From NCBI RefSeq assembly GCF_032191835.1, contig NC_083227.1, positions 166,842,001 through 166,906,000 on the forward strand: a DNA stretch of 64,000 nucleotides, written 5' to 3'. Positions 1 through 64,000 of the stretch are shown here, one piece after another (positions within the stretch are counted from its first letter, which is position 1; each line of letters begins with the position of its first letter). The translations under genes and the position numbers were made by a program. The notes under the pieces were generated by a model. That model was not told where the DNA came from, did no database searches, and saw only the letters and a list, made by a program, of their open reading frames with translations. The stretch is from Heteronotia binoei. Taxonomy: Eukaryota.

Positions 1-1455
1 TTAATCCCATATGTCCAGAACTGAAGCTAGCCCCCCCCCCAAGAAGATCAGCTTTGCACATGGGGGGGGGGGGGCTAGCTTCAGTTCTGGACATATGGAA
101 TTAAAATTATGAACTATATGAACCAATCAAATTATGCACCAATGAATTATAGCTTCCACACATAGTATTTACCAAAGGGGTGCCCTCAACCCCTCCTCCC
201 AGAACACCCTGCCATGCTTCCCACAGCCCTAAATGTGTGGAAGCTATAGTTCATTGGTTCATAATTTCATTGGCTCATAATTTCATAGGTTCATATAGTT
301 CATAATTTTAATCCCATATGTCCAGAACTGAAGCTAGCCCCCCCCCCCAAGAAGATCAGCTTTGCACATTGCGGGGGGGGGGGGCTAGCTTCAGTTCTGG
401 ACATATGGAATTAAAATTATGAACTATATGAACCAATCAAATTATGCACCAATGAATTATAGCTTCCACACATAGTATTTACCAAAGGGGTGCCCTCAAC
501 CCCTCCTCCCAGAACACCCTGCCATGCTTCCCACAGCCCTAAATGTGTGGAAGCTATAGTTCATTGGTTCATAATTTCATTGGCTCATAATTTCATAGGT
601 TCATATAGTTCATAATTTTAATCCCATATGTCCAGAACTGAAGCTAGCCCCCCCCCCCAAGAAGATCAGCTTTGCACATGGGGGGGGGGGGCTAGCTTCA
701 GTTCTGGACATATGGAATTAAAATTATGAACTATATGAACCAATCAAATTATGCACCAATGAATTATAGCTTCCACACATAGTATTTACCAAAGGGGTGC
801 CCTCAACCCCTCCTCCCAGAACACCCTGCCATGCTTCCCACAGCCCTAAATGTGTGGAAGCTATAGTTCATTGGTTCATAATTTCATTGGCTCATAATTT
901 CATAGGTTCATATAGTTCATAATTTTAATTCCCTATGTCCAGAACTGAAGCTAGCCCCCCCCCCAAGAAGATCAGCTTTGCACATGGGGGGGGGGGGCTA
1001 GCTTCAGTTCTGGACATATGGAATTAAAATTATGAACTATATGAACCAATCAAATTATGCACCAATGAATTATAGCTTCCACACATAGTATTTACCAAAG
1101 GGGTGCCCTCAACCCCTCCTCCCAGAACACCCTGCCATGCTTCCCACAGCCCTAAATGTGTGGAAGCTATAGTTCATTGGTTCATAATTTCATTGGCTCA
1201 TAATTTCATAGGTTCATATAGTTCATAATTTTAATCCCATATGTCCAGAACTGAAGCTAGCCCCCCCCCCCAAGAAGATCAGCTTTGCACATGGGGGGGG
1301 GGGCTAGCTTCAGTTCTGGACATATGGAATTAAAATTATGAACTATATGAACCAATGAAATTATGCACCAATGAACTATAGCTTCCACACATAGTATTTA
1401 CCAAAGGGGTGCCCTCCTCCCAGAACACCCTGCCACGCTTCCCGCAGCCCTAAAT
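1..1455. repeat. Tandem satellite, ~308-bp unit, 4 full copies plus 1 partial; each unit is two hairpins
   Basis: Units start at 1, 308, 618, 925 and 1231. Arms 1-40 and 62-104 are inverted (21-nt loop); arms 105-163 and 233-307 are inverted (~69-nt loop). The array probably continues left of the window. Confidence 0.97.
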
Positions 1456-1872
1456 GCGCGGCTATGGCTGCTTCTCTGCGCTCACCCCCCTGCCCTGGAC
1501 CCCTCCGCTTGACCCCATCCTTACACACCCCTCAGCGTCCTCCCACCGCTTAGACTCCGTCCCTTCCAGCCGCGCTGTTTCCGGATGCTGCGTCTTCTGC
1601 TCACTGGCCTGGACGTCACTTCCTACTTCCGCTGCCAAGCCAGTGATTGGCTGAACCCAAAACGGGTTTCCAGCAGGGGGCACGAAGCCGGTGTGACGTC
1701 ACAAGCCAGCCTTCGGCAGTTCCCGGGCGCCCTCTCGGCCGGCGCCGTGCTGGGAGGGGCGGGGCCTGGGGGGGCGGAGCAGCCGCGGAGGGAGTTTGTT
1801 GTGTGGCGGGGAAGGTCGCGCTGCCGCCTCTGCAGGGATGGCCGGTTGCTTCTGCTGCGTGTGGGCTGAGGG
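1456..1872 (-). promoter_or_regulatory. CpG-island promoter of an unidentified gene, probably transcribed leftwards
   Basis: ETS/CRE composite GACGTCACTTCCT 1612-1624, second ETS site 1625-1632, CCAAT 1645-1651, full CRE TGACGTCA 1694-1701, GC box 1756-1765. Minus-strand donor G|GTGAGC at 1486/1485. Confidence 0.75.
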
Positions 1873-2775
1873 TAGGGTTGCCAAGTCCAGTTCAAGAAAT
1901 ATCTGGGGACTTTGGGGTGGAGCCAGGTCCCAGGAGACTTTGGGGGCGGAGCCAGGAGACTTTGGGGGTGGAGCCAGGAGACATTGGGGTTGGAGCCAGG
2001 AGACTTTGGGGTGGAGCCAGGAGACTTTGGGGCGGAGCCAGGAGACTTTGGGGGCGGAGCCAGGAGACATTACGGTTGGAGCCAGGAGACTTTGGGGTGG
2101 AGCCAGGAGACTTTGGGGTGGAGCCAGGAGACTTTGGGGGTGGAGCCAGGAGACTTTGGGGGGGTGGAGCCAGGAGACATTAGGGGTGGAGCCAGGAGAC
2201 TTTGGGGTGGAGCCAGGAGACTTTGGGGGTGGAGCCAGGAGACATTAGGGGTGGAGCCAGGAGACTTTGGGGGTGGGGCCAGGAGACTTTGGGGTGGAGC
2301 CGGGAGACTTTGGGGGTGGAGCCGGGAGACTTTGGGGGTGGAGCCAGGAGACATTAGGGGTGGAGCCAGGAGACTTTGGGGGTGGAGCCAGGAGACATTA
2401 GGGGTGGAGCCAAGATCAAGGCTGTGACAAGCATCCTTGAACTCCAAAGGGAGTTCTGGCCATCACATTTAAAGGGACGGCACACCTTTTCAATGCCTTC
2501 CTTCCATAGGAAATAATGAAGGATAGGGGCACCTCCTTTTGGGGCTCATAGAATTGAACCCCCTGGTCCAATCGTTTTGAAACTTGTGGGATATTTTGGG
2601 GAGAGGCACTAGATGCTGTACTGAAAATTTGGTGCCTCTACCCCAAAAAACAGCCCCCCCCCAGAGCCCCCGATACCCGCAGATCAATTCTCCATTATTT
2701 TCTATGGGAATAAATCTCCATAGGGAATAACAGAGTTCCCAGCAGACATTTCCCTCTCCTCCTCCCGCTTTCTGA
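1873..2775. mobile_element. Non-autonomous hAT-type MITE (TAGGGTTGCCA termini) with an expanded ~21-bp VNTR (~24 units); far end truncated
   Basis: Starts tagggttgccaagtcc. (GGGGTGGAGCCAGGAGACTTT)n runs ~1905-2410, and the body matches the other copies listed. Confidence 0.85.
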
Positions 2776-2975
2776 ATCAGGGCTACCGTGTTTTGTTTTT
2801 AGTAATTATTTTAGCTCGGGATGGGTGCTTCGGAGCTTGTGCAAAACCCTATTTGGTTAAGAAGCTACCGGTAAAATACCTTTAACCGTGTAGCCATGTT
2901 GGTTATAAGCAACAGAACAAAGTTTGAGTCCAGTGGCAGATTTAAGAGCAATAAAGTTTAATTGTATGCCCACTT

Positions 2976-3324
2976 GGGGAGGGACGGTGGCTCAGTGGCA
3001 GAGCATCTGCTTGGGAAGCAGAAGGTCCCAGGTTCAATCCCTGGCATCTCCAACTAAAAGGGTCCAGGCAAATAGGTGTGGGAAACGTCAGCTTGAGACC
3101 CTGGAGAGCAGGGGAGGGACAGTGGCTCAGTGGCAGAGCATCTGCTTGGGAAGCAGAAGGTCCCAGGTTCAATCCCTGGCATCTCCAACTAAAAGGGTCC
3201 AGGCAAATAGGTGTGGGAAACGTCAGCTTGAGACCCTGGAGAGCCGCTGCCTGAGTAGACAAGGCTGACTTTGATGGACTGAGGGGGGTCTGACTCAGTA
3301 CAAGGCAGCTTCATATGTTCATAT
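2976..3324 (+). mobile_element. tRNA-derived SINE with a duplicated head and a CR1-like tail
   Basis: A-box tggctcagtggcag and B-box ggttcaatccc each occur twice; the tail ends gcagcttcatatgttc. Confidence 0.85.
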
Positions 3325-4559
3325 AAATAAATCTAACATATCAAATGTCTATACTTCTTCAGATACATTGAAACAGATGTCCTCAAGCCTTACATATAGG
3401 TAGAGAGCTGGAGGGGTTAGTTACAGTTAAGTTGCATAAGTAACTGAGCAATACCCAAAAAGTATAGCTAAGATTCGATTAAAGCCGTTGGTGAGACCTG
3501 TGAATAGCAGCAAATAAGCATACAAATAACAGAGTTAACAAACAGATGTGAGAACTAAGTTTGAGCCCAGTAGCACCATTAAAACCAATAAAGTTTAATT
3601 CTGGTATAAGCAAGAACTGAGTGACTCAGCATGTGTAGACGCACACTTCTTCGGATACATTAAAACAAACTTCCTCAAGTATTACATATATATAGATGGG
3701 AGGGTTAGTTGCTGGGAAGGGCTAATAACATCCCATTAAACCTCTGCTTAAAAGGTAGAATACTTTTCTCCAGGCTTGCTGACAAACTTATTTGTGAACA
3801 GGATGCTTATTTGACTGGGGAGAGATTGCCTGGGAAGACCCAAGAGTTAACTGTTATGTCCCACCCCCCCTTTTATGCCACCTGGAGAACTGCAAACAGC
3901 CTGCATTAGTTGCCTGGGGAAAGTCTTGGCCTTTGTGCCCTGATTGGCCACTATGTGAGACAGGAGGCTGGACTAGATGGGCTATTGAGCTGCTCTTATG
4001 AGATCTAACACTAGAAGGCCAAATCTTCAACATAGCCATAGAGATAGAATGAGAAGTTAAAGCAAGGCTATTGCTACCTATATGTGCCAGTCCAAGCAAA
4101 GGTATGATTTTGAAGGCAAGGGTACAAGTGTCCAGGCAGCAAATAATCCAACAGGGAGGAGAAGTAGCAGCTCACTGTGTCCAGAACAGGTACCTTCATA
4201 GCTACACAGTCTAGACTGCCTTAGTGCTATTTTCAAAAGTACACAGTCGGGATTTGAGCCTATGTAGGGCTCCAAATAGGCCCGGGGGGTGGGGAAGTCC
4301 TGTCCCTTTAATAAAGGCTTAATGTGTGGAAATTGTCCGCTGAAGTTTTTCATGGCATGGAAGTAAATAATATCACCTGGTAAATAACATCCCATTGAGC
4401 TCCTATTTAAAAAGGACAGGACTTTTTTTCTCCAGGCAATTGGCAGCCTTATCTACAACCTACTAAGTTCCCCTGAGAAAGCAAGAGATCTTGAACCTAC
4501 CAAGCGCTCCAGCCAGTTTACAGGAGTCTGTCTCTTCTCTCTCCATAGGAGCATCAGTT

Positions 4560-5022
4560 TAAGTTTATTTCAGTTTATATCCCGCCCTTCCCACCGAAGT
4601 GGCTCAGGGTGGCTCACAACATATAAAATCTAACATAGAATTTTAAATTTAAAATACATCAATTACAACAGTTAAAACGGTAAAATAATAAAACATTTAA
4701 ACAGCGATCTATCAAAATACCACACTGAACCTTCTATAGAATTTCTAATGCCAGTTAATTATAGGCCAGCCGGAAAAGGGCTGTCTTACAGGCCCTGCGG
4801 AACTGGCCAAGGTCCCGCAGGGCCCTCACCTCTTCTGGCAGCTGGTTCCACCAGCAAGGAGCCGTTACAGAGAAGGCCCTGTCCCTGGTGGATTTCAGAC
4901 GGGCCTCCTTTGGCCCGGGGATAGCAAGCAGATTTTGAGAGCCCTATCTCAGTACTCTCTGGGGAACATGTGGGGAGAGACGGTCCCTAAGGTAGGCAGG
5001 TCCTAGGCCATATAGGGCTTTA
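4560..5022 (-). mobile_element. L2 LINE 3' fragment
   Basis: Tail tatcccgccc...ctcagggtggctcac and decayed ORF2 C-terminus match the L2 at 27-29 kb. Confidence 0.8.
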
Positions 5023-5574
5023 AACTACTCAGAACTACTCTTGCTTAGGTAGACATATCTGCTCACTCCCTTCAGCTGGGAATAGGGAGTCTTCTCTTTC
5101 ACCCCCTCATGGACTACTTGATCCAAGCCGTTAATGCTCACTAAGGGGATATTTATAGTCATTAAGAAATATAATCGTGGACTGCAGGTTATGTCATTTT
5201 AAGGCATGCATATAAAACTAAATCATTCACAGATTTCAAGCTCATTAATATTTTGAACTGAGTTTCCTAAGAGTTGTGCAGAGGACTCCTTTAGATAAAC
5301 CACAGATTCTAGAAAATGGAATAAACTACATATTGGTTGCTTGGACTGCTATTAAAAGAACCTCAGCATTTTAATTTTGTGGCGTTTAAGCCCCTAGAAG
5401 GTCAAATAAAATAGCCATCATCAAATAATATATAAATCTTGAAAACACTTTCAAATAAAGAAATGATCTTTCAGAAATACTACATAATCAACTATTATTA
5501 GGACTACGTTAGAGTGCTGCATAAAGCTAAACCTGTTATTTCCTCACAAGTTGTGATGGGAGGGGGAGCAAATA

Positions 5575-6365
5575 TGGTTGAAGACAGGATACAGGATGAT
5601 CTTGACAGGCTAGACAACTGGGCTAAAACAAATAAAATGAATTTTAACAGGGATAAATGTCAAGTTCTTCATCGAGGTAGAGAAAATCAAAAGCATAATT
5701 ATAGGATGGGGGAAACTTGTCTTGGCAGTAGTATGTGCAAAATAGGACTTAGCATACCATACACTGAACATGAGTTAGCAGTATGATGTAGTAGCTAAAA
5801 AGGCAATTGTGATTTTGGGAATTCTAGAAAACAAGTATAGTGTCCAGATCATGTGAAGTGATGGCATCACTTTCCTTTGTTCTGGTTAGACTTCACCTAG
5901 AGTCTTTTGTTCAGTTTTGGGCACCACCATTTAAGAAGGATATAGATAAGCTGGAACGTGTCTAGAGGAGAGCATCAAAGATGGTGAGGGGTCTGGACAA
6001 GTCCTATGAGAAAAGGCTGAAGGAGCTGACCGTGTTTCGCCTAGAAAGGAAACAACTGAGAAGTGATATGATAACCATCTTCAAGTACTTGAAGGGCTGT
6101 CATACAAAAGATGGCGTGGAGTCTTCTGTTGCCTCAGAAGGTTGAGCCAAAACCAAAGAGTTGAAAACAAATCAGAAGAGTTTTTAGCTAAACAGAACTT
6201 CCTTGACAGAGCAGTGGAGCAGGCTTCCTCGGGAGGTGGTGGGCGCTCCTTCTTTGGAGGTTTTTAAACAGACCAGACGGCCATCTGACAGCAATGCTGA
6301 TTCTGTGAACTTACGCAGATATGAGGAGGGCAGGAAGGGTTGCATCAGTACTTAGTTTTTGTGAC
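5575..6365 (+). mobile_element. CR1 LINE 3' fragment (decayed RT)
   Basis: RIQDDLDRLDNWAKTNKMNFNRDKCQVLH is a CR1 ORF2 motif, followed by stops and frameshifts. Confidence 0.88.
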
Positions 6366-7925
6366 CCTTTCTTACATGCTCAGGGAAATTTTTTCCACTT
6401 ACAAGCAATCCCAACTCTTATTTGTCAAAAATACAATTTATGAGCACATATATAAGAGGATGTTAGCAATTTTCTTTCTCTAAGGCAGGGTCCCCAATCT
6501 TTTGAGCTGGCAGGCGCCTTTGGAGTTTTGACACAGGGTGCTGGGTGCAACCACAAAATGGCTGCCACAGGAGGTGGAGTCAACCAAAAAAATAATAGGG
6601 AGTGAGGTCATGCATATCTGTATAGTAACTCTTCAACATTTCCAGCAGAAGCTCTGTTTAACAGGATGCATTTTAAAATGAACATATTTCAAAATATTTT
6701 CATGCATACACAGAGCTTAAAGATCCTTGTGCTATGGTGACTGTAGGCCAATATTTTTATTCCCCTAATTCTGATGGGGGTGTCTGAGAGAGAGTAGCTT
6801 GCCTAAAACTGCTGTTGTGAGTTTGTAACTGAGGGCTTATTGAACCAAGGACTTCAGGGCTCATGCCCACACACCAGCTGTCATTGAAGGTCATTTATGT
6901 CTCCAATGCAACCAGAGACTGGCCTCAGCTACAGTTGCTAGATTTAAGATCACTCAGCACAAGAAAAGAGGATTCAGCATCCTCACCATTTTCTGTCATT
7001 CTATCCAAGCTCTTCCATAGAAGAATTCACAAGACTCTTTTAAAGGTGATTCTTGCTGATAGTAAAGGAAGGCAGAGCTGTAGGTGAAAGAACAGTCAGC
7101 ACAGCCAACATCCTGAAGATTAAGAAGGACTGCAGCTCAATTAACAAGCTTGCCTCTTCCTCCTGCTTCTTTAGCTATTTAAAGCATTGTAAACATCATA
7201 ATGTGAAAGCAGAGACACACTTTCTGCTCCTCTGCCCCAAATACAGGAAAGATGTTTACTAAGGCTATTAAGGAGCATGTTACATAGTAGTGAAGTTAAG
7301 TAATATTTAATCTTTGGAGAATGGAGAGATAGAGAGAGCGTTCCCTATGAAATGGTCAGAAATTATCTAGGATGTGTTGTGGAAAAAGAATATCAAATAA
7401 TAAAGTCTATCCTGGGTGGTTTAGGCCAAAATTTGAGTCAATACCTAAAAAGCCTGTCGTTTAAACTGACAATCCATCCTGCCAATAAATGATCACTTAG
7501 CAGTTCCCTACATAGCAGGGTTCTACCCATGTCTTCACTGATTGCAATAGGAGGTAAACTGTTTGTGGTGCCATCGGCTGGATTATGGAGCAAATCCTAT
7601 GTTCTAGGCTAATTCTAGGGCTGTGAGCATCTCTGATGTCATCTGCCAACCTGTTGCCATATTGACACCAGGAGCGGCTTCCTGGCTAGAACTGTGTTCT
7701 GTTCAGGGAAAGGCAATGTAAATGGTATTTAAGGGAACCCACATAAGAAATGAGTAATACAGCACTATAAACAAATTGTCTGGAAAAGCTCTTTAGATAT
7801 ATACATATCCCATGAAATTGGCTCCTCAAGTTTTATGGGGCTAACACTAAACTGACTTTTAAAAGCGCTGAGTCTATGCTGAAAGTCCATATTATGTGTG
7901 CCATGTCTGTAGATGCTAAAATGTG

Positions 7926-7926
7926 A

Positions 7927-7994
<68 letters not shown>

Positions 7995-8248
7995 AGGTAA
8001 AGGTAGTCTACACCAGTCGTTTCCGACTCTGGGGTGACGTCACATTACGATGTTTTCATGGCAGACTTTTTACGGGGTGATTTACCATTGCCTTTCCCAA
8101 TCATCTGCACTTTCCAATCTCGGAAGGATGGAAGGCTGAGTCAACCTGGAGCTGGCTACCTGAACCCAGCTTCTGCTGGGATCGAACTCAGGTCGTGAGC
8201 AGAAAGCTTGGACTTCAGTACTGTAGCTTTACCACTCTGTGCCACAGG
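7926..8248 (-). mobile_element. (GAAA)n microsatellite joined to a Sauria-SINE-like element
   Basis: GAAA repeat at 7926-7995; 7996-8248 is the reverse complement of the element at 52086-52388. Confidence 0.75.
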
Positions 8249-10757
8249 GCTTAATGTAAGGGTGCCACAAACTGGTTGTACATTTATTTGTTTTTTTTAA
8301 AAAAAATCCAGAATAAGAACCAAATAAGAAAGTTCAGCGTTTTTTCTCACTAAACCCCTTTCCCCATTCCCTCCCTTCTAACTTCTTCCCTTCTGGTATA
8401 AGAAATTTGGACACACATTCAAAAGTCTCAGCTTCCCAGACCAGCTCACCCACTAGTTATTATAACCTATTTTCCTTGCGTCCCCTCTCAGAACTGAGCA
8501 GGGAAATCCAGGCGTCTTTGCTTTCTCCTCCTCTCTTTTCCAGCTCCTTCTACACACGTGGAATTCTTGCCATTTTATCTGCACGGTTTCAATTGTGGAA
8601 TAAGAACTCATTGCAATTTATGCCATTGTTATTTTTAGAAGGCTGCCTCCTTGGCTTAAGGCAGGCTTTGTACGTGGCATGGAGGATGGAAGGGCCTGCC
8701 CAGATCTTGTGGACCCAGAGAAACACAGGGGAAGGGCCTGCCCAGATCTTGTGGACCCAGAGAAACACAGGGGTTTTTGCAAATGAGCCTTCAAAGCAGT
8801 AAGAAGCTGTCAGCCTAGGCAGGAATAGTAGCAGCAGAGCACAGCGATAACCTGTGAAGACTGTAATGGATGCCTTCACGCTGTTAATAAACAAGCAAAG
8901 GGGGAAAAAAGTGGACTTAATGCCATCCACTCTATGGTAGTTATCTATTCTATGACCTTCAAAGGTGGCTAACCAGTAGCATGTGATGCTTTAAAAATCT
9001 ACCCCAGTACTATTTATTCTGTATCTTTAAAATGCTTTACAATCTTTACTATGTTTCCGAAAAGCCCTGTGAGAAAGGCCATTGTTGTTACCGTATTATA
9101 GATTGGGAACTGAGACACGGCCATTTGTAATGAGCAAGACCACGCAATGAGCCCCGGTAGAGGTAGGACATAAGCTCGAGCAGGGCTTCTGCATCCCTGT
9201 GCGTTCCTACTAAAAAAAAGCCCTGATTCTAGATATAAATTCATTTGAGCCACATTGATTTTAGTTACTTCTCTTTATACATTATTTCATATTTGCTTGC
9301 GTTTTAAATCACCCCTGACTTGTTCTGCCTTAGAGATTCCAGCTCTGTTGCTGGAATACAACTGAGCAGCAAAGCTTTTCTTTTTGAGGTCAAATGTATA
9401 AGAAAACTTTTCTCCAACTCCCTGGTGATTACTTAAATTATCCTTAATAAGACTGTGACCTAATTAGGGGAGGGGTTCCCCAGGAAATTGGTACCCTGCT
9501 TTGAGGCCACCCCACTTCCTGATGAGATCCTTACGCACACATTCTAGGAATGTCTAAAAGGCCTTTTAAGAGCTAGAATATGTTTATGTTCTGTAGGCTG
9601 CCCTCCAAAGAAGCCTCAGGCCTCAGCACAGGGTAAGCCTCCACACACAAATACTCTTCAGGTAAAGCCTGTATTTAGCATTCAAGCAGACCTGATATAT
9701 AAATTGTTGAAACAACATAAAGAATCTAATTCCTGACCTAATCCCTAGCTGAACGTACAAAAAAAAATGCTTGTCCTGTTTCTATAACCATTCTTTCTCA
9801 AGCTAACGAAATCTAAAGAAAACTTTATAATCTAAGCCTACCAAAGGCTGCCTTCATACTCTAACCTTCCAGCCAAACTGTTCAACTGTCTTCTGCTCTC
9901 ATAAAACTCTAATATTACCGGCACATGCAGCTATGAATAAATCATAACATTTCCATCACAGCAATCTACTGGAAGTGAGCTCCCAAGTCCCAAATAATAG
10001 CAAGCCTTATAACCTGGTTTGTCATATCCACAGGCTCCAGGAAGCTGATCGGTTTTCCTGGGGCCCTCAAGGCTGAATCTGAACCAGAACTTATATTTGC
10101 AACATGTTTCTAATGACTGGTGTCAAGAACAGGTGGACTGTTGACAGTTTGCGTTACCATGGATTGTGGGGAAAGCAAGTAGTGGAGACAATGGAGCTTC
10201 TGAGCATATTAATTTACATATATCTTGAACTCCAGGATGAATATTTCCTAGGTACAGACTAGGGGTTCCTTGCAGCAGGTTTCTCTGGCTCTGCAGCTTA
10301 ACAGAAAGTGAAGGAGAGAGTTGAAACCCTTTCCAATAGGCAGCCTCTGACCTGTCCTTATAAGATAAGGTGTATCATATCAGCCAGGGGTCCCCATGGT
10401 GGCACCATTGGAATTCTGACACAGGGTGGTGGGCGCAAAAGCAAAATGGCTGCTGCCGGAGGAGGCCAAGCCAACCGCAAAATGTCAGGGAGTAAGGTTA
10501 TGCAGAATTCTCATAGTAACTCTTCAGCATCTAAGGCGGGAGTTCTGCTTAACAGGATGTCTTTTAATCCACGCAGACAACCGGAAGCCCCGCTGAGGAC
10601 AAGCCCCACTTTCTATAAAAACCACAGAGCCCTTGTGCACCACTTAAGAGCTTTCCTAGGTGTAAGTCTCATTGAATAACATGGGATTTACTTCCAAGTA
10701 GATTTGCTTAGGTGTGTTCCCACAGTAAGACCCCGCTTTCCCTGATTTGTACGTTGA

Positions 10758-10972
10758 TAGGGTTGTCAAGACTGTGTTGGAAAATACCTGGAGACTTTGG
10801 GAGTGGATCCAGGAGAGAGTGGGGTTTGGGGAGTGGAGGGGCTTCAGCAGAGTACAATACCATAGAGTCCACCTTCGAAACAGCTGTTTTCTCCAGTCGA
10901 GCTGATCTCTGCCAGCTGGTGATCAGTTATAAAAGCGGATCTCCAGGCCTCAACTGGAGGCTGGCAACCCTA
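10758..10972. mobile_element. Short hAT-type MITE (tagggttgtca...tggcaacccta); related fragments at ~18330-18660 and ~21640-21820
   Basis: Same terminal inverted repeats as the VNTR MITE family but a different body (catagagtccaccctccaaagc...). Confidence 0.7.
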
Positions 10973-11741
10973 GTATGTAATGTTTATGCTTGCATTTACT
11001 TATATCCCACTTTTCTCCCAGTTGGGACTCAAAGCAGCTTAGAGCATTATTCTCCCCTCCTCCGTTCTTCTCACGACAACCCTGTGAGGTAGGCTAGACT
11101 GAGAGTTTGTGAAGGGCCCAAGGTCACCCAGCAAGTTTCTGTGGTAGAAGTAGGTGATTTGAACTCAGGTTGCTCAGGGTCCTAGTCGGTGACTCTATTC
11201 GCTATACCACACTGGCCATAAGTACCTTAGGTTTTTCTTTTGAAATAAAAGTTGAAAATATAACAATAATAAAGTGCTCTGCTTAGAGCAGGATAGAGGG
11301 AAATGCAAGAATCATCTGGTGAAGCTGTACAGTAGAACAAACCAGAAAACAAGTTTTCACCTAAGATAATTCATTTTGTAGAAGTTATTGTCACAAGAAG
11401 ATGTATATTTTTTCATTTACTTCATTTATACCCTGCCTTTCTCCCCAGTGGGGACCCTTAACAGCTTCTGTCATTCTTCACTTCTCAGTTTTTCTGTGTG
11501 GTGGTTTGGGGCCGACAGTGTGACCAGCACAAGGTCACCCAACAAACTTCAAACCTAGGCGTCTAGTCCAATACTCATAACCAGTATTCTGCACCGCCAT
11601 TAGCCCCGGGGCTGGGTTTTCTTTTTGTTTTTAAAGGATTATACAAATGCATGGTCATCAGGCTGCATGGAGCCGTGTTCAGGGCCCCAGCGGCGGCGCC
11701 TTTGTTTCGTGAGCCCCTGGAGTCTGGACTATCCCGAGAAC

Positions 11742-12421
11742 TAGGGTTGCCAATCCCCAGGTGGGGGCAGGGGATCCCCCGGTTTGGAGGCCCTCCCCGG
11801 GCTTCAGGGTCGTCAGAAAGCGGGAGGAGGGGACGGAAATGTCTGCTGGGAACTCTGTTATTCCCTAGGGAGATTTATTCCCATAGAAAATCATGGAGAA
11901 TTGATCCGCGGGTATCCGGGGCTCTTGGGGGGGTTGTTTTTTGGGGTAGAGGCACCAAATTTTCAGTATAGCATCTAGTGCCCCTCCCCAAAATAACCCC
12001 CCCCCCATGTTTCAAAAAGATTGGACCAGGGGGTCCAATTCTATGAGCCCCAAAAGAAGCTGTTTTTTGAGATAGAAGCACCAAACTTTCCATATAGTAT
12101 CCAGTGCCTCTTCCCTAAATACTCTCCAAGTTTCAAAAAGATTGGACCAGGGGGTCCAATTCTATGAGCCCCAAAAGAAGGTGCCCCTATCCTTCATTAT
12201 TTCCTATGGAAGGAAGGCATTGAAAAGGTGTGCCGTCCCTTTCAATGTGATGGCCAGAACTCCCTTTGGAGTTCAACGATGCTTGTCACAGCCTTGCTCT
12301 TGGCTCCACCCCCAAAGTCTCCTGGCTCCACCCCCAAAGTCTCCTGGCTCCACCCCCCAAAGTCTCCTGGCTCCACCCCCAAAGTGCCCAGGTATTTCTT
12401 CAATGGGACTTGGCAAGCCTA
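11742..12421. mobile_element. VNTR-bearing hAT MITE, complete, reverse orientation
   Basis: Terminal inverted repeats at both ends; 8-bp TSD ccgagaac / ccgagacc; ~4 VNTR units. Confidence 0.9.
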
Positions 12422-13000
12422 CCGAGACCGATGAGAGCCGAGACGGAGCCCAACGTTTGGGAGGGCAGCTCGCAAGGCGCCGCCACCGTTGGAGCCCCGC
12501 AAAAGCCAGCTGATCGCCCTCGGTGCGAAAGAGCAGCAGCGCGGAGGAGCAGCCACGAAGCCGGGGGCCCAGGCAGGCAGGCTCCCCCTTTTGGCCGTCG
12601 AGCATCGCCTGTCTCGGCCGACAGGCGGCGGGGGCGTGGTCAGATATTTGCATAATCTGGTCTCTTGCAGCAGCAGCAGGCGGCGGCGGCGGCTGGGCTC
12701 TCTGCCTGCGAGGCGGAGCGTGGCGCTAAGCGGCGGCAGGGGCAGAGAGCGGGGCTGCGGGGAGGGGAAGCAGAGGACACGCGCGGCACCGTCGCTTCGC
12801 CAGCCTCGCATCGCAGGGGATTCCAGGGGCGCCGGAGCGGGTAAGCGAGCGCTGCTCACGCCCAAAGACACGGCTGCGGCTTCAGCGTGGGGCTCGGGTG
12901 CTCCGAGGCAGAGGATGGGAAGGACACAGACCAATAAGGTCCCCACCTCGCAGCACCTTGCAATCCAACACAAGCCCCGCGGAGGAGCGGGAAGACGAGG
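12422..13000 (+). promoter_or_regulatory. CpG island with a probable non-coding first exon (ends at 12840), likely of RTBDN
   Basis: GGGGCGTGG box ~12630, octamer palindrome 12641-12660, (GCA)4(GCG)n leader, donor CGG|GTAAGC at 12840/12841. The next strong + acceptor with an ATG is at 26636. Linkage to RTBDN is inferred. Confidence 0.6.
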
Positions 13001-13001
13001 G

Positions 13002-13950
13002 GCATCTGAAGCTGCCTTCTGCTGAATCAGACCCTTCTTGGTGCATCGAAGTCAGTCTTGTCTTCTCAGACTGGCAGCGGCTCTCCAGGGTCTCAAGCTT
13101 GAGGTTTTTCACACCTACTTGCCTGGACCCTTTTTAGTTGGAGATGCCGGGGATTGAACCTGGGACCTTCTGCTTACCAAGCAGATGCTCTGCCACTGAG
13201 CCACCGCCCCTCCCCTAACTGGCAGCGGCTCTCCAGGGTCTCAAGCTTGAGGTTTTTCACAGCTATTACCTGGACCCTTTTTAGTTGGAGATGCCAGGGA
13301 TTGAACCTGGGACCTTCTGCTTACCAAGCAGATGCTCTACCACTGAGCCACCGTCCCTCCCCTAACTGGCAGCGGCTCTCCAGGGTCTCAAGCTTGAGGT
13401 TTTTCACAGCTATTACCTGGACCCTTTTTAGTTGGAGATGCCAGGGATTGAACCTGGGACCTTCTGCTTATCAAGCAGATGCTCTACCACTGAGCCACTG
13501 TCCCTCCCCTAACTGGCAGCGGCTCTCCAGGGTCTCAAGCTTGAGGTTTTTCACAGCTATTACCTGGACCCTTTTTAGTTGGAGATGCCAGGGATTGAAC
13601 CTGGGACCTTCTGCTTACCAAGCAGCTGCTCTACCACTGAGCCACCGTCCCTCCCCTAACTGGCAGCGGCTCTCCAGGGTCTCAAGCTTGAGGTTTTTCA
13701 CAGCTATTACCTGGACCCTTTTTAGTTGGAGATGCCAGGGATTGAACCTGGGACCTTCTGCTTACCAAGCAGATGCTCTGCCACTGAGCCACCGTCCCTC
13801 CCCTAACTGGCAGCGGCTCTCCAGGGTCTCAAGCTTGAGGTTTTCACGCCTATTTACCTGGACCCTTTTGAGTTGGAGATGCCAGGGATTGAACCTGGGA
13901 CCTTCTGCTTACCAAGCAGATGCTCTGCCACTGAGCCACTGTCCCTCCCC
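13002..13950 (-). mobile_element. tRNA-derived SINE with six tandem 147-bp head units
   Basis: Unit starts at 13071, 13219, 13366, 13513, 13660 and 13807; a single tail at 13002-13070. This explains the repetitive 270-aa ORF. Confidence 0.92.
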
Positions 13951-15000
13951 AAATCACTCATCGTAGAGTAGTTAACCTTCAGTGCGCTTCACTTGTAATT
14001 CAAAGCGTTCAAAGCGTGGGTCTTTATATCCAGGAGTTTCAGTCACTGTGGTTGGCAGCAGGACCGCCCCTAGACTGTCTGGCACTATAGGGGAGGCTAA
14101 CTTCTGGTGCTGCCCCCCCCCCCACCACTGATAATGTCTCCGAGTCACAGGGAGGCACCCAATTCAGTACCCCAGAAGGCCCGTGCCCTACACAATAGCC
14201 TAGTTTGCCTAGTGGGAGAGCCAGCCCTGGTTGGGGGATTATAAGAATGGGGTACGAGTTTTCAGGTTGAATTATTCTCTGGTATAGAATATGCACCCCT
14301 GTAACCTGCTGAGCGCTCATTAGAGTCCTGTTTTGTTTTTGCTCCACTGGGTGTCAGAAAGCGTCATATTCTTTCCACCGTTCTGCTTTGATTGCGGGAA
14401 GAAGAATCCTGCAGAGTTCATCCTTTACCTCAAGGGTAGTCATAGTCCAGTGCGCGAAGGACCTTCGTGATTAGTGAGAAGCATAATGCCTGAGAGTCGC
14501 CGGAAGGTGTTTTCATCTTGGAATGCTGTGATTTGTTGGCTATTACTGATGAATTTTATGATTGAATTAAGTTTTATAAATTGACTGTTTTATCCAATGT
14601 TGTAACTGCCCTAAACCCTGTATCTCAGGAGAGGGCGGAATATTAATTAATTCAGCATATAGGAAAGTGGGATATTGACTATAAATTAGTCTAGGTCTGC
14701 AGTGCTTCATTGCTTAATGGGATAGATTAATCATTTTGTTATCCTAGATCAATTATAAAGATGCCTCCAAATGAATCAGACAATGGGCTTGTTTAAAAAA
14801 AATGTTAATTGTTTTAATACAAGCCTCTGATACCCTGTAGCAAGCAACCAAACCCCATCTTAGAAGAAGTGTCCCCCTCCACTTGTCTCTCACCTGGGAA
14901 TGTCTCCTCTGACCTGCCTGCTGTGTATAAGGATTTAGTTAATTAAATGGCTAAAAGCCACATTACTTAATTGATTGGGGCTGCAATCTTGACCTTTCTT

Positions 15001-15280
15001 AAGAAGAAGAAGATATTGGATTTATATTCCGCCCTCCACTCCGAAGAGTTTCAGAGCAGCTCACAATCTCCTTTACCTTCCTCCCTCACAACAGACACCC
15101 TATGAGATGGGTGGGGCTGAGAGGAGTCTCACGGCAGCTGCCCTTTCAAGGACAACCTCTGCCAGAGCTATGGCTGACCCAAGGCCATTCCAGCAGGTGC
15201 AAGTGGAGGAGTGAGGAATCAAACCCGGTTCTCCCAGATAAGAGTCTGCACACTTAACCACTACACCAAACTGGCTCCCT
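15001..15280 (-). mobile_element. SINE with tRNA-like head, L2-type tail and (TTC)n end
   Basis: Reverse complement of the family at 32143-32475. Confidence 0.85.
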
Positions 15281-16273
15281 ACTTAACCACTACACCAAAC
15301 TTACTAGAGAGTAATCCCATTGAGATAAATGGTAATTATTTCCTAGCCATATTTAGGATTGCGCTGTAGGTGTACCGGCTTTCTGAGCGTGCTTCACTAG
15401 TCTTCTTAGTTGCAGGAGTACAAAGGGAAGGGGAGAAGCCAGAACCAACAACAAGAGCTAGAGAAAGGGTAGACAACACTTGTGCAACAAGATGACTTTG
15501 GAGCAGAAGAACAGAGTGAAGGAGAGTGATGAAAAATTATTTTTTCACTATTTGATAACCTACAGGGTGCCTGCCCATGTCTAAATGCCCAAGCCACTTA
15601 TTATTAAGACTTGTATTGAGAGTCCCCACCCCAGTCATACTCAAATAGCAAGAGAGGGAGGAATTCTAATTGTTTTGGTTTTATTTATAATTTAAATGTC
15701 TAGATTTCCCTCCCTTGAGTATGCAAGGCTCAGGGCAATGAACAACAGCAACGATAAAAAATTTGATGATAAAACAATTGGCATAATATATAATTAAATT
15801 AATATGTTGGATGGCCCAGTCCCAGGGTAGACCATTGTTTGATCCCCAAAGAATAAGAGAAACAAAATAAAGACATTGATCATGGAATGGAGCAACTTCT
15901 GTTAGTTGAAAACTGGAACGAGTGAAAAAGCTTCCAAGTAATACAGAGCTCATAATTCATGCCAGATATTTGCATAATCTGGAAATTTAATATCTATATG
16001 TTCACAGAAGAATTCATTTTTTTTCTGTTTGTTTACTGTGAAGAGTCTGGATGACTCCATGTGCAAATTCTCAGTGCTCCCTCTAAACCCCGGAGTCTTG
16101 AGAGCAAAAAATCTACTTTGAAAGCTACAGGCATCAAAGATGTGAGTGAGTGGTTTGTCAACGGCATCAATTAGTTTGCTCTGGGGCCATTTGTCCTGAG
16201 CTAAGACAAAAATGTGTCAGCCATAGGCCAAAAAGCTATGAGCTAGCTCACATTAATTCAGCTTAGAAGGAAC

Positions 16274-16827
16274 TAGGGTTAAGTCCAATTCAAGAAATAT
16301 CTGGGGACTTTGGGGGTGGAGCCAGGAGACTTTGGGGGTGGGGCCAGGAGACTTTGGGGTGGAGCCAGGAGACATTAGGGGTGGAGCCAAGATCAAGGCT
16401 GTGACAAGCATAATTGAACTCCAAAGGGAGTTCTGGCCATCACATTTAAAGGGACAACACACCTTTTTAAATGTCTTCCTTCCATAGGAAATAATGAAGG
16501 ATAGGGGCACCCTCTTTTGGGGCTCATAGAATTGGACCCCCTGGTCCAATATTTTTGAAACTTGGGGGGTACTTTGGGGAGAGGCACTAGATACTATATG
16601 GAAAGTTTGGTGCCCCTATCTCAAAAAACAACTCCCCCAGAGCCCCAGATACCCGCGGATCAATTCTCCATGATTTTCTATGGGAATAAATCTCCATCGG
16701 GAATAATAGCGTTCCCAGCAGACATTTCCCTCCCCTCCCCTCCCCCCGCTTTCTGATGACCCTGAAGCGGGGGGAGGGCCTCCAAACCGTGGGATCCCCT
16801 GCCCCCACCTGGGGATTGGCAACCCTA
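16274..16827. mobile_element. VNTR-bearing hAT MITE, complete
   Basis: TIRs tagggtt.../...ggcaacccta; 8-bp TSD gaaggaac / gagggaac; 4 VNTR units. Confidence 0.9.
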
Positions 16828-17610
16828 GAGGGAACACCAGTACAAACTGATGCATGTGTATGTACGATGCATGAAGTTTTAAAAAAGAAACAAACTTTGC
16901 AGCATGTATAATTTAGTTTCATTTGTACAAGCACATTAGTAGATAGTGAAGCAATGGAAGAAAAACAGTAAAGGAATCATCTCCTTTTTTTATTTTGTCC
17001 TAGACCTAGAAGAAAGAGAGTAGATAAAGACAAAGAGGTCCTAAGCTAAGGTACTGGGCCTCTGATATAATGGTCGGTAGCTGTTACTTGGTTGTGGGAT
17101 TATTTAGGGTTTTTGATCTTTCCTGCCCTTTCCCTTTGCCCACTAACTCCTGAGACTTCCAGAATACTGGAGATGGCGATTACAGGACTCACATGGACAA
17201 TATATATGGCTTTTTTGTAGAATATATAAATGGCTTTTTCTACAGCAAGAACTCATTTGCACATTAGGCCACACCCCTGGTGTCACCAGAATTGATGCCC
17301 CCTCTTCAGGAGGTTCCTTTCCGCGTGCTGACACAGAACAGTGCAGCGCCGTCAGCTGCATTTCATGGACATGTTCTCACACAGCCCAACGAGAGACCTT
17401 GTTTTGCCCTCCCCAAACATGACCAAAGAGAGAGAGCCACGTGTGACAGAGTGGGCAGTGGCAGGCCCAGCTTCTCCTGGGAGGGGGCACTCATGGGTGG
17501 CTCCACGTCTCTTACTCTCTTTGCAAGCCCGTTGGAGAGGACAGAGCAGGCAGTCTGGGACTGCATGGCTGCCTAGTACCTTCCCTCTGCCTAAAACCTT
17601 TTCTTTTTAG

Positions 17611-17647
17611 CTGGAGCTCTGGCCAAGCCAACCAGAACGACGTTCCT
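17611..17647 (+). other. Candidate 37-nt 5'UTR exon (RTBDN?)
   Basis: Pyrimidine tract ccttttctttttag| and donor cct|gtgagt, lying in non-repetitive sequence. Confidence 0.3.
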
Positions 17648-18981
17648 GTGAGTTCCTGCTAAAAAACCCTAAAACTCTATATATGCATATGTGTGTGTGT
17701 GTGTGTAAATCCAGCCTTCTTGTTAAGATCTGCCTAGGGCTATCATGTCTCTTCTGGCCCAGGGGCGTAGCTAGGATTGTTTAGGTTGGGAGGGCTTTAA
17801 AAAAAATTGGGGGCAGCCAAATTTTTAAACAGGCCCCTGTCCTACAAAGGTGGGGTCAGGAGGCGGCGTCTAACTGCTTCTTGCAGCCAGCCAGAAAAGT
17901 CACCATCTGGTTATGAGAAGCAGAGGCAACTTCCATTTCTCAGAGAGAGAGAGAGAGGTGCGACCAAGAGGTCCAATCTTCCTGCTTCTTACAACTGGCT
18001 GGAGAACTCTCTGGCTAGCTGCGAGAAGCAGCCAGACATCCTGACCTGTGGCCTTCCCTCTCTGCCTCCACCTGAGGGCAGCCCCCTCTCCCCTCCATGA
18101 TTCAAATCAGGAGCAGCCACCGGCCCCCCCACATGATTTAAAGGCCTCGCCAATCAGCTGTTCAGCAGGCCCTTTCAATGGTGAAGAGAGGCTGTGACTG
18201 CTTCTGCACACCCCTGCCACACAATTTGAATTGCAAGGAAGGGAGGAGGCCACTGCGGTGGCATGGAGGATAGGTCACAGGTTGGGGGCCCACCCAGAAG
18301 TCAGGGTGGGGCCCCCATGGCCCCCGCTGTGGCTACAGGCCTGCCCTGACCACTGGCTGGAGATGGGGGGAGATAGGGTGGCCATAGAGTCTACCCTCCA
18401 AAGCATCGATTTCCTCCAGAGGGACAGGTCTCTGTAGTCTCTCTGTAATTCTGGGGGGTCCCCAGGTCCCACCTGGAGGCTGACATCTCTAGTCAGTGGC
18501 GCCTGGGGTGGGCAGGGTTTGGAGAGGACAGGGACCTCAGTGAGGTACAATGCCATTGAGTCCACCCTCTAAAGCATCCATTTTCTCCAAGGGAACTGAT
18601 CTGTATAGTCTGGAGATGAGCTGTGATTACAGGGGATCGCCAGGTCCCACCTGGAGGCTGGAATTCTTAGCTCTGCTTCACAAGCTTTACTCTCTTTACC
18701 GCCACGTTCAGAGTCTCTGCCTTGAGTCCAAAGGAGAATGGCAGACTATAAATAATATAAATTAATAAATAAAGGTGAGGCAGGGCTCGTTCAGTAATGG
18801 TACCTCACTTGTGGATTGTCCTGCCTCTTGTGGTGGTACATAGGTTGCTTTCTTTTAGATGCCAGGCCAAAATATTTCTATTCACCCAAGCTTTTAATTA
18901 AGAGGCTAATTTTTTAAAATACTGTTTTAGTATGGTAATTATTATTTTAAACGGTCTGTGGTCTGTTCTCATGATCTATAG

Positions 18982-19095
18982 CAGGAGTGCCCAACGGTAG
19001 CTCTCCAGATGTTTTTTTGCCTACAACTCCCATCAGCCCCAGCCATTAACCATGCTGGCTGCGGCTGATGAGAGTTGTAGGCAAAAAACATCCGG
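18982..19095. mobile_element. Small palindromic hAT MITE (decayed)
   Basis: Same family as 44266-44402. Confidence 0.75.
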
Positions 19096-19999
19096 CCACC
19101 TCTGCTCTATATTTTAAGGCTGGGCTGGGGATCCCCCTCTCCCTAGGTTTTAGTTTATTTCTTCTAATGCTTTGTGTTTATTACTTTCATTTTGTAAGCC
19201 ATCTTGGACAGGCTCTAAACTAAATATATAATCAAAAAGACACATGGTCCAATGGCTGCGGGCAAAATTGTCCCTTTTTCTCTTTCTTTTGCCAGCAGAT
19301 GGTGACACAAGAGCAAATGGGGGCAATTTTGCCCAGCTCCCCCCCTCCCCACACACGCAGCTCCTTCAGCACCAGCTTTTTCAATGTCTCAGGGGAGCGT
19401 TGAAGAAAGAGAAAGGAAGTGGGGGGAAGGAACTGAGAAAGATCCGTGTCAGCAAGCAGCTTCCACTAGGGCTCAATCAACACCAGCAACTTCACATATT
19501 TGCATCCTTCTTTCCCTGACTACAGTCAGCCAAAGAGGAAGGAGGTAGAGATGGGGGTTCTTTAGGACCAGAAGCCAGCTTCTTGGAGGCCTTCCTCTAA
19601 TCTTTGCTGGGATTGAGGTCACAAGTATTTTCCAGGCACCTAGCCAGGGAATCAGAAGGATGAGTCAGAGCAAGGCCACCTGAGAGCCACAGTTCAATGC
19701 CAGTCATCTTTATCTCTCAAGGGCTGGAGTATAACATCCTATCACGATTCAGGAGTCTAGCATCACATTCTGTGTCTGGAACAAACACAGACAGCCAGAG
19801 AAAGGCAGAAGTTTTAGACCAATGGACAAAGCATTGACTTGGATCTGGAAGAAGGGGGTTCAAGTGTCTGATCTGGTGCCTGGGGAAAACATGTCTTGCA
19901 AATGGGGAACTGAGACTGATGAAATGGTGGTCTACCACTCGTGCTTGTTTTAAGGCAAATAAGATAAACATTCTTGCGCATCAACAGTCATACATACGA

Positions 20000-20209
20000 A
20001 CATACTAAGCTGCCTTATACTGAATCAGACTCTTGGCCCATCAAAGTCAGTATTGTCTTCTCAGACTGGCAGCGGCTCTCCAGGGTCTCAAGCTGAGGTT
20101 TTTCACACCTATTTGCCTGGACCCTTTTTTTTTGGAGATGCCGGGGATTGAACCTGGGACCTTCTGCTTCCCAAGCAGATGCTCTACCACTGAGCCACTG
20201 TCCCTCCCC
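20000..20209 (-). mobile_element. tRNA-derived SINE, monomer
   Basis: Same family as 2976-3324, with a single head. Confidence 0.85.
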
Positions 20210-22174
20210 AATCTGAATTATAGGTTAATTCATATTTTATAGACTAAAGATCATCAGACAGCTCTGAATTAGGAGAAGACTGAGCTTTGTGTAAGACAAT
20301 TTAGAAAGAAAGTTTGTAGTGAAAAGTTCATTTTAATAGTGCGGATTCCATGTGGATTCTGAGACATTTAAATCTTCAGAACTAATGAGTCAAATCATTT
20401 TTGTCATTAGAAAACTGACCAATTACAAGATAGGCTCAGGTGGGCGGCTGTGTTGCTCTGAAGCAGCAGGACAAAGTTTGAGTCTAGTCGCACCTTTAAG
20501 ACCAACAAAGTTGTGTGCTTTTGTGTACATCTGAGGATACGTTTGTGCACATGAAACAAAATTGTGTGCAAGCGCACTTCCTCAGCTCATACCTCAAATA
20601 AGATAGCTCAAATGAGATTGCTCCACTGGACTCAGTGTTTGTTCTGAACAATTACAAGTGAACTAGACTTAAAGTCTGATTTGGTTGGCACGCTGTGAGA
20701 TTGATTTGGGGTTTGAATGTCTGTTGAGCAGTGGTCTTCAACATGGTGCCCTTGGGTGACATGACACCCTCCAAGCGTTTCCAGAAAGTTGACACATTTT
20801 CCCCCCAGAAAGGATTCTGATTGGCCACTGAATATCTGATCAACTGTGCAGCTCAAGGATCTTCACTGAGTGACCAAGAGGTATGCAAGAAACAACTTTT
20901 AAACTATATGTCCACCTAAAAAGGCATCTTGTTAACAGAGCTTTTGCTGAAATGTTGTAGAGTTACTGTTAGAGTTATGCCTGACATTTTGTGGTTGGCT
21001 CCGCCTCCAGGGGCTGCAAATTTGTGGTTGTACTCACTATTCGGTGTCAGAATTTCAAAGGTACTCTCAGGCTCAAAAAGGTTGGTGAGCCTTGTGCGTT
21101 AACATAATAGTTTAATGTAATATATCAAACTTTCTGGGAAGAGAGAACTTTTGGGGTCGAGATTTCTCCCCCTCACAAAAGGAAAGGTAGAGAGACTGCT
21201 TGAGTGGAATTTCTATACTACTGAGGATCAGCATTTCTTCTAGCATGAAGCTGCATCATGTGGGAATATATTGAATGTGTAAATTGGGGCAAAGATGCCA
21301 CCATCTCCATTAATAAGAACTGTTATAAGTGGTCACACATTAATGTATGTTGTCTTAAAAGACCAGAGCAGAGCGAGGCAAGTGGGCATGAAGGCGCAAG
21401 CTACTAGAAGAATGACATATAGATTGGGAGAAAAGGTTTAAATATGGGATTCTGCTTACAGTTTTGGGAGCTCAAAAGTCCTGTGGTATGACGACGTCCT
21501 TTCTCTATCCCTTCCCCTGTAGCTTGTGTCTGAAATTGAATGTAGGGAGTCCACATACTTCTCAAATATATTTCAAGATGTACACACATTCTGTGCCGCT
21601 AGGATAGCCTGGTCCCCCAACCACTGAAGGGGGTTGGGGTATGGGGCTGGGAAACTCCTTGAGATTTAGGGGTGGCACCTAGAGAGGATAGGGACCTCAG
21701 GGAAGTACAATGCCATAAAGTCCACCCTCCAAAGCATCTTTTTTCTACAGGGGAACTGATATCTGTATTCTGGAGATGAGATGTAATTCCAGGTGATCCC
21801 CAGCTCCCACCTGGAGACTAGCATCCTTATGACCCAGACTGGAAACACAAAGGAATTAAGCTTTATCTGTTGGCCTAAAAATGTATTTAAAAAAAAAAAA
21901 GGCTAATCGTTATAGATTAGGCTAACTCACTGAAATTAATTCCTGGGGGGTAACCACATTAGTCTGTTTCAGCAAATATAAACAGGAGTCACATGGCACC
22001 ATAAAGGTGGGCTAGAGATGAAATCTCTTCAGGTGCAATTACTGGATCCTAACTATACAATCATGTTATGTAAGTCAGGGTCAAGGGGCCAAGAAGTACA
22101 GGAAATGCAGAGTGAAATGTAAATTTGAATCTAATCAAGACAGTGTTTTATTATATATTGTATTACAAATGTGT

Positions 22175-22645
22175 ATAATAATAATAATAATAATAATAAC
22201 TTTATTTTTATATCCCGCCCTCCCCCGCCGAGGCGGGCTCAGGGCGGCTAACAGACATGGAGATCCCATGATTCATATAAACAATATAAACAATTTTAAA
22301 TATAACAATTGCATAATAAATTATTTAGAATAGATAAAAGGTATAAAATGGGTGCTAAAATACTGTAATCATAATATCCACAAGATGGCTAGATGTCCAC
22401 ACGTCAGATTAATCGGGTTCTATCTCGAAAGCGAGCTGGAAAAGAAATGTTTTGCAAGCCCTGCGGAATTGGTTCAGGTCCCGCAGGGCTCGCACCATCT
22501 CTGGAAGGTGGTTCCACCAACGAGGGGCCATCACTGAGAAGGCCTGCTCCCTAGTAGCCTTCAACCTAGCATCTCTTGGCCCAGGGATTGTTAGTAAGTT
22601 CTGAGAGCTAGATCTCAGTGCTCTCTGGGGCACATATGGGGCACG
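22175..22645 (-). mobile_element. L2 3' fragment
   Basis: PQRALRSSSQNLLTIPGPRDARLKATREQAFSVMAPRWWNHLP...; (AAT)n tail. Confidence 0.88.
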
Positions 22646-23270
22646 TATGCTGCCTTTCTGACCTCATCAGGTCCACCAAGGTGGCTGATAGATTAAAGAC
22701 ATACGTCATAAATACACATATTTAAAAAACCATTAAAACTTAACAAAAACACCGTTAAACCAAGCTAAAATATACATAAACATAAAAATATTTTCTTTTT
22801 AGATCTGAATTTTAGACTACATGTAATCTTGTATTTCCTTTGTTTTAAAAACCTTGTGACCCTGCTGTCTGTTAATTTTTTCAAACCTTCAGCAGAAAAG
22901 TTCTGCCTAGTAAGCAGCCACTCATTGTGCCCGAAGAAGTGGGCTCTTCTAGCCCATGAAAGCTTATGCCAGAATAATAGTTCATTAGTCTTGAAGTTGG
23001 CTCAAGACCTCTGTTTATCTTCACTGAAGTATACACAGCAAAAGGAAAGATGAGGTCAGTTTGCCCAGCAAGTTCTTGTTATGGTAATATTTCGGTCCTT
23101 GGGCACACTTTTCTCAAAGTCATAGCAGAAAGCAGCAATGAGTATGGATTAAATGTATTTCACTTTCCAATGCTTCATTTTTCAAGGGAAATCCTATATA
23201 TGTTCTTGCACTGCCAGGGAAACTTTGTGTTTACAACTAAATTTGGAACTTGAGGTCTCTTTATTTCTGT

Positions 23271-23757
23271 TAGGGTTGCCAAATCCAATTCAAGAAATAT
23301 CTGGGGACTTTGGGGGTGGAGCCAGGAGAAAGGTTGTGTGTGGCAAGCATAATTGAACTCCAAAGGGAGTTCTGGCCATCACATTTAAAGGGACCGCACA
23401 CCTTTTAAATGCCTTCCTTTTGTTGGAAATAATGAAGGATGTGGGGCATCTTCTTTTGGAGCTCAAAGAATTGGACCCCCTGGTCCAATCTTTTTGAAAC
23501 TTGGGGGGTCTTTTGAAGAGAGGTGTTGGATGCCAAGTTGCAAATGTGGTACCTCTACCTCAAAAAACAGCCCCCCCCCAGAGCCCTAGATACCCTCGGA
23601 TCAATTCTCTGTTATTCCCAATGCGAATCAGTCTCCTTAGGGAATAATGAAGTGCCTAGCAGACATTCCCCCCTCCCCTGCTTTCTGATGACTCTGAAGC
23701 GAGGGGAGGGCCTCCAAACCTGGGGATTCCCTGCCCCCACCTGGGGATTGTGCAACT
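23271..23757. mobile_element. hAT MITE copy (1 VNTR unit) with an interrupted right end
   Basis: Starts tagggttgccaaatcc; the terminal motif reappears at 24260-24287. Confidence 0.8.
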
Positions 23758-25136
23758 CACAAAGGGAATCACGGCAAAAATAGACAGAGAAATCCAAAGC
23801 CCAAGGCTTTCCGTAAAGACCAGCCTCCGTATCAACATCAAACTTAATAAACAATACAAGAAAACACTTTTCAAGTGCCCTTCAGTATGATAATGGAATG
23901 GCGTTTTTTGCCCAGGGTATGAAAATATTGTTAAAAGGATTATTTGCAGCTTGAAGAAGCTTGGGCGAAACAAGGGTTCCAGTACGACCTTGTCTTCTCA
24001 ATTTTTGGAGTATTGGCTGCATATATTAAGAGATATTGATCATCGGTACAACTCTTTCACCAGGATTCTTTGGAATGAACTGAACAATTTGCCACAAAGA
24101 CTGGATTAATTCTTGGTGAACACGTTTCCTTTTGTGTTAAGGACTAATTGTATGGTCTTCTATGAAATAATATATGCTTATGTTTTCTTGTATTGTTTAT
24201 TAAGTTTGATGTTGATACGGAGGCTGGTCTTTACGGAAAGCCTTGGGCTTTGGGTTTCTCTGCCCACCTGGAGATTGGCAACCTTAATTTCTGTAGTGCT
24301 GGGTGATTTACTCTTCTTCCGTGGTGGAAGTGCTCAGATTGTAGAAAGTGTGTGAAAGATTTGAGGATGAGGGACCTGTGATGATCTGAGAACTGATCCA
24401 GAGCAGTTTATCAGGAAGCGGAAACCATGTAGAGTGGATTCTTCATAGAACCCCAACCTCCTTTCTAGGCTTTGATTTTTGTCCTGTGTCTGTATGATCC
24501 TCAGAGTATTTTGAAACCCACTTTCTACATTCTCCTCATGGATTAGAAATCCAGAAGGTAACTGACATATAGGAATTTGTCCAAAGCAGCACAGTGAGTC
24601 CTAGATAGTGGCTTAGCAGAGCTGATGTAGGACAGTCTGGTATAGTTGATAGGATTTGCTACATACGCCATCATGGAGCCACTTTATCTCTCTGTATTAT
24701 CTGTCTCCCTTAAATATCATCTAAGAGATGAAGCAATAAAGATAGTAGTTCAACCACAAACAGACCTATGAATAAAGTACAATGTGCGTGGCTGTAGGAT
24801 ACAAATTCAGCAATAATAACAATTTATTAATACACATTTATTGTGAAATAGCAAACAATAGTATACATGTGTTTAACTCTATAAAAATTTAAAGGTTTCC
24901 CTCTTCAAGCATGATGCATTAAGTGTAGCACTTCACTTTTTTTTTCCAGTGAGAGAGAACCCTAAAGTTGTGGCAATTCAGTTCTCATTTCTGCAAATTC
25001 AGTTCACAGTTCCAGATGGCTTGCCAGCTTCATTCCAGTTCTGAGTAGATCTTCATCAGAGTAATTCTTATCTTACAATTTCAAATAAAGTGCATCAATA
25101 TATTTTGAAGCTTCAAATGAGCAGCCATTATCTTTT

Positions 25137-25600
25137 TGTGCCCCAGAGAGCACTGAGATCTAGCTCTCAGAACTTACTAACAATCCCTGGGCCAAGAGAT
25201 GCCAGGTTGAAGGCTACTAGGGAGCAGGCCTTCTCAGTGATGGCCCCTCGTTGGTGGAACCACCTTCCAGAGATGGTGCGAGCCCTGCGGGACCTGAACC
25301 AATTCCGCAGGGCTTGCAAAACATTTCTTTTCCAGCTTGCTTTCGAGATAGAACCCGATTAACCTGACATGTGGACATCTAGCCATCTTGTGGATATTAT
25401 GATTACAGTATTTAGCACCCATTTTATACATTTTATCTATTTTAAAAATCTATTATGCAATTGATATATTTAAATTGTTTACATTGTTTTATGAATCATG
25501 GGATCCCCATGTCTGTTAGCCGCCCTGAGCCCGCTTCGGCGGGGGAGGGCGGGATATAAAAATAAAGTTATTGTTGTTGTTATTATTATTATTATTATTT
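25137..25600 (+). mobile_element. L2 3' fragment, inverted relative to 22175-22645
   Basis: Its translated ORF segment is identical to that of the 22.4-kb copy. Confidence 0.88.
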
Positions 25601-26642
25601 ATGACTGCTGGACCTGTCTGGAACTGTGAACTGAATTTGTGGGACTATGAACTGAACTGCCACAACCGTAGGGATCTCCTCCACAGGGAAAAAAAATGTG
25701 AATTGCTACACTTGATGTGTCGTGCTTGAGGAGGAGAATCTTCACATTATTATGGAATTAAACACATGTATACTATTGTTTGTGTGTTAATGTATAAATC
25801 AGTTGTTATTATTAGTGCTGAATTTGTACCCTACAGCCGCATATGTTGTATCTAAGAGATGAAATATTAGGCAAAGTAGTATGAGTTTATTGTTGGTTCA
25901 GGGTCATTTATATTTTCAGACTATATTGAGTTCTTCATCATGCAAATAAACAGCAGCAAAACATCATGGGAAGTTCCTGGGGGGTGCCAATTCTTCAGCT
26001 GTCTTCTGTAGCTGTGCCCTTAACACTGGCATGATGTGCAAGAATTAGCAGATGAAGCTTCTTTACAGTACAGAGATAAACATTTATCACCTGCTCATTG
26101 CCACAGACAGAACCACTATTACAAATACGGACACAGAGGCCGGCTGAAATGTTGTCTCCCCAGAACACAGATCTTACTTGCAAGCCAAACCCTTATCAGA
26201 TACCATTCTTGCTTCGATATAAAAAAAGAGTTGTTACAGAGTTGTGAGTGGTTCAGCTTTTGATTACTATTAAGGCCTTGACTTCCTTTTATGGGAGAGT
26301 GCAGGAGCTTCTGATGCTACCCAGGCCAGCTGGCATGCCTTGAAGGACCAGGAGGGAGTCAGCAGCAAATACAGGACATTTTTTTTTCCCGTTTGAAGTT
26401 CAACAATGGACAAAGCGAAAGGCGGCAGATAGGACTTTGCAGCGGCTTATCATGGGCCTGAGAGAGGCTGTGAGGGGGCTGTTGGAATGGAAGAGGTGAA
26501 AGTCTGAGAGATTTGACCTAGAATGTCCCTGAGTATGTCTCTTTCCTTCAAGCAGTGCCATGTAGAATAAAACCAAGAAAGAGAAGTTTTGTCCAAACTG
26601 ACTTGATCATTCCTTATCACTGTCTTTTCTTCTCAGGTAACG

Positions 26643-26811
26643 ATGAGTAGTGGTTTTGGTGTTCCTGTTTCAATAATGGGTGTGGCTTGGGCCTTGGTGG
26701 TGCTGTGGGCAGCTGCTACGGGCATGGAGGATCGCTGCTTGCCTGGAGGGAAGCACAAAGCGAGTCCAACCCCAGAAGGACACCTGGGCACCTGCAATCT
26801 CTATAGAGAGA
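26643..26811 (+). CDS. RTBDN: Retbindin / riboflavin-binding protein family, coding exon 1 (signal peptide and start of the folate-receptor-family domain)
   Basis: Acceptor ttttcttctcag at 26636, ATG at 26643. Encodes MSSGFGVPVSIMGVAWALVVLWAAATGMEDRCLPGGKHKASPTPEGHLGTCNLYRE(N). Donor A|gtaagt, phase 1. The hydrophobic signal peptide and CLxGxxHKxxPxPE motif match RfBP/FOLR proteins. Confidence 0.92.
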
Positions 26812-26887
26812 GTAAGTATTGATGACTTAATCATTAAAATATCATTTTAAGAGTGCTTTTCTCTGCAACAAGGGATTACATGTAGAT

Positions 26888-28990
26888 TTATTTATTTATT
26901 TTATTCGATTTATATCCCGCCCTACCCCACCGAGGTGGGCTCAGGGCGGCTTACAACATAAAAGCTAACAAAGTCAGTTTAAAATACATTAATAATTATA
27001 CAATAAATACATAAGAACACATAAAACTCACTTCAATATGTACTATGCTACCTTTCCTTAAATAAATTCTTCAATATTCCAGTATTCAGTAATCTGTTGT
27101 TCGAGATTTGAATATTCAGGCATTCCGATAACAATTAATTATATGCCAACCGGAAGAGGGCTGTTTTGCAGGCCCTGCGGAACTGTTCAAGGTTCCGCAG
27201 GGCCCTCACCTCTTCCGGGAGCTGATTCCACCAACAGGGAGCTGCGATTGAAAAGGCCCTGTCTCTGGTCGCTTTCAGACGGGCCTCCTTTGGCCCAGGG
27301 ATTATAAGGAGGTTCTGAGACCCCGATCTCAGCACTCTCTGGGGAACATGTGGGGAGAGACGGTCCCTAAGGTAGGCAGGTCCCAGGCCACAAAGGGCTT
27401 TAAAGGTCATAACCAGCACCTTGTACCGAACTCGGTATGTTATCGGCAGCCAGTGCAGTCCCCGAAGCCCCGGCTGAATGTGCTCCCGTCTAGGGAGCCC
27501 TAACAACAGCCGGGAGCGGCATTCTGCACTAGCTGCAACTTCCGGGTTCGGTACAGGGGCAGCCCCATGTAGAGGGCATTGCAGTAGTCCAGCCTCGAGG
27601 TGACCGTTGCATGGATCACTGTTGCCAGGTCGCCGTCCTCCAGAAAAGGAGCCAACTGCCTTGCCCACCTAAGATGAAAAAATGCGGACTTGGCAGTGGC
27701 TGCTATCTGGGCCTCCATAGTTAGAGTAGGCTCCAATAGCACCCCCAGGCTCCTAACCCTGTGCGCCGCTGACAGAGGCACACCATCGAGGGCCGGTAAG
27801 GGAATCTCCCTCCCCGGACCACGGCGACCCAGGCAAAGGACCTCTGTCTTCGTCGGATTTAGCTTCAGCCCGCTCAGCTTGAGCCATCTAGATACGACCT
27901 GCAATGCCAGGTCCAGGTTTTCTGGGACACAGGCAGGCCGGCCGTCCATAAGTAGATAGAGCTGGGTGTCATCAGCATACTGGTGGCAACCCAGCCCGTA
28001 TCTCCAGGCAATCTGGGCAAGAGGGCGCATGTAGATGTTAAACAACATCGGGGATAGAACTGCTCCCTGAGGGATCCCGCAATCCAGCGGGTACCTCCGG
28101 GACAGTTCACCCCCAATCGCCACTCTCTGTCCCCGACCCTTGAGGAAAGAGGTAAGCCATTGTAGAGCCAACCCCTGAATCCCCACGTCGGCAAGATGGC
28201 AAGTCAGCAACCGATGGTCGACCGTATCGAACGCTGCCGATAGGTCTAACAACATCAGTACCACCGAGCCGCCTCGGTCCAGATGCCGCTGGAGATCATC
28301 CACTAGGGCAACCAGCACTGTCTCCGTCCCATGACCCGGGCGGAAGCCCGACTGATGGGAGTCAAGGACGGAAGCATCCTCCAGGAAACTCTGTAGTTGC
28401 AACGCCACTGCCCTCTCAATGAGTTTACCCAAAAAGAGTAAATTCGAGACCGGCCGATAGTGTGCCAATTCGGCCGGGTCCAATGTTGGTTTTTGAAGAG
28501 GGGGCGGACCACTGCCTCCTTAAGAGGTGTTGGAAATTGCCCTTCCATCAGGGATCTATTTATGATATCCCATACAGGATACCTAAGCTCCCTCTGGCAA
28601 GATTTAATAAGCCAGGAGGGGCACGGGTCCGAATTGCAAGTTGTAGGGCGTGAAGACAAGAGGATCCTGTCAACTTCCTCCAGGCTGAGAGCGCCGAAAC
28701 CATCCAGAATACAGTCTGAAGACAGGCAAGGAGCCTCGGGTTCACATACTGTCTCCAATATGGCGGGGGCGTCATGGCGGAGCGACGCGACTTTATCTGC
28801 AAAAAATTTCGCAAAAGCCTCACAGCCGATTTCCAATTGACTAGCGTTTGGGCTGCCCTGTGGCAGCGTTATAAGAGTCCGAATTGTGTTAAACAATTGT
28901 GCCGGGCGCGAAGTTGCAGACGCAATCCTAGCCGCAAAGTATGTTTTCTTTGCGGCTTTGACTGCCGCAAAAATAGATAAACAGATAAAA
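26888..28990 (-). mobile_element. Young 5'-truncated L2 LINE with RT domain and two frameshifts
   Basis: Motifs YRPVSNL, LDLSAAFDTVDH, PQGAVLSP and YADDTQLY lie in three overlapping ORFs (shifts ~28490 and ~27520). CpG-rich; TAAA tail. Confidence 0.93.
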
Positions 28991-29159
28991 ATGTGACTTC
29001 CAAAAGTGGACATTCTGATCAGAAACAGAACTCAACATAAGACTTGCTTAAACAGAACCACAGTTAACATCCTATGAGGAGAAAAGGTAGGGTGGCAATA
29101 GTCCATATTCTGCTGGTAGCCTATTCCAGAACATTGGCTCTACTACTGAAAAAGCCCTG

Positions 29160-30375
29160 TAACCTTTATTTGTTTATTTTGTATTATTTATAGTCTACCT
29201 TTCTCACTGAGATCAAGGTGGATTCCACAATGCAAATCAGTGCAATCAATAGGATGATACATCTAATAACGCGATTGGACTAGGATTGCAGAAATTTGAA
29301 ACAAAGGTGTCATCTGAACAAGCTGTCTGTCATCTAAACATGCCATATTAAACGATGCAGAATATGATATCACATAAGTAGGAACAGTGCGTTTTCCTGC
29401 ATCAGTCTGTTATAACGTTGCCCTATTCCCTTTATTAAAAATGCCCCCTTGAACAATTCTCTTTTACATAGTTTGCAAAATGTCAGGAAAGGGGGAGTCA
29501 TTGGGTAGGATATTCCATGGGGGTGGGGGCCACTACAGAGAAAGTCCATGTACAGGCAGCTGTTGCTCTTGCCCACCTGCTGGGTGGCATCTGCAGATAG
29601 CCCTGTTCAGAACAGCAATGTTATCGTGAAGGGACATAGATGGAGAGGCAGTCTTGCAGATATGAGGCTCCGGGGCCAGGAAGGCCAATACCTTGAACTA
29701 AGCTCAGTAACTGATTGCCAGCCAATAGAGTGACTGCAGAATACAGCAGATCTGAGGCTTCTCACCTGGCATTACATCTGTCTTGTCTGGGTTCCGTTTC
29801 AATTTGTTCACCTTAAATCATTTAACCACAGCAGTCAGACAATGGCTCAAGACCTCTACCACATTGCCAGGAGGGTTGGATAGAGCTGAGTGTCATCAGC
29901 GGTTTGATAACATCTACTTCCAAAGCTACTAATGATTTCTCCTAAGAGCTTTCCATAGAGGTTGAATGCCATGGGAGATGAGATTGCACCCTGTGGAACT
30001 CGCAGGAGAGCTCCCACACTGAAGAAAACTAGTCTTCCTCTGAGTCCAGTCTATAAGGAAAGATTTAAACCAGATCAAGGTACATTCCTGAAACCTACTT
30101 CCGCCTCCAAATGCCTCAACAGGATGGCATAATCAAAGGCTGCAGATAAATCCAGCAAGAGCAACCAAGAAGTATGGACTTTGCATACCTTCAGACAGAA
30201 GTTCACAAGCCACCCCCACCAGGGCCATCTCTATCCCATAGTCTGGACTGAAAAAGGTCCAGAGCAGATGAGTTTGCCAAGAAGACTTGGAATTCATCTG
30301 CTACTGCTCTCTCAAGCAATTTGCCCAGAAAGGGCAGATTAGAGACTAGGTGATAGCTGGCCACATAATTTATAT
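29160..30375 (-). mobile_element. Old decayed L2 fragment
   Basis: Remnants of YHLVSNLPFLGKLLERA and the RT region on -; tail at ~29160. Confidence 0.6.
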
Positions 30376-30624
30376 GTAAGGATTGTTTTATATATATATC
30401 TACTTATATAGTGCTGAATTTGTAGCCTACCGCCGCATATGTTGTATCTAAGAGATGAAATATTAGGCAAAGTAGTATGAGTTTATTGTTGGTTCAGGGT
30501 CATCTATATTTTCAGACTATATTGAGTTCTTCATCATGCAAATAAACAGCAGCAAAACATCATGGGAAGATCCTGGGGGTGCCAATTCTTCAGCTATCTT
30601 CTGTATATTTATATATTTAATATA

Positions 30625-30661
<37 letters not shown>

Positions 30662-32142
30662 CAACCAGCATTCAGATTAAAGTGAATTTATTATATTTTA
30701 TCAGTAGAAAACTCTGCAAAAGTAGCATAGCTAATTGTTTGTTCCTGAGATAATACAGGCTCAGGTTTAGGAGTCAGCAAGTGTTGAGATACCATAAACA
30801 ACTGGGATGGCCATAAACTAGATGACTAGCAGCACAATCCAGAGGGGCGGGGGCAGAAAGTCTTTTGGCAGCAGACCAGCTGCTACGTGGACACAGGAAG
30901 GGTTTGCATCGACGTAGGACCGGCGCCGCCACAGTGGAGGGGAGTTACATTCAAGATGCTACCCTCTATAGCAAAGCCATTGAGCAGCCTGTGGCTGCAA
31001 TCTTGATGTTTTGGTGTTAGCATTGTCCAACAGGTCGTGTTCTAGGTATCTCTAGAGATAGAAGCCACCATCATTCTAACTTCTCTATAAGAGGGAACCA
31101 CAAGGGGAGAGGCAGGATAAGTGAAGTTGCACAGGTTCCTGGAGGGAGTGGCCGGCCTTCAGATATGATAGGTGGGTCCAAGATTGTGAAAGTCTTTAAA
31201 GGTTGGGACAAAACTTCAGTCTTGTAAGGTCTTCTTAGACTGTTGATGAGCTCAGAAACACATCAACAGTCTAAGAAGACCTTACAAGACTGATGCCGAT
31301 GGAAACAATGTCTTGGCTAAAAGGCAAGCCACTGCATTTAGTATCCGTTGAAGTTCCCAGATTACCTCTAAGAGCAACTCCATATAACACACGCTGCAAT
31401 TATCTAGTTCCAGAGAGTACTCACGTTGGTCTGCAGTAGAACATCTATATTTGAGTCTAGTAGCTCCTTAGAGACCAATAAGATTTGGGGGGGTATAAAC
31501 TCTTGAAATTTAAACCTCCCTGATGTTGGTTTCTAAGGTGCAGTGGGACTCAAATCTGCAGTTATCTAGGATTTTACTGTAATGTGGGTCATCGTATAGT
31601 CTAGATATGGGGTCAGACTGGGGGAAGACACCAATTAGAAGGTTTGGAAGAAGAGGGGAGTTGAGCTGCATATTAATTTCTCCCTCTCCCCCAGCAGTTT
31701 TTAGGAAGTAGCTTTCACAGAGAAATTAACCACCTCGGAAAGCCTCACTTCCCTTCCCCAGTCCATTCTGTGTGGATGACATGTCTTTAAAGAAGCATGT
31801 GAGTTTGCTGCTTCTTTACTAGTCCTGTTCTTCTTTTGCCTTTAACATTACAGGAGCAGAATGCGGGAGATGTCTCTCTCTATATTTAGTCATGACTTAG
31901 TAGTAGCACAGCGCACAGAAGTTTAGCAAATGATGCTTTTCTCCATCCCATTAAAAAAGAAAAAAAAATTCTAAACTTCTTCGTGTTGGACTGCTGTTAA
32001 AAGCTCAAAAATGCAACTACTAAAATAGATGTTGACTGTACCAGCAAACTGAAGAAAAACAGAGTTTCTATCTGGCCTCCTATGTACTTGGTTGTTATGG
32101 AACGGGAGAAGGCCTTCCCAAGTAGTCTACACCAAACTGGAG

Positions 32143-32475
32143 AGCCAGTTTGGTGTAGTGGTTAAGTGTGCGGACTCTTATCTGGGAGAACCGGGTTTGA
32201 TTCCCCACTCCTCCTCTTGCACCTGCTAGCATGGCCTTGGGTCAGCCATAGCTCTGGCAGAGGTTGTCCTTGAAAGGGCAGCTGCTGTGAGAGCCCTCTC
32301 CAGCCCCACCCACCTCACAGGGTGTTTGTTGTGGGACAGGAAGGTAAAGGAGATTGTGAGCCGCTCTGAGACTCTTCGGAGTGGAGAGCGGGATATAAAT
32401 CCAATATCTTCTTCTTCTTCTTCTTCTTCTTCTTCTTCTTCTTCTTCTTCTTCTTCTTCTTCTTCTTCTTCTTCT
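32143..32475 (+). mobile_element. SINE with tRNA-like head, L2-type tail and (TTC)n
   Basis: gagagccagtttggtgtagtggttaag...gggtttgattcccc...gcgggatataaatccaatat(ctt)n. Confidence 0.88.
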
Positions 32476-33559
32476 ATAGGGCCATCCTGGACTACTATCC
32501 ATTCATTATTTCTGGAAGTTATACCTGGGGGGGAGGGGGAAACTGGCATAATTTAGCACTAGGTATGTGGGCTATATATTAGGAAAATTGGAATGGTCTA
32601 GAGTTAGCTGAAATCCAGAGAGGTACAAGGCATTTTCATGTCTCAGAAATGTCCTCTTGTCCTGAATAAAAACAGTGTTCCTAAACAAATTATGAGAGGA
32701 ATTTGATTCCACCCAGGAATTCTGCTCGTTTAAGAATTTCCAAACAAGAAAATTATCTGCTATCTCTAAAAAAACATAAGCAAAAATTTTATTATGTGAT
32801 CCTCTCTTCCACAACAGTGAAAAGTTCCATGGGCAGTGCTATTTGGATCAAGCTTTTTAAATAATTACTTTGTTTTTAACTATACATGTAGAGCACTAGT
32901 ACAGACATTCCTACAAACAGCAAATTGGATATCCCATGTCAAAGAGGAGACTACATCTCAGGGTGCTCCTCGATTAGGGGACGTATAACTCTCTCTGTTT
33001 CTGTCTCTCAAAACTCCTCAACTGATATTTTTACACACACACTTGAACATCTGCCCCCTCTTTTGCAATTAATGCTCATTATCATCCACAAATATTAAGG
33101 ACATTCTGTTAAGGACACTCCTGAGTCCCAACATGTGCCACTTCAGGCAAAGCAAGGGGTTGCATCCCATACTCAGATAAGGGCAGCATGTTCTGTTGTC
33201 GTATGATGTAGCCTGCTGATCCAACAATTTCCCCCCGTGGGCAGGGCAAATCTTGCACTGTCCTTAGGTGAGCAGCATGATGGCGTACAATCCATAGCAG
33301 GCCTCAGATTCAGCAGGAGCTCACAGGAATGCAGCTCCTGAACCTTTCTGATGGTTCCCCCTCTTCCTCCCCACCTACCCTGTCCATTGAATAGTACGTG
33401 CAGCTGCATAACAGTCCCTGGATTAGGAGAGCGGGCAGCCAGCCAGCCACTAGGGGTTTTGCCACACCCCCAGCAGCCCTCATTAACCACTGGAGAAGCC
33501 CGCACCACCCTTTCTCCACTTCTGATGTGATCTTGGGTGGTGGGTGGATGGATCTCTAC

Positions 33560-34572
33560 ATTTTATTTATTTATTTTATCAGATTTATATCCTGCCCTCC
33601 CCTAACAGGCTCAGGGCGGCTGACAACAGTTAAAAACCACATAGAATACTAAAAACAATATACAATAAAATCAATTCTACACATTTTAACCATAAAATCC
33701 AAGATGCACGTTGGTGTTTCTCAATATCTATATTTGTCCAGTGGGACTGTCAGTGCTGTGGGACATTTGCTACCTCCCCTTAACTATTGAACTATAGTTC
33801 GGTCTTACAGGCCCGGAGGAATTGTGGCAGGTCCCACAGGGCCCTGATGTTTTCGGGGAGGGCGTTCCACAGAGCGGGGGCTATTGTTGAGAATGCTCTG
33901 GCTCTAGTGGTGGACAATCGAACTTTTTTCAGTCTGGGAATCTGGAGGAGATTTTGGGACCCTGAACGTAGTGCTCTCTGGGGCACATATGGGGAAAGGC
34001 AGTCCCGAAGGTAGACAGGTCCCAGACTATATAAGGTTTTAAAGGTTTTAGCCAGCACCTTGAAATGAATCCGGAATGCCACAGGCAACCAGTGTAACGT
34101 TTCCAGCGCAGGCTGGATGTGCTCCCGTACAGGTAGCTCCAACAACAACCTGGTTGTTGTGTTTTGCACCAGTTGTGGCTTCTGGAGTTGAGTCAAGGGC
34201 AGCCCCGTGTAGAGGGCATTACAATAGTCTATTCTTGAGGTGACCATCACATGGATCACTGTTGCCAAGTCGTTACGCTCCAGGTATGGAACCAACTGTC
34301 TTATCCACCTAAGATGAAAAAAATGCAGATTTGGTGGTGGCTGCTACCTGGGCCTCCATTGTTAATGAAGGCTCCAGGAGCACCCCTAAGCTCTTGACCC
34401 TCAATGCTGGCAGCAGTGGCATCCCATCAAAGGCTGGCAAAGGGATCTCTCTACCCAGGCCACTACGATTAAGGCACAGGACCTCTGTCTTTGCTGGATT
34501 CAATTTCAGTCCACTCTGCCTGAGCCATTTCACTATGGCTTGCAATGCCAGGTCCAGATTTTCTGGGGCACA
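33560..34572 (-). mobile_element. L2 fragment running into the assembly gap
   Basis: ORFs 33792-34295 and 34309-34545 match the L2 ORF2 C-terminus. Confidence 0.88.
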
Positions 34573-34773
34573 NNNNNNNNNNNNNNNNNNNNNNNNNNNN
34601 NNNNNNNNNNNNNNNNNNNNNNNNNNNNNNNNNNNNNNNNNNNNNNNNNNNNNNNNNNNNNNNNNNNNNNNNNNNNNNNNNNNNNNNNNNNNNNNNNNNN
34701 NNNNNNNNNNNNNNNNNNNNNNNNNNNNNNNNNNNNNNNNNNNNNNNNNNNNNNNNNNNNNNNNNNNNNNNNN
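34573..34773. other. Assembly gap (~200 N)
   Basis: Run of N. Confidence 1.
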
Positions 34774-35714
34774 CCAGGTCTCTCTTACCCGAGGCTCTCC
34801 TTTCTTGCATTGGGTTGCTTTTGGCTGGGGGGTGGATATGCTAATGAGCTATACTAATGAGCTCTGACACCTATTTTTCTACAAAATGATCCCTATCCAT
34901 AGTAATAAACCCATGTATAGCACTTGCAACTACATCTCTTCAAGTTCTGCACAGTCAGCGGACAAGGAGTTAACATTCAGATTGTCCCCTACTGACTGGT
35001 TGACTTTCAGTTCCTCAGACGGAATTACAAACTTCTTTTTTCTGGCTCCTTATTTTTGACTTTCACAAGCAGCATCATAAAACATAACAATGATACTGTC
35101 TGCCAACAGAATTACAGCACAACAATGTTTTATGATGTGTTTACAACCAAAAGTTCCATACAGCTTTGGAGTGGGCACTGACTTATGTTGTTTAACAGAG
35201 GTTTTACATAATGTAGCTGGTCTATTAAGTATGGGGAAGGAACTATTGAGCAGTGTTCTCCATTGTACATGACTACAACTGCCATTCTGTCTCTAAATTA
35301 GCAACCTCCAGATGTTTCCCTGCAGACTTTCAGTAACTGAATTTTGCTTGGTTCTAGACTCCCAAGTCAAGAAGCCGGCACCCTATACAAAGTTAAAAAA
35401 AAAACCAGCTTAAATGGTCACAGGCAGCCAGGAATTTATTTTGTTTTAAGGGAAGCAAATACTTTGACATGTTTTCAGCACAAGCACTTATTTGGGGGGG
35501 AATGCTAATGGGAAGAACGTGCGTTTTTCTTTGGAGACTGAAATTATGACAGAACTCAGACCAAATTTTGGCTTGCCTAATGCCAAGGACCTCCAGACAA
35601 AGTGTTCCTCTGTGATTCTCTTGTATCTCCTTGTCTGAATTCAAGTATCACATGAAAGCAGATCACATTATTCGCCTAACTTCATGGGCCCCCAGAATTT
35701 TCAGCAGCATCATC

Positions 35715-36475
35715 ACATTTTATTTGTATCCCGCCCTCCCCGACGAAGCGGCTCAGGGCGGCTAACAACAAGAATTTAATACATACATTGTACAATATAT
35801 AACATTTTAAATTACACTTGATTAAAATCGATTAAAATTCTATAAACAATGACATTCGTATGTTGGTGCTATAAATACCGATGGCAAGTTTACTTAGCAG
35901 TTTAGCAGTTTCAGTCGGTGAAGGCCATTCGGAACAAGGTGGTCTTGCAGGCCCTGCGGAACTGTTCAAAGTCTGGAAGCTGATTCCACAGCTGTGGAGC
36001 CATAGCAGAGAAAGCCCGAGTACGGGTGCTCTGGAGTTTTACCTCTTTTGGCCCGGGAATAGTCAGCAGGTTCTTCCCTGCTGACCTCAGTGCTCTCTGG
36101 GGTTCGTACGGGGAGAGACGGTCCCTAAGCTAGGCAGGTCCTCGGCCATATAGGGCTTTTGTGCCCTATTCTCACCTCTCAGCAGCCTTGAACATGAACA
36201 ATGAATAGTCCTGTGAGATAAAAGGAAGTACTTCTTCACCCATAGGGTGATTAACATGTGGAATTCACTGCCACAGGAGGTGGTGGCGGCCACAAGTATA
36301 GCCACCTTCAAGAGGGGTTTAGATAAAAATATGGAGCAGAGGTCCATCAGTGGCTATTAGCCACAGTGTATGTGTGTATATAAAATTTTTTGCCACTGTG
36401 TGACACAGAGGGTTGGACTTGATGGGCCGTTGGCCTGATCCAACATGGCTTCTCTTATGTTCTTATGTTCTTATT
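35715..36475. mobile_element. L2 3' fragment (-, to ~36170) followed by a CR1 3' end (+, ~36180-36475)
   Basis: L2 tail tatcccgccctcccc; CR1 end ...ggcttctcttatgttcttatgttc. Confidence 0.7.
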
Positions 36476-36755
36476 ATCAGGGCCTTTTCTGGGACAAGAT
36501 GCAGAGGGAACAGTGTGGAGGATTGCATTTTAGGGGCAGTACTCCCTGTGTCTTTGTGAGCTTTTTTTTTTTAATTGTGAGTTCATATCAGATCCTACAA
36601 AGATTAGGGGGAGGGAAGTACCAGGCTCTTCCGTTAGCTGTCTGATGAGAATGCTGTATGTGATCATTCATCACATACCCGACAGCAATTTCAAACATGT
36701 ACCTTATTAAGTGACAACAACAGTCGTTGCAGGAATGGGACTGTGCTCAGTGGTG

Positions 36756-37257
36756 GGGTTATCAATCCCCAGGTGGGGGCAGGGGATCCCCCAGTTTGGA
36801 GGGCCCCCCCCCGCTCCAGGGTCATCAGAAATTGGGGGAGAGGGAAATGTCTGTTGGGCACTCCGTTATTCCCTATGGAGACCAATTCCCATAGAGTATA
36901 ATGGAGAATTGATCAATGGGTATCTGAGGCTCTTGGGGGAGGCTGTCTTTTGAGGCAGAGATACCAAACTCTTAGCATAGCATCCAGTGCCTCTCCCCAA
37001 AATAGCCTCCCAAGTTTCAAAAGGACTGGACCAGGGGGTCCAATTCTATGAGCCCCAAAAGAAGGTGCCCCATCCTTCATTATTTCCAGTGGAGGGAAGG
37101 CTTTTAAAAGGTGTGCGGTCCCTTGAAATGTGATGGCCAGAACTCCCTTTGGAGTTCAATTATGCTTGTCCCAACCTTGCTCCTGGCTCCACCCCCAAAG
37201 TCTCCTGGCTCCACCCCCAAAGTCCCCAGATATTTATTGAATTGGACTTGGCAACCC
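36756..37257. mobile_element. hAT MITE copy, reverse orientation, 2 VNTR units
   Basis: Ends ttggcaaccct; body matches the family. Confidence 0.82.
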
Positions 37258-38048
37258 TCTACTCAGCAGCAGACATCTGTTTTGCATACAGAGGCCCTGT
37301 TCACACAGCGTGTTGAGTCTGTGTCAAACTGACCCGGTTCTGTTCCGAATTATCTTTGTTCCAGATATTATCGATCAGACTGCCATACTGCAATTTGAAT
37401 CACTCCGCACATGATGTGCTGATGTGCATATGCGCATGTGCATAGGTCAAAAAACATTATGTGGTTATGCGGGTATGTGCATATCGCAAAGTAGTAAAAA
37501 AAAAAAGATGACCATAAACTGGATGTCTGAGGCTCCTTTTGCTCTGGGACAGCCTTCAGACATCCAGAAGTTGGTTAATATTGTAGCAAAACTATCCAGA
37601 TGAAGAAAACTACGAGGTGAAACCAGACAACTCAAAAAACACCACAAAGGAGCAGGTAACAAAATAATCTGGTTTGGAGAAGGATTGGGGGGGGGGCCCA
37701 CAACGATTGACTACCGGGAGGCAGATGATGCTGTCTGATCAGCCACTTTTAATCCGGTAGGAAACAGCAGCGACAACTGATTAAACTGTGCGTCTGAACA
37801 GGGCCGCTATGTCTCAAGCTGCATTCACAGTATCTCCAGTTTAAACGGATCAGGTGATGGGAAAGACCTCTCCCTGCAGTCTTGGAGAACTGGTGCCAGT
37901 CAGAGCACTTCAGTACTAAGCTTGATAGACCAATGGTCTGAGTCACTAGAAGGCAGCTTCATGTGCTTATTAATGACAGACGATGTTGTCACAATGCAAA
38001 TGGGTCGGCTCAGTCCAGAAGGTGCTGAAAGAATGGTTCTTTTCACAG

Positions 38049-38133
38049 ATGCCTGCTGCTCACCAGATGTTACCCAGGACCTTTCCAAAGCCAACGACAT
38101 CTACTGGAATCGCTGTGGGGGCCTCAGCAGCAG
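38049..38133 (+). CDS. RTBDN: RTBDN coding exon 2
   Basis: tttcacag|AT...AG|gtcagg, 85 nt, phases 1/2. Encodes (N)ACCSPDVTQDLSKANDIYWNRCGGLSS(R); YWNRCG is an RfBP motif. Confidence 0.92.
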
Positions 38134-38164
38134 GTCAGGCATAGATCCAGCCCTCCAGAGGAAT

Positions 38165-39605
38165 TTATTTATTTATTTGTTTTGTTCGATTTATATCCCG
38201 CCCTACCCCACCAAAGCGGGCTCAGGGCGGCTTACAATACAGAATGCTAACAGTAAATCAGTTTAAAATACATTAATGATTATACAATAAAATACATAAA
38301 AATACATAAAACTCACATCAATATACGATGCTACCTCTTCCCTAAATCAATTCTTCCAAGTATTCCAGTGTTCAATATTCTGATGTTCATAAGTTTAAAT
38401 ATTCAGGCATCCCGGTATCGATCAGTTGTATGCCAACCGGACGAGGGCTGTTTTCCAGGCCCTGCGGAACTGTAAAAGAAGCTGCCTGCTATAACCAGTT
38501 GTATTCCTCTTTTCATAGACCAGCAGCCATAGGGTTGTAACCTCTGGGGGGCAGGATGTGGGCTCCCTTATGAAATTCTGTTTGGGAGGTTACAGGACTT
38601 TGCTGGGTTTGTTGCTCTTTGGCCTACTTTTCTCTTTCCTCTTATTTGTTTATTTATTTGGTGGATTTATATTCTGCCTTACCCCGCAAAAGGGCTCAGG
38701 GTGGATTGCAACAAAATCAAACAATTGACATCAATAAAACATTACATTAAAACGGTTAAAACAACCTGGTTGCAGAGCAGGAGACAAGATTGATTCACGT
38801 TAATACAGTTTCCAGCCGGCCAACATATCAGAAGGGTGACGCCATACTTTAGGTGAGCCGTCGAAAGGTGGAAGGCTTCAGCGAGGGAGGCTGGTTTATT
38901 TTCATTTGGACACCCACTGTTTCATTTTAAGGCCCGGTGGAACAACTCCATTTTGCAAACCCTGCAGAATGGTAACAAATCTGACAGGGCCCTGATCTCT
39001 AATGGGAGCATGTTCCGCCAGGGCAGAAAAAAACCCTGGCCCTAGTCGAGGCTCGTGAGACGTCCCTTGGGCTGGGGACAACTGCAGGTGTTGATTTTCT
39101 GAGTGTGAAGTGTAAAGCCCTTCAGAGCACATATGGGGAGAGGCAGTCCCTCAGATATGTCAGTCCGAGGCTGTGCAGGGTTTTGAAGGTCAATACCAAA
39201 ATCTTGAAGTGAATCCAGTACTCAATAGGTAGCCAGTGCAAATGGCGTAGCACCAGCTGAATACACGCCTACACGGGCAGCACCGTCAGCAGGGGCACTG
39301 CCACATTTTGCACCAGCTGGAGTTTCCAGATTAGCCCCCTTGTAGAGCAAGCTGCAGTAATCCAGTCTGGAAGTGACCGTTGCATGGGTCGCTGTAGCTA
39401 AATCCTGAGAAGAGAGGTGGAGTGTTCAGCTGCCTGATCTGCCAGAGGTAATAAAAGGCCGACCTGGCAGCTGCAGTGACCTGGGCCTCCATAGAGAGTG
39501 AGGGATCTAGCACCACTCTCAGGCTCTTCACCTTCTTGGCCAGCACAAATGGCGTAGCGTCAGTGTAGAGCAAGGGCTGCTGTAAGATCTTCTGTCTCTG
39601 GTTCA
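38165..39605 (-). mobile_element. Two L2 fragments (38165-38472 and 38640-39605)
   Basis: L2 tails and decayed ORF2 similarity. Confidence 0.7.
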
Positions 39606-39719
39606 ATATCTTGTGGAGTCTCACTCTCAAGAATGATGTATATATCAAGAATGATACACAGGTGATTTTTGACCCATCTTTTAGCCTTTTTGATGTCCAT
39701 GTTTACCTTTCCCCCACAG

Positions 39720-39848
39720 ATGTGAGGAGTATCTTCAGCAAGTGGAATGTTTTTATCGTTGTTCCCCTATTGCTGCCCAATGGCCTCATCCTCAGCGACC
39801 CACAGCTGTGCTGGCTGTGCCTCTTTGCCAGAACTTCTGTGAAGAATG
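39720..39848 (+). CDS. RTBDN: RTBDN coding exon 3
   Basis: cccccacag|A...TG|gtgagt, 129 nt. Encodes CEEYLQQVECFYRCSPIAAQWPHPQRPTAVLAVPLCQNFCEE(W). Not called in the ORF track; found by manual translation. Confidence 0.93.
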
Positions 39849-39903
39849 GTGAGTTAAATCGGCAGAGAAAGCATCATGTGGAATATGAAGGAATGGTGTA
39901 AAG

Positions 39904-40246
39904 CAGGGGTCCTCAAACTACGGCCCGCAGGCCAGATGCGGCCCGCTGAGGACGTTTATGCGGCCCGCCGGGTTATGGCAAAATCAGACCGGAAGTGACG
40001 TTCGACCTAAACTCGCGTTAGCAACGCACACTTCCGGCACTGGGCTGAGGCGGCGGAGACAGAGTGTGAGGTGATACCAAGGTGAGGTGAGTTCCCAGGC
40101 CGGGGTGTGTGGTGTGGGGAAGGGAGAGAGATGCAGAAGACGGAGAACTGACAGCCCGCGGCCTTGTACAGTAACGGCGGTCCGGCCCTCCAACAGTCTG
40201 AGGGACAGTGAACTGGCCCCCTATTTAAAAAGTTTGAGGACCCCTG
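39904..40246. mobile_element. Non-autonomous hAT (Charlie group, OposCharlie1-like termini)
   Basis: TIR caggggtcctcaaact / agtttgaggacccctg; perfect 8-bp TSD gtgtaaag; CpG-rich. Confidence 0.9.
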
Positions 40247-40287
40247 GTGTAAAGAATGGTTTAGGATAGTGGAACATTAGCAAATGA

Positions 40288-41208
40288 CTAGTATTTAAAG
40301 AAGTACTCTAAAAGAAAAGAGGGGTCATTAGAAATTCGGAATTGGCTATAGATGTTACGTAATTGAGTTTTTAATACTCTGTAGTCTTCAGTGAACCAAG
40401 AGTTAATGCCCCTATTCTTTTTAATAGAATGATTAGGTTTTATACTGAATGATTGAGAAAAATGGGAAATCAGAGTATTGTAAGCTGAGATCTTTGGTGT
40501 GGGATCCATGCTATCAATTATAGAGGCTCTAAGATCAGAAAAAGATCTGAGCTGAAGTTGAGATGTCACCTGCATAGAATGGTCATTCCATACAATTTTA
40601 GGTAGGATTTCTGGCCCAGAGGTCAAAGCAACAGGTGGATGGAAAGGGGCAGCGAAAAGGCTGGTTCTGAGTGTTAGGATCAGAGGCAGGTAGTCACTAA
40701 TAACAAAATCCCCAATCTCAAAGTTCAAAATGCAAGATTCCAAGAGAGGAGAAACTAGAAAGTAATCAATTACGTCACAACCTTTTATAGAAACAAAAGT
40801 GAATTTGCTGGCTTTAGGGAAACAGGTAAGTCCATTCAGCCATACTCTATTGAACTGAAAGCAAAATTTGGTGAGATGAATTATTGTAGCAATCTTTAAT
40901 CTCTCTGAGAAAAAGAGAGGGGGAAGGGTATCATTCTGATTGATTTCAAGAGCTCTGAAAAATATCAGGCGGTCCCTACCTACTCTCGCAATAAAATACC
41001 CAACAGAGGGAAATTTCCATTCTAATGTTCCCATAAAAATAGACATATGTTCCCAATGTTGTGAAGGGGCATGGCTATCTAGGGTAGGGGACACATATAG
41101 ATTAACCATAATCAAAATGGATCTTTCAAAGAGAAGTTTAACAGCTTGTTCTGAATAAGTAACATAGTAGCTGTACAGTTTAAATGTAAGGAAATAAAAA
41201 TAGCCCAA
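40288..41208 (-). pseudogene. Non-LTR retrotransposon APE endonuclease fragment, clade undetermined
   Basis: WLNG...FTFVS...VIDYFLVS...SDYLP resembles the APE C-terminus (IDY...SDH); the catalytic His is replaced by Tyr. Confidence 0.65.
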
Positions 41209-41819
41209 CTTGAAAAAGACGTTTAGGTTTGACTCTATAGGCCGGGAGACAGAAGAAATTAAATCCTTCTAATTGGATCGCATTGTGAGACCATGTTTCC
41301 TGCAAAAGTTTTTAACTAGCGAAGAAAAGCTTTTTAGCTAACGAAGAAAATTCACATCGTTGACCTTACTCCTCCATCCTGCAATGCTCCAGGAAATTAT
41401 TTTTAATGTGGTTGGAGCAGGAGTAACTGAAAGTCAGTTTGCTGCAAAGAGTCAGTCAAGAGAGTTGTTCATATCATGGAATACACAGCCATTAGCTGAG
41501 CCACTTTGAAGGTCAGAGATTGTTTCCTGCAGGTTTTGTTGAGTTATTTTAAACCCCTTGCTAAGGTGGGAATTATTAGTTTCTGAGATAGTAGTATGCA
41601 TCTCAGCTTGAGTTGAAAGATGAATGCTCTTCTCAGGGGCTTGTTGGGGATCCTTAGCAGTGTCTACTGGAGATGACAGTGTAGCAGGTGAGTGGCTTGT
41701 AACATCCAAAATGTTCCTTCACAGGCAGGCTGCCACTGTTTCCAGTTTATCAACTACAGCTGCCTTTTCAGATATAGGGAGCCCACTAAAGAGGTTCCAG
41801 GTAAAAAAAACAGCATGAC

Positions 41820-42261
41820 AAAGAAAAATTGGGGGGTACTTTGGGGAGCAGCACTAGATACTATACTGAAAATTTGGTGCCTCTACCTCAAAAAACAGCT
41901 CCCCCAGAGCCCCCGAAACCTCCAGATCAATTCCCCATTATACTCTATGAGAATCGATCTCCACATAGGGAATAATGAAGTGCTCAGCAGACGTTTCCCT
42001 CCCCCCCTCCCCCCGTTTCTGGCGAGTCTGAAGCAGGGGATTGGCCTCTCTACTCACAAGTTGCTGCCAACTTCTTCACAGCAGCACAGACACACCATCC
42101 CAAGAGGAAGCCTTTCAATCGGAGACTGAAGCCTTCGGAGGTGCAAAGGCACATGGTCCTCTGGGGGCGGGGCTTCCCCCCGCCGGCCAGCTGACTGGGG
42201 GCGGGAAGGAGCCTGGGAAAGCAGAAGAACTCCCGCTGAGACCTGGGGATTGGCAAGCCTA
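41820..42261. mobile_element. hAT MITE right-half fragment
   Basis: Family body ending ggggattggcaagccta. Confidence 0.7.
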
Positions 42262-42995
42262 AGTGGAGCCCAAAGCAGCTTATATTATTCCCTTCTCTGT
42301 TTTATCCTCATAACAACCCTGCAAGGTAGATTAGTCTAAGAGAGAGTGATTGTAGGGATTTGAACCTGGGGCTCCTGGATCCTGGGCAGACACTCTAATC
42401 ACTACACCACACAGGCTCTCAGTTTTCCCTCCCCCTGGCAGCCTCTCTCTGGGAAAAGTCCGGCCTAGTTGCAAATAGGTTTGCCAGGTCTGACTCAGTA
42501 AATATCTGGGGACTTTGATGGTGGAGCCAGGAGTAAGGTTGTGACAAGCACAACTGAATTCTGAAGGAAGTTCTGGCCATCACATTTAAAGGGACTGTGC
42601 TCCTGTGGTGCTAGCAACAGTTTTCTCCCAGATCAGCTGACTCAAAACATCAGAGCAAGACTAGGAGAACAATGGAAAAACTACTTCTGGTAGGCACAAT
42701 CAGCAATGGAGAAATGATAAAGGGAGGGATGGCTATTACGGTTAAGGGTTTTGGATTCTCCTTCCCTGTCACTTCTCCATTCCTGACTGGGCTCATGGGA
42801 AGCCGTTTTCCCATTTAAAGGCAACCTGCAGGCCACTGTTACAGCATTTGTCCCAGCAGCTCTAAGGAAAGAACAAATATCCTGTGTGGCTACTATATGT
42901 GCCTGTGAACAGCCTAGGTTAAGTGGCCACACTTTGTATTCTACCATGAAATTTCACCTGCCTTCCTTATTTCCCCATTCCGCCTCACCTCACAG

Positions 42996-43104
42996 GTACG
43001 ATGCTTGCAAGGAAGACCTGACCTGCGCTCACAATTGGCTTACAGACTGGCACTGGGGGCCTGATGGGAATAATTGCAGTCAGGAGTGCGTTTCATATGG
43101 CCAG
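42996..43104 (+). CDS. RTBDN: RTBDN coding exon 4
   Basis: cctcacag|G...CAG|gtgaga, 109 nt. Encodes YDACKEDLTCAHNWLTDWHWGPDGNNCSQECVSYGQ. Confidence 0.93.
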
Positions 43105-43154
43105 GTGAGAGCAGCAAACATGATAATTAACAACAGACACAGTGCCTCCTCCTT

Positions 43155-43503
43155 CCCAGTTTGGTGTAGTGGTTAAGTGTGCGGACTCTTATCTGGGAGA
43201 ACCGGGTTTGATTCCCCACTCCTCCACTTGCACCTGCTAGCATGGACTTGGGCCAGCCAGAGCTCTGGCAGAGGTTGTCCTTGAAAGGGCAGCTGCTGGG
43301 AGAGCCCTCTCCAGCCCCACCCACCTCACAGGGTGTCTGTTGTGGGGGAGGAAGGTAAAGGAGATTGTGAGCCGCTCTGAGACTCTTCGGAGTGGAGGGC
43401 GGGATATAAATCCAATATCTTCTTCTTCTTCTTCTTCTTCTTCTTCTTCTTCTTCTTCTTCTTCTTCTTCTTCTTCTTCTTCTTCTTCCTCCTCCTCCTC
43501 CTC
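43155..43503 (+). mobile_element. SINE with L2-type tail and (TTC)n(CTC)n
   Basis: Same family as 32143-32475, inserted ~50 nt after the RTBDN exon 4 donor. Confidence 0.88.
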
Positions 43504-44265
43504 CCTGTGCCAACAGATTCTGTGGGCAGCTCTATTCGGGAGGGAGAGGCAATTGTTTTGAAGCTGAGGGGATGACTAGAAATTGGGACTCTCCTCCCTC
43601 CAGGAAGGCAGGCACCAATTACCAATTCAGCCTGCCCAGAGGACAGATGTTACTGAAATCAAATAAGTGGTGTGATAAGTGCTTTATTGGGAATTTGATG
43701 TTATCTCAGGCTGTGGGGTTTTCTAGAAAATTCCAGTCTTTTACAGAATAATGTTTTCAGCCCTCATAAAAAGGCATACATTTTAACAAAATCCAAACAT
43801 TTGAGAGTGAGATTAGACCAAGCCCCCACAAACCCACAACACTCTTATCTCCTCCTTCTTATAAATAAATACATTCTGCTGTATATGTGATGACTCACTT
43901 GTAAGTAACAGTCGAATCAGCATTTGATTTGCTGGTCATGCAAAGTCCAGATAGGTAGCCATATCTGGCTGCAGCTGCAAAATAAAACAGAAGTCTGCTG
44001 ACACCTTAAAGATTAATAACTTTAATTCCAGCACTCGTATCACTATATGCATCACATTGTTTATTCCTACATAACTGTTCTCCCCCCCCGCCCCCCCCAA
44101 TCTTCAAGGTGCCACCTGATGCCTCTTTTATTTTATCAAGCTAATTGTGAAGCAAGGGTTATACAATAGTTGAAGAATCTGCTCTGGTTTCTGTTTAAAT
44201 GCTACTGTATGTCAGTTTTTAGTCTTGAGTATTGACATCCCTAAAAGGCAAATCATTGTATATAC

Positions 44266-44402
44266 CAGGGGTGGCCAACGGTAGCTCCCCAGATGTTTTC
44301 TTGCCTACAACTCCCATCAGCCCCAGCCATTGGCCACGCTGGCTGCAGCTGATGGGAGTTGTAGGCAAAAAACATCTGGAGAGCTACCGTTGGCCACCCC
44401 TG
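44266..44402. mobile_element. Small palindromic hAT MITE
   Basis: caggggtggccaacgg...ccgttggccacccctg; TSD gtatatac / gtatataa. Confidence 0.9.
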
Positions 44403-44579
44403 GTATATAAAGATCAGCCAGCTCTGCAGGATCTCAGGTTGAGGTCTTTCACAGCACTTATCCTGGAGATGCGAACAATTGAGCTGTTCCTAGGATCTTT
44501 TGCATGCAAAGCAAATACTCTATTGTTCAGCCAGTCTTTCCCTGTCTATCCAGATAGTAAATGCTTATTTTTTTTTTTA

Positions 44580-47310
44580 AGTAAATTTATATTTTACCCT
44601 GCCAATGGGCTCAGGGCTGATTACAACATAATTAAACAATTAAAACAATAACGTGACAACCAATAAAAACAATGCATAAAAACACTAGACTTCCTGGTTA
44701 CAGAGCAGGAGGCAAAATAATTCATAACAGTTTCAGCTGGCCAAAAATCCAAACAATGATAACTGGGCTGTTAGATGAAACCGTTCAGCACATTTCTGTA
44801 CATTTCAGTGTGCTACAATAAGGGAGCCGATCTGATTTAGCTTGGAAGTCCATTGCCTTAATTGAAGGCCTGGAAGAGCAGCTCCATCTTACAAGCCCTG
44901 CAAAACGGTAACAAATCCGGCAGGGCTCTAACCTCCAATGGGAGCATGTTCCGTGAGGCCCGCGGCCAGGGCAGAAAAAACCCTGGCCCTAGTCAAGGCT
45001 AGATGGGTGTCCTTAGGGCCGGGGACAACCAGCAAATGTTGGTTCTCTGAGTGTAGAGCCCTTCAGGGTACATACAGGGATAGGTGGTCCTCAGATATGT
45101 CAGTCAGTTTGGTGTAGTGGTTAAGTGTGCGGACTCTTATCTGGGAGAACCGGCTTTGATTCTCCACTCCTCCACTTGCACCTGCTGGAATGGCCTTGGG
45201 TCAGCCACAGCTCTGGCAGAAGTTGTCCTTGAAAGGGCAGCTGCTGTGAGAGCCCTCTCCAGCCCCACCCACCTCACAGGGTGTCTGTTGTGGGGGAGGA
45301 AGGCAAAGGAGATTGTGAGCCGCTCTGAGACTCTTCGGAGTGGAGGGCGGGATATAAATCCACTATCTTCATCTACCTCACAGGGTGTCTGTTGTGGGGG
45401 AGGAAGGGAAAGGAGATTGTGAGCCGCTCTGAGACTCTTCGGAGTGGAGGGCGGGATATAAATACAATATCTTCATCTACCTCACAGGGTGTCTGTTGTG
45501 GGGGAGGAAGGCAAAGGAGATTGTGAGCCGCTCTGAGACTCTTCGGAGTGGAGGGCGGGATATAAATCCAATATCTTCATCTACCTCACAGGGTGTCTGT
45601 TGTGGGGGAGGAAGGGAAAGGAGATGGTGAGCCGCTCTGAGGCTCTTCGGAGTGGAGGGCGGGATATAAATCCAATATCTTCATCTACCTCACAGGGTGT
45701 CTGTTGTGGGGGAGGAAGGGAAAGGAGATGGTGAGCCGCTCTGAGGCTCTTCGGAGTGGAGGGCGGGATATAAATCCAATATCTTCATCTACCTCACAGG
45801 GTGTCTGTTGTGGGGGAGGAAGGGAAAGGAGATGGTGAGCCGCTCTGAGGCTCTTCGGAGTGGAGGGCGGGATATAAATCCAATATCTTCATCTACCTCA
45901 CAGGGTGTCTGTTGTGGGGGAGGAAGGTAAAGGAGATTGTGAGCCGCTCTGAGACTCTTCGGAGTGGAGGGCGGGATATAAATCCAATATCTTCATCTAC
46001 CTCACAGGGTGTCTGTTGTGGGGGAGGAAGGTAAAGGAGATTGTGAGCCGCTCTGAGACTCTTCGGAGTGGAGGGCAGGATATAAATCCAATATCTTCAT
46101 CTACCTCACAGGGTGTCTGTTGTGGGGGAGGAAGGTAAAGGAGATTGTGAGCCGCTCTGAGACTCTTCGGAGTGGAGGGCGGGATAGAAATCCAATATCT
46201 TCTTCTTCAGTCCCAGGTTGCACAGGGCTTTGAAAGTCAATACCAAAACCTTGAAGCGAATCCAATGCAAATGGCATCGCGCTGGTCGGATACATGCCCG
46301 CACAGGCAATGCCATCAACAGGGGTGCCGCCACATTTTGCACCAGCTGGAGCTTCTGGATTAACTCCAAGGGCAAGCCCACATAGAGCGAGTTACAGTAG
46401 TCCAGTCTGGAAGTGACCATTGCGTGGGTCACTGTAGCGAAGTCCTGAGGGAGAGATCGGGTGCCAGCTGCCTAATCTGTTGAAAGTAACAAAAGGCCAA
46501 CTTGGCAACTGTCGTGACCCGGGCCTCCGTAGAAAGTGAGGCATCCAGGATCACTCCCAGGCTCTTCACCTGGGCTGGCACAAGAGGTGTGCTATCCAGG
46601 TCTGGTAGCCTGATACCCTGAGCTACTCCACTACAGGACCTCTGTCTTCGTTGAATTAAGCTTCAGATGACTCTGCTGCAACTACCCAGCCACGGCCCCC
46701 AGTGCCTCATCGGATGATCTGGGGTGGAGTCCAGACAACCATCCATCGACAGATAGAGCTGGATGTCATCTGTATACTGGTGACAACCCAACCCAAATCC
46801 CGAGGCTAACTGGGTGAGGGGGTGGATATAGATGTCGAAAATCATTGGTGAGAGAATTGCTTCCTACAGCACACCACGTTCAAGTGGCTATCGCGGGGAA
46901 ACCTCCTCGCAAAGCACCACCCTCTGTCCCCAACCATGGAGAAAGGAGGAAAGCCACTGTAAGCCAAAGCCCTGAACTCCTATATCGCAAGGCGGTGGGT
47001 CTTGAGGTCATAGTTGACTGTGTCAAATGCTGCTGTCAGATCTAAAACCAACAGCAGCCCTGACCCATCTCAATCCAGGTGTCTCTGGAGGTCATCTGTG
47101 AGGGCAAGTAATGCAGTCTCTGTTCTGTGGCCTGGGCAGAAGCTGGACTGGACTGGATCAAGGATAGATTCCTCCTCCAGGAAGGCCGGAAGCTCTTCAG
47201 GCACCACCTTCCCAACTATCTTGCCCAGAGGAATGGAAGGTTAGACACTGGGCGGTAGTTGGTGGACCCATAGGATCCAGTGTTGGTTTTTTCAAAAAGC
47301 GGACGAATCA
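44580..47310 (-). mobile_element. Older L2 split by a nested SINE array
   Basis: L2 sequence resumes at 46210 after the insertion; short target duplication (c)agtc. Confidence 0.75.
45105..46209 (+). mobile_element. SINE with nine tandem 104-bp tail units
   Basis: Unit starts at 45271, 45375, 45479, 45583, 45687, 45791, 45895, 45999 and 46103. Confidence 0.92.
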
Positions 47311-47655
47311 CTGTCGCTGACTGTATTAGAACCAGCACCTACTCTACAATTGTAACCAGATCGTTGGTGAGAATGAACGTTTTATAGCACACTACTATTT
47401 GCATCAAATAAATGTTGAAAACTAAGAGAGCTGTTTGGGGGTTGGGGTAGAGAAATGCTGACATTCTCTGGACTCAGTAAAAGCCATCAGAACCAACAAG
47501 ATTTCAAGGTCCCCTCCACACATATTCTAGTCCATGTTCTTACTACCAGAGAGCTTCCTCAGCCTGTGCTTCTGTGAGCCTGCGCCACTCAGACACCCAC
47601 TGAAAGCTGCATCAAAGCTCTGTGCTGGTTTACATTATTATTTTTCCTTCCTCAG

Positions 47656-47952
47656 ATGTACAAGGATGGGAAGGAGCTGTGTGAGACCATCTGGGACGAC
47701 TCTTTCGTAGTAAGCACTGATCCCTGTGAGTGCCTGACACTGACTGCTTCTGACACAGTTTTTTCAGCCTCTCATTCCCGCCATGAAGATAGTGATAGCA
47801 CTGAAGATCTGGAAGCCACAAAGGTGGACAGCAGAAGAATGGGCCGCAAAGGGCTTTGTCCAGGTAGCCCCCTGCTCCAGCGTCTGAAAAAGAACCTGCA
47901 GAAGCGTTCTGTCTTCATGGAAGATGTGGAGGGAAGCGGGAGTGGGTTCTGA
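47656..47952 (+). CDS. RTBDN: RTBDN terminal coding exon
   Basis: ttccttcctcag|ATG...TGA. Encodes MYKDGKELCETIWDDSF...LQKRSVFMEDVEGSGSGF*. The joined CDS is 789 nt (262 aa plus stop) with consistent phases. The symbol rests on adjacency to RNASEH2A (as in human) and the GSGSG C-terminus. Confidence 0.9.
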   Translation: MYKDGKELCETIWDDSFVVSTDPCECLTLTASDTVFSASHSRHEDSDSTEDLEATKVDSRRMGRKGLCPGSPLLQRLKKNLQKRSVFMEDVEGSGSGF

Positions 47953-48422
47953 TCCAATGAAGCCACCCTTCCAGGGGAAAACTACCCCCTCCCCTGTGAT
48001 TGCCTGGGCTCGGGGGGGGATCACTTGTGATCTATGCAAATCAGTCATGTCCCACATTTACCAGCTTCTTGTCATCTTGTCTAGTTCTGTGCAACTTGCT
48101 GTGGTCATGGAGTAGGAAACAGATCTGGCACTGTAGCTGGGCTCTGAGCCTTATGCTCTAGAATACAGTTTGTCCTAAAAGGGCACCTTCGTCACCCACA
48201 AGCCTACCCATGACCAGTGTAGTCTCCCCAGCTTTCTTCATTTTGTCTAGTTTGAAAGACAGGGTTAGAGTAATTTGCTGGTGACAACCTCATTCCCAGC
48301 ACCTTTCCTCTCTAGCTACTGTCCTCAGGTACCTCCAAGAGCTATGGTCCTTTATAAGATTCCCCTCTAGTGCAGTAAAAGACAAGGGAGATGTACATCC
48401 ATCGAAGGCTTGGGCATGGAAC

Positions 48423-48855
48423 CAGGGTTGCCAATCCCCAGCTGGGGGCAGGGAATCCCCTGGTTTGGAGTCGCTCCCCCCATTCAGGGTTATCAGAAAA
48501 TGGGGGGGAGGGGCTGAATATCCACTGGGCACTCCATTATACCCTATGGAGACCTCTTCCCATAGGGTATAATGGAGAATTGATCTGTGGGTATCTGGGA
48601 CTTGGGGGGGGGCATCTGGTGCCTCTCCTAAAAAAAACCCCCACATTTCAAAAAGATTGGACCAAGGGGTCCAGTTCTGTGAGTTCCAAAAGAAGGTGCC
48701 CCTATCCTCCATTACTTCCAATGAAGGGAAGGCATTTAAAAGGAGCACCATCCCTTTAAATGTGACGGCCGGAACTCCCTTCAGAGTTCAATCATTCTTG
48801 TTACAAGGGCTCCTGGCTGCACTGCCCAAGTCCCAAGCAGGATCTGGCAACCCTA
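48423..48855. mobile_element. hAT MITE copy without the VNTR
   Basis: cagggttgccaatcccc...gatctggcaacccta. Confidence 0.8.
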
Positions 48856-49949
48856 AGAATGCAGAGATTGCAGAAGTTGAAAACAACAGGTGAGGCAATT
48901 GCTGCTGGGCAGGAGGAGTCTTGCCCAACTGCTTACATGACTTCAGATACTGTGAGACCAGTCAAAAGGGGGGGGAAAGCCTTCGCTATTTGAGTTCAGC
49001 ATGGAGGCAGCAGGCACTGACTAGAGAAACTTCTGGCCAGTAGGTGGAGCCAGAGAGCTACATAGTTGGCCAAGCAAAGCCATCGCCTGACTAGCAGGAG
49101 CTTTTCATGCAACTCAGACGTGAGCAGAGACAAGACTGTGAAATTGATAGATTGCTAGTAGCTATTACTGTGCAGCACTTGAGTCAGGAAAAGCAAAGTT
49201 TCAAGCACTGTGTATAAAATGCACAGCACCCTATTAGAAGCGATGCCATGTGTTGTTTGTTCTAAATTAGCAACAAAGGCCGTAAGCAGTGTTCCCTCTA
49301 AGCTGAGTTAGTGTGAGCTAGCTCAGTTTTTTAGACTCCGTCTCACACATTTTTGTCTTAGCTCAGGAAAAATGACCTCAGAGCAAGCTAATTTATGCAG
49401 CAGCACACAACTTTAATGCCAGAAGCTCACAAAGAAGAATTTTTCCTCACAAGACTCCACAGCCTAGAGCAGGGGGGTGGGGAACCTATTTTCTGCCAAG
49501 GGCCATTTGGATATTTATAACATCATTTGTGGGCCATACAAAATTATCAACTTAAAAAACAGTGTTCCAAGGGAGAACGATTCAGGCCAGCAAAATTAAT
49601 GCAAATAATTGTTTTTCTATTTGAAGTTATGTGGGGCAAGCCTAATTTTGCGTACCTCCCCCCCCCACCCCACCCCAGCCTGCCACCCTAGGTAAATGCC
49701 TAGGTTCAAGGCTTTTTTTTGTAGAAAAAGTCCAGCAGGAACTCATTAGCATATTAGACCACATCCCCTAGAATTAGCATATTAGGCCACACCATCTGGG
49801 ATAATCATGTGCAAATTGAACTGGAGGTAGCTGGCTCCCACTCCCCACTCCAGCCACCTCTCCCTCCAGAAACTGGAGCTGCTCCCAGCAGACCTTTAAA
49901 GGCACCCACATACCCCAGCAGCAGTCCTTCACAATGCCCACTAAGGTTC

Positions 49950-50325
49950 CACCGAGAGAAAGAGAGAGAAGGAGGAAGGAAGGAATGGAAATAAAGAAAT
50001 GGGGGGAAGAGTAATAAAGGAAAATAATGAGGGGAAGAAAGGAAGATAAAGGGAAATAAAGAAATGGGGGAAGAAAGGAGCATAAAGGGAAATGAATGAG
50101 AGAAAGAAAGGGAAATAAAAAGGGGAGAAGAAATGGAAAGAAAGTGAAATAAACTAGGGAAGAAAGGATAATAAAGGAAAATAAAGAGGGGAAGAAAGGG
50201 GGATAAAGGAAAATAAAGAAATGGGGGGAAGAAACTGAAAGGGAAAGGAAGAAAGGGGAATTAAGGGAAACAAAGAAATAGGGGGAAGAAATAGAACGAA
50301 AGGGAAATAAAGAAATGAGGGGAAA
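49950..50325. repeat. Purine-rich low-complexity tract
   Basis: Almost entirely A/G on +; it produces the spurious F/L/P-rich ORF 49774-50457. Confidence 0.9.
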
Positions 50326-50975
50326 ACTTACCTGAACTGTGACACTGACTTTTCCAGGCCCCACAGCGATCCTGGTTAACCAGGCTGGCCCCAGGGAGGC
50401 TGCCACGTGGCTCGGCTTGGCCCAGCAATTCCCAAGGGCCAGACCAAGTGATCTCAAGGGCCATGTTCTCCACCCCTGACCTAGAGGGAGTATTGGCTGT
50501 AAGTAAAGAGAACATCTAACCTTGAGCTTGCCTCAGAGCCTCCACATCTTTATGTGACAATTGCTGAATTTCCTCCAAACTCAAACCCTTAGTAGGCTCA
50601 AGTAGAAGCCATGTACAAATTCCTGTTGGAATGGCATACGCCCGCTTGTCCAAAACACTGTTGAGTTGCATTTTCATGCCCCTCCTTGGTTATATTTGTT
50701 GAAAAATGCACATTCTGTATCGGTTCAAATCTTATCAGTACTTGTGTATCGAGGAGGGTATTAAATATACATATGATCGTTGTGTGTGCATTTCTGTGCA
50801 GCAAAATATTTTGTTTTAAAGAAAATTATGGGCTAGAGTTGAATCCTATTTGCAAATCGACCCATAAAAAGGCAGAAACCACCTTCAGGACTTGGGCAAC
50901 TTTCTCCATGCCAATTTGACTGGTATGGAAGAAATGCTGGGGAAAGGCAGGACTGTTTCCATTAATCGTGCAAGG

Positions 50976-51532
50976 CAGGGGTATCAAACATGTGGCCCAG
51001 GGGCTGAATCAGGCCCCTGAGCAACTGGCTGTTGTCGATTTCCTTCTCCATCTCTCTTGCTTCCTTCTGCATCAGTTTGCTTTGCCAGGCTTGCTAAATT
51101 GCATGGAAGCTACAGAACAAAGCCTCGTTTTCTTCATTTGCTGAGGCTCCTCTCTTGGGGGGGGGGGGAAGCTTGCTTTGCTAGGCTCTCTCAATCACAC
51201 AGCAGAACTACTGAGCCAAGCCGCGCTTCCTCCTATTGACTGAGGTTCCACCCCCTCCCGGGCCCCTGAGAAAGGAAGAAAAGAGCTGGAGCATCCTTTG
51301 CCCGGTTTCCTGGATCCCATGGGAAAGATACAAAGAAAGCACCTTTACAACAAGTGCTAATGTTTTAATCATATTTTAAGTTTTTAAAAAAATCTTTGTG
51401 CTTATCTGTGTCCTTTATAAAATTTATATCTCCGCTACCTGGCATTGCATTTTATGACACGCATGGCCTGGCCCGACAAGGTCTCATTTATGTCAGATTC
51501 AGCCCTCATAACAAATGAGTTTGACTCCCCTT
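50976..51532. mobile_element. Non-autonomous hAT (Charlie-type termini), decayed
   Basis: caggggtatcaaacat...atgagtttgactcccct. Confidence 0.65.
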
Positions 51533-52085
51533 TGCACATCTGTGACCACGAAGGACCACTAGCTTATTTTCTCCAAACGGAGACCTTTTGCTGTTGTTTT
51601 GCTGAAGCCCCCCCCCCCCCCACATCTGCCCAACCAAACCATCCCTTGTGCAAGACTAAATCACCAGAGTATCCAACAGACTTGTGCATTTCTCTCCCCG
51701 GCCCTCCCGTGTTCAGTTCTCTTTATGACTTGTGCATTTCTAATCAGGTGGCTCTCCCTTGAGATGAACACTGACATGCAAGAGACAGGCCTTTCACCCA
51801 CTCAAATGACAAAGACGAGTGGCAGCTTTATTCTCTGACAGGTAAAGTCATGAGGATGAGTCTGGGAAAGTGGATAAAGTAAGGCAGGGCTGGCTGAGGA
51901 AAGGCTTTGTTAAAGACCTTGAAAGACATGGAAAGGAGCTTGGCAAGCAGAGCAGGGGGACGCAGCTCCAAGCAGACAGTGGCAGCAAAGGACACAGAGA
52001 GAATGCGTTGTATGGCAGCGTGTGCAAAGCTCAGGCCACAAGCGGAGGTGTCAGGAAGCGATTACTGAGATAAAGGAAAGGCTAT

Positions 52086-52388
52086 TTCCATAAGGGCCCC
52101 GTGGCACACAGTGGTAAAGCTGCAGTATTGCAGTCCGAAACTCTGCTCACGACCTGAGTTCGATCCCAGCTGAAGCTGGGTTCAGGTAGCCGGCTCCAGG
52201 TTGACTCAGCCTTCCATCCTTCCGTCAGTAAAATGAGTCCCCAGCTTACTGGGGGGAAAGTGTAGATGACTGGGGAAGGCAAGGGCAAACCACCCCGTAA
52301 AAAGTCTGCTGTGAAAACGTTGTGAAAACGTCACCCCAGAGTCTGAAACAACTGGTGCTTGCACAGGGGACCACTACCTTTACCTTTT
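52086..52388 (+). mobile_element. Sauria-SINE-like element
   Basis: tRNA-like head (gtggcacacagtggtaa / gagttcgatccc) and an (ACCTTT)n end typical of BovB-partnered Sauria SINEs. Confidence 0.75.
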
Positions 52389-53119
52389 TTATTATGTCCA
52401 TACTGCAGATGGGGATCTGAATTTAAAGCACCCAGTGACTTCCAGAGTTGACAAAAGGCCTGGAGAAAAAATACCCTGTCCCTTTAACAGATGCTTAATA
52501 GGATGTTATTTACCAGGTGCTATTATTTACCTCCATGCCATGACAATCTCCAGCAGCCCATTTAAACACATTAAGCCTCTATTCAAGGGCCAGGACATTT
52601 CCCCCCCCCCCCCCCCCCCCCCCCGCTTGCTGGCAGCCCTAGTGACTTAATTACTGAAGACAGACTCAGATTAGGGACTTTCCTCTCTTAGCCGCTATGC
52701 TCAATTGCTATATAGCCTTCGGGCCTTCATGTACAGCTAGGGAAATTCCTCCACCCCCTTTTTTCTCTCTAAATCATCAGAAATGGCTTACAAGTAAAGG
52801 TGGAACAGAGTCAACCAGTACTGAAACTGCAGAGAGTTCTCATTGAAGGCTTTATTGGTAGTGGTTTCACTTACATATTCGTTACAGCTATGAATGCTTC
52901 TGCCTCAGCCACTCGCCCACAGAGACCAGAAGCCATTCTAGCCCTGGGTTGCACAGAGATCCCCCCATTCCGATGTCTCAGTTCACTGTGGCTGCCTTGA
53001 CAGAGAGGGAAAGAACCTTCTCCCCTCCAGCAGAAGTCTTGGCTGAGGGTTCACCTTACTAAGTTTGATGCAACTGCTACGAGCTGTCAAAGCTAAACTC
53101 ACTTGGTTTGGTGTGGAGA

Positions 53120-53605
53120 GCTGGTTTGGTGTAGTGGTGAAGTGTGCGGACTCCTATCTGGGAGAACCGGGTTTGATTCCCCACTCCTCCACTTGCAGCT
53201 GCTGGAATGGCCTTGGGTCAGCCTTATCTCTGGTAGGAGTTGTCCTTGAAAGGGCAGCTGCTGTGAGAGCCCTCTCCAGCCCCACCCACCTCACAGGGTG
53301 CCTGTTGTGGGGGAGGAAGGGAAAGGAGATTGTGAGCCGCTCTGAGACTCTTCGGAGTGGAGGGCGGGATATAAATCCAATATCTTCATCTACCTCACAG
53401 GGTGCCTGTTGTGGGGGAGGAAGGGAAAGGAGATTGTGAGCCGCTCTTAGACTCCTTGGAGTGGAGGGCGGGATATAATCCAATATCTTCATCTACCTCA
53501 CAGGGTGCCTGTTGTGGGGGAGGAAGGGAAAGGAGATTGTGAGCCGCTCTTAGACTCCTTGGAGTGGAGGGCGGGATATAAATCCAATATCTTCTTCTTC
53601 TTCTT
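53120..53605 (+). mobile_element. SINE with three tandem ~104-bp tail units
   Basis: Unit starts at 53288, 53392 and 53495; same junction as the 45-kb array. Confidence 0.9.
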
Positions 53606-53612
53606 CACTTTT

Positions 53613-53657
<45 letters not shown>

Positions 53658-53761
53658 CTTCTGATACAAGTGCCTCAGACACTGGAGCATCTCAATCTGC
53701 TTTTCTGAAGTACCACTGGTCAATTTACACAAAGCAGGACTGAAAATATGCATTTGAAATT

Positions 53762-53767
53762 TTTATT
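53762..53767 (-). terminator. Candidate proximal poly(A) signal of RNASEH2A
   Basis: tttatt on + (AATAAA on -), ~190 nt past the stop and just before a SINE array. Another AATAAA lies at 52851-52856. Confidence 0.5.
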
Positions 53768-53953
53768 ACCCCAAAACTAAGTAAAAAACATAGAAACCGT
53801 GAGATTCTGCACCTTGCAGCTGTCGCTCGAAGGAATTATCGCTCCTGCTTAAATACAAGTTAATGAGAAAAGTTTCTTGTGAAGTCAAACACACTGTGCT
53901 TCACAAATGACAGTATTTTGCATTGCAGCAAGAAGAGAAGGGTGTGCTTTCCC

Positions 53954-54092
53954 CTAGAGGCTTGTCATCGTCTCTAGCTTGCGTTCATGAAAGAAGCGAT
54001 GGAGAGGGCGCCCAGTAGGAGCATCTTTCTGGGCAAAGAAGCTCAGCAGGGACTGTGTGCTTTTCTGGGATGGGTCGTCTTCGCTATCATCC
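53954..54092 (-). CDS. RNASEH2A: RNASEH2A exon 8 (coding part, to stop)
   Basis: cctctccag|G, DDSEDDPSQKSTQSLLSFFAQKDAPTGRPLHRFFHERKLETMTSL*. The joined CDS is 903 nt (300 aa plus stop) with all phases consistent. Confidence 0.96.
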
Positions 54093-54258
54093 CTGGAGAG
54101 GAAGGCAAAAAGATGGTGAGAAATGAGGGGCCAAGGTTGAAGAATCTCTCATGCTTTTGTTATCATGCTGCATTCCACTCCATCCCCGGTAGAGAGCTGC
54201 ACCAGCTTATCTGGGATTCCAGCCTCTCCTGCCTGCCCCAGCCACTGACTTTCACTGA

Positions 54259-54544
54259 GGGCGTTTTTGCACTGACCTTAATCAGCAGCGACGCCCCTCT
54301 TCACCACACAGGATCGGCGCGGATTTCGCACTAATTGCCGCGGAGCACCCGGAAGAGCCGGAAAGTCCCGCGGCTTTTGCGGCGCAAATGTTAACTGGTT
54401 TTTGGCGGTTTCCGTTTGCGCCGCAAAAGCCGCGGGACTTTCCGGCTCTTCCGGGTGCTCTGCGGCAATTAGTGCGAAATCCGCGCCGATCCTGCGCAGT
54501 GAAGAGGGGCGTCGCTGCTGATTAAGGTCAGTGCGAAAACAGCC
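54259..54544. mobile_element. 286-bp near-perfect palindromic MITE (PIF/Harbinger-like)
   Basis: ~130-bp arms, ~26-nt loop, 3-bp TSD TGA (54256-54258 and 54545-54547), CpG-rich. Confidence 0.85.
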
Positions 54545-55547
54545 TGAGAGTCAAAAGGGAAAACAGGTGCTTTAGCAGGCAGACCTTCTTGCCTCAAGGA
54601 GATAGCACTGGATTCCTGCTCCCACCTAACTCAACTCAGGGGAAAGTAGCATGGCTGCCCATTAAGCTCCTTTTAGAACTGCTTGCCTGCCTGCCGAAGT
54701 CAGGCTGAAAAGAAAGGAAGTGATGCAGTCAGCGCTCTTTGGCTCAAGCAGGGAGCTCCCTGGAGGAGGCAGCTGCCCTTCCCAAGAGCACTGAGAACCA
54801 GAGAGGAGAGTCCTGTGGCACTAATGAGTCTTGCCTGAACTTTGCAGAACCTGAGCCAGGGCAGATCATCAGTGATCAGAGAGTGTGGCATGCAGGAGCA
54901 CAAAGGCAAACCACCCGTAGAGCCGTAATACGTATTTATTATTCATTTACTTCACCGATCCCCTGCCCTTTTCCCTACTGGGGACCCAACGTGGCTTACA
55001 TCGTTCTCTTCTCCATTTTATCCTCACAAAAAAACCTGTGGGGGAAGTTAAACTGAGTGTGTGTGACTAGTCCAAGGCCTCTCAGCAAGCACCCATGGTA
55101 GCACAGGGATTCAAACCTGGGTCTCCAGATCCGAGGCAGAAACTTTAACCGCTAGACCAGAATGGCTTGATTTAAGGGAAGGAATCTCCCAGGTGAGCAG
55201 GTCTGCTGTGTATCTTAAATCATTCTTCCCTCCTACCCCCTCTCAGCTCTTCCACTTAAACAGAACCTAAAACTTTCAACCCAGGTTTTTTCCTGCCTCT
55301 GTGATAACTCACCGCCAGTCACACTGAGGACACTGTTGTGCTATAGATTTTCTGCCCTGTAGCTTCCAGATCAAAAGGCTGCCTCGCTGTCTGTCTGCAA
55401 AATTATCTCCCAAAAGCAGAAAGAAGCCCTGACTCACCACTGTTTACAGCAGCAGCAGTTTCCTGCTAAGCTCCAGGGTCTCTTCACCCTCCAACCCAAA
55501 GCGACATTCACTGCCCCAAAGTCCTGTCCTTCTTGCCTCCCACCTAC

Positions 55548-55671
55548 CAGTGAACGGGCACAGCTTTGCTCTCCAGGATGGTCTGAGCAGTACTCCAGCT
55601 GAATCGGACAAACTGTGGGTATCCAAAGACGGGGTCCAGACTTTGCGCAAGCCACTCTTTAGTCTTGGGAT
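55548..55671 (-). CDS. RNASEH2A: RNASEH2A exon 7
   Basis: ccttcag|AT...TG|gtaggt, 124 nt, [40 protein letters not shown](W). Confidence 0.97.
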
Positions 55672-56151
55672 CTGAAGGGTGGGGGGGAAAAGATGGATAA
55701 CCTGTGACATTCGCATTCACGGCATCCTTGCTTCCAAGAGCAGGTCTCCGTCAGGATTTGTGGGTTCCTTTTGTCATCCATGGGAAGGAAATAGTGTTAT
55801 GGGGATAGCAGATGCCCCCAAGTTCTCGAATTTGCTCTGTATTTCTTACACATCACTTTATGCCCTCCTGGAACCTCATCTAAGATTAAGGGTCAGGAAG
55901 TGCTGTGCTGAGATAAAGGAGTCAACGCAGGGCATTTTTGTGGGAGCACAGCAATGGGCAGAAGAGCCACCCACTTCAACAGGGCTGATGGACAGAAGTG
56001 GAGGATGTTTAGCAGTTGACAGAGAAAAAGGCCCACATCATGCTAAAAAATAAAGAAATCTAAACCCAAGAATAAAAGCAGAACTAAAAGTTAGCTACTA
56101 CAAAGGCAACAGTTTGCCCCCACCCCTCCAAACAGAAAGACTGAAGGTTAC

Positions 56152-56239
56152 CATTGGGATAGCCAGAGCCATAATCCAATGCAGCGTCCTCCAGATCCTC
56201 AGCGAATCTCCAGTTTTTTACAGCCCTGTCTCTTGCCAC
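56152..56239 (-). CDS. RNASEH2A: RNASEH2A exon 6
   Basis: ttctgcag|GTG...G|gtaacc, 88 nt, [29 protein letters not shown](D); contains the GSGYP motif. Confidence 0.97.
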
Positions 56240-56683
56240 CTGCAGAATGTGAGAGATAAGGACATAAGAATTATTTTCCGGTATCAGCTTAAGTCCAGCA
56301 GCACCTCAGAGTCCAACGATGTTGTGGAGTAGGAGCTTTCAAGCGTCAAAGCTCCCTTCATCAGAACTTTGACTCCTGAAAGCTTATTCCCCAAACATCT
56401 TATTGGTCTCCAAGGTTCTACTGGACTTGAGTTGAACTGCTGTACTGCAGACCAACACGGCTACTCTCTGAAACTAGCTTCCTGAATCAGACCATCACAG
56501 TCCAGCTTTCTGTCTCCATCAGGCACTAGCTTTGAGAGACCTGTAGAAAACTGACTAATGATGATGACAGCCATTCTCTAGTATCTACAAGTATTCTGCC
56601 TCTGGGCATGAAGGGTCCATTTAGCTGTTATGGCTAACTGAGCAACAGCAGTTTCACAAAGGGGTTCCAAGTCCGGAATTCAC

Positions 56684-56821
56684 CTTGGCGCAGATGCTGG
56701 CTGCACTGACAATGGGGAAGAGGGAGTCTGCCTTGGCTCTTACAGTGACCTCCAGTCCTGGGAACTGGCGTTTCAGCTTCTCTTGGTACTTGTCTGCTGG
56801 CCCCACTGTATCCACAAAGAC
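56684..56821 (-). CDS. RNASEH2A: RNASEH2A exon 5
   Basis: 138 nt, [46 protein letters not shown], with the catalytic Asp residues in VDTVG and KAD; donor AAG|gtgaat. Confidence 0.97.
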
Positions 56822-56907
56822 CTTAATGAGGAAAGAGACACGTTGCATTTAGAGGATAAAATATTCTTGCTACTTTCCACAGGCATGTAGGTGCCGGGGT
56901 GGCTCAC

Positions 56908-56995
56908 CTCTGCAACCTGTACCCCCAAGTCCAATGCATGCTGGATCAGGCCAATGGCTGTGTCATGTGAAAGAGCATTCAGGTTGTACTTCGCT
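56908..56995 (-). CDS. RNASEH2A: RNASEH2A exon 4
   Basis: cctgcag|A...GAG|gtgagc, 88 nt, [29 protein letters not shown]. Confidence 0.97.
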
Positions 56996-57789
56996 CTGCA
57001 GGAAGAAGGAAATGCTGTTAACTCACAGACTTTAACTATCAAAAAGGGATGTTGGAAAAGGAGATGGAACTTTTATCAGGACCTGGTTGCCACAGGCAGG
57101 AGAAACCAGAAGCCACCTTCCCAATTCACTATCAGCAGCAGCTTTACAGTCTGCACACAGTGCACAGTAGAGCACCAGGAATTCAAATTCTATACCTTTG
57201 GCAATTACATGATGTTTGCAGGTCTGTTATGTGCCATAACCAGTTGAAAGAGGAAAGCTGAGCTCACATCAGTAAGCACAGGTATGAAGGATAAAGGAGC
57301 ATGAAGGGAGACATACAGCCAAGATGCCCGTCATTGACGAATGTTCAGCCTTAAAGGCCCTCTAACCTTTCTGACACTCACCAGAACAGGATGGGAGGCC
57401 TCAGCTCTCTAGCATCCTTCTCTGTTCTGTTCCCAAATATAGACTGTCCACTGAGACTACACAAGACACATCACATTGGCAATATTTCACAATGGCCCCA
57501 AAGGGTAAATTGCAGTGTAACCCTACACTGCATTATCTGTCTAAAACCATTAACATCAATGGACTTTTGAAGGATGTAACTCTTCTCAGGATTGCACTGT
57601 TAAACTACCACAGTGGTCACCAGTAGTGACACGTATGGGAATGAGTATGCAGGATCTTCAAGCTCGCATGCTCTCTTTCATGGGCTGTTTAAAAGCAAAA
57701 GACTTTCATAGGCAACCATTTGTGGTTTCTTTTTTCCCCTACCAATCTGAATTTCAAGCTCTGGTTTGAAAGTGAGAGAAGAAATCATA

Positions 57790-58002
57790 CGAACATATGA
57801 AGCTGCCTTCTACTGAATCAGACCCTCGGTCCATCAAAGTCAGTATTGTCTACTCAGACTGGCAGCGGCTCTCCAGGGTCTCAAGCGGAGGTTTTTCACA
57901 CCTCTTTGCCTGGACCCTTTTTAGTTAGAGATGCCGGGGATTGAACCTGGGACCTTCTGCTTACTAAGCAGATGCTCTACCACTGAGCCACCGTCCCTCC
58001 CC
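57790..58002 (-). mobile_element. tRNA-derived SINE, monomer
   Basis: Same family as 2976-3324. Confidence 0.88.
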
Positions 58003-58134
58003 ATAATCATAGTTTATGACGTGGATACAACCACAAAACTCAGTTTCTGTGAAAGCTGCTGAGTTTCATGAGCAAATTGCCCGTGAAAGGAAGAGGGCCC
58101 AATAATGCTCTCCCCTTGTTCCCTTAGTAAGTAA

Positions 58135-58695
58135 AGTAAAGTAAGTAAGTAAAGTAAATTTTATTCTTATATCCCGCCCTCCCCCGCCAGAAGGCGGGCT
58201 CAGGGTGGCTCACAGACATGGCAAGCCATGATTTGGTTAAAACAGATAACAATAATTTAAAAATATGGTTCAATTACATAAATTAATTGAAGTTTAAAAA
58301 TATAAAAATATAAAAATAGATAGAAATAGGTGCTATACTTCTATCAGTCACAAATTACACATTGTCATACATCAGTTTCAGTTATACATAAGGTGGCTAA
58401 AATTACAATAGTTAATCAATTTGGTCTGGTCCTGATTTGAATGGGAGCTGAAAAAGAGAGGTTTTGCAAGCCCTGCGGAACTGGTTCAAGTCCCGCAGGG
58501 CTCGCACCATCTCTGGAAGTTGGTTCCACCAACGAGGGGCCATTAGTGAAAAAGGCTTGCTCCCGGGTTATCTTCAGTCTGGCCTCTCTTGGCCCAGGGA
58601 TTTGTAGGAGGTTTTGGGAGCTGGATCTTAGTGCTCTCTGGGGAATATATGGGGAGAGGCGGTCCCTGAGGTAGGCAGGTCCTCGGCCATATAAC
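58135..58695 (-). mobile_element. L2 3' fragment
   Basis: GRGPAYLRDRLSPYIPQRALRSSSQNLL; (AAGT)n-like tail. Confidence 0.85.
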
Positions 58696-58888
58696 AACAT
58701 GACTGTTTATTAAATGTGACCTATTCCAACTGACCACTGCAGTTGTCTGTTCTGGAATCTGATCTACACGGGATCCATTTCCAGGCAGATACAGAACAGG
58801 CCTGTATGTTGGGGGGAAACGTTCACGTGACGATACACAGTAGCTTCTTATTCCATCTAATGGCTAGTCCGCTTTATCCCCTGCTCAC

Positions 58889-59015
58889 CGCTGCTGCATG
58901 CTAGTAGAGATGAAATTGGGGGAGAGGATATGCAGAGCCCAGCCTACATAATCCTTGGCTGCGTTCAGTTGCTCAAAGAGTTGCTCCCGCTGAGCCTCTG
59001 TCAGTGTCTTGGAGT
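58889..59015 (-). CDS. RNASEH2A: RNASEH2A exon 3
   Basis: ttttcag|AC...CG|gtgagc, 127 nt, DSKTLTEAQREQLFEQLNAAKDYVGWALHILSPNFISTSMQQ(R); contains the DSK motif. Confidence 0.97.
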
Positions 59016-59197
59016 CTGAAAAGGAGAAAGCAGCAGAGGGAAACCAGCTCAGAGACATGGGGCTCAGAAGATGTGAACTGAGGCTGTGCTCAGCAGAAAC
59101 TCTTCCTCAGTGCAAGCAGAGGCAATTCCTGTCCAGATCTCACCTCCTGCTTTGCGACTACTCCATTACAACCCCAGCCAAGCATTTCCTTCTTTAC

Positions 59198-59269
59198 CTG
59201 CTACTTTCAGAGTTTGCAGATCTCCCTGCCGGGCCAGAGGACAGTAACATATTCCATATACCATAGGAC
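59198..59269 (-). CDS. RNASEH2A: RNASEH2A exon 2
   Basis: cccag|GT...G|gtaaag, 72 nt, GPMVYGICYCPLARQGDLQTLKVA(D). Confidence 0.97.
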
Positions 59270-61007
59270 CTGGGAGGAAAAGAAACCCACTCAGTCTCAG
59301 TTTCCCAGCTACAGCACACAGATAATTTGGGCCTACCTTACAGATTTTCTGTAAAATCACTACATAATATATGTGAGATGCCTTAAACACTCTCAGTGCA
59401 CAAAGTAATTGACAGGTGTTATTATAGCCATAGCACAAAGGAGACTTTTCAAAAGCGGTTCAATCACCCAAGATTCTACTTCTCTAGCTGTGATCACAGA
59501 ACCTTCTACTGAGCCCTCCTCGACAGATTTAGAAGTTGGGAGTCAGAAAGATACAGAAATAAGTAAGATGACAAGACAGAATATAATCTCAGATCCAAAT
59601 CTATCACTATTAAGAGTTTTCAAGAGTAAAACACGTTACATTAAAAAAAAATCTTATATTCTTCCTTATTTTTAATGCAAGAGCAGAAATTTGCCAGGAA
59701 AAGAAAAACAACGACAAGCCTTTGTGTTAACTCCTGGGGACAAATAGTGTGGTCTAAAGCACTGATGGAGAAATGTTCAAAGGTTGACCATTGTCCTGGT
59801 GAATTTGCTAAAATAGTCAACATTCTTGTCACAGAAGTCCGGGTAGTGTTAGGCCTACTTCAGAGTGACTTTTCCCTCGCAGATACTGTTGCCAGGAATT
59901 GAAAGCGTCAAGTGCCTTAAAGGCTTTCCCCCCTTGTTTTAAAGTAAAGTTATGGATATATATATATAGCATCATATTTTAATATTATTTATTTTTATTT
60001 TATGTTAGTATATTTCTATTCCATTCTTTCCCCGTAGGGCTCAGGGCGGAGCACAGCATATAATAAAACAATAAAATACAATAAAAACATTTTATGAACA
60101 GACAACTCAACAGCGCTCGGAAAATTTCCATAGCATCCCAATGTTGCCCAGCCGGGCCGTCTCACATCATGACAAGCTGTTCTCCCATAAAGATGGCAGA
60201 GATCATTCCATTTTATAGCACAGCTATAGCTTTCTTTGTAGGAAACTGTCTTAATTCATTTTTGTGTTTAGATTTTTTAAATCTTTGGGAAACACTAAAA
60301 ATGTAAGAGATAGGCTTAGAGACACAGTTGCCAACGAGAGCCGGAGAAAACTGCAGTCTCTTTAATGGACAATGAATGAGATGATATATACCAGGTTATT
60401 TACTTATATCACAAAAAAAAACCTCCGGCTGCCTATTTCCACATCTTAAATTTCTATTAAAGGGGCAGGTCATTTTTTTTTCTAAACCTTTTGGCTGGTT
60501 TACAAAGGGAAAGACAGAACAGAAATGGAGATGGGGAAAAAAAAATCACACATATTGGCACAGAATTCGAATAGTAAGATTAAGGCACAAAACCAGAGTT
60601 GTAATTGTTCTAATGCCCGACATTTTAAATCTCATTGCAATTGCTTTTTAACGCATGCTCACAAACAATCATCAGAGGCTATTTATTAACTGCTGCCATT
60701 TTAAAGATGAGCAACTTTGAGAAGGGCAGGTGGCCGTTCCAAGACGCCCCCGGGGAAATTCATACAGTGTCCTGTAGAATAAGAAGAAAGCGCAGGCAAT
60801 AAGGATTCGCGAGTGGGGCGCTCGTATTGCTGCGTTGAGGGTCCAGATTCAATAGCAGGGCTGGCCAAACTTGCTTAAAATAAGAGCCACACAGAATCCA
60901 TGTCAGATGCTTGAAAGCCGCCAAACATGAACATCGGATGCTTGAGAGCCACGAGGAAGGCAAATAGATGGGGGAGAGGGGGAAAGAAAGCAACTTTAAC
61001 TTTATAT

Positions 61008-61357
61008 GGGGAGGGACAGTGGCTCAGTGGTAGAACATCTGATTGGGAAGCAGAAGGTCCCAGGTTCAATCCCCGGCATCTCCACTAAAAAAGGGTCCAG
61101 GCAAATAGGTGTGAAAAACCTCAGCTTGAAACCCTGGAGAGCAGGGGAGGGATGGTGGCTCAGTGGTAGAACATCTGCTTGGTAAGCAGAAGGTCCCAGG
61201 TTCAATCCCTGGCATCTCCAAAAAAGGGTCCAGGCAAATAGGTGTGAAAAACCTCAGCTTGAGACCCTGGAGAGCTGCTGCCAGTCTGAGTAGACAATAC
61301 TGACTTTGATGGACCAAGGGTCTGATTCAGTATAAGGCAGCATCATATGTCCATATG
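61008..61357 (+). mobile_element. tRNA-derived SINE, dimeric head
   Basis: Two heads joined at ccctggagagc|aggggaggga. Confidence 0.88.
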
Positions 61358-61556
61358 CATTCTCCAAGCTGCCAGCTGGCTTGGCGAAGCGATTTAAAGA
61401 GAGGAATGCCTTCTCCAAGCCAGCCAGCCAATGGGGGCTTCAAGAGCCACACCATACGCGTGAAAGAGCCACAGTTTGGCCACCCCTGTGCAATACGGAT
61501 CCTTTTAAAAACGCCCCGAGGAGTCTCCCCTTCCTTCCGCGCAATCAAGCCCCTAC

Positions 61557-61683
61557 CCAGCACCGGGCCCCTGCCTGCCTCGTCAATGCCCAGGCTGCAG
61601 AGCTCGCGCCGGCAAACGGGCGGCACCGCGGAGTCCACCGAGCAGTTCGCCGCATTGTCCCGCTCGAAGGCGCCCAGCTCCAT
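61557..61683 (-). CDS. RNASEH2A: RNase H2 catalytic subunit A, exon 1
   Basis: [42 protein letters not shown](G), with the catalytic DEAGRGP motif; 127 nt; donor G|gtaggg. Confidence 0.97.
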
Positions 61684-61825
61684 CTTCGCGCGCGCGCCCT
61701 CGGAACGCAGGACGGGAAACGCGCTCCGAAAGCCTGGAGAGCACTGCCTTCTGGGAAGCGGAGTTCGCGCTCACGGCCCCCATGAGCGGCTTCAGACTTG
61801 CATTCCGGCCTGCATGAAAAAGGTC

Positions 61826-62452
61826 GCATCAATGCATGATGCTGCGCTACGGCAAGAAGAAAATAGCCCCGGTTTCCGCTCCCAATTCTTGAACTCGCAC
61901 ATATTGGCCCAGAATTCGAATAGTAAGATGAAGGCACAAAACCAGAGTTGCAATTGTTCTCATTCCCGACGTTTTAAACCTCATTGCAATTGCTTTATTA
62001 ACACATGCTCGCAAACAATCATCAGAGGCTATTTCTTATGCTCCGGATGAGCAGCTTCAAAGCTGCATCCCGACCTGGATTAAAAAAAAAAGGTTCCTGG
62101 CGTTTCCATCAATTAATGATACTGTGCTATCGCAAGAAGAAAATAGCCCCGGTTTCCGCTCCCAATTCTTGAACTCACACATACTGGCCCAGAATTCGGA
62201 TAGTAAGATGAAGGCACAAAACCAGAGTTGCAATTGTTCTCATTCCCGACGTTTTAAACCTCATTGCAATTGCTTTATTCACGCATGCTCGCAAACAATC
62301 ATCAGAGGCTCTTTCTTATGCTCCGGATGAGCAGCTTCAAAGCTGCATTCCGACCTGGATATAAAAAAAAAGGTTGCTGGCGTTTCCATCAATTAATGAT
62401 ACTGTGCTACGGCAAGAAGAAAATAGCCCCGGTTTCTGTTCCCACTTCTTGA
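61826..62452. repeat. 280-bp tandem duplication (~2.2 copies) upstream of the RNASEH2A ATG
   Basis: gcaagaagaaaatagccccgg occurs at 61852, 62132 and 62412. Confidence 0.92.
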
Positions 62453-62885
62453 AAAGTCCTGCGAAAGAGCGCCAGAAGCACAGCCCGCGGCTCGGGAATA
62501 ATTTTAATTGGATATGCCACAAGTGACTTTATGGCTATGGCATAAAGCGTGGCGGAGGACACTGAACGCTCCACTGTTTCAACATGTTGGTTACTCGCGT
62601 CAGTAATAAATTCTGCAGTCTTGTGTTTTCATGGGGAATGGCCCATTCTCCCCTGCAGCAAAGCTCCCCTGCCTTTGACGGACAGAAATTCAACAGGCGT
62701 ATTTTTCTCGCGGCATGCACACGCGATATGCAATGGGACCTTCACCATCCCACCGTTATATAACTGAGAGTCGCACACCCGCTGCATTTTGCATTCGGGA
62801 AGCGGCTCCAGCACGTGGGCGCCGTTAAAATAAGTTTGGGGTATGATTGCCATCTTTGTTGATGGAAGAGGAAAATCCAAGAAGG

Positions 62886-63659
62886 TAGGGTTGGGGGCAG
62901 GGGATCCCCCGGTTTGGAGGCCCTCCCCCGCTTCAGGGTCCTCAGAAAGCAGGGGGAAGGGAAATGTCTGCTGGACACTCCATTATTCCTTAGGGAGATT
63001 TATTCCCATAGAAAATAATGGAGAATTGATCCGCGGGTATCTGGGGCTCTGGGGGGGGGCTGTTTTTGAGGTAGAGGCACCAAATTTTCTGCATACCATC
63101 CAACGCCTCTTCCCTAAATACCCTCCAAGTTTCAAAAAGATTGGACCAGGGGGTCCAATTCTATGAGCCCCCAAAGAAGGTGCCCCTATCCTTCATTATT
63201 TCCTATGGAAGGAAGGCATTGAAAAGGCGTGCGGTCCCTTTAAATGTGAGGGCCAGAACTCCCTTTGGAGTTCAATGATGCTTGTCACAGCCTTGATCTT
63301 GGCTCCACCCCCCCCAAAGTCTCCTGGCCCCACCCCCCAAAGTCTCCTGCCCCCCCAAAGTCTCCTGGCCCCACCCCCAAAGTCTCCTGGCCCCACCCCC
63401 CAAAGTCTCCTGCCCCCCAAGTCTCCTGGCCCCACCCCCAAAGTCTCCTGGCCCCACCCCCCAAAGTCTCCTGGGCCCACCCCCCCAAAGTCTCCTGGTC
63501 CCACCCCCAAAGTCTCCTGGCCCCCCCCCAAAGTCTCCTGGCCCCACCCCCCCAAAGTCTCCTGGCCCCACCCCCAAAGTCTCCTGGCTCCACCCCTAAA
63601 GTCTCCTGGGCCCACCCCCAAAGTCCCCAGATATTTCTTGAATTGGACTTGGCAACCCA
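62886..63659. mobile_element. VNTR-bearing hAT MITE, reverse orientation, ~15 VNTR units
   Basis: Family body; (ccccaaagtctcctggccccacc)n ~63300-63625; ends ttggcaaccca. Confidence 0.88.
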
Positions 63660-64000
63660 GGGACCCTCTCCCGTCGGGAGCGCGGGGAAGAGAAGCCGAG
63701 GAGCTCTGCGGGTGGAATGAGCAGCTGGGGAAGGTTCATCTGCGGATCCCGGGGAAGGGAAGGGGAGGGCAGCGTCTTTGTTCCCGCCTCCTGCAGCCCA
63801 GCGGGAGAGGGAAGGAGCGGCACAACCGGTCTTCCGCGCTGCCTCCGCCCACCGCAAGCGGGCTGCCTATAAAGCGCGGCGGGTCCTCGTGCCGCCTGCT
63901 CGGAGAAGAGGCCGCGGGGATTCGGGCTGCTGCTGCTGCTGCTGGATCGCGGTGCGCGGACGAGTCGGTAGGGAGGGCGCCCGCCCGCCCCTTGCATTCC
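63660..64000 (+). promoter_or_regulatory. CpG-island/TATA promoter and non-coding first exon, divergent from RNASEH2A (probably PRDX2 by synteny)
   Basis: GC box ccgccc ~63845, TATAAAG 63868-63874, (GCT)n leader, donor TCG|GTAGGG at 63967/63968. Human PRDX2 is head-to-head with RNASEH2A; no coding sequence is visible here. Confidence 0.6.

Follow-up and report, generated by a model that had tools for sequence, protein, structure and literature searches.

A dyad-symmetric tandem array beside a CpG-island promoter in the gecko Heteronotia binoei: head-to-tail amplification of a unit that may descend from a fold-back seed

The locus

The sequence analysed here, referred to as the window, is a stretch of 64,000 nt from contig NC_083227.1 of Heteronotia binoei. 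Its left end is occupied by a tandem array that is cut by the window start, and the array adjoins a CpG island with promoter-type motifs (Table 1). Tandem Repeats Finder reports a single array at 1-1456, with a period of 306, 4.8 copies and 97% matches. About 1.47 kb of the array is visible and, since it is already in the middle of a unit at position 1, the figure of 4.8 copies is a lower bound and the array extends leftward. Full units, of which there are four, measure 306-310 bp and share 99.0-100% identity with one another; the last partial unit (1231-1456) has 94.5% identity. Elsewhere in the window, a run of Ns occupies 34573-34773.

Each unit consists, in this order, of an arm designated L (115-116 nt), a loop of 21 nt (loop1), an arm designated R (100-104 nt), and a loop of 69 nt (loop2). 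The array thus shows both properties of a dyad-symmetric tandem repeat, namely head-to-tail repetition of one monomer and the presence, within each monomer, of two long segments in inverse orientation. A 16-bp motif makes up the inner half of each arm, repeated three and a half times in L and two and a half times in R, and the arms end in homopolymeric tracts at loop1, L closing with C10-11 and R opening with G11-13, with lengths that vary among the copies. An earlier note on this DNA had described an alternation of arm, loop1, inverted arm and loop2, with loops of 21 and about 69 nt; this layout is borne out by alignment and by Tandem Repeats Finder, and the same is true of the extra subrepeat of about 16 bp in one class of arms (L has it, R is without it) and of the G and C tracts of unequal length.

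Table 1. Features of the array and of the adjoining CpG island (window coordinates)
Feature	Position	Strand	Remarks
Whole tandem array	1-1467	.	306-310 bp unit, repeated head to tail at least 4.8 times; right end is a short L remnant
Reference unit	543-849	+	L 543-658 (116 nt), loop1 659-679, R 680-780 (101 nt), loop2 781-849
L arms	1-40 (cut by window start), 233-348, 543-658, 850-964, 1156-1271	+	Four full copies
R arms	62-163, 370-473, 680-780, 986-1086, 1293-1392	+	Five copies; reverse complement of L minus one 16-bp subrepeat
Loop1, 21 nt	Starts 41, 349, 659, 965, 1272	+	Identical and in the same orientation in 5/5 copies; lies between pairing C and G tracts
Loop2, 69 nt	Starts 164, 474, 781, 1087	+	4/4 interior copies identical and in the same orientation; no CpG
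Edge R arm (R4)	1293-1392	+	Two substitutions from the L type, two from the interior R type
Edge loop2, 61 nt	1393-1453	+	8-bp indel relative to interior copies; CpGs at 1436 and 1443 where the interior has TpG/CpA
L remnant / short inverted repeat	1454-1467	+	Can pair with the end of R; last stretch with homology to the unit
CpG island	1456-1900	.	GC 0.66, CpG observed/expected 0.70; unique in the window
Promoter-type motifs of the island	CCAAT 1646; CRE TGACGTCA 1694; GC boxes 1756, 1771		Found by motif search
GTGAGC, candidate splice donor	1485-1480	minus	13-24 nt beyond the array end

Both types of fold-back in the array are far more stable than expected by chance. As single-stranded DNA, L-loop1-R has a folding energy of -98.9 kcal/mol (z -20.4) and R-loop2-L of -100.7 kcal/mol (z -21.6), and in neither case was any of the 200 shuffled sequences as stable. 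The second of these structures is nothing but the junction of the R arm of one unit with the L arm of the next.

Divergence of the arms

The four full L arms (L1-L4, from left to right) were aligned with the five R arms (R0-R4) in reverse complement. An L arm and its inverted R counterpart differ by 2-4 substitutions, by the one additional 16-bp subrepeat in L, and by the length of the terminal tract. Arms of like orientation, on the other hand, are nearly invariant: L1, L2 and L4 are identical and L3 carries two private substitutions, while R0-R3 are identical except for the end of the G tract. The 16-bp indel separates every L from every R. The substitutions at alignment columns 27 and 81 split the two classes in the same way, with one exception at column 81, where L3 has the R-type base, as one of the two substitutions peculiar to it. 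Columns 17 and 36 hold two further substitutions, which the interior R arms have in common. Private variants are present in units 2 and 4. The loops are likewise constant: none of the five copies of loop2, the edge variant included, is inverted.

The promoter-side edge

The last unit of the array, which faces the CpG island, is different from the rest. The loop1-proximal part of its R arm is identical to that of the interior R arms, and in the loop2-proximal part, columns 17 and 36 are L-like and homogenisation with the interior units has not taken place. Relative to the interior copies, the 3' part of the edge loop2 and the next 8 nt differ by four substitutions, and all four oppose a CpG at the edge to TpG or CpA in the interior. 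There is a single CpG in positions 1-1392 (observed/expected 0.02). The edge copy has therefore kept an older, undeaminated state, and the interior units go back to one copy already depleted of CpG.

The homology between the unit and the flank passes through loop2 and comes to an end 8-14 nt into L, which is precisely the stretch that pairs with the end of R across loop2. Six of the first eight nucleotides at 1454-1467 match the start of L (P = 0.0042 for six or more matches by chance), and both mismatches are CpG versus TpG; past a 3-nt gap, five of six more bases match, up to 1467.

As to the island itself, the possibility that it is part of a neighbouring dispersed repeat is ruled out by its unique sequence in the window. 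The minus-strand GTGAGC just beyond the array could be the splice donor that the earlier note had placed close to the array start. Open reading frames on the island have no match in Pfam, and a search with an N-terminal motif of a candidate neighbouring kinase gene found no match either. Exact look-up of ten short open reading frames from the array and its flank found none of the proteins on record; the flank controls were equally absent, and this look-up is therefore uninformative.

How the present copies arose

Taken together, the sorting of the same indel and the same substitutions between L and R, the likeness of arms of the same orientation, and the loops that are never flipped leave one simple reading: all of today's arms go back to a single L/R pair, and the complete unit was multiplied by direct duplication. 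Unequal exchange between direct repeats, or slippage at them during replication, is the ordinary route for this. What can be read in this way is the history of the existing copies, as concerted evolution erases older states, such as an earlier array of different origin.

The earlier note had preferred another mechanism, by which a segment of about 110 bp is built into an array arm by arm, through iterated template switching, fold-back replication or a rolling hairpin. The strict alternation of the arms between two fixed loops speaks for it, and ODIRA can indeed yield 2n+1 copies in alternating orientation (PMC4689423). Tandem copies of any unit with one inverted repeat must, however, read arm-loop1-arm'-loop2-arm, so that the alternation follows trivially from unit duplication and is not evidence for repeated inversion. 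Iterated fold-back, or alternate copying of the two strands of one duplex, should also leave neighbouring arms exactly complementary when formed, whereas the variants sort with the direction of the arm; the gain or loss of the 16 bp would have had to recur at about nine junctions, compared to a single origin under unit duplication. A segment of about 100 bp is, moreover, an implausible carrier of the replication origin that ODIRA needs. The preference for iterated template switching over unequal crossing-over is thus reversed by the distribution of the indel and the substitutions, and we consider the arm-by-arm mechanism extremely improbable. Its rolling-hairpin version, which should produce flip and flop loops or inverted blocks with L-oriented arms of the R type, is excluded, because both loops are non-palindromic and each is found in one orientation in 5/5 copies. 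A relic of a parvovirus-type terminal hairpin was rejected as well, since the loops show no flip/flop and nothing similar was found among viral contigs. What stands of the proposed fold-back origin is a single event at the start: as the iterated builder of the present copies it fails, and as a seed it stays plausible.

A two-phase origin

We propose that the array originated in two phases, a fold-back seed followed by head-to-tail amplification of a local, dyad-symmetric 306-bp monomer, and give this reading a probability of roughly 0.55. In the first phase, a native R segment would have been located beside the CpG-island promoter, bounded by two short interrupted inverted repeats; one of these would be the C tract and G tract around what later became loop1, and the other the repeat of 8-14 nt around the later loop2. 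A nascent 3' end that had copied R, loop2 and the short repeat could then snap back on the end of R, and backward copying of R would yield its inverted copy, L, joined directly to the short repeat. At the other end of R, a similar part may have been played by the complementary C and G tracts on either side of loop1. The product of the seeding step would be R-loop2-L-loop1-R, a small inverted duplication or triplication.

In the second phase, as the sequence shows, L and R diverged first, by gain of the 16-bp subrepeat and a few substitutions, after which the L-loop1-R-loop2 unit was duplicated head to tail several times, resulting in at least 4.8 near-identical units. The unit on the promoter side escaped homogenisation, and the interior units are located outside the presumably unmethylated island. 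The order of events in this phase, arm divergence and then unit duplication, can be read directly from the alignment of the copies.

The odds of a single fold-back event as the seed are, to judge by the sequence, about even. Several observations argue for it. The homology between unit and flank stops exactly in the stretch that can pair with the end of R; loop1 lies between C and G tracts that complement each other; the sizes of arms, spacers and junctions fit those of published small inverted triplications; and ODIRA junctions likewise keep native short interrupted inverted repeats. Against it, the L remnant at the right end could be no more than a last unit truncated by chance, although the phase of such a truncation would fall so close to loop2 in only about 5% of cases (14-17/306). 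It also counts against the two-phase model that it is read from the assembly, and there from the right junction, where the 8-14 nt repeat of the flank can pair with the end of R across loop2; the predicted left junction lies beyond the window.

Alternative explanations

The unit is shaped like a MITE with long terminal inverted repeats, and a short fold-back or MITE-type element (TIRs of about 100 nt) might have landed by the promoter and then been duplicated in tandem together with a spacer; the candidate elements are L-loop1-R (about 240 bp) and R-loop2-L (about 287 bp). Transitions from MITE to satellite are documented, for example Xstir, miDNA4 and Angel (PMC12628747). We searched the remaining 62.5 kb of the window with blastn (word sizes 9 and 7), with nhmmer and with a mismatch-tolerant pattern search, and found no copy of the unit outside 1-1467, whereas other repeat families in that sequence recur at least seven times. 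A 25-mer from the arm has no exact match in metagenome or viral collections. The unit is also absent from the public run X1 (Logan contigs, share 0.05), which we compared with positions 1-6000: the depth is near zero on the array and 10^4-10^5 on SINEs. This run covers only dispersed repeats (SINEs and an element with a 22-bp minisatellite), at 85-95% likeness, and is probably derived from another squamate, so that it is neutral on the assembly. No target-site duplication is recognisable and the outer ends of L and R show no direct repeat, the outer flanks of L and R within the array being the loops themselves and the left flank lying beyond the window, and to our knowledge the ends of L and R carry no terminal motif of a known transposon superfamily. 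Finally, loop2 and the first 8-14 nt of L run into the CpG-bearing flank, and a transposon would need the extra assumption of a truncated last element. On balance this origin is unlikely, though by no means negligible.

An assembly artefact, in which palindromic or chimeric long reads or a mis-assembled contig end created or inflated the array, is a quite improbable explanation. It would agree with the contact between the array and the window start, with the absence of the array from X1, the single run found, and with the homopolymer lengths that differ among copies, as is typical of sequencing noise. Chimeras should produce one large perfect palindrome or alternation around the same adapter, in contrast to the two different loops seen here, one of which, loop2, is homologous to the flank. 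Nor would an artefact account for the fixed differences between the arms, the private variants of some units, or the gradient of CpG decay and partial homogenisation in the edge unit. A role for the promoter, with the array kept for its NF-Y (CCAAT) sites, for cruciforms, or for a hairpin RNA such as a small-RNA precursor, appears very improbable. The strong predicted hairpins, the CpG island no more than 25 nt away, and the density of CCAAT/ATTGG pentamers (18 in 1.46 kb, or 12.4 per kb, versus 2.2 per kb elsewhere) would be compatible with such a role. The mismatches between the arms and the 16-bp indel, however, have become fixed without compensation, so the pairing is not being maintained, and the matches of the hairpins to microRNA families in Rfam are all below threshold (29-62 bits versus gathering scores of 90-230; the best is MIR7533, with 61.8 bits versus 230) and reflect a generic hairpin shape only. 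Extrusion of cruciforms would be disfavoured in both palindromes, by a G/C-clamped centre with a 21-nt spacer in the one around loop1 and by a 69-nt spacer in the one around loop2. We found no sign of function in the sequence of the array, which is probably a neutral, lineage-specific repeat.

Relationship to known systems

The closest known kind of sequence is the tandem repeat with long inversely oriented segments in the monomer, and the gecko array can be regarded as a small, local, vertebrate member of it. Such monomers have been called uncommon (PMC13081366). The same source describes TmSat2 of Tribolium madens, with a 704-bp monomer and inverted segments of about 300 bp, and a satellite of Trichogramma brassicae, with a 385-bp monomer and 80-bp inverted repeats. 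In these satellites, as in the gecko, a monomer with two inverted segments is repeated head to tail, and both the units and the unit junctions can fold back. The gecko array has no sequence similarity to either of them and, in contrast to their megabase (peri)centromeric arrays, is a single short array of 4.8 or more copies (1.5 kb visible) by a vertebrate promoter.

Small inverted triplications (SIT), with median DUP/IN/DUP sizes of 148/160/148 bp, a spacer of about 30 bp and a reverse-complementary junction of about 6 bp, have been explained by the fold-back of flaps or ends in lagging-strand synthesis, and the direct repeats that they contain are substrates for slippage (PMC13334657). The gecko array has the same direct-inverted-direct layout, with short spacers and short reverse-complementary junctions, and in scale it is closer to them than to ODIRA amplicons: the arms measure 100-116 nt, the two spacers 21 and 61-69 nt, and the repeats at the junctions 8-14 and 10-13 nt. 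SIT have been described as somatic or mutant-strain events of three copies, which tend to be removed (PMC13334657), and this type of error has so far been catalogued in yeast mutants and tumours; the gecko array, by contrast, is part of an assembled genome, its arms have diverged, and the pair of direct and inverted copies has been amplified further. That a small inverted triplication was fixed in the vertebrate germline at the edge of a CpG island, and then seeded a growing tandem array, is a tentative suggestion, with somewhat less than an even chance of being correct.

Inverted triplications produced by ODIRA share with the gecko array the alternating orientation and the lack of distal loss (PMC4689423; PMC10766183). 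Their junctions preserve native short interrupted inverted repeats together with the loops (PMC4689423), and the right junction of the gecko array would fit this pattern. ODIRA amplicons, however, are of kilobase size, with an obligatory replication origin and with arms that are exact complements at birth, whereas the gecko arms are about 100 bp long and their present copies come from direct duplication. Arrays derived from MITEs (Xstir, miDNA4, Angel; PMC12628747) are similar in that they consist of tandem units with terminal inverted repeats and stem-loop structures; the gecko array differs from them in that we found neither dispersed copies (in the 62.5 kb searched) nor a target-site duplication nor a terminal motif that could be recognised. 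Squamate satellites derived from SINEs (PMC10702118) are, like this array, lineage-specific short tandem arrays in gecko genomes. They consist of SINE fragments with tRNA-like heads and are without a long inverted repeat, and the array studied here is dissimilar to them. Two SINE-derived tandem arrays are found in the same window, at 2976-3244 and 13070-13950.

Implications

Fold-backs that alternate along an array arise automatically in any tandem unit that holds one inverted repeat, and annotators should be cautious in reading a mechanism from them. The structural effects of the array are likely to include single-stranded hairpins during replication and instability of the copy number, and the site, beside a promoter, is likely to be a hotspot of stalled replication and of variation in copy number.

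A little new, in our opinion, are the history that can be read at the edge and the connection that may exist with small inverted triplications. If a small inverted triplication was the seed, the locus would represent a datable case of a dyad-symmetric satellite monomer born from unique DNA and not from a transposon, with the ancestral half-site still kept at the promoter-side edge of the array. Because the amplified product and a less-changed edge copy have both been kept, the order of events is readable from one sequence; if the seeding step is correct, this order would be inversion, arm divergence, unit amplification, and decay of CpG outside the island, and the gecko array would link fold-back inverted triplications with the birth of satellite DNA.

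Dispersed repeats, CpG islands and exons

A repeat of ~900 bp, with a 22-bp minisatellite inside it, is dispersed over eight sites in the window (see table), and is hugely abundant in run X1, a single public sequencing run probably from another squamate. In three copies the same end of the repeat is adjoined by CpG-island-like DNA; these three islands have no homology to one another. Their position next to the repeat may reflect an insertion preference for promoters, or may be a coincidence.

The island beginning at 1456 also borders the array of 306-310 bp units, and carries promoter-type motifs. Each array unit contains four CCAAT/ATTGG pentamers, several of them in a good NF-Y-like context, and this gives 18 across the array (1-1456), or 12.4 per kb, as compared to 2.2 per kb in the remaining window.

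Single copies of the 103-104 bp sequence adjoin GAA/GAG-type microsatellites at ~15.0, 32.2 and 43.2 kb, so that this repeat, like the tRNA-headed SINE pieces, is probably a piece of an interspersed element expanded into arrays. A CpG-rich stretch (61.4-61.8 kb) lies directly beside the 280-bp tandem repeat.

A last exon at 47578-47949 matches the folate-receptor family weakly and looks retbindin-like. Convergent to it are minus-strand exons at ~56.6-61.7 kb, which we take to read like RNase H2 subunit A; a Pfam search with two pieces of these exons gave no match.

Every unit of both arrays of tRNA-headed SINE pieces has a tRNA-like call by ARAGORN, and the two arrays match the SINE-derived satellites described in squamates and geckos (PMC10702118).

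Repeats, promoter-type motifs and exon in the window
Feature	Position	Strand	Details
~900-bp dispersed repeat	1865-2776
	11813-12423	-
	16274-16756	+
	23271-23688	+
	36834-37267	-
	41825-42021	+
	48517-48805	-
	62942-63658	-
22-bp minisatellite	1930-2412		22 copies
	12297-12385		4 copies
	63310-63625		~14 copies
CpG-island-like DNA beside ~900-bp repeat	1456-1870
	12401-13100
	63601-64000
CCAAT box, island adjoining array	1646
Full CRE, same island	1694
GC boxes, same island	1756 and 1771
103-104 bp tandem repeat	45271-46206		9 copies, 98% alike
	53288-53598		3 copies
280-bp tandem repeat	61827-62453		2.2 copies, 93% alike
Tandem array of tRNA-headed SINE pieces	2976-3244		135 bp x 2
	13070-13950		147 bp x 6, 97% alike
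Last exon, weak folate-receptor-family match	47578-47949	+	Pfam PF03024, E 9e-4

Follow-up and report, generated by a model that had tools for sequence, protein, structure and literature searches.

Insertion of the hAT element TcBuster is biased toward start sites and toward CpG islands, and that of Hermes toward nucleosome-free DNA (PMC3499496). Old insertions of DNA transposons peak directly upstream of start sites because genic insertions have been purged (PMC7337890). In Anolis, the hAT families hobo_AC, hobo-N and hAT-N are non-coding, have short ends that start with TAGG and create 8-bp duplications, and the non-autonomous hATs far outnumber the autonomous elements (PMC3014272). Tandem arrays are also found near genes. 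In humans, VNTRs are overrepresented in CpG islands and in the 1 kb upstream of genes (PMC8096271), and promoter minisatellites (PMC8096271; the Sp1-site VNTR of XRCC5, listed among its references; the repeat upstream of CSTB) have G/C-rich units of ~12–22 bp with SP-type motifs and lie within a few hundred bp ahead of housekeeping promoters. In the SVA elements of apes, a unit inside the mobile element has expanded independently in different insertions.

We analyzed 64,000 nucleotides of DNA from the gecko Heteronotia binoei (the window), which contain a hAT MITE that shares the duplication length, the TAGG-starting ends, the non-coding body and the predominance of non-autonomous copies with the Anolis families. 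Among published ends, that of hobo_AC (TAGGCTTGMTC) is the nearest to the gecko end TAGGGTTGCCAA, and it is closer still to TAGGCTTGCCAA, the end of a related element inside copy c7 (PMC3014272). The gecko MITE differs from the Anolis hATs in that it belongs to another sequence family, no autonomous partner was seen in the window, and a subterminal 22-bp unit grows into arrays; in the Anolis paper, minisatellites go unmentioned and the word 'tandem' refers to something unrelated (PMC3014272).

As with TcBuster, Hermes and Ac/Ds (PMC3499496, PMC7337890), insertions at this locus are enriched at gene 5′ ends and older ones survive just upstream. Those systems were characterized by measuring de novo insertions, whereas the window holds only old, fixed copies; therefore, landing preference and selection are inseparable within this one window. 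The gecko arrays resemble the human promoter minisatellites in unit size, composition, motifs and distance from the promoter. However, the gecko unit is derived from a transposon and is arrayed at two unrelated promoters, and the differences in its number are those between copies. The independent expansion of an internal unit recalls SVA. In SVA, a retroposon, the VNTR moves with the element, whereas most mobile copies in the gecko carry 1–4 units and the long arrays formed locally, after insertion.

Known landing habits and general repeat expansion explain the pattern better than a new promoter device. We consider it probable that an abundant hAT MITE reached the islands through the known hAT preference together with purging, and that its long arrays belong to a general expansion of repeats beside CpG islands.

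A hAT MITE family with a subterminal repeat unit

The window contains eight copies and one fragment of the MITE (~1 per 8 kb), a lower bound owing to an assembly gap (34573–34773). The gap is at least 2 kb from every copy and more than 20 kb from the three island junctions, and its flanks were checked and showed neither MITE sequence nor a sign of continuity. When it carries four units, the MITE body is ~545 bp long; it is non-coding, with 12-bp inverted ends, 8-bp target duplications and a G-rich 22-bp unit near one end, usually present 1–4 times. The element has the characters of a MITE, being shorter than ~800 bp, non-coding, abundant and bounded by inverted repeats inside a target duplication.

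The inverted end TAGGGTTGCCAA is found at both termini of copies c2, c4 and c6 and agrees with the short inverted ends of hAT elements, which start with YAG. Target duplications were readable in c2 and c4, which have two intact ends, and unrecoverable for c1, which is truncated, and for c9. We assign the family to hAT because the 8-bp duplications match at 7/8 positions in both c2 (CCGAGAAC/CCGAGACC) and c4 (GTTCCCTC/GTTCCTTC). Compared to the hAT target consensus nTnnnnAn, each of these duplications (n = 2) fits one of the two fixed positions. No autonomous element with a hAT transposase was found in the 64-kb window.

The family's high genomic abundance is apparent from RNA reads of many other copies, which stack on c9 and differ from one another in their loose ends past both borders of the element. 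Many of these reads jump 241–307 bp of the c9 array, and typical copies elsewhere therefore have short arrays. A possible subterminal motif shared between the 22-bp unit and the opposite end of the element (13/15 match) was rejected, as 37 of 500 shuffles equaled it.

The initial annotation had claimed that copies away from promoters carry few units, and this is what we found. Copy c4 (16281–16827, minus strand) belongs to the same young subfamily as c1, c2 and c9, has no island nearby and carries four units. The older copies c5 (23271–23760, minus strand), c6 (36753–37260, plus strand) and c7 (41825–42600, minus strand) carry one, two and one units, respectively, and c7 is interrupted by a nested insertion, part of which is the related element with the similar inverted end TAGGCTTGCCAA. 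The oldest copy, c8 (48424–48856, plus strand), retains ~1 degenerate unit.

Three copies adjoin CpG islands

The other three copies are placed as the annotation had described, with the element end at most ~5 bp from a CpG-rich block, the 22-bp-repeat end pointing to that block, similar distances to putative core motifs, and the two biggest MITE arrays of the window among them. The three adjoining islands have a GC content of 0.66–0.70 and a CpG observed/expected ratio (o/e) of 0.66–0.85, with 0.79–0.90 for the CpG-rich blocks at which the copies end, and each is at least 200 bp long.

Copy c1 (1871–2775, minus strand) has 23 units in an array at ~1899–2412, is truncated by ~72 bp at its far end and abuts island 1 (1457–1870), which contains CRE and ETS motifs, an inverted CCAAT box and two GC boxes. 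The CRE/ETS stretch (1613–1701) is 170–258 bp from the end of c1. The GC skew of island 1 changes sign near position 1650, as at a bidirectional promoter, and c1 may therefore lie downstream, rather than upstream, of a start site. Copy c2 (11742–12425, plus strand) has four units (12297–12385) and an internal 121-bp tandem duplication (11935–12180). It abuts island 2 (12426–13000, plus strand), where a GC box (12632) and an octamer (12646) lie 207–221 bp from the element's end, a donor-like GTAAGC is found at 12841, and the GC skew is positive over 12600–12800. Copy c9 (62886–63659, plus strand) has 15 units (63310–63625), mainly of the GGCCCC variant, lacks 14 bp of its far inverted end and abuts island 4 (63660–64000, plus strand), which continues beyond the window edge and has a TATAAA at 63868, 209 bp from the end of c9.

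A fourth island falls outside the annotation's statement that the MITE sits at all three promoters. Island 3 (61451–61826, minus strand) is non-transposon sequence that holds the promoter and exon 1 of RNASEH2A, and no MITE copy adjoins it. A spliced RNASEH2A RNA contig has exons at 61555–61689, 59198–59267 and 58889–59015 (minus strand), and of the islands covered by the reads (3 and 4), this promoter alone is backed by RNA. At 63801–64000, RNA depth was approximately zero in three runs, with ~6% of each run sampled, most aligned reads only 95–99% like the window, and a short GCT-repeat run in the stretch. Islands 1, 2 and 4 are putative promoters, identified by their motifs. By synteny, island 4 may be the PRDX2 promoter, and MAST1 would be the expected neighbor. 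In the genes of islands 1 and 2, searched exon by exon, no kinase, PDZ, zinc-finger or MAST N-terminal motif was matched, and a Pfam search of 20 open stretches matched only RNase_HII, Folate_rec and reverse transcriptase; MAST1 is therefore not evident near islands 1 and 2.

Arrays grew independently after insertion, beside islands that also collect other arrays

The c1 array repeats a three-unit block of the TAAT and AAA unit types with a period of 65, and the c9 array repeats the GGCCCC unit type with a period of 45. Both sets of unit types are present in the four-unit copy c4. The long arrays of c1 and c9 formed after insertion, independently and from different ancestral units, by duplication of several units at a time. 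Array length is confounded with subfamily age, and the fair comparison is between two expanded and two unexpanded young copies (P = 0.5). Copy c2, although at an island, kept the baseline four units. G-quadruplex formation was set aside as a general property of the arrays, the canonical motif being frequent only in c9.

Tandem arrays with other origins occupy the flanks of the same islands. A 306-bp fold-back satellite (1–1456) touches island 1 and continues past the window edge, a tRNA-SINE array (13070–13950; six tandem copies of a 147-bp unit) lies 70 bp from island 2, and 2.2 tandem copies of a 280-bp repeat (61827–62453) touch island 3, with the 5′ end of the RNASEH2A contig ~140 bp downstream of them. 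A dimer of the 147-bp tRNA-SINE unit (61008–61285) is located in RNASEH2A intron 1, ~165 bp from island 3.

In total, 6/9 tandem arrays are within 250 bp of islands, compared to 0 of 50,000 random placements reaching this proximity, and the non-MITE arrays alone give 3/6 (P = 0.0005), although the island borders beside arrays are partly defined by those arrays. Across three transposon families, copies have expanded in 5/6 cases near islands vs 2/12 cases distant from them (P = 0.013). Two large SINE-tail arrays (45271–46206 and 53288–53598) are far from any island and count against an expansion tied to islands. In squamates, recombination is elevated at promoter-like features (PMC10369914).

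Landing sites and competing explanations

The insertion sites of c1, c2 and c9 are within CpG-rich shoulders of islands that resemble promoters. CpG richness resumes beyond the far side of all three (o/e 0.70–0.86), and the copies themselves are CpG-poor (o/e 0.25–0.36), which contradicts the earlier suggestion that the element forms an island boundary. Three of the eight copies lie within the 4.8–6.4% of the window where both flanks are rich in CpG (P = 0.005–0.011; as for all statistics here, the sample is one 64-kb window and the thresholds were set after the data were seen). The annotation had also proposed oriented targeting of promoter nucleosome-free regions. Its targeting component, a preference for promoter-proximal open chromatin, is supported locally (P ~0.005–0.01) and matches the hAT literature, whereas its oriented component is not supported (3/3, P = 0.25). 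Older copies are near islands in 0/4 cases vs 3/4 for young copies (P = 0.14); with the older copies lacking an island association, the landing preference may therefore be restricted to the young subfamily, or be chance. Hypomethylation of promoter-adjacent copies, read through CpG retention, was considered and rejected; there were five usable sites, and retention follows age and not position.

In the mechanism we favor, insertions would arrive near islands because hAT transposases prefer open DNA with few nucleosomes at gene starts. Those that struck the core promoter or first exon would then be lost, and the survivors would accumulate ~200 bp outward of the core elements. The c1 and c9 arrays would be one instance of a local tendency for whatever sequence is prone to tandem repetition to lengthen next to CpG islands, plausibly during the repair of breaks at recombination hot spots associated with promoters, or through replication or transcription stress. 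The likelier lesson is mutational: CpG-island flanks here seem to gather cut-and-paste insertions and to amplify tandem-prone sequence, which matters for promoter annotation and for squamate recombination and repair hot spots.

Alternatively, three copies, one orientation and two long arrays could be a coincidence within an abundant family, picked out after the fact. The density of one copy per 8 kb, the probabilities for orientation (P = 0.25) and for length within the young subfamily (P = 0.5), the single window and the post hoc criteria are all consistent with chance. Yet the concentration of 3/8 insertion points in ~5% of the window (P = 0.005–0.011) and the independently documented start-site preference of hAT elements (PMC3499496, PMC7337890) argue otherwise, and we regard pure chance as rather unlikely.

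The arrays could also have been co-opted. Their sequence suggests an SP/KLF-like GT/GC-box array, with possible G-quadruplexes, that would be a candidate promoter element tunable by copy number, or an island boundary, kept or expanded by selection. The arrays contain 12–18 GGGGTGG motifs and lie ~200 bp from core motifs; c1 gained three GGGCGG cores, and c9 has seven GGGTGGGG motifs and five quadruplex-type motifs with loops of at most 12. Human promoter VNTRs with Sp1 sites provide a precedent, going by the reference list of PMC8096271. However, c2 at the 12-kb island stays at its baseline of four units, subfamily age confounds the contrast in length, the copies are inserts poor in CpG that interrupt, and do not border, CpG-rich DNA, non-MITE arrays without such motifs occupy the same positions, and no RNA was seen at the putative promoter beside c9 (three runs, ~6% of each). 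Co-option therefore appears improbable.

We give equally little credence to a directional cause, by which the transposase inserts in a fixed direction relative to the promoter or arrays grow only if divergent transcription out of the promoter has the G-rich strand as its non-template strand. In c1, c2 and c9, the G-rich strand would indeed be non-template for transcription from the island into the element. However, 3/3 copies in the same direction gives only P = 0.25, and c2 has the favored orientation and is unexpanded. Integration of cut-and-paste hAT elements is not known to favor an orientation, which also counts against a directional cause, as does the fact that no divergent transcription was seen. 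The common orientation is most likely chance.

The broadest version of the promoter-device proposal, in which MITE copies genome-wide sit at CpG-island promoters with the unit end inward and have been selectively expanded into SP/KLF-type arrays that modulate promoter output or chromatin, is more doubtful still. If it were true, many gecko housekeeping genes would have a promoter module that a transposon brought in and that could be adjusted through its copy number. Were the local pattern to extend genome-wide, it would provide a clean vertebrate case of a DNA transposon seeding expandable arrays of transcription factor sites at promoters, and the naturally occurring range of unit numbers would lend itself to tests of their effect.

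It is scarcely credible that the CpG-rich blocks are cargo carried or captured by the transposon rather than native promoters that were hit: the islands have no similarity to one another or to other copies, the target duplication of c2 directly abuts both element ends and thus places island 2 outside the element, and island 3 contains the genuine exon 1 of RNASEH2A.

A young MITE subfamily and its older relatives

The best reading of this region is a known kind of event, in which hAT transposons insert at gene starts and minisatellites grow locally. We searched with the 12-kb copy (c2) as query and found at least eight copies and one small fragment of the same element within the 64-kb window. 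The element starts at either end with TAGGGTTGCCAA, and its 8-bp target duplications match at seven of eight positions in both copies with two intact ends. Because of these inverted ends and duplications, its sequence identifies it as a non-coding MITE of the hAT type, about 545 bp long. Among the published inverted ends found, that of Anolis hobo_AC (PMC3014272) comes nearest to the MITE end.

Four copies form a young subfamily with pairwise identities of 90–94.5% and a baseline of four 22-bp units: c1 (1871–2775, minus strand, 23 units), c2 (11742–12425, plus, 4 units), c4 (16281–16827, minus, 4 units) and c9 (62886–63659, plus, 15 units). Older copies show 78–86% identity and carry 1–2 units: c5 (23271–23760, minus, 1 unit), c6 (36753–37260, plus, 2 units), c7 (41825–42600, minus, 1 unit) and c8 (48424–48856, plus, about 1 unit). 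A nested insertion of roughly 430 bp splits c7. Within this insertion are a SINE-like piece and an element whose interior is rich in GC boxes and whose inverted end, TAGGCTTGCCAATCCCCAGGT, is closely related. The array unit could be a subterminal transposase-binding repeat, as it matches a motif near the MITE's opposite end at 13 of 15 positions, a likeness equalled by 37 of 500 shuffles.

RNA reads from three runs stack up on c9, and their loose ends disagree past both element ends; the MITE family is therefore very abundant and embedded in many transcripts. An assembly gap (34573–34773) falls inside the span of these copies; its sole consequence is that the number of MITE copies and their spacing are minimum values. 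Its flanks show no MITE sequence and no sign of continuity. It lies 2 kb from the nearest copy and more than 20 kb from the three island junctions described below, which are in uninterrupted sequence.

CpG islands and their genes

An island scan identified ten CpG-rich blocks, several of which are transposons. LINE remnants account for several non-promoter blocks: a reverse transcriptase at 27100–29050 (RVT_1 match with E=4e-35, minus strand) and, at 40291–41208 (minus), an open frame of 306 codons, which resembles the N-terminal part of LINE ORF2 and has no Pfam match. The CpG-rich inverted duplicate at 54259–54550, a fold-back whose two strands encode nearly identical peptides, is probably also a transposon and not a promoter. 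The four non-transposon blocks are islands 1 to 4 (1457–1870, 12426–13000, 61451–61826 and 63660–64000).

The initial annotation placed the MITE upstream of "all three promoters", at islands 1, 2 and 4. The observation is genuine and the adjacency is real, but the wording is overstated, as it leaves the RNASEH2A promoter uncounted. Island 3 contains RNASEH2A exon 1 on the minus strand, supported by weak RNase_HII Pfam matches in two exons and a spliced RNA contig (61555–61689, 59198–59267 and 58889–59015). No MITE copy adjoins this island, with the far end of c9 lying about 1 kb from it. Island 4 extends beyond the window end and may belong to PRDX2, judging by synteny; RNA depth across 63801–64000 is about zero (three runs, about 6% of each read), which is not decisive.

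At island 1, c1 abuts the island as claimed, but its upstream position is less secure. Across 1401–1900, GC skew runs from about −0.4 to +0.4 and changes sign near 1650, centred on a CRE, CCAAT and ETS cluster and resembling bidirectional CpG-island promoters. Because of this flip, c1 may be downstream of a start site that points rightward, instead of upstream of one that points leftward. An ATG-led short frame (1838–1877) stops exactly at the MITE end. With the sequence AGG|GTAGGG, the junction there resembles a splice donor, and the MITE end could thus be a putative donor for a rightward transcript.

Elsewhere, a folate-receptor-like (RTBDN-type) gene occupies 38–48 kb on the plus strand, and the roughly 25 kb between island 2 and its first exon (13000–38000) hold no recognisable coding exon. 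MAST1, the expected neighbour from human gene order, is not evident; kinase and MAST N-terminal motifs are absent throughout the window. Pfam and motif scans produced no match that would name a gene for island 1 or island 2.

Insertion into island shoulders

Copies c1, c2 and c9 each end within about 5 bp of a CpG-rich block and are themselves CpG-poor (observed/expected 0.25–0.36). The 150 bp beyond their far ends is again CpG-rich (0.70–0.86); therefore these copies inserted into island shoulders, and do not form the island edge as had been proposed. The five other copies have flanking values of 0.00–0.62 (300 bp each side), at most 0.26 on eight of ten sides. With copies removed, 4.8–6.4% of positions are equally CpG-rich, and finding three of eight copies there gives P=0.005–0.011 under a CpG-richness criterion set after the data were seen.

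The direction of this local enrichment agrees with measured hAT behaviour: TcBuster prefers start sites and CpG islands, while Hermes prefers nucleosome-free DNA (PMC3499496). Older DNA-transposon insertions are most frequent immediately upstream of start sites, since those within genes are purged (PMC7337890). The similar distance to core motifs is borne out, at about 200 bp for islands 1, 2 and 4, and would be the expected residue of hAT insertion preference and this purging filter. A shared orientation in three of three copies has P=0.25, which does not support oriented insertion.

Growth of arrays beside islands

The longest arrays, with 23 and 15 units, do lie at islands, but the contrast in unit number is confounded by subfamily, since the young baseline is 4 units and older copies have 1–2. 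Within the young subfamily, the expanded copies are two island-adjacent ones and the unexpanded copies are one island-adjacent and one distant (P=0.5). The c1 array is built from a repeated block of three units, of the TAAT and AAA types, with period 65, the c9 array repeats a GGCCCC unit type with period 45, and the four-unit c4 holds both c1-type and c9-type units; by their unit composition, the two long arrays are of independent origin. Many RNA reads from other copies omit 241–307 bp of the c9 array, and typical copies therefore have short arrays. GGGGTGG motifs are numerous in the MITE arrays; three GGGCGG cores have arisen in c1, and quadruplex-type motifs number five in c9 and one in c1.

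Arrays of unrelated origin lie 0–250 bp from the four non-transposon islands. A 306-bp fold-back satellite (1–1456) touches island 1, six tRNA-SINE copies (13070–13950) lie 70 bp from island 2, and 2.2 copies of a 280-bp repeat (61827–62453) touch island 3, about 140 bp upstream of the point where the RNASEH2A contig has its 5′ end. RNASEH2A intron 1 holds a SINE dimer (61008–61285); another (2976–3251), about 1.1 kb from an island, is an exception. Six of nine arrays of at least 240 bp are within 250 bp of an island, a result that none of 50,000 random placements reached; leaving out the MITE arrays, the count is three of six (P=0.0005). Across three transposon families, expanded copies make up 5 of 6 near islands versus 2 of 12 distant ones (P=0.013). 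Two arrays of a 104-bp SINE-tail unit depart from the pattern, lying far from any island (45271–46206, nine copies; 53288–53598, three copies).

Given this island-side crowding, the MITE arrays look like one case of a general tendency for arrays to expand next to CpG islands. Human VNTRs are enriched in the same way (PMC8096271). Squamate recombination is elevated at promoter-like features (PMC10369914), which would be a plausible cause of array expansion.

Single SINE units far from islands (20065 and 57858) show no expansion, and single 104-bp SINE-tail units (32407–32475 and 43418–43488) precede perfect (TCT)23 runs. The island-adjacent c2 has undergone a further tandem event, an internal 121-bp duplication (11935–12180) whose halves are 84% identical.
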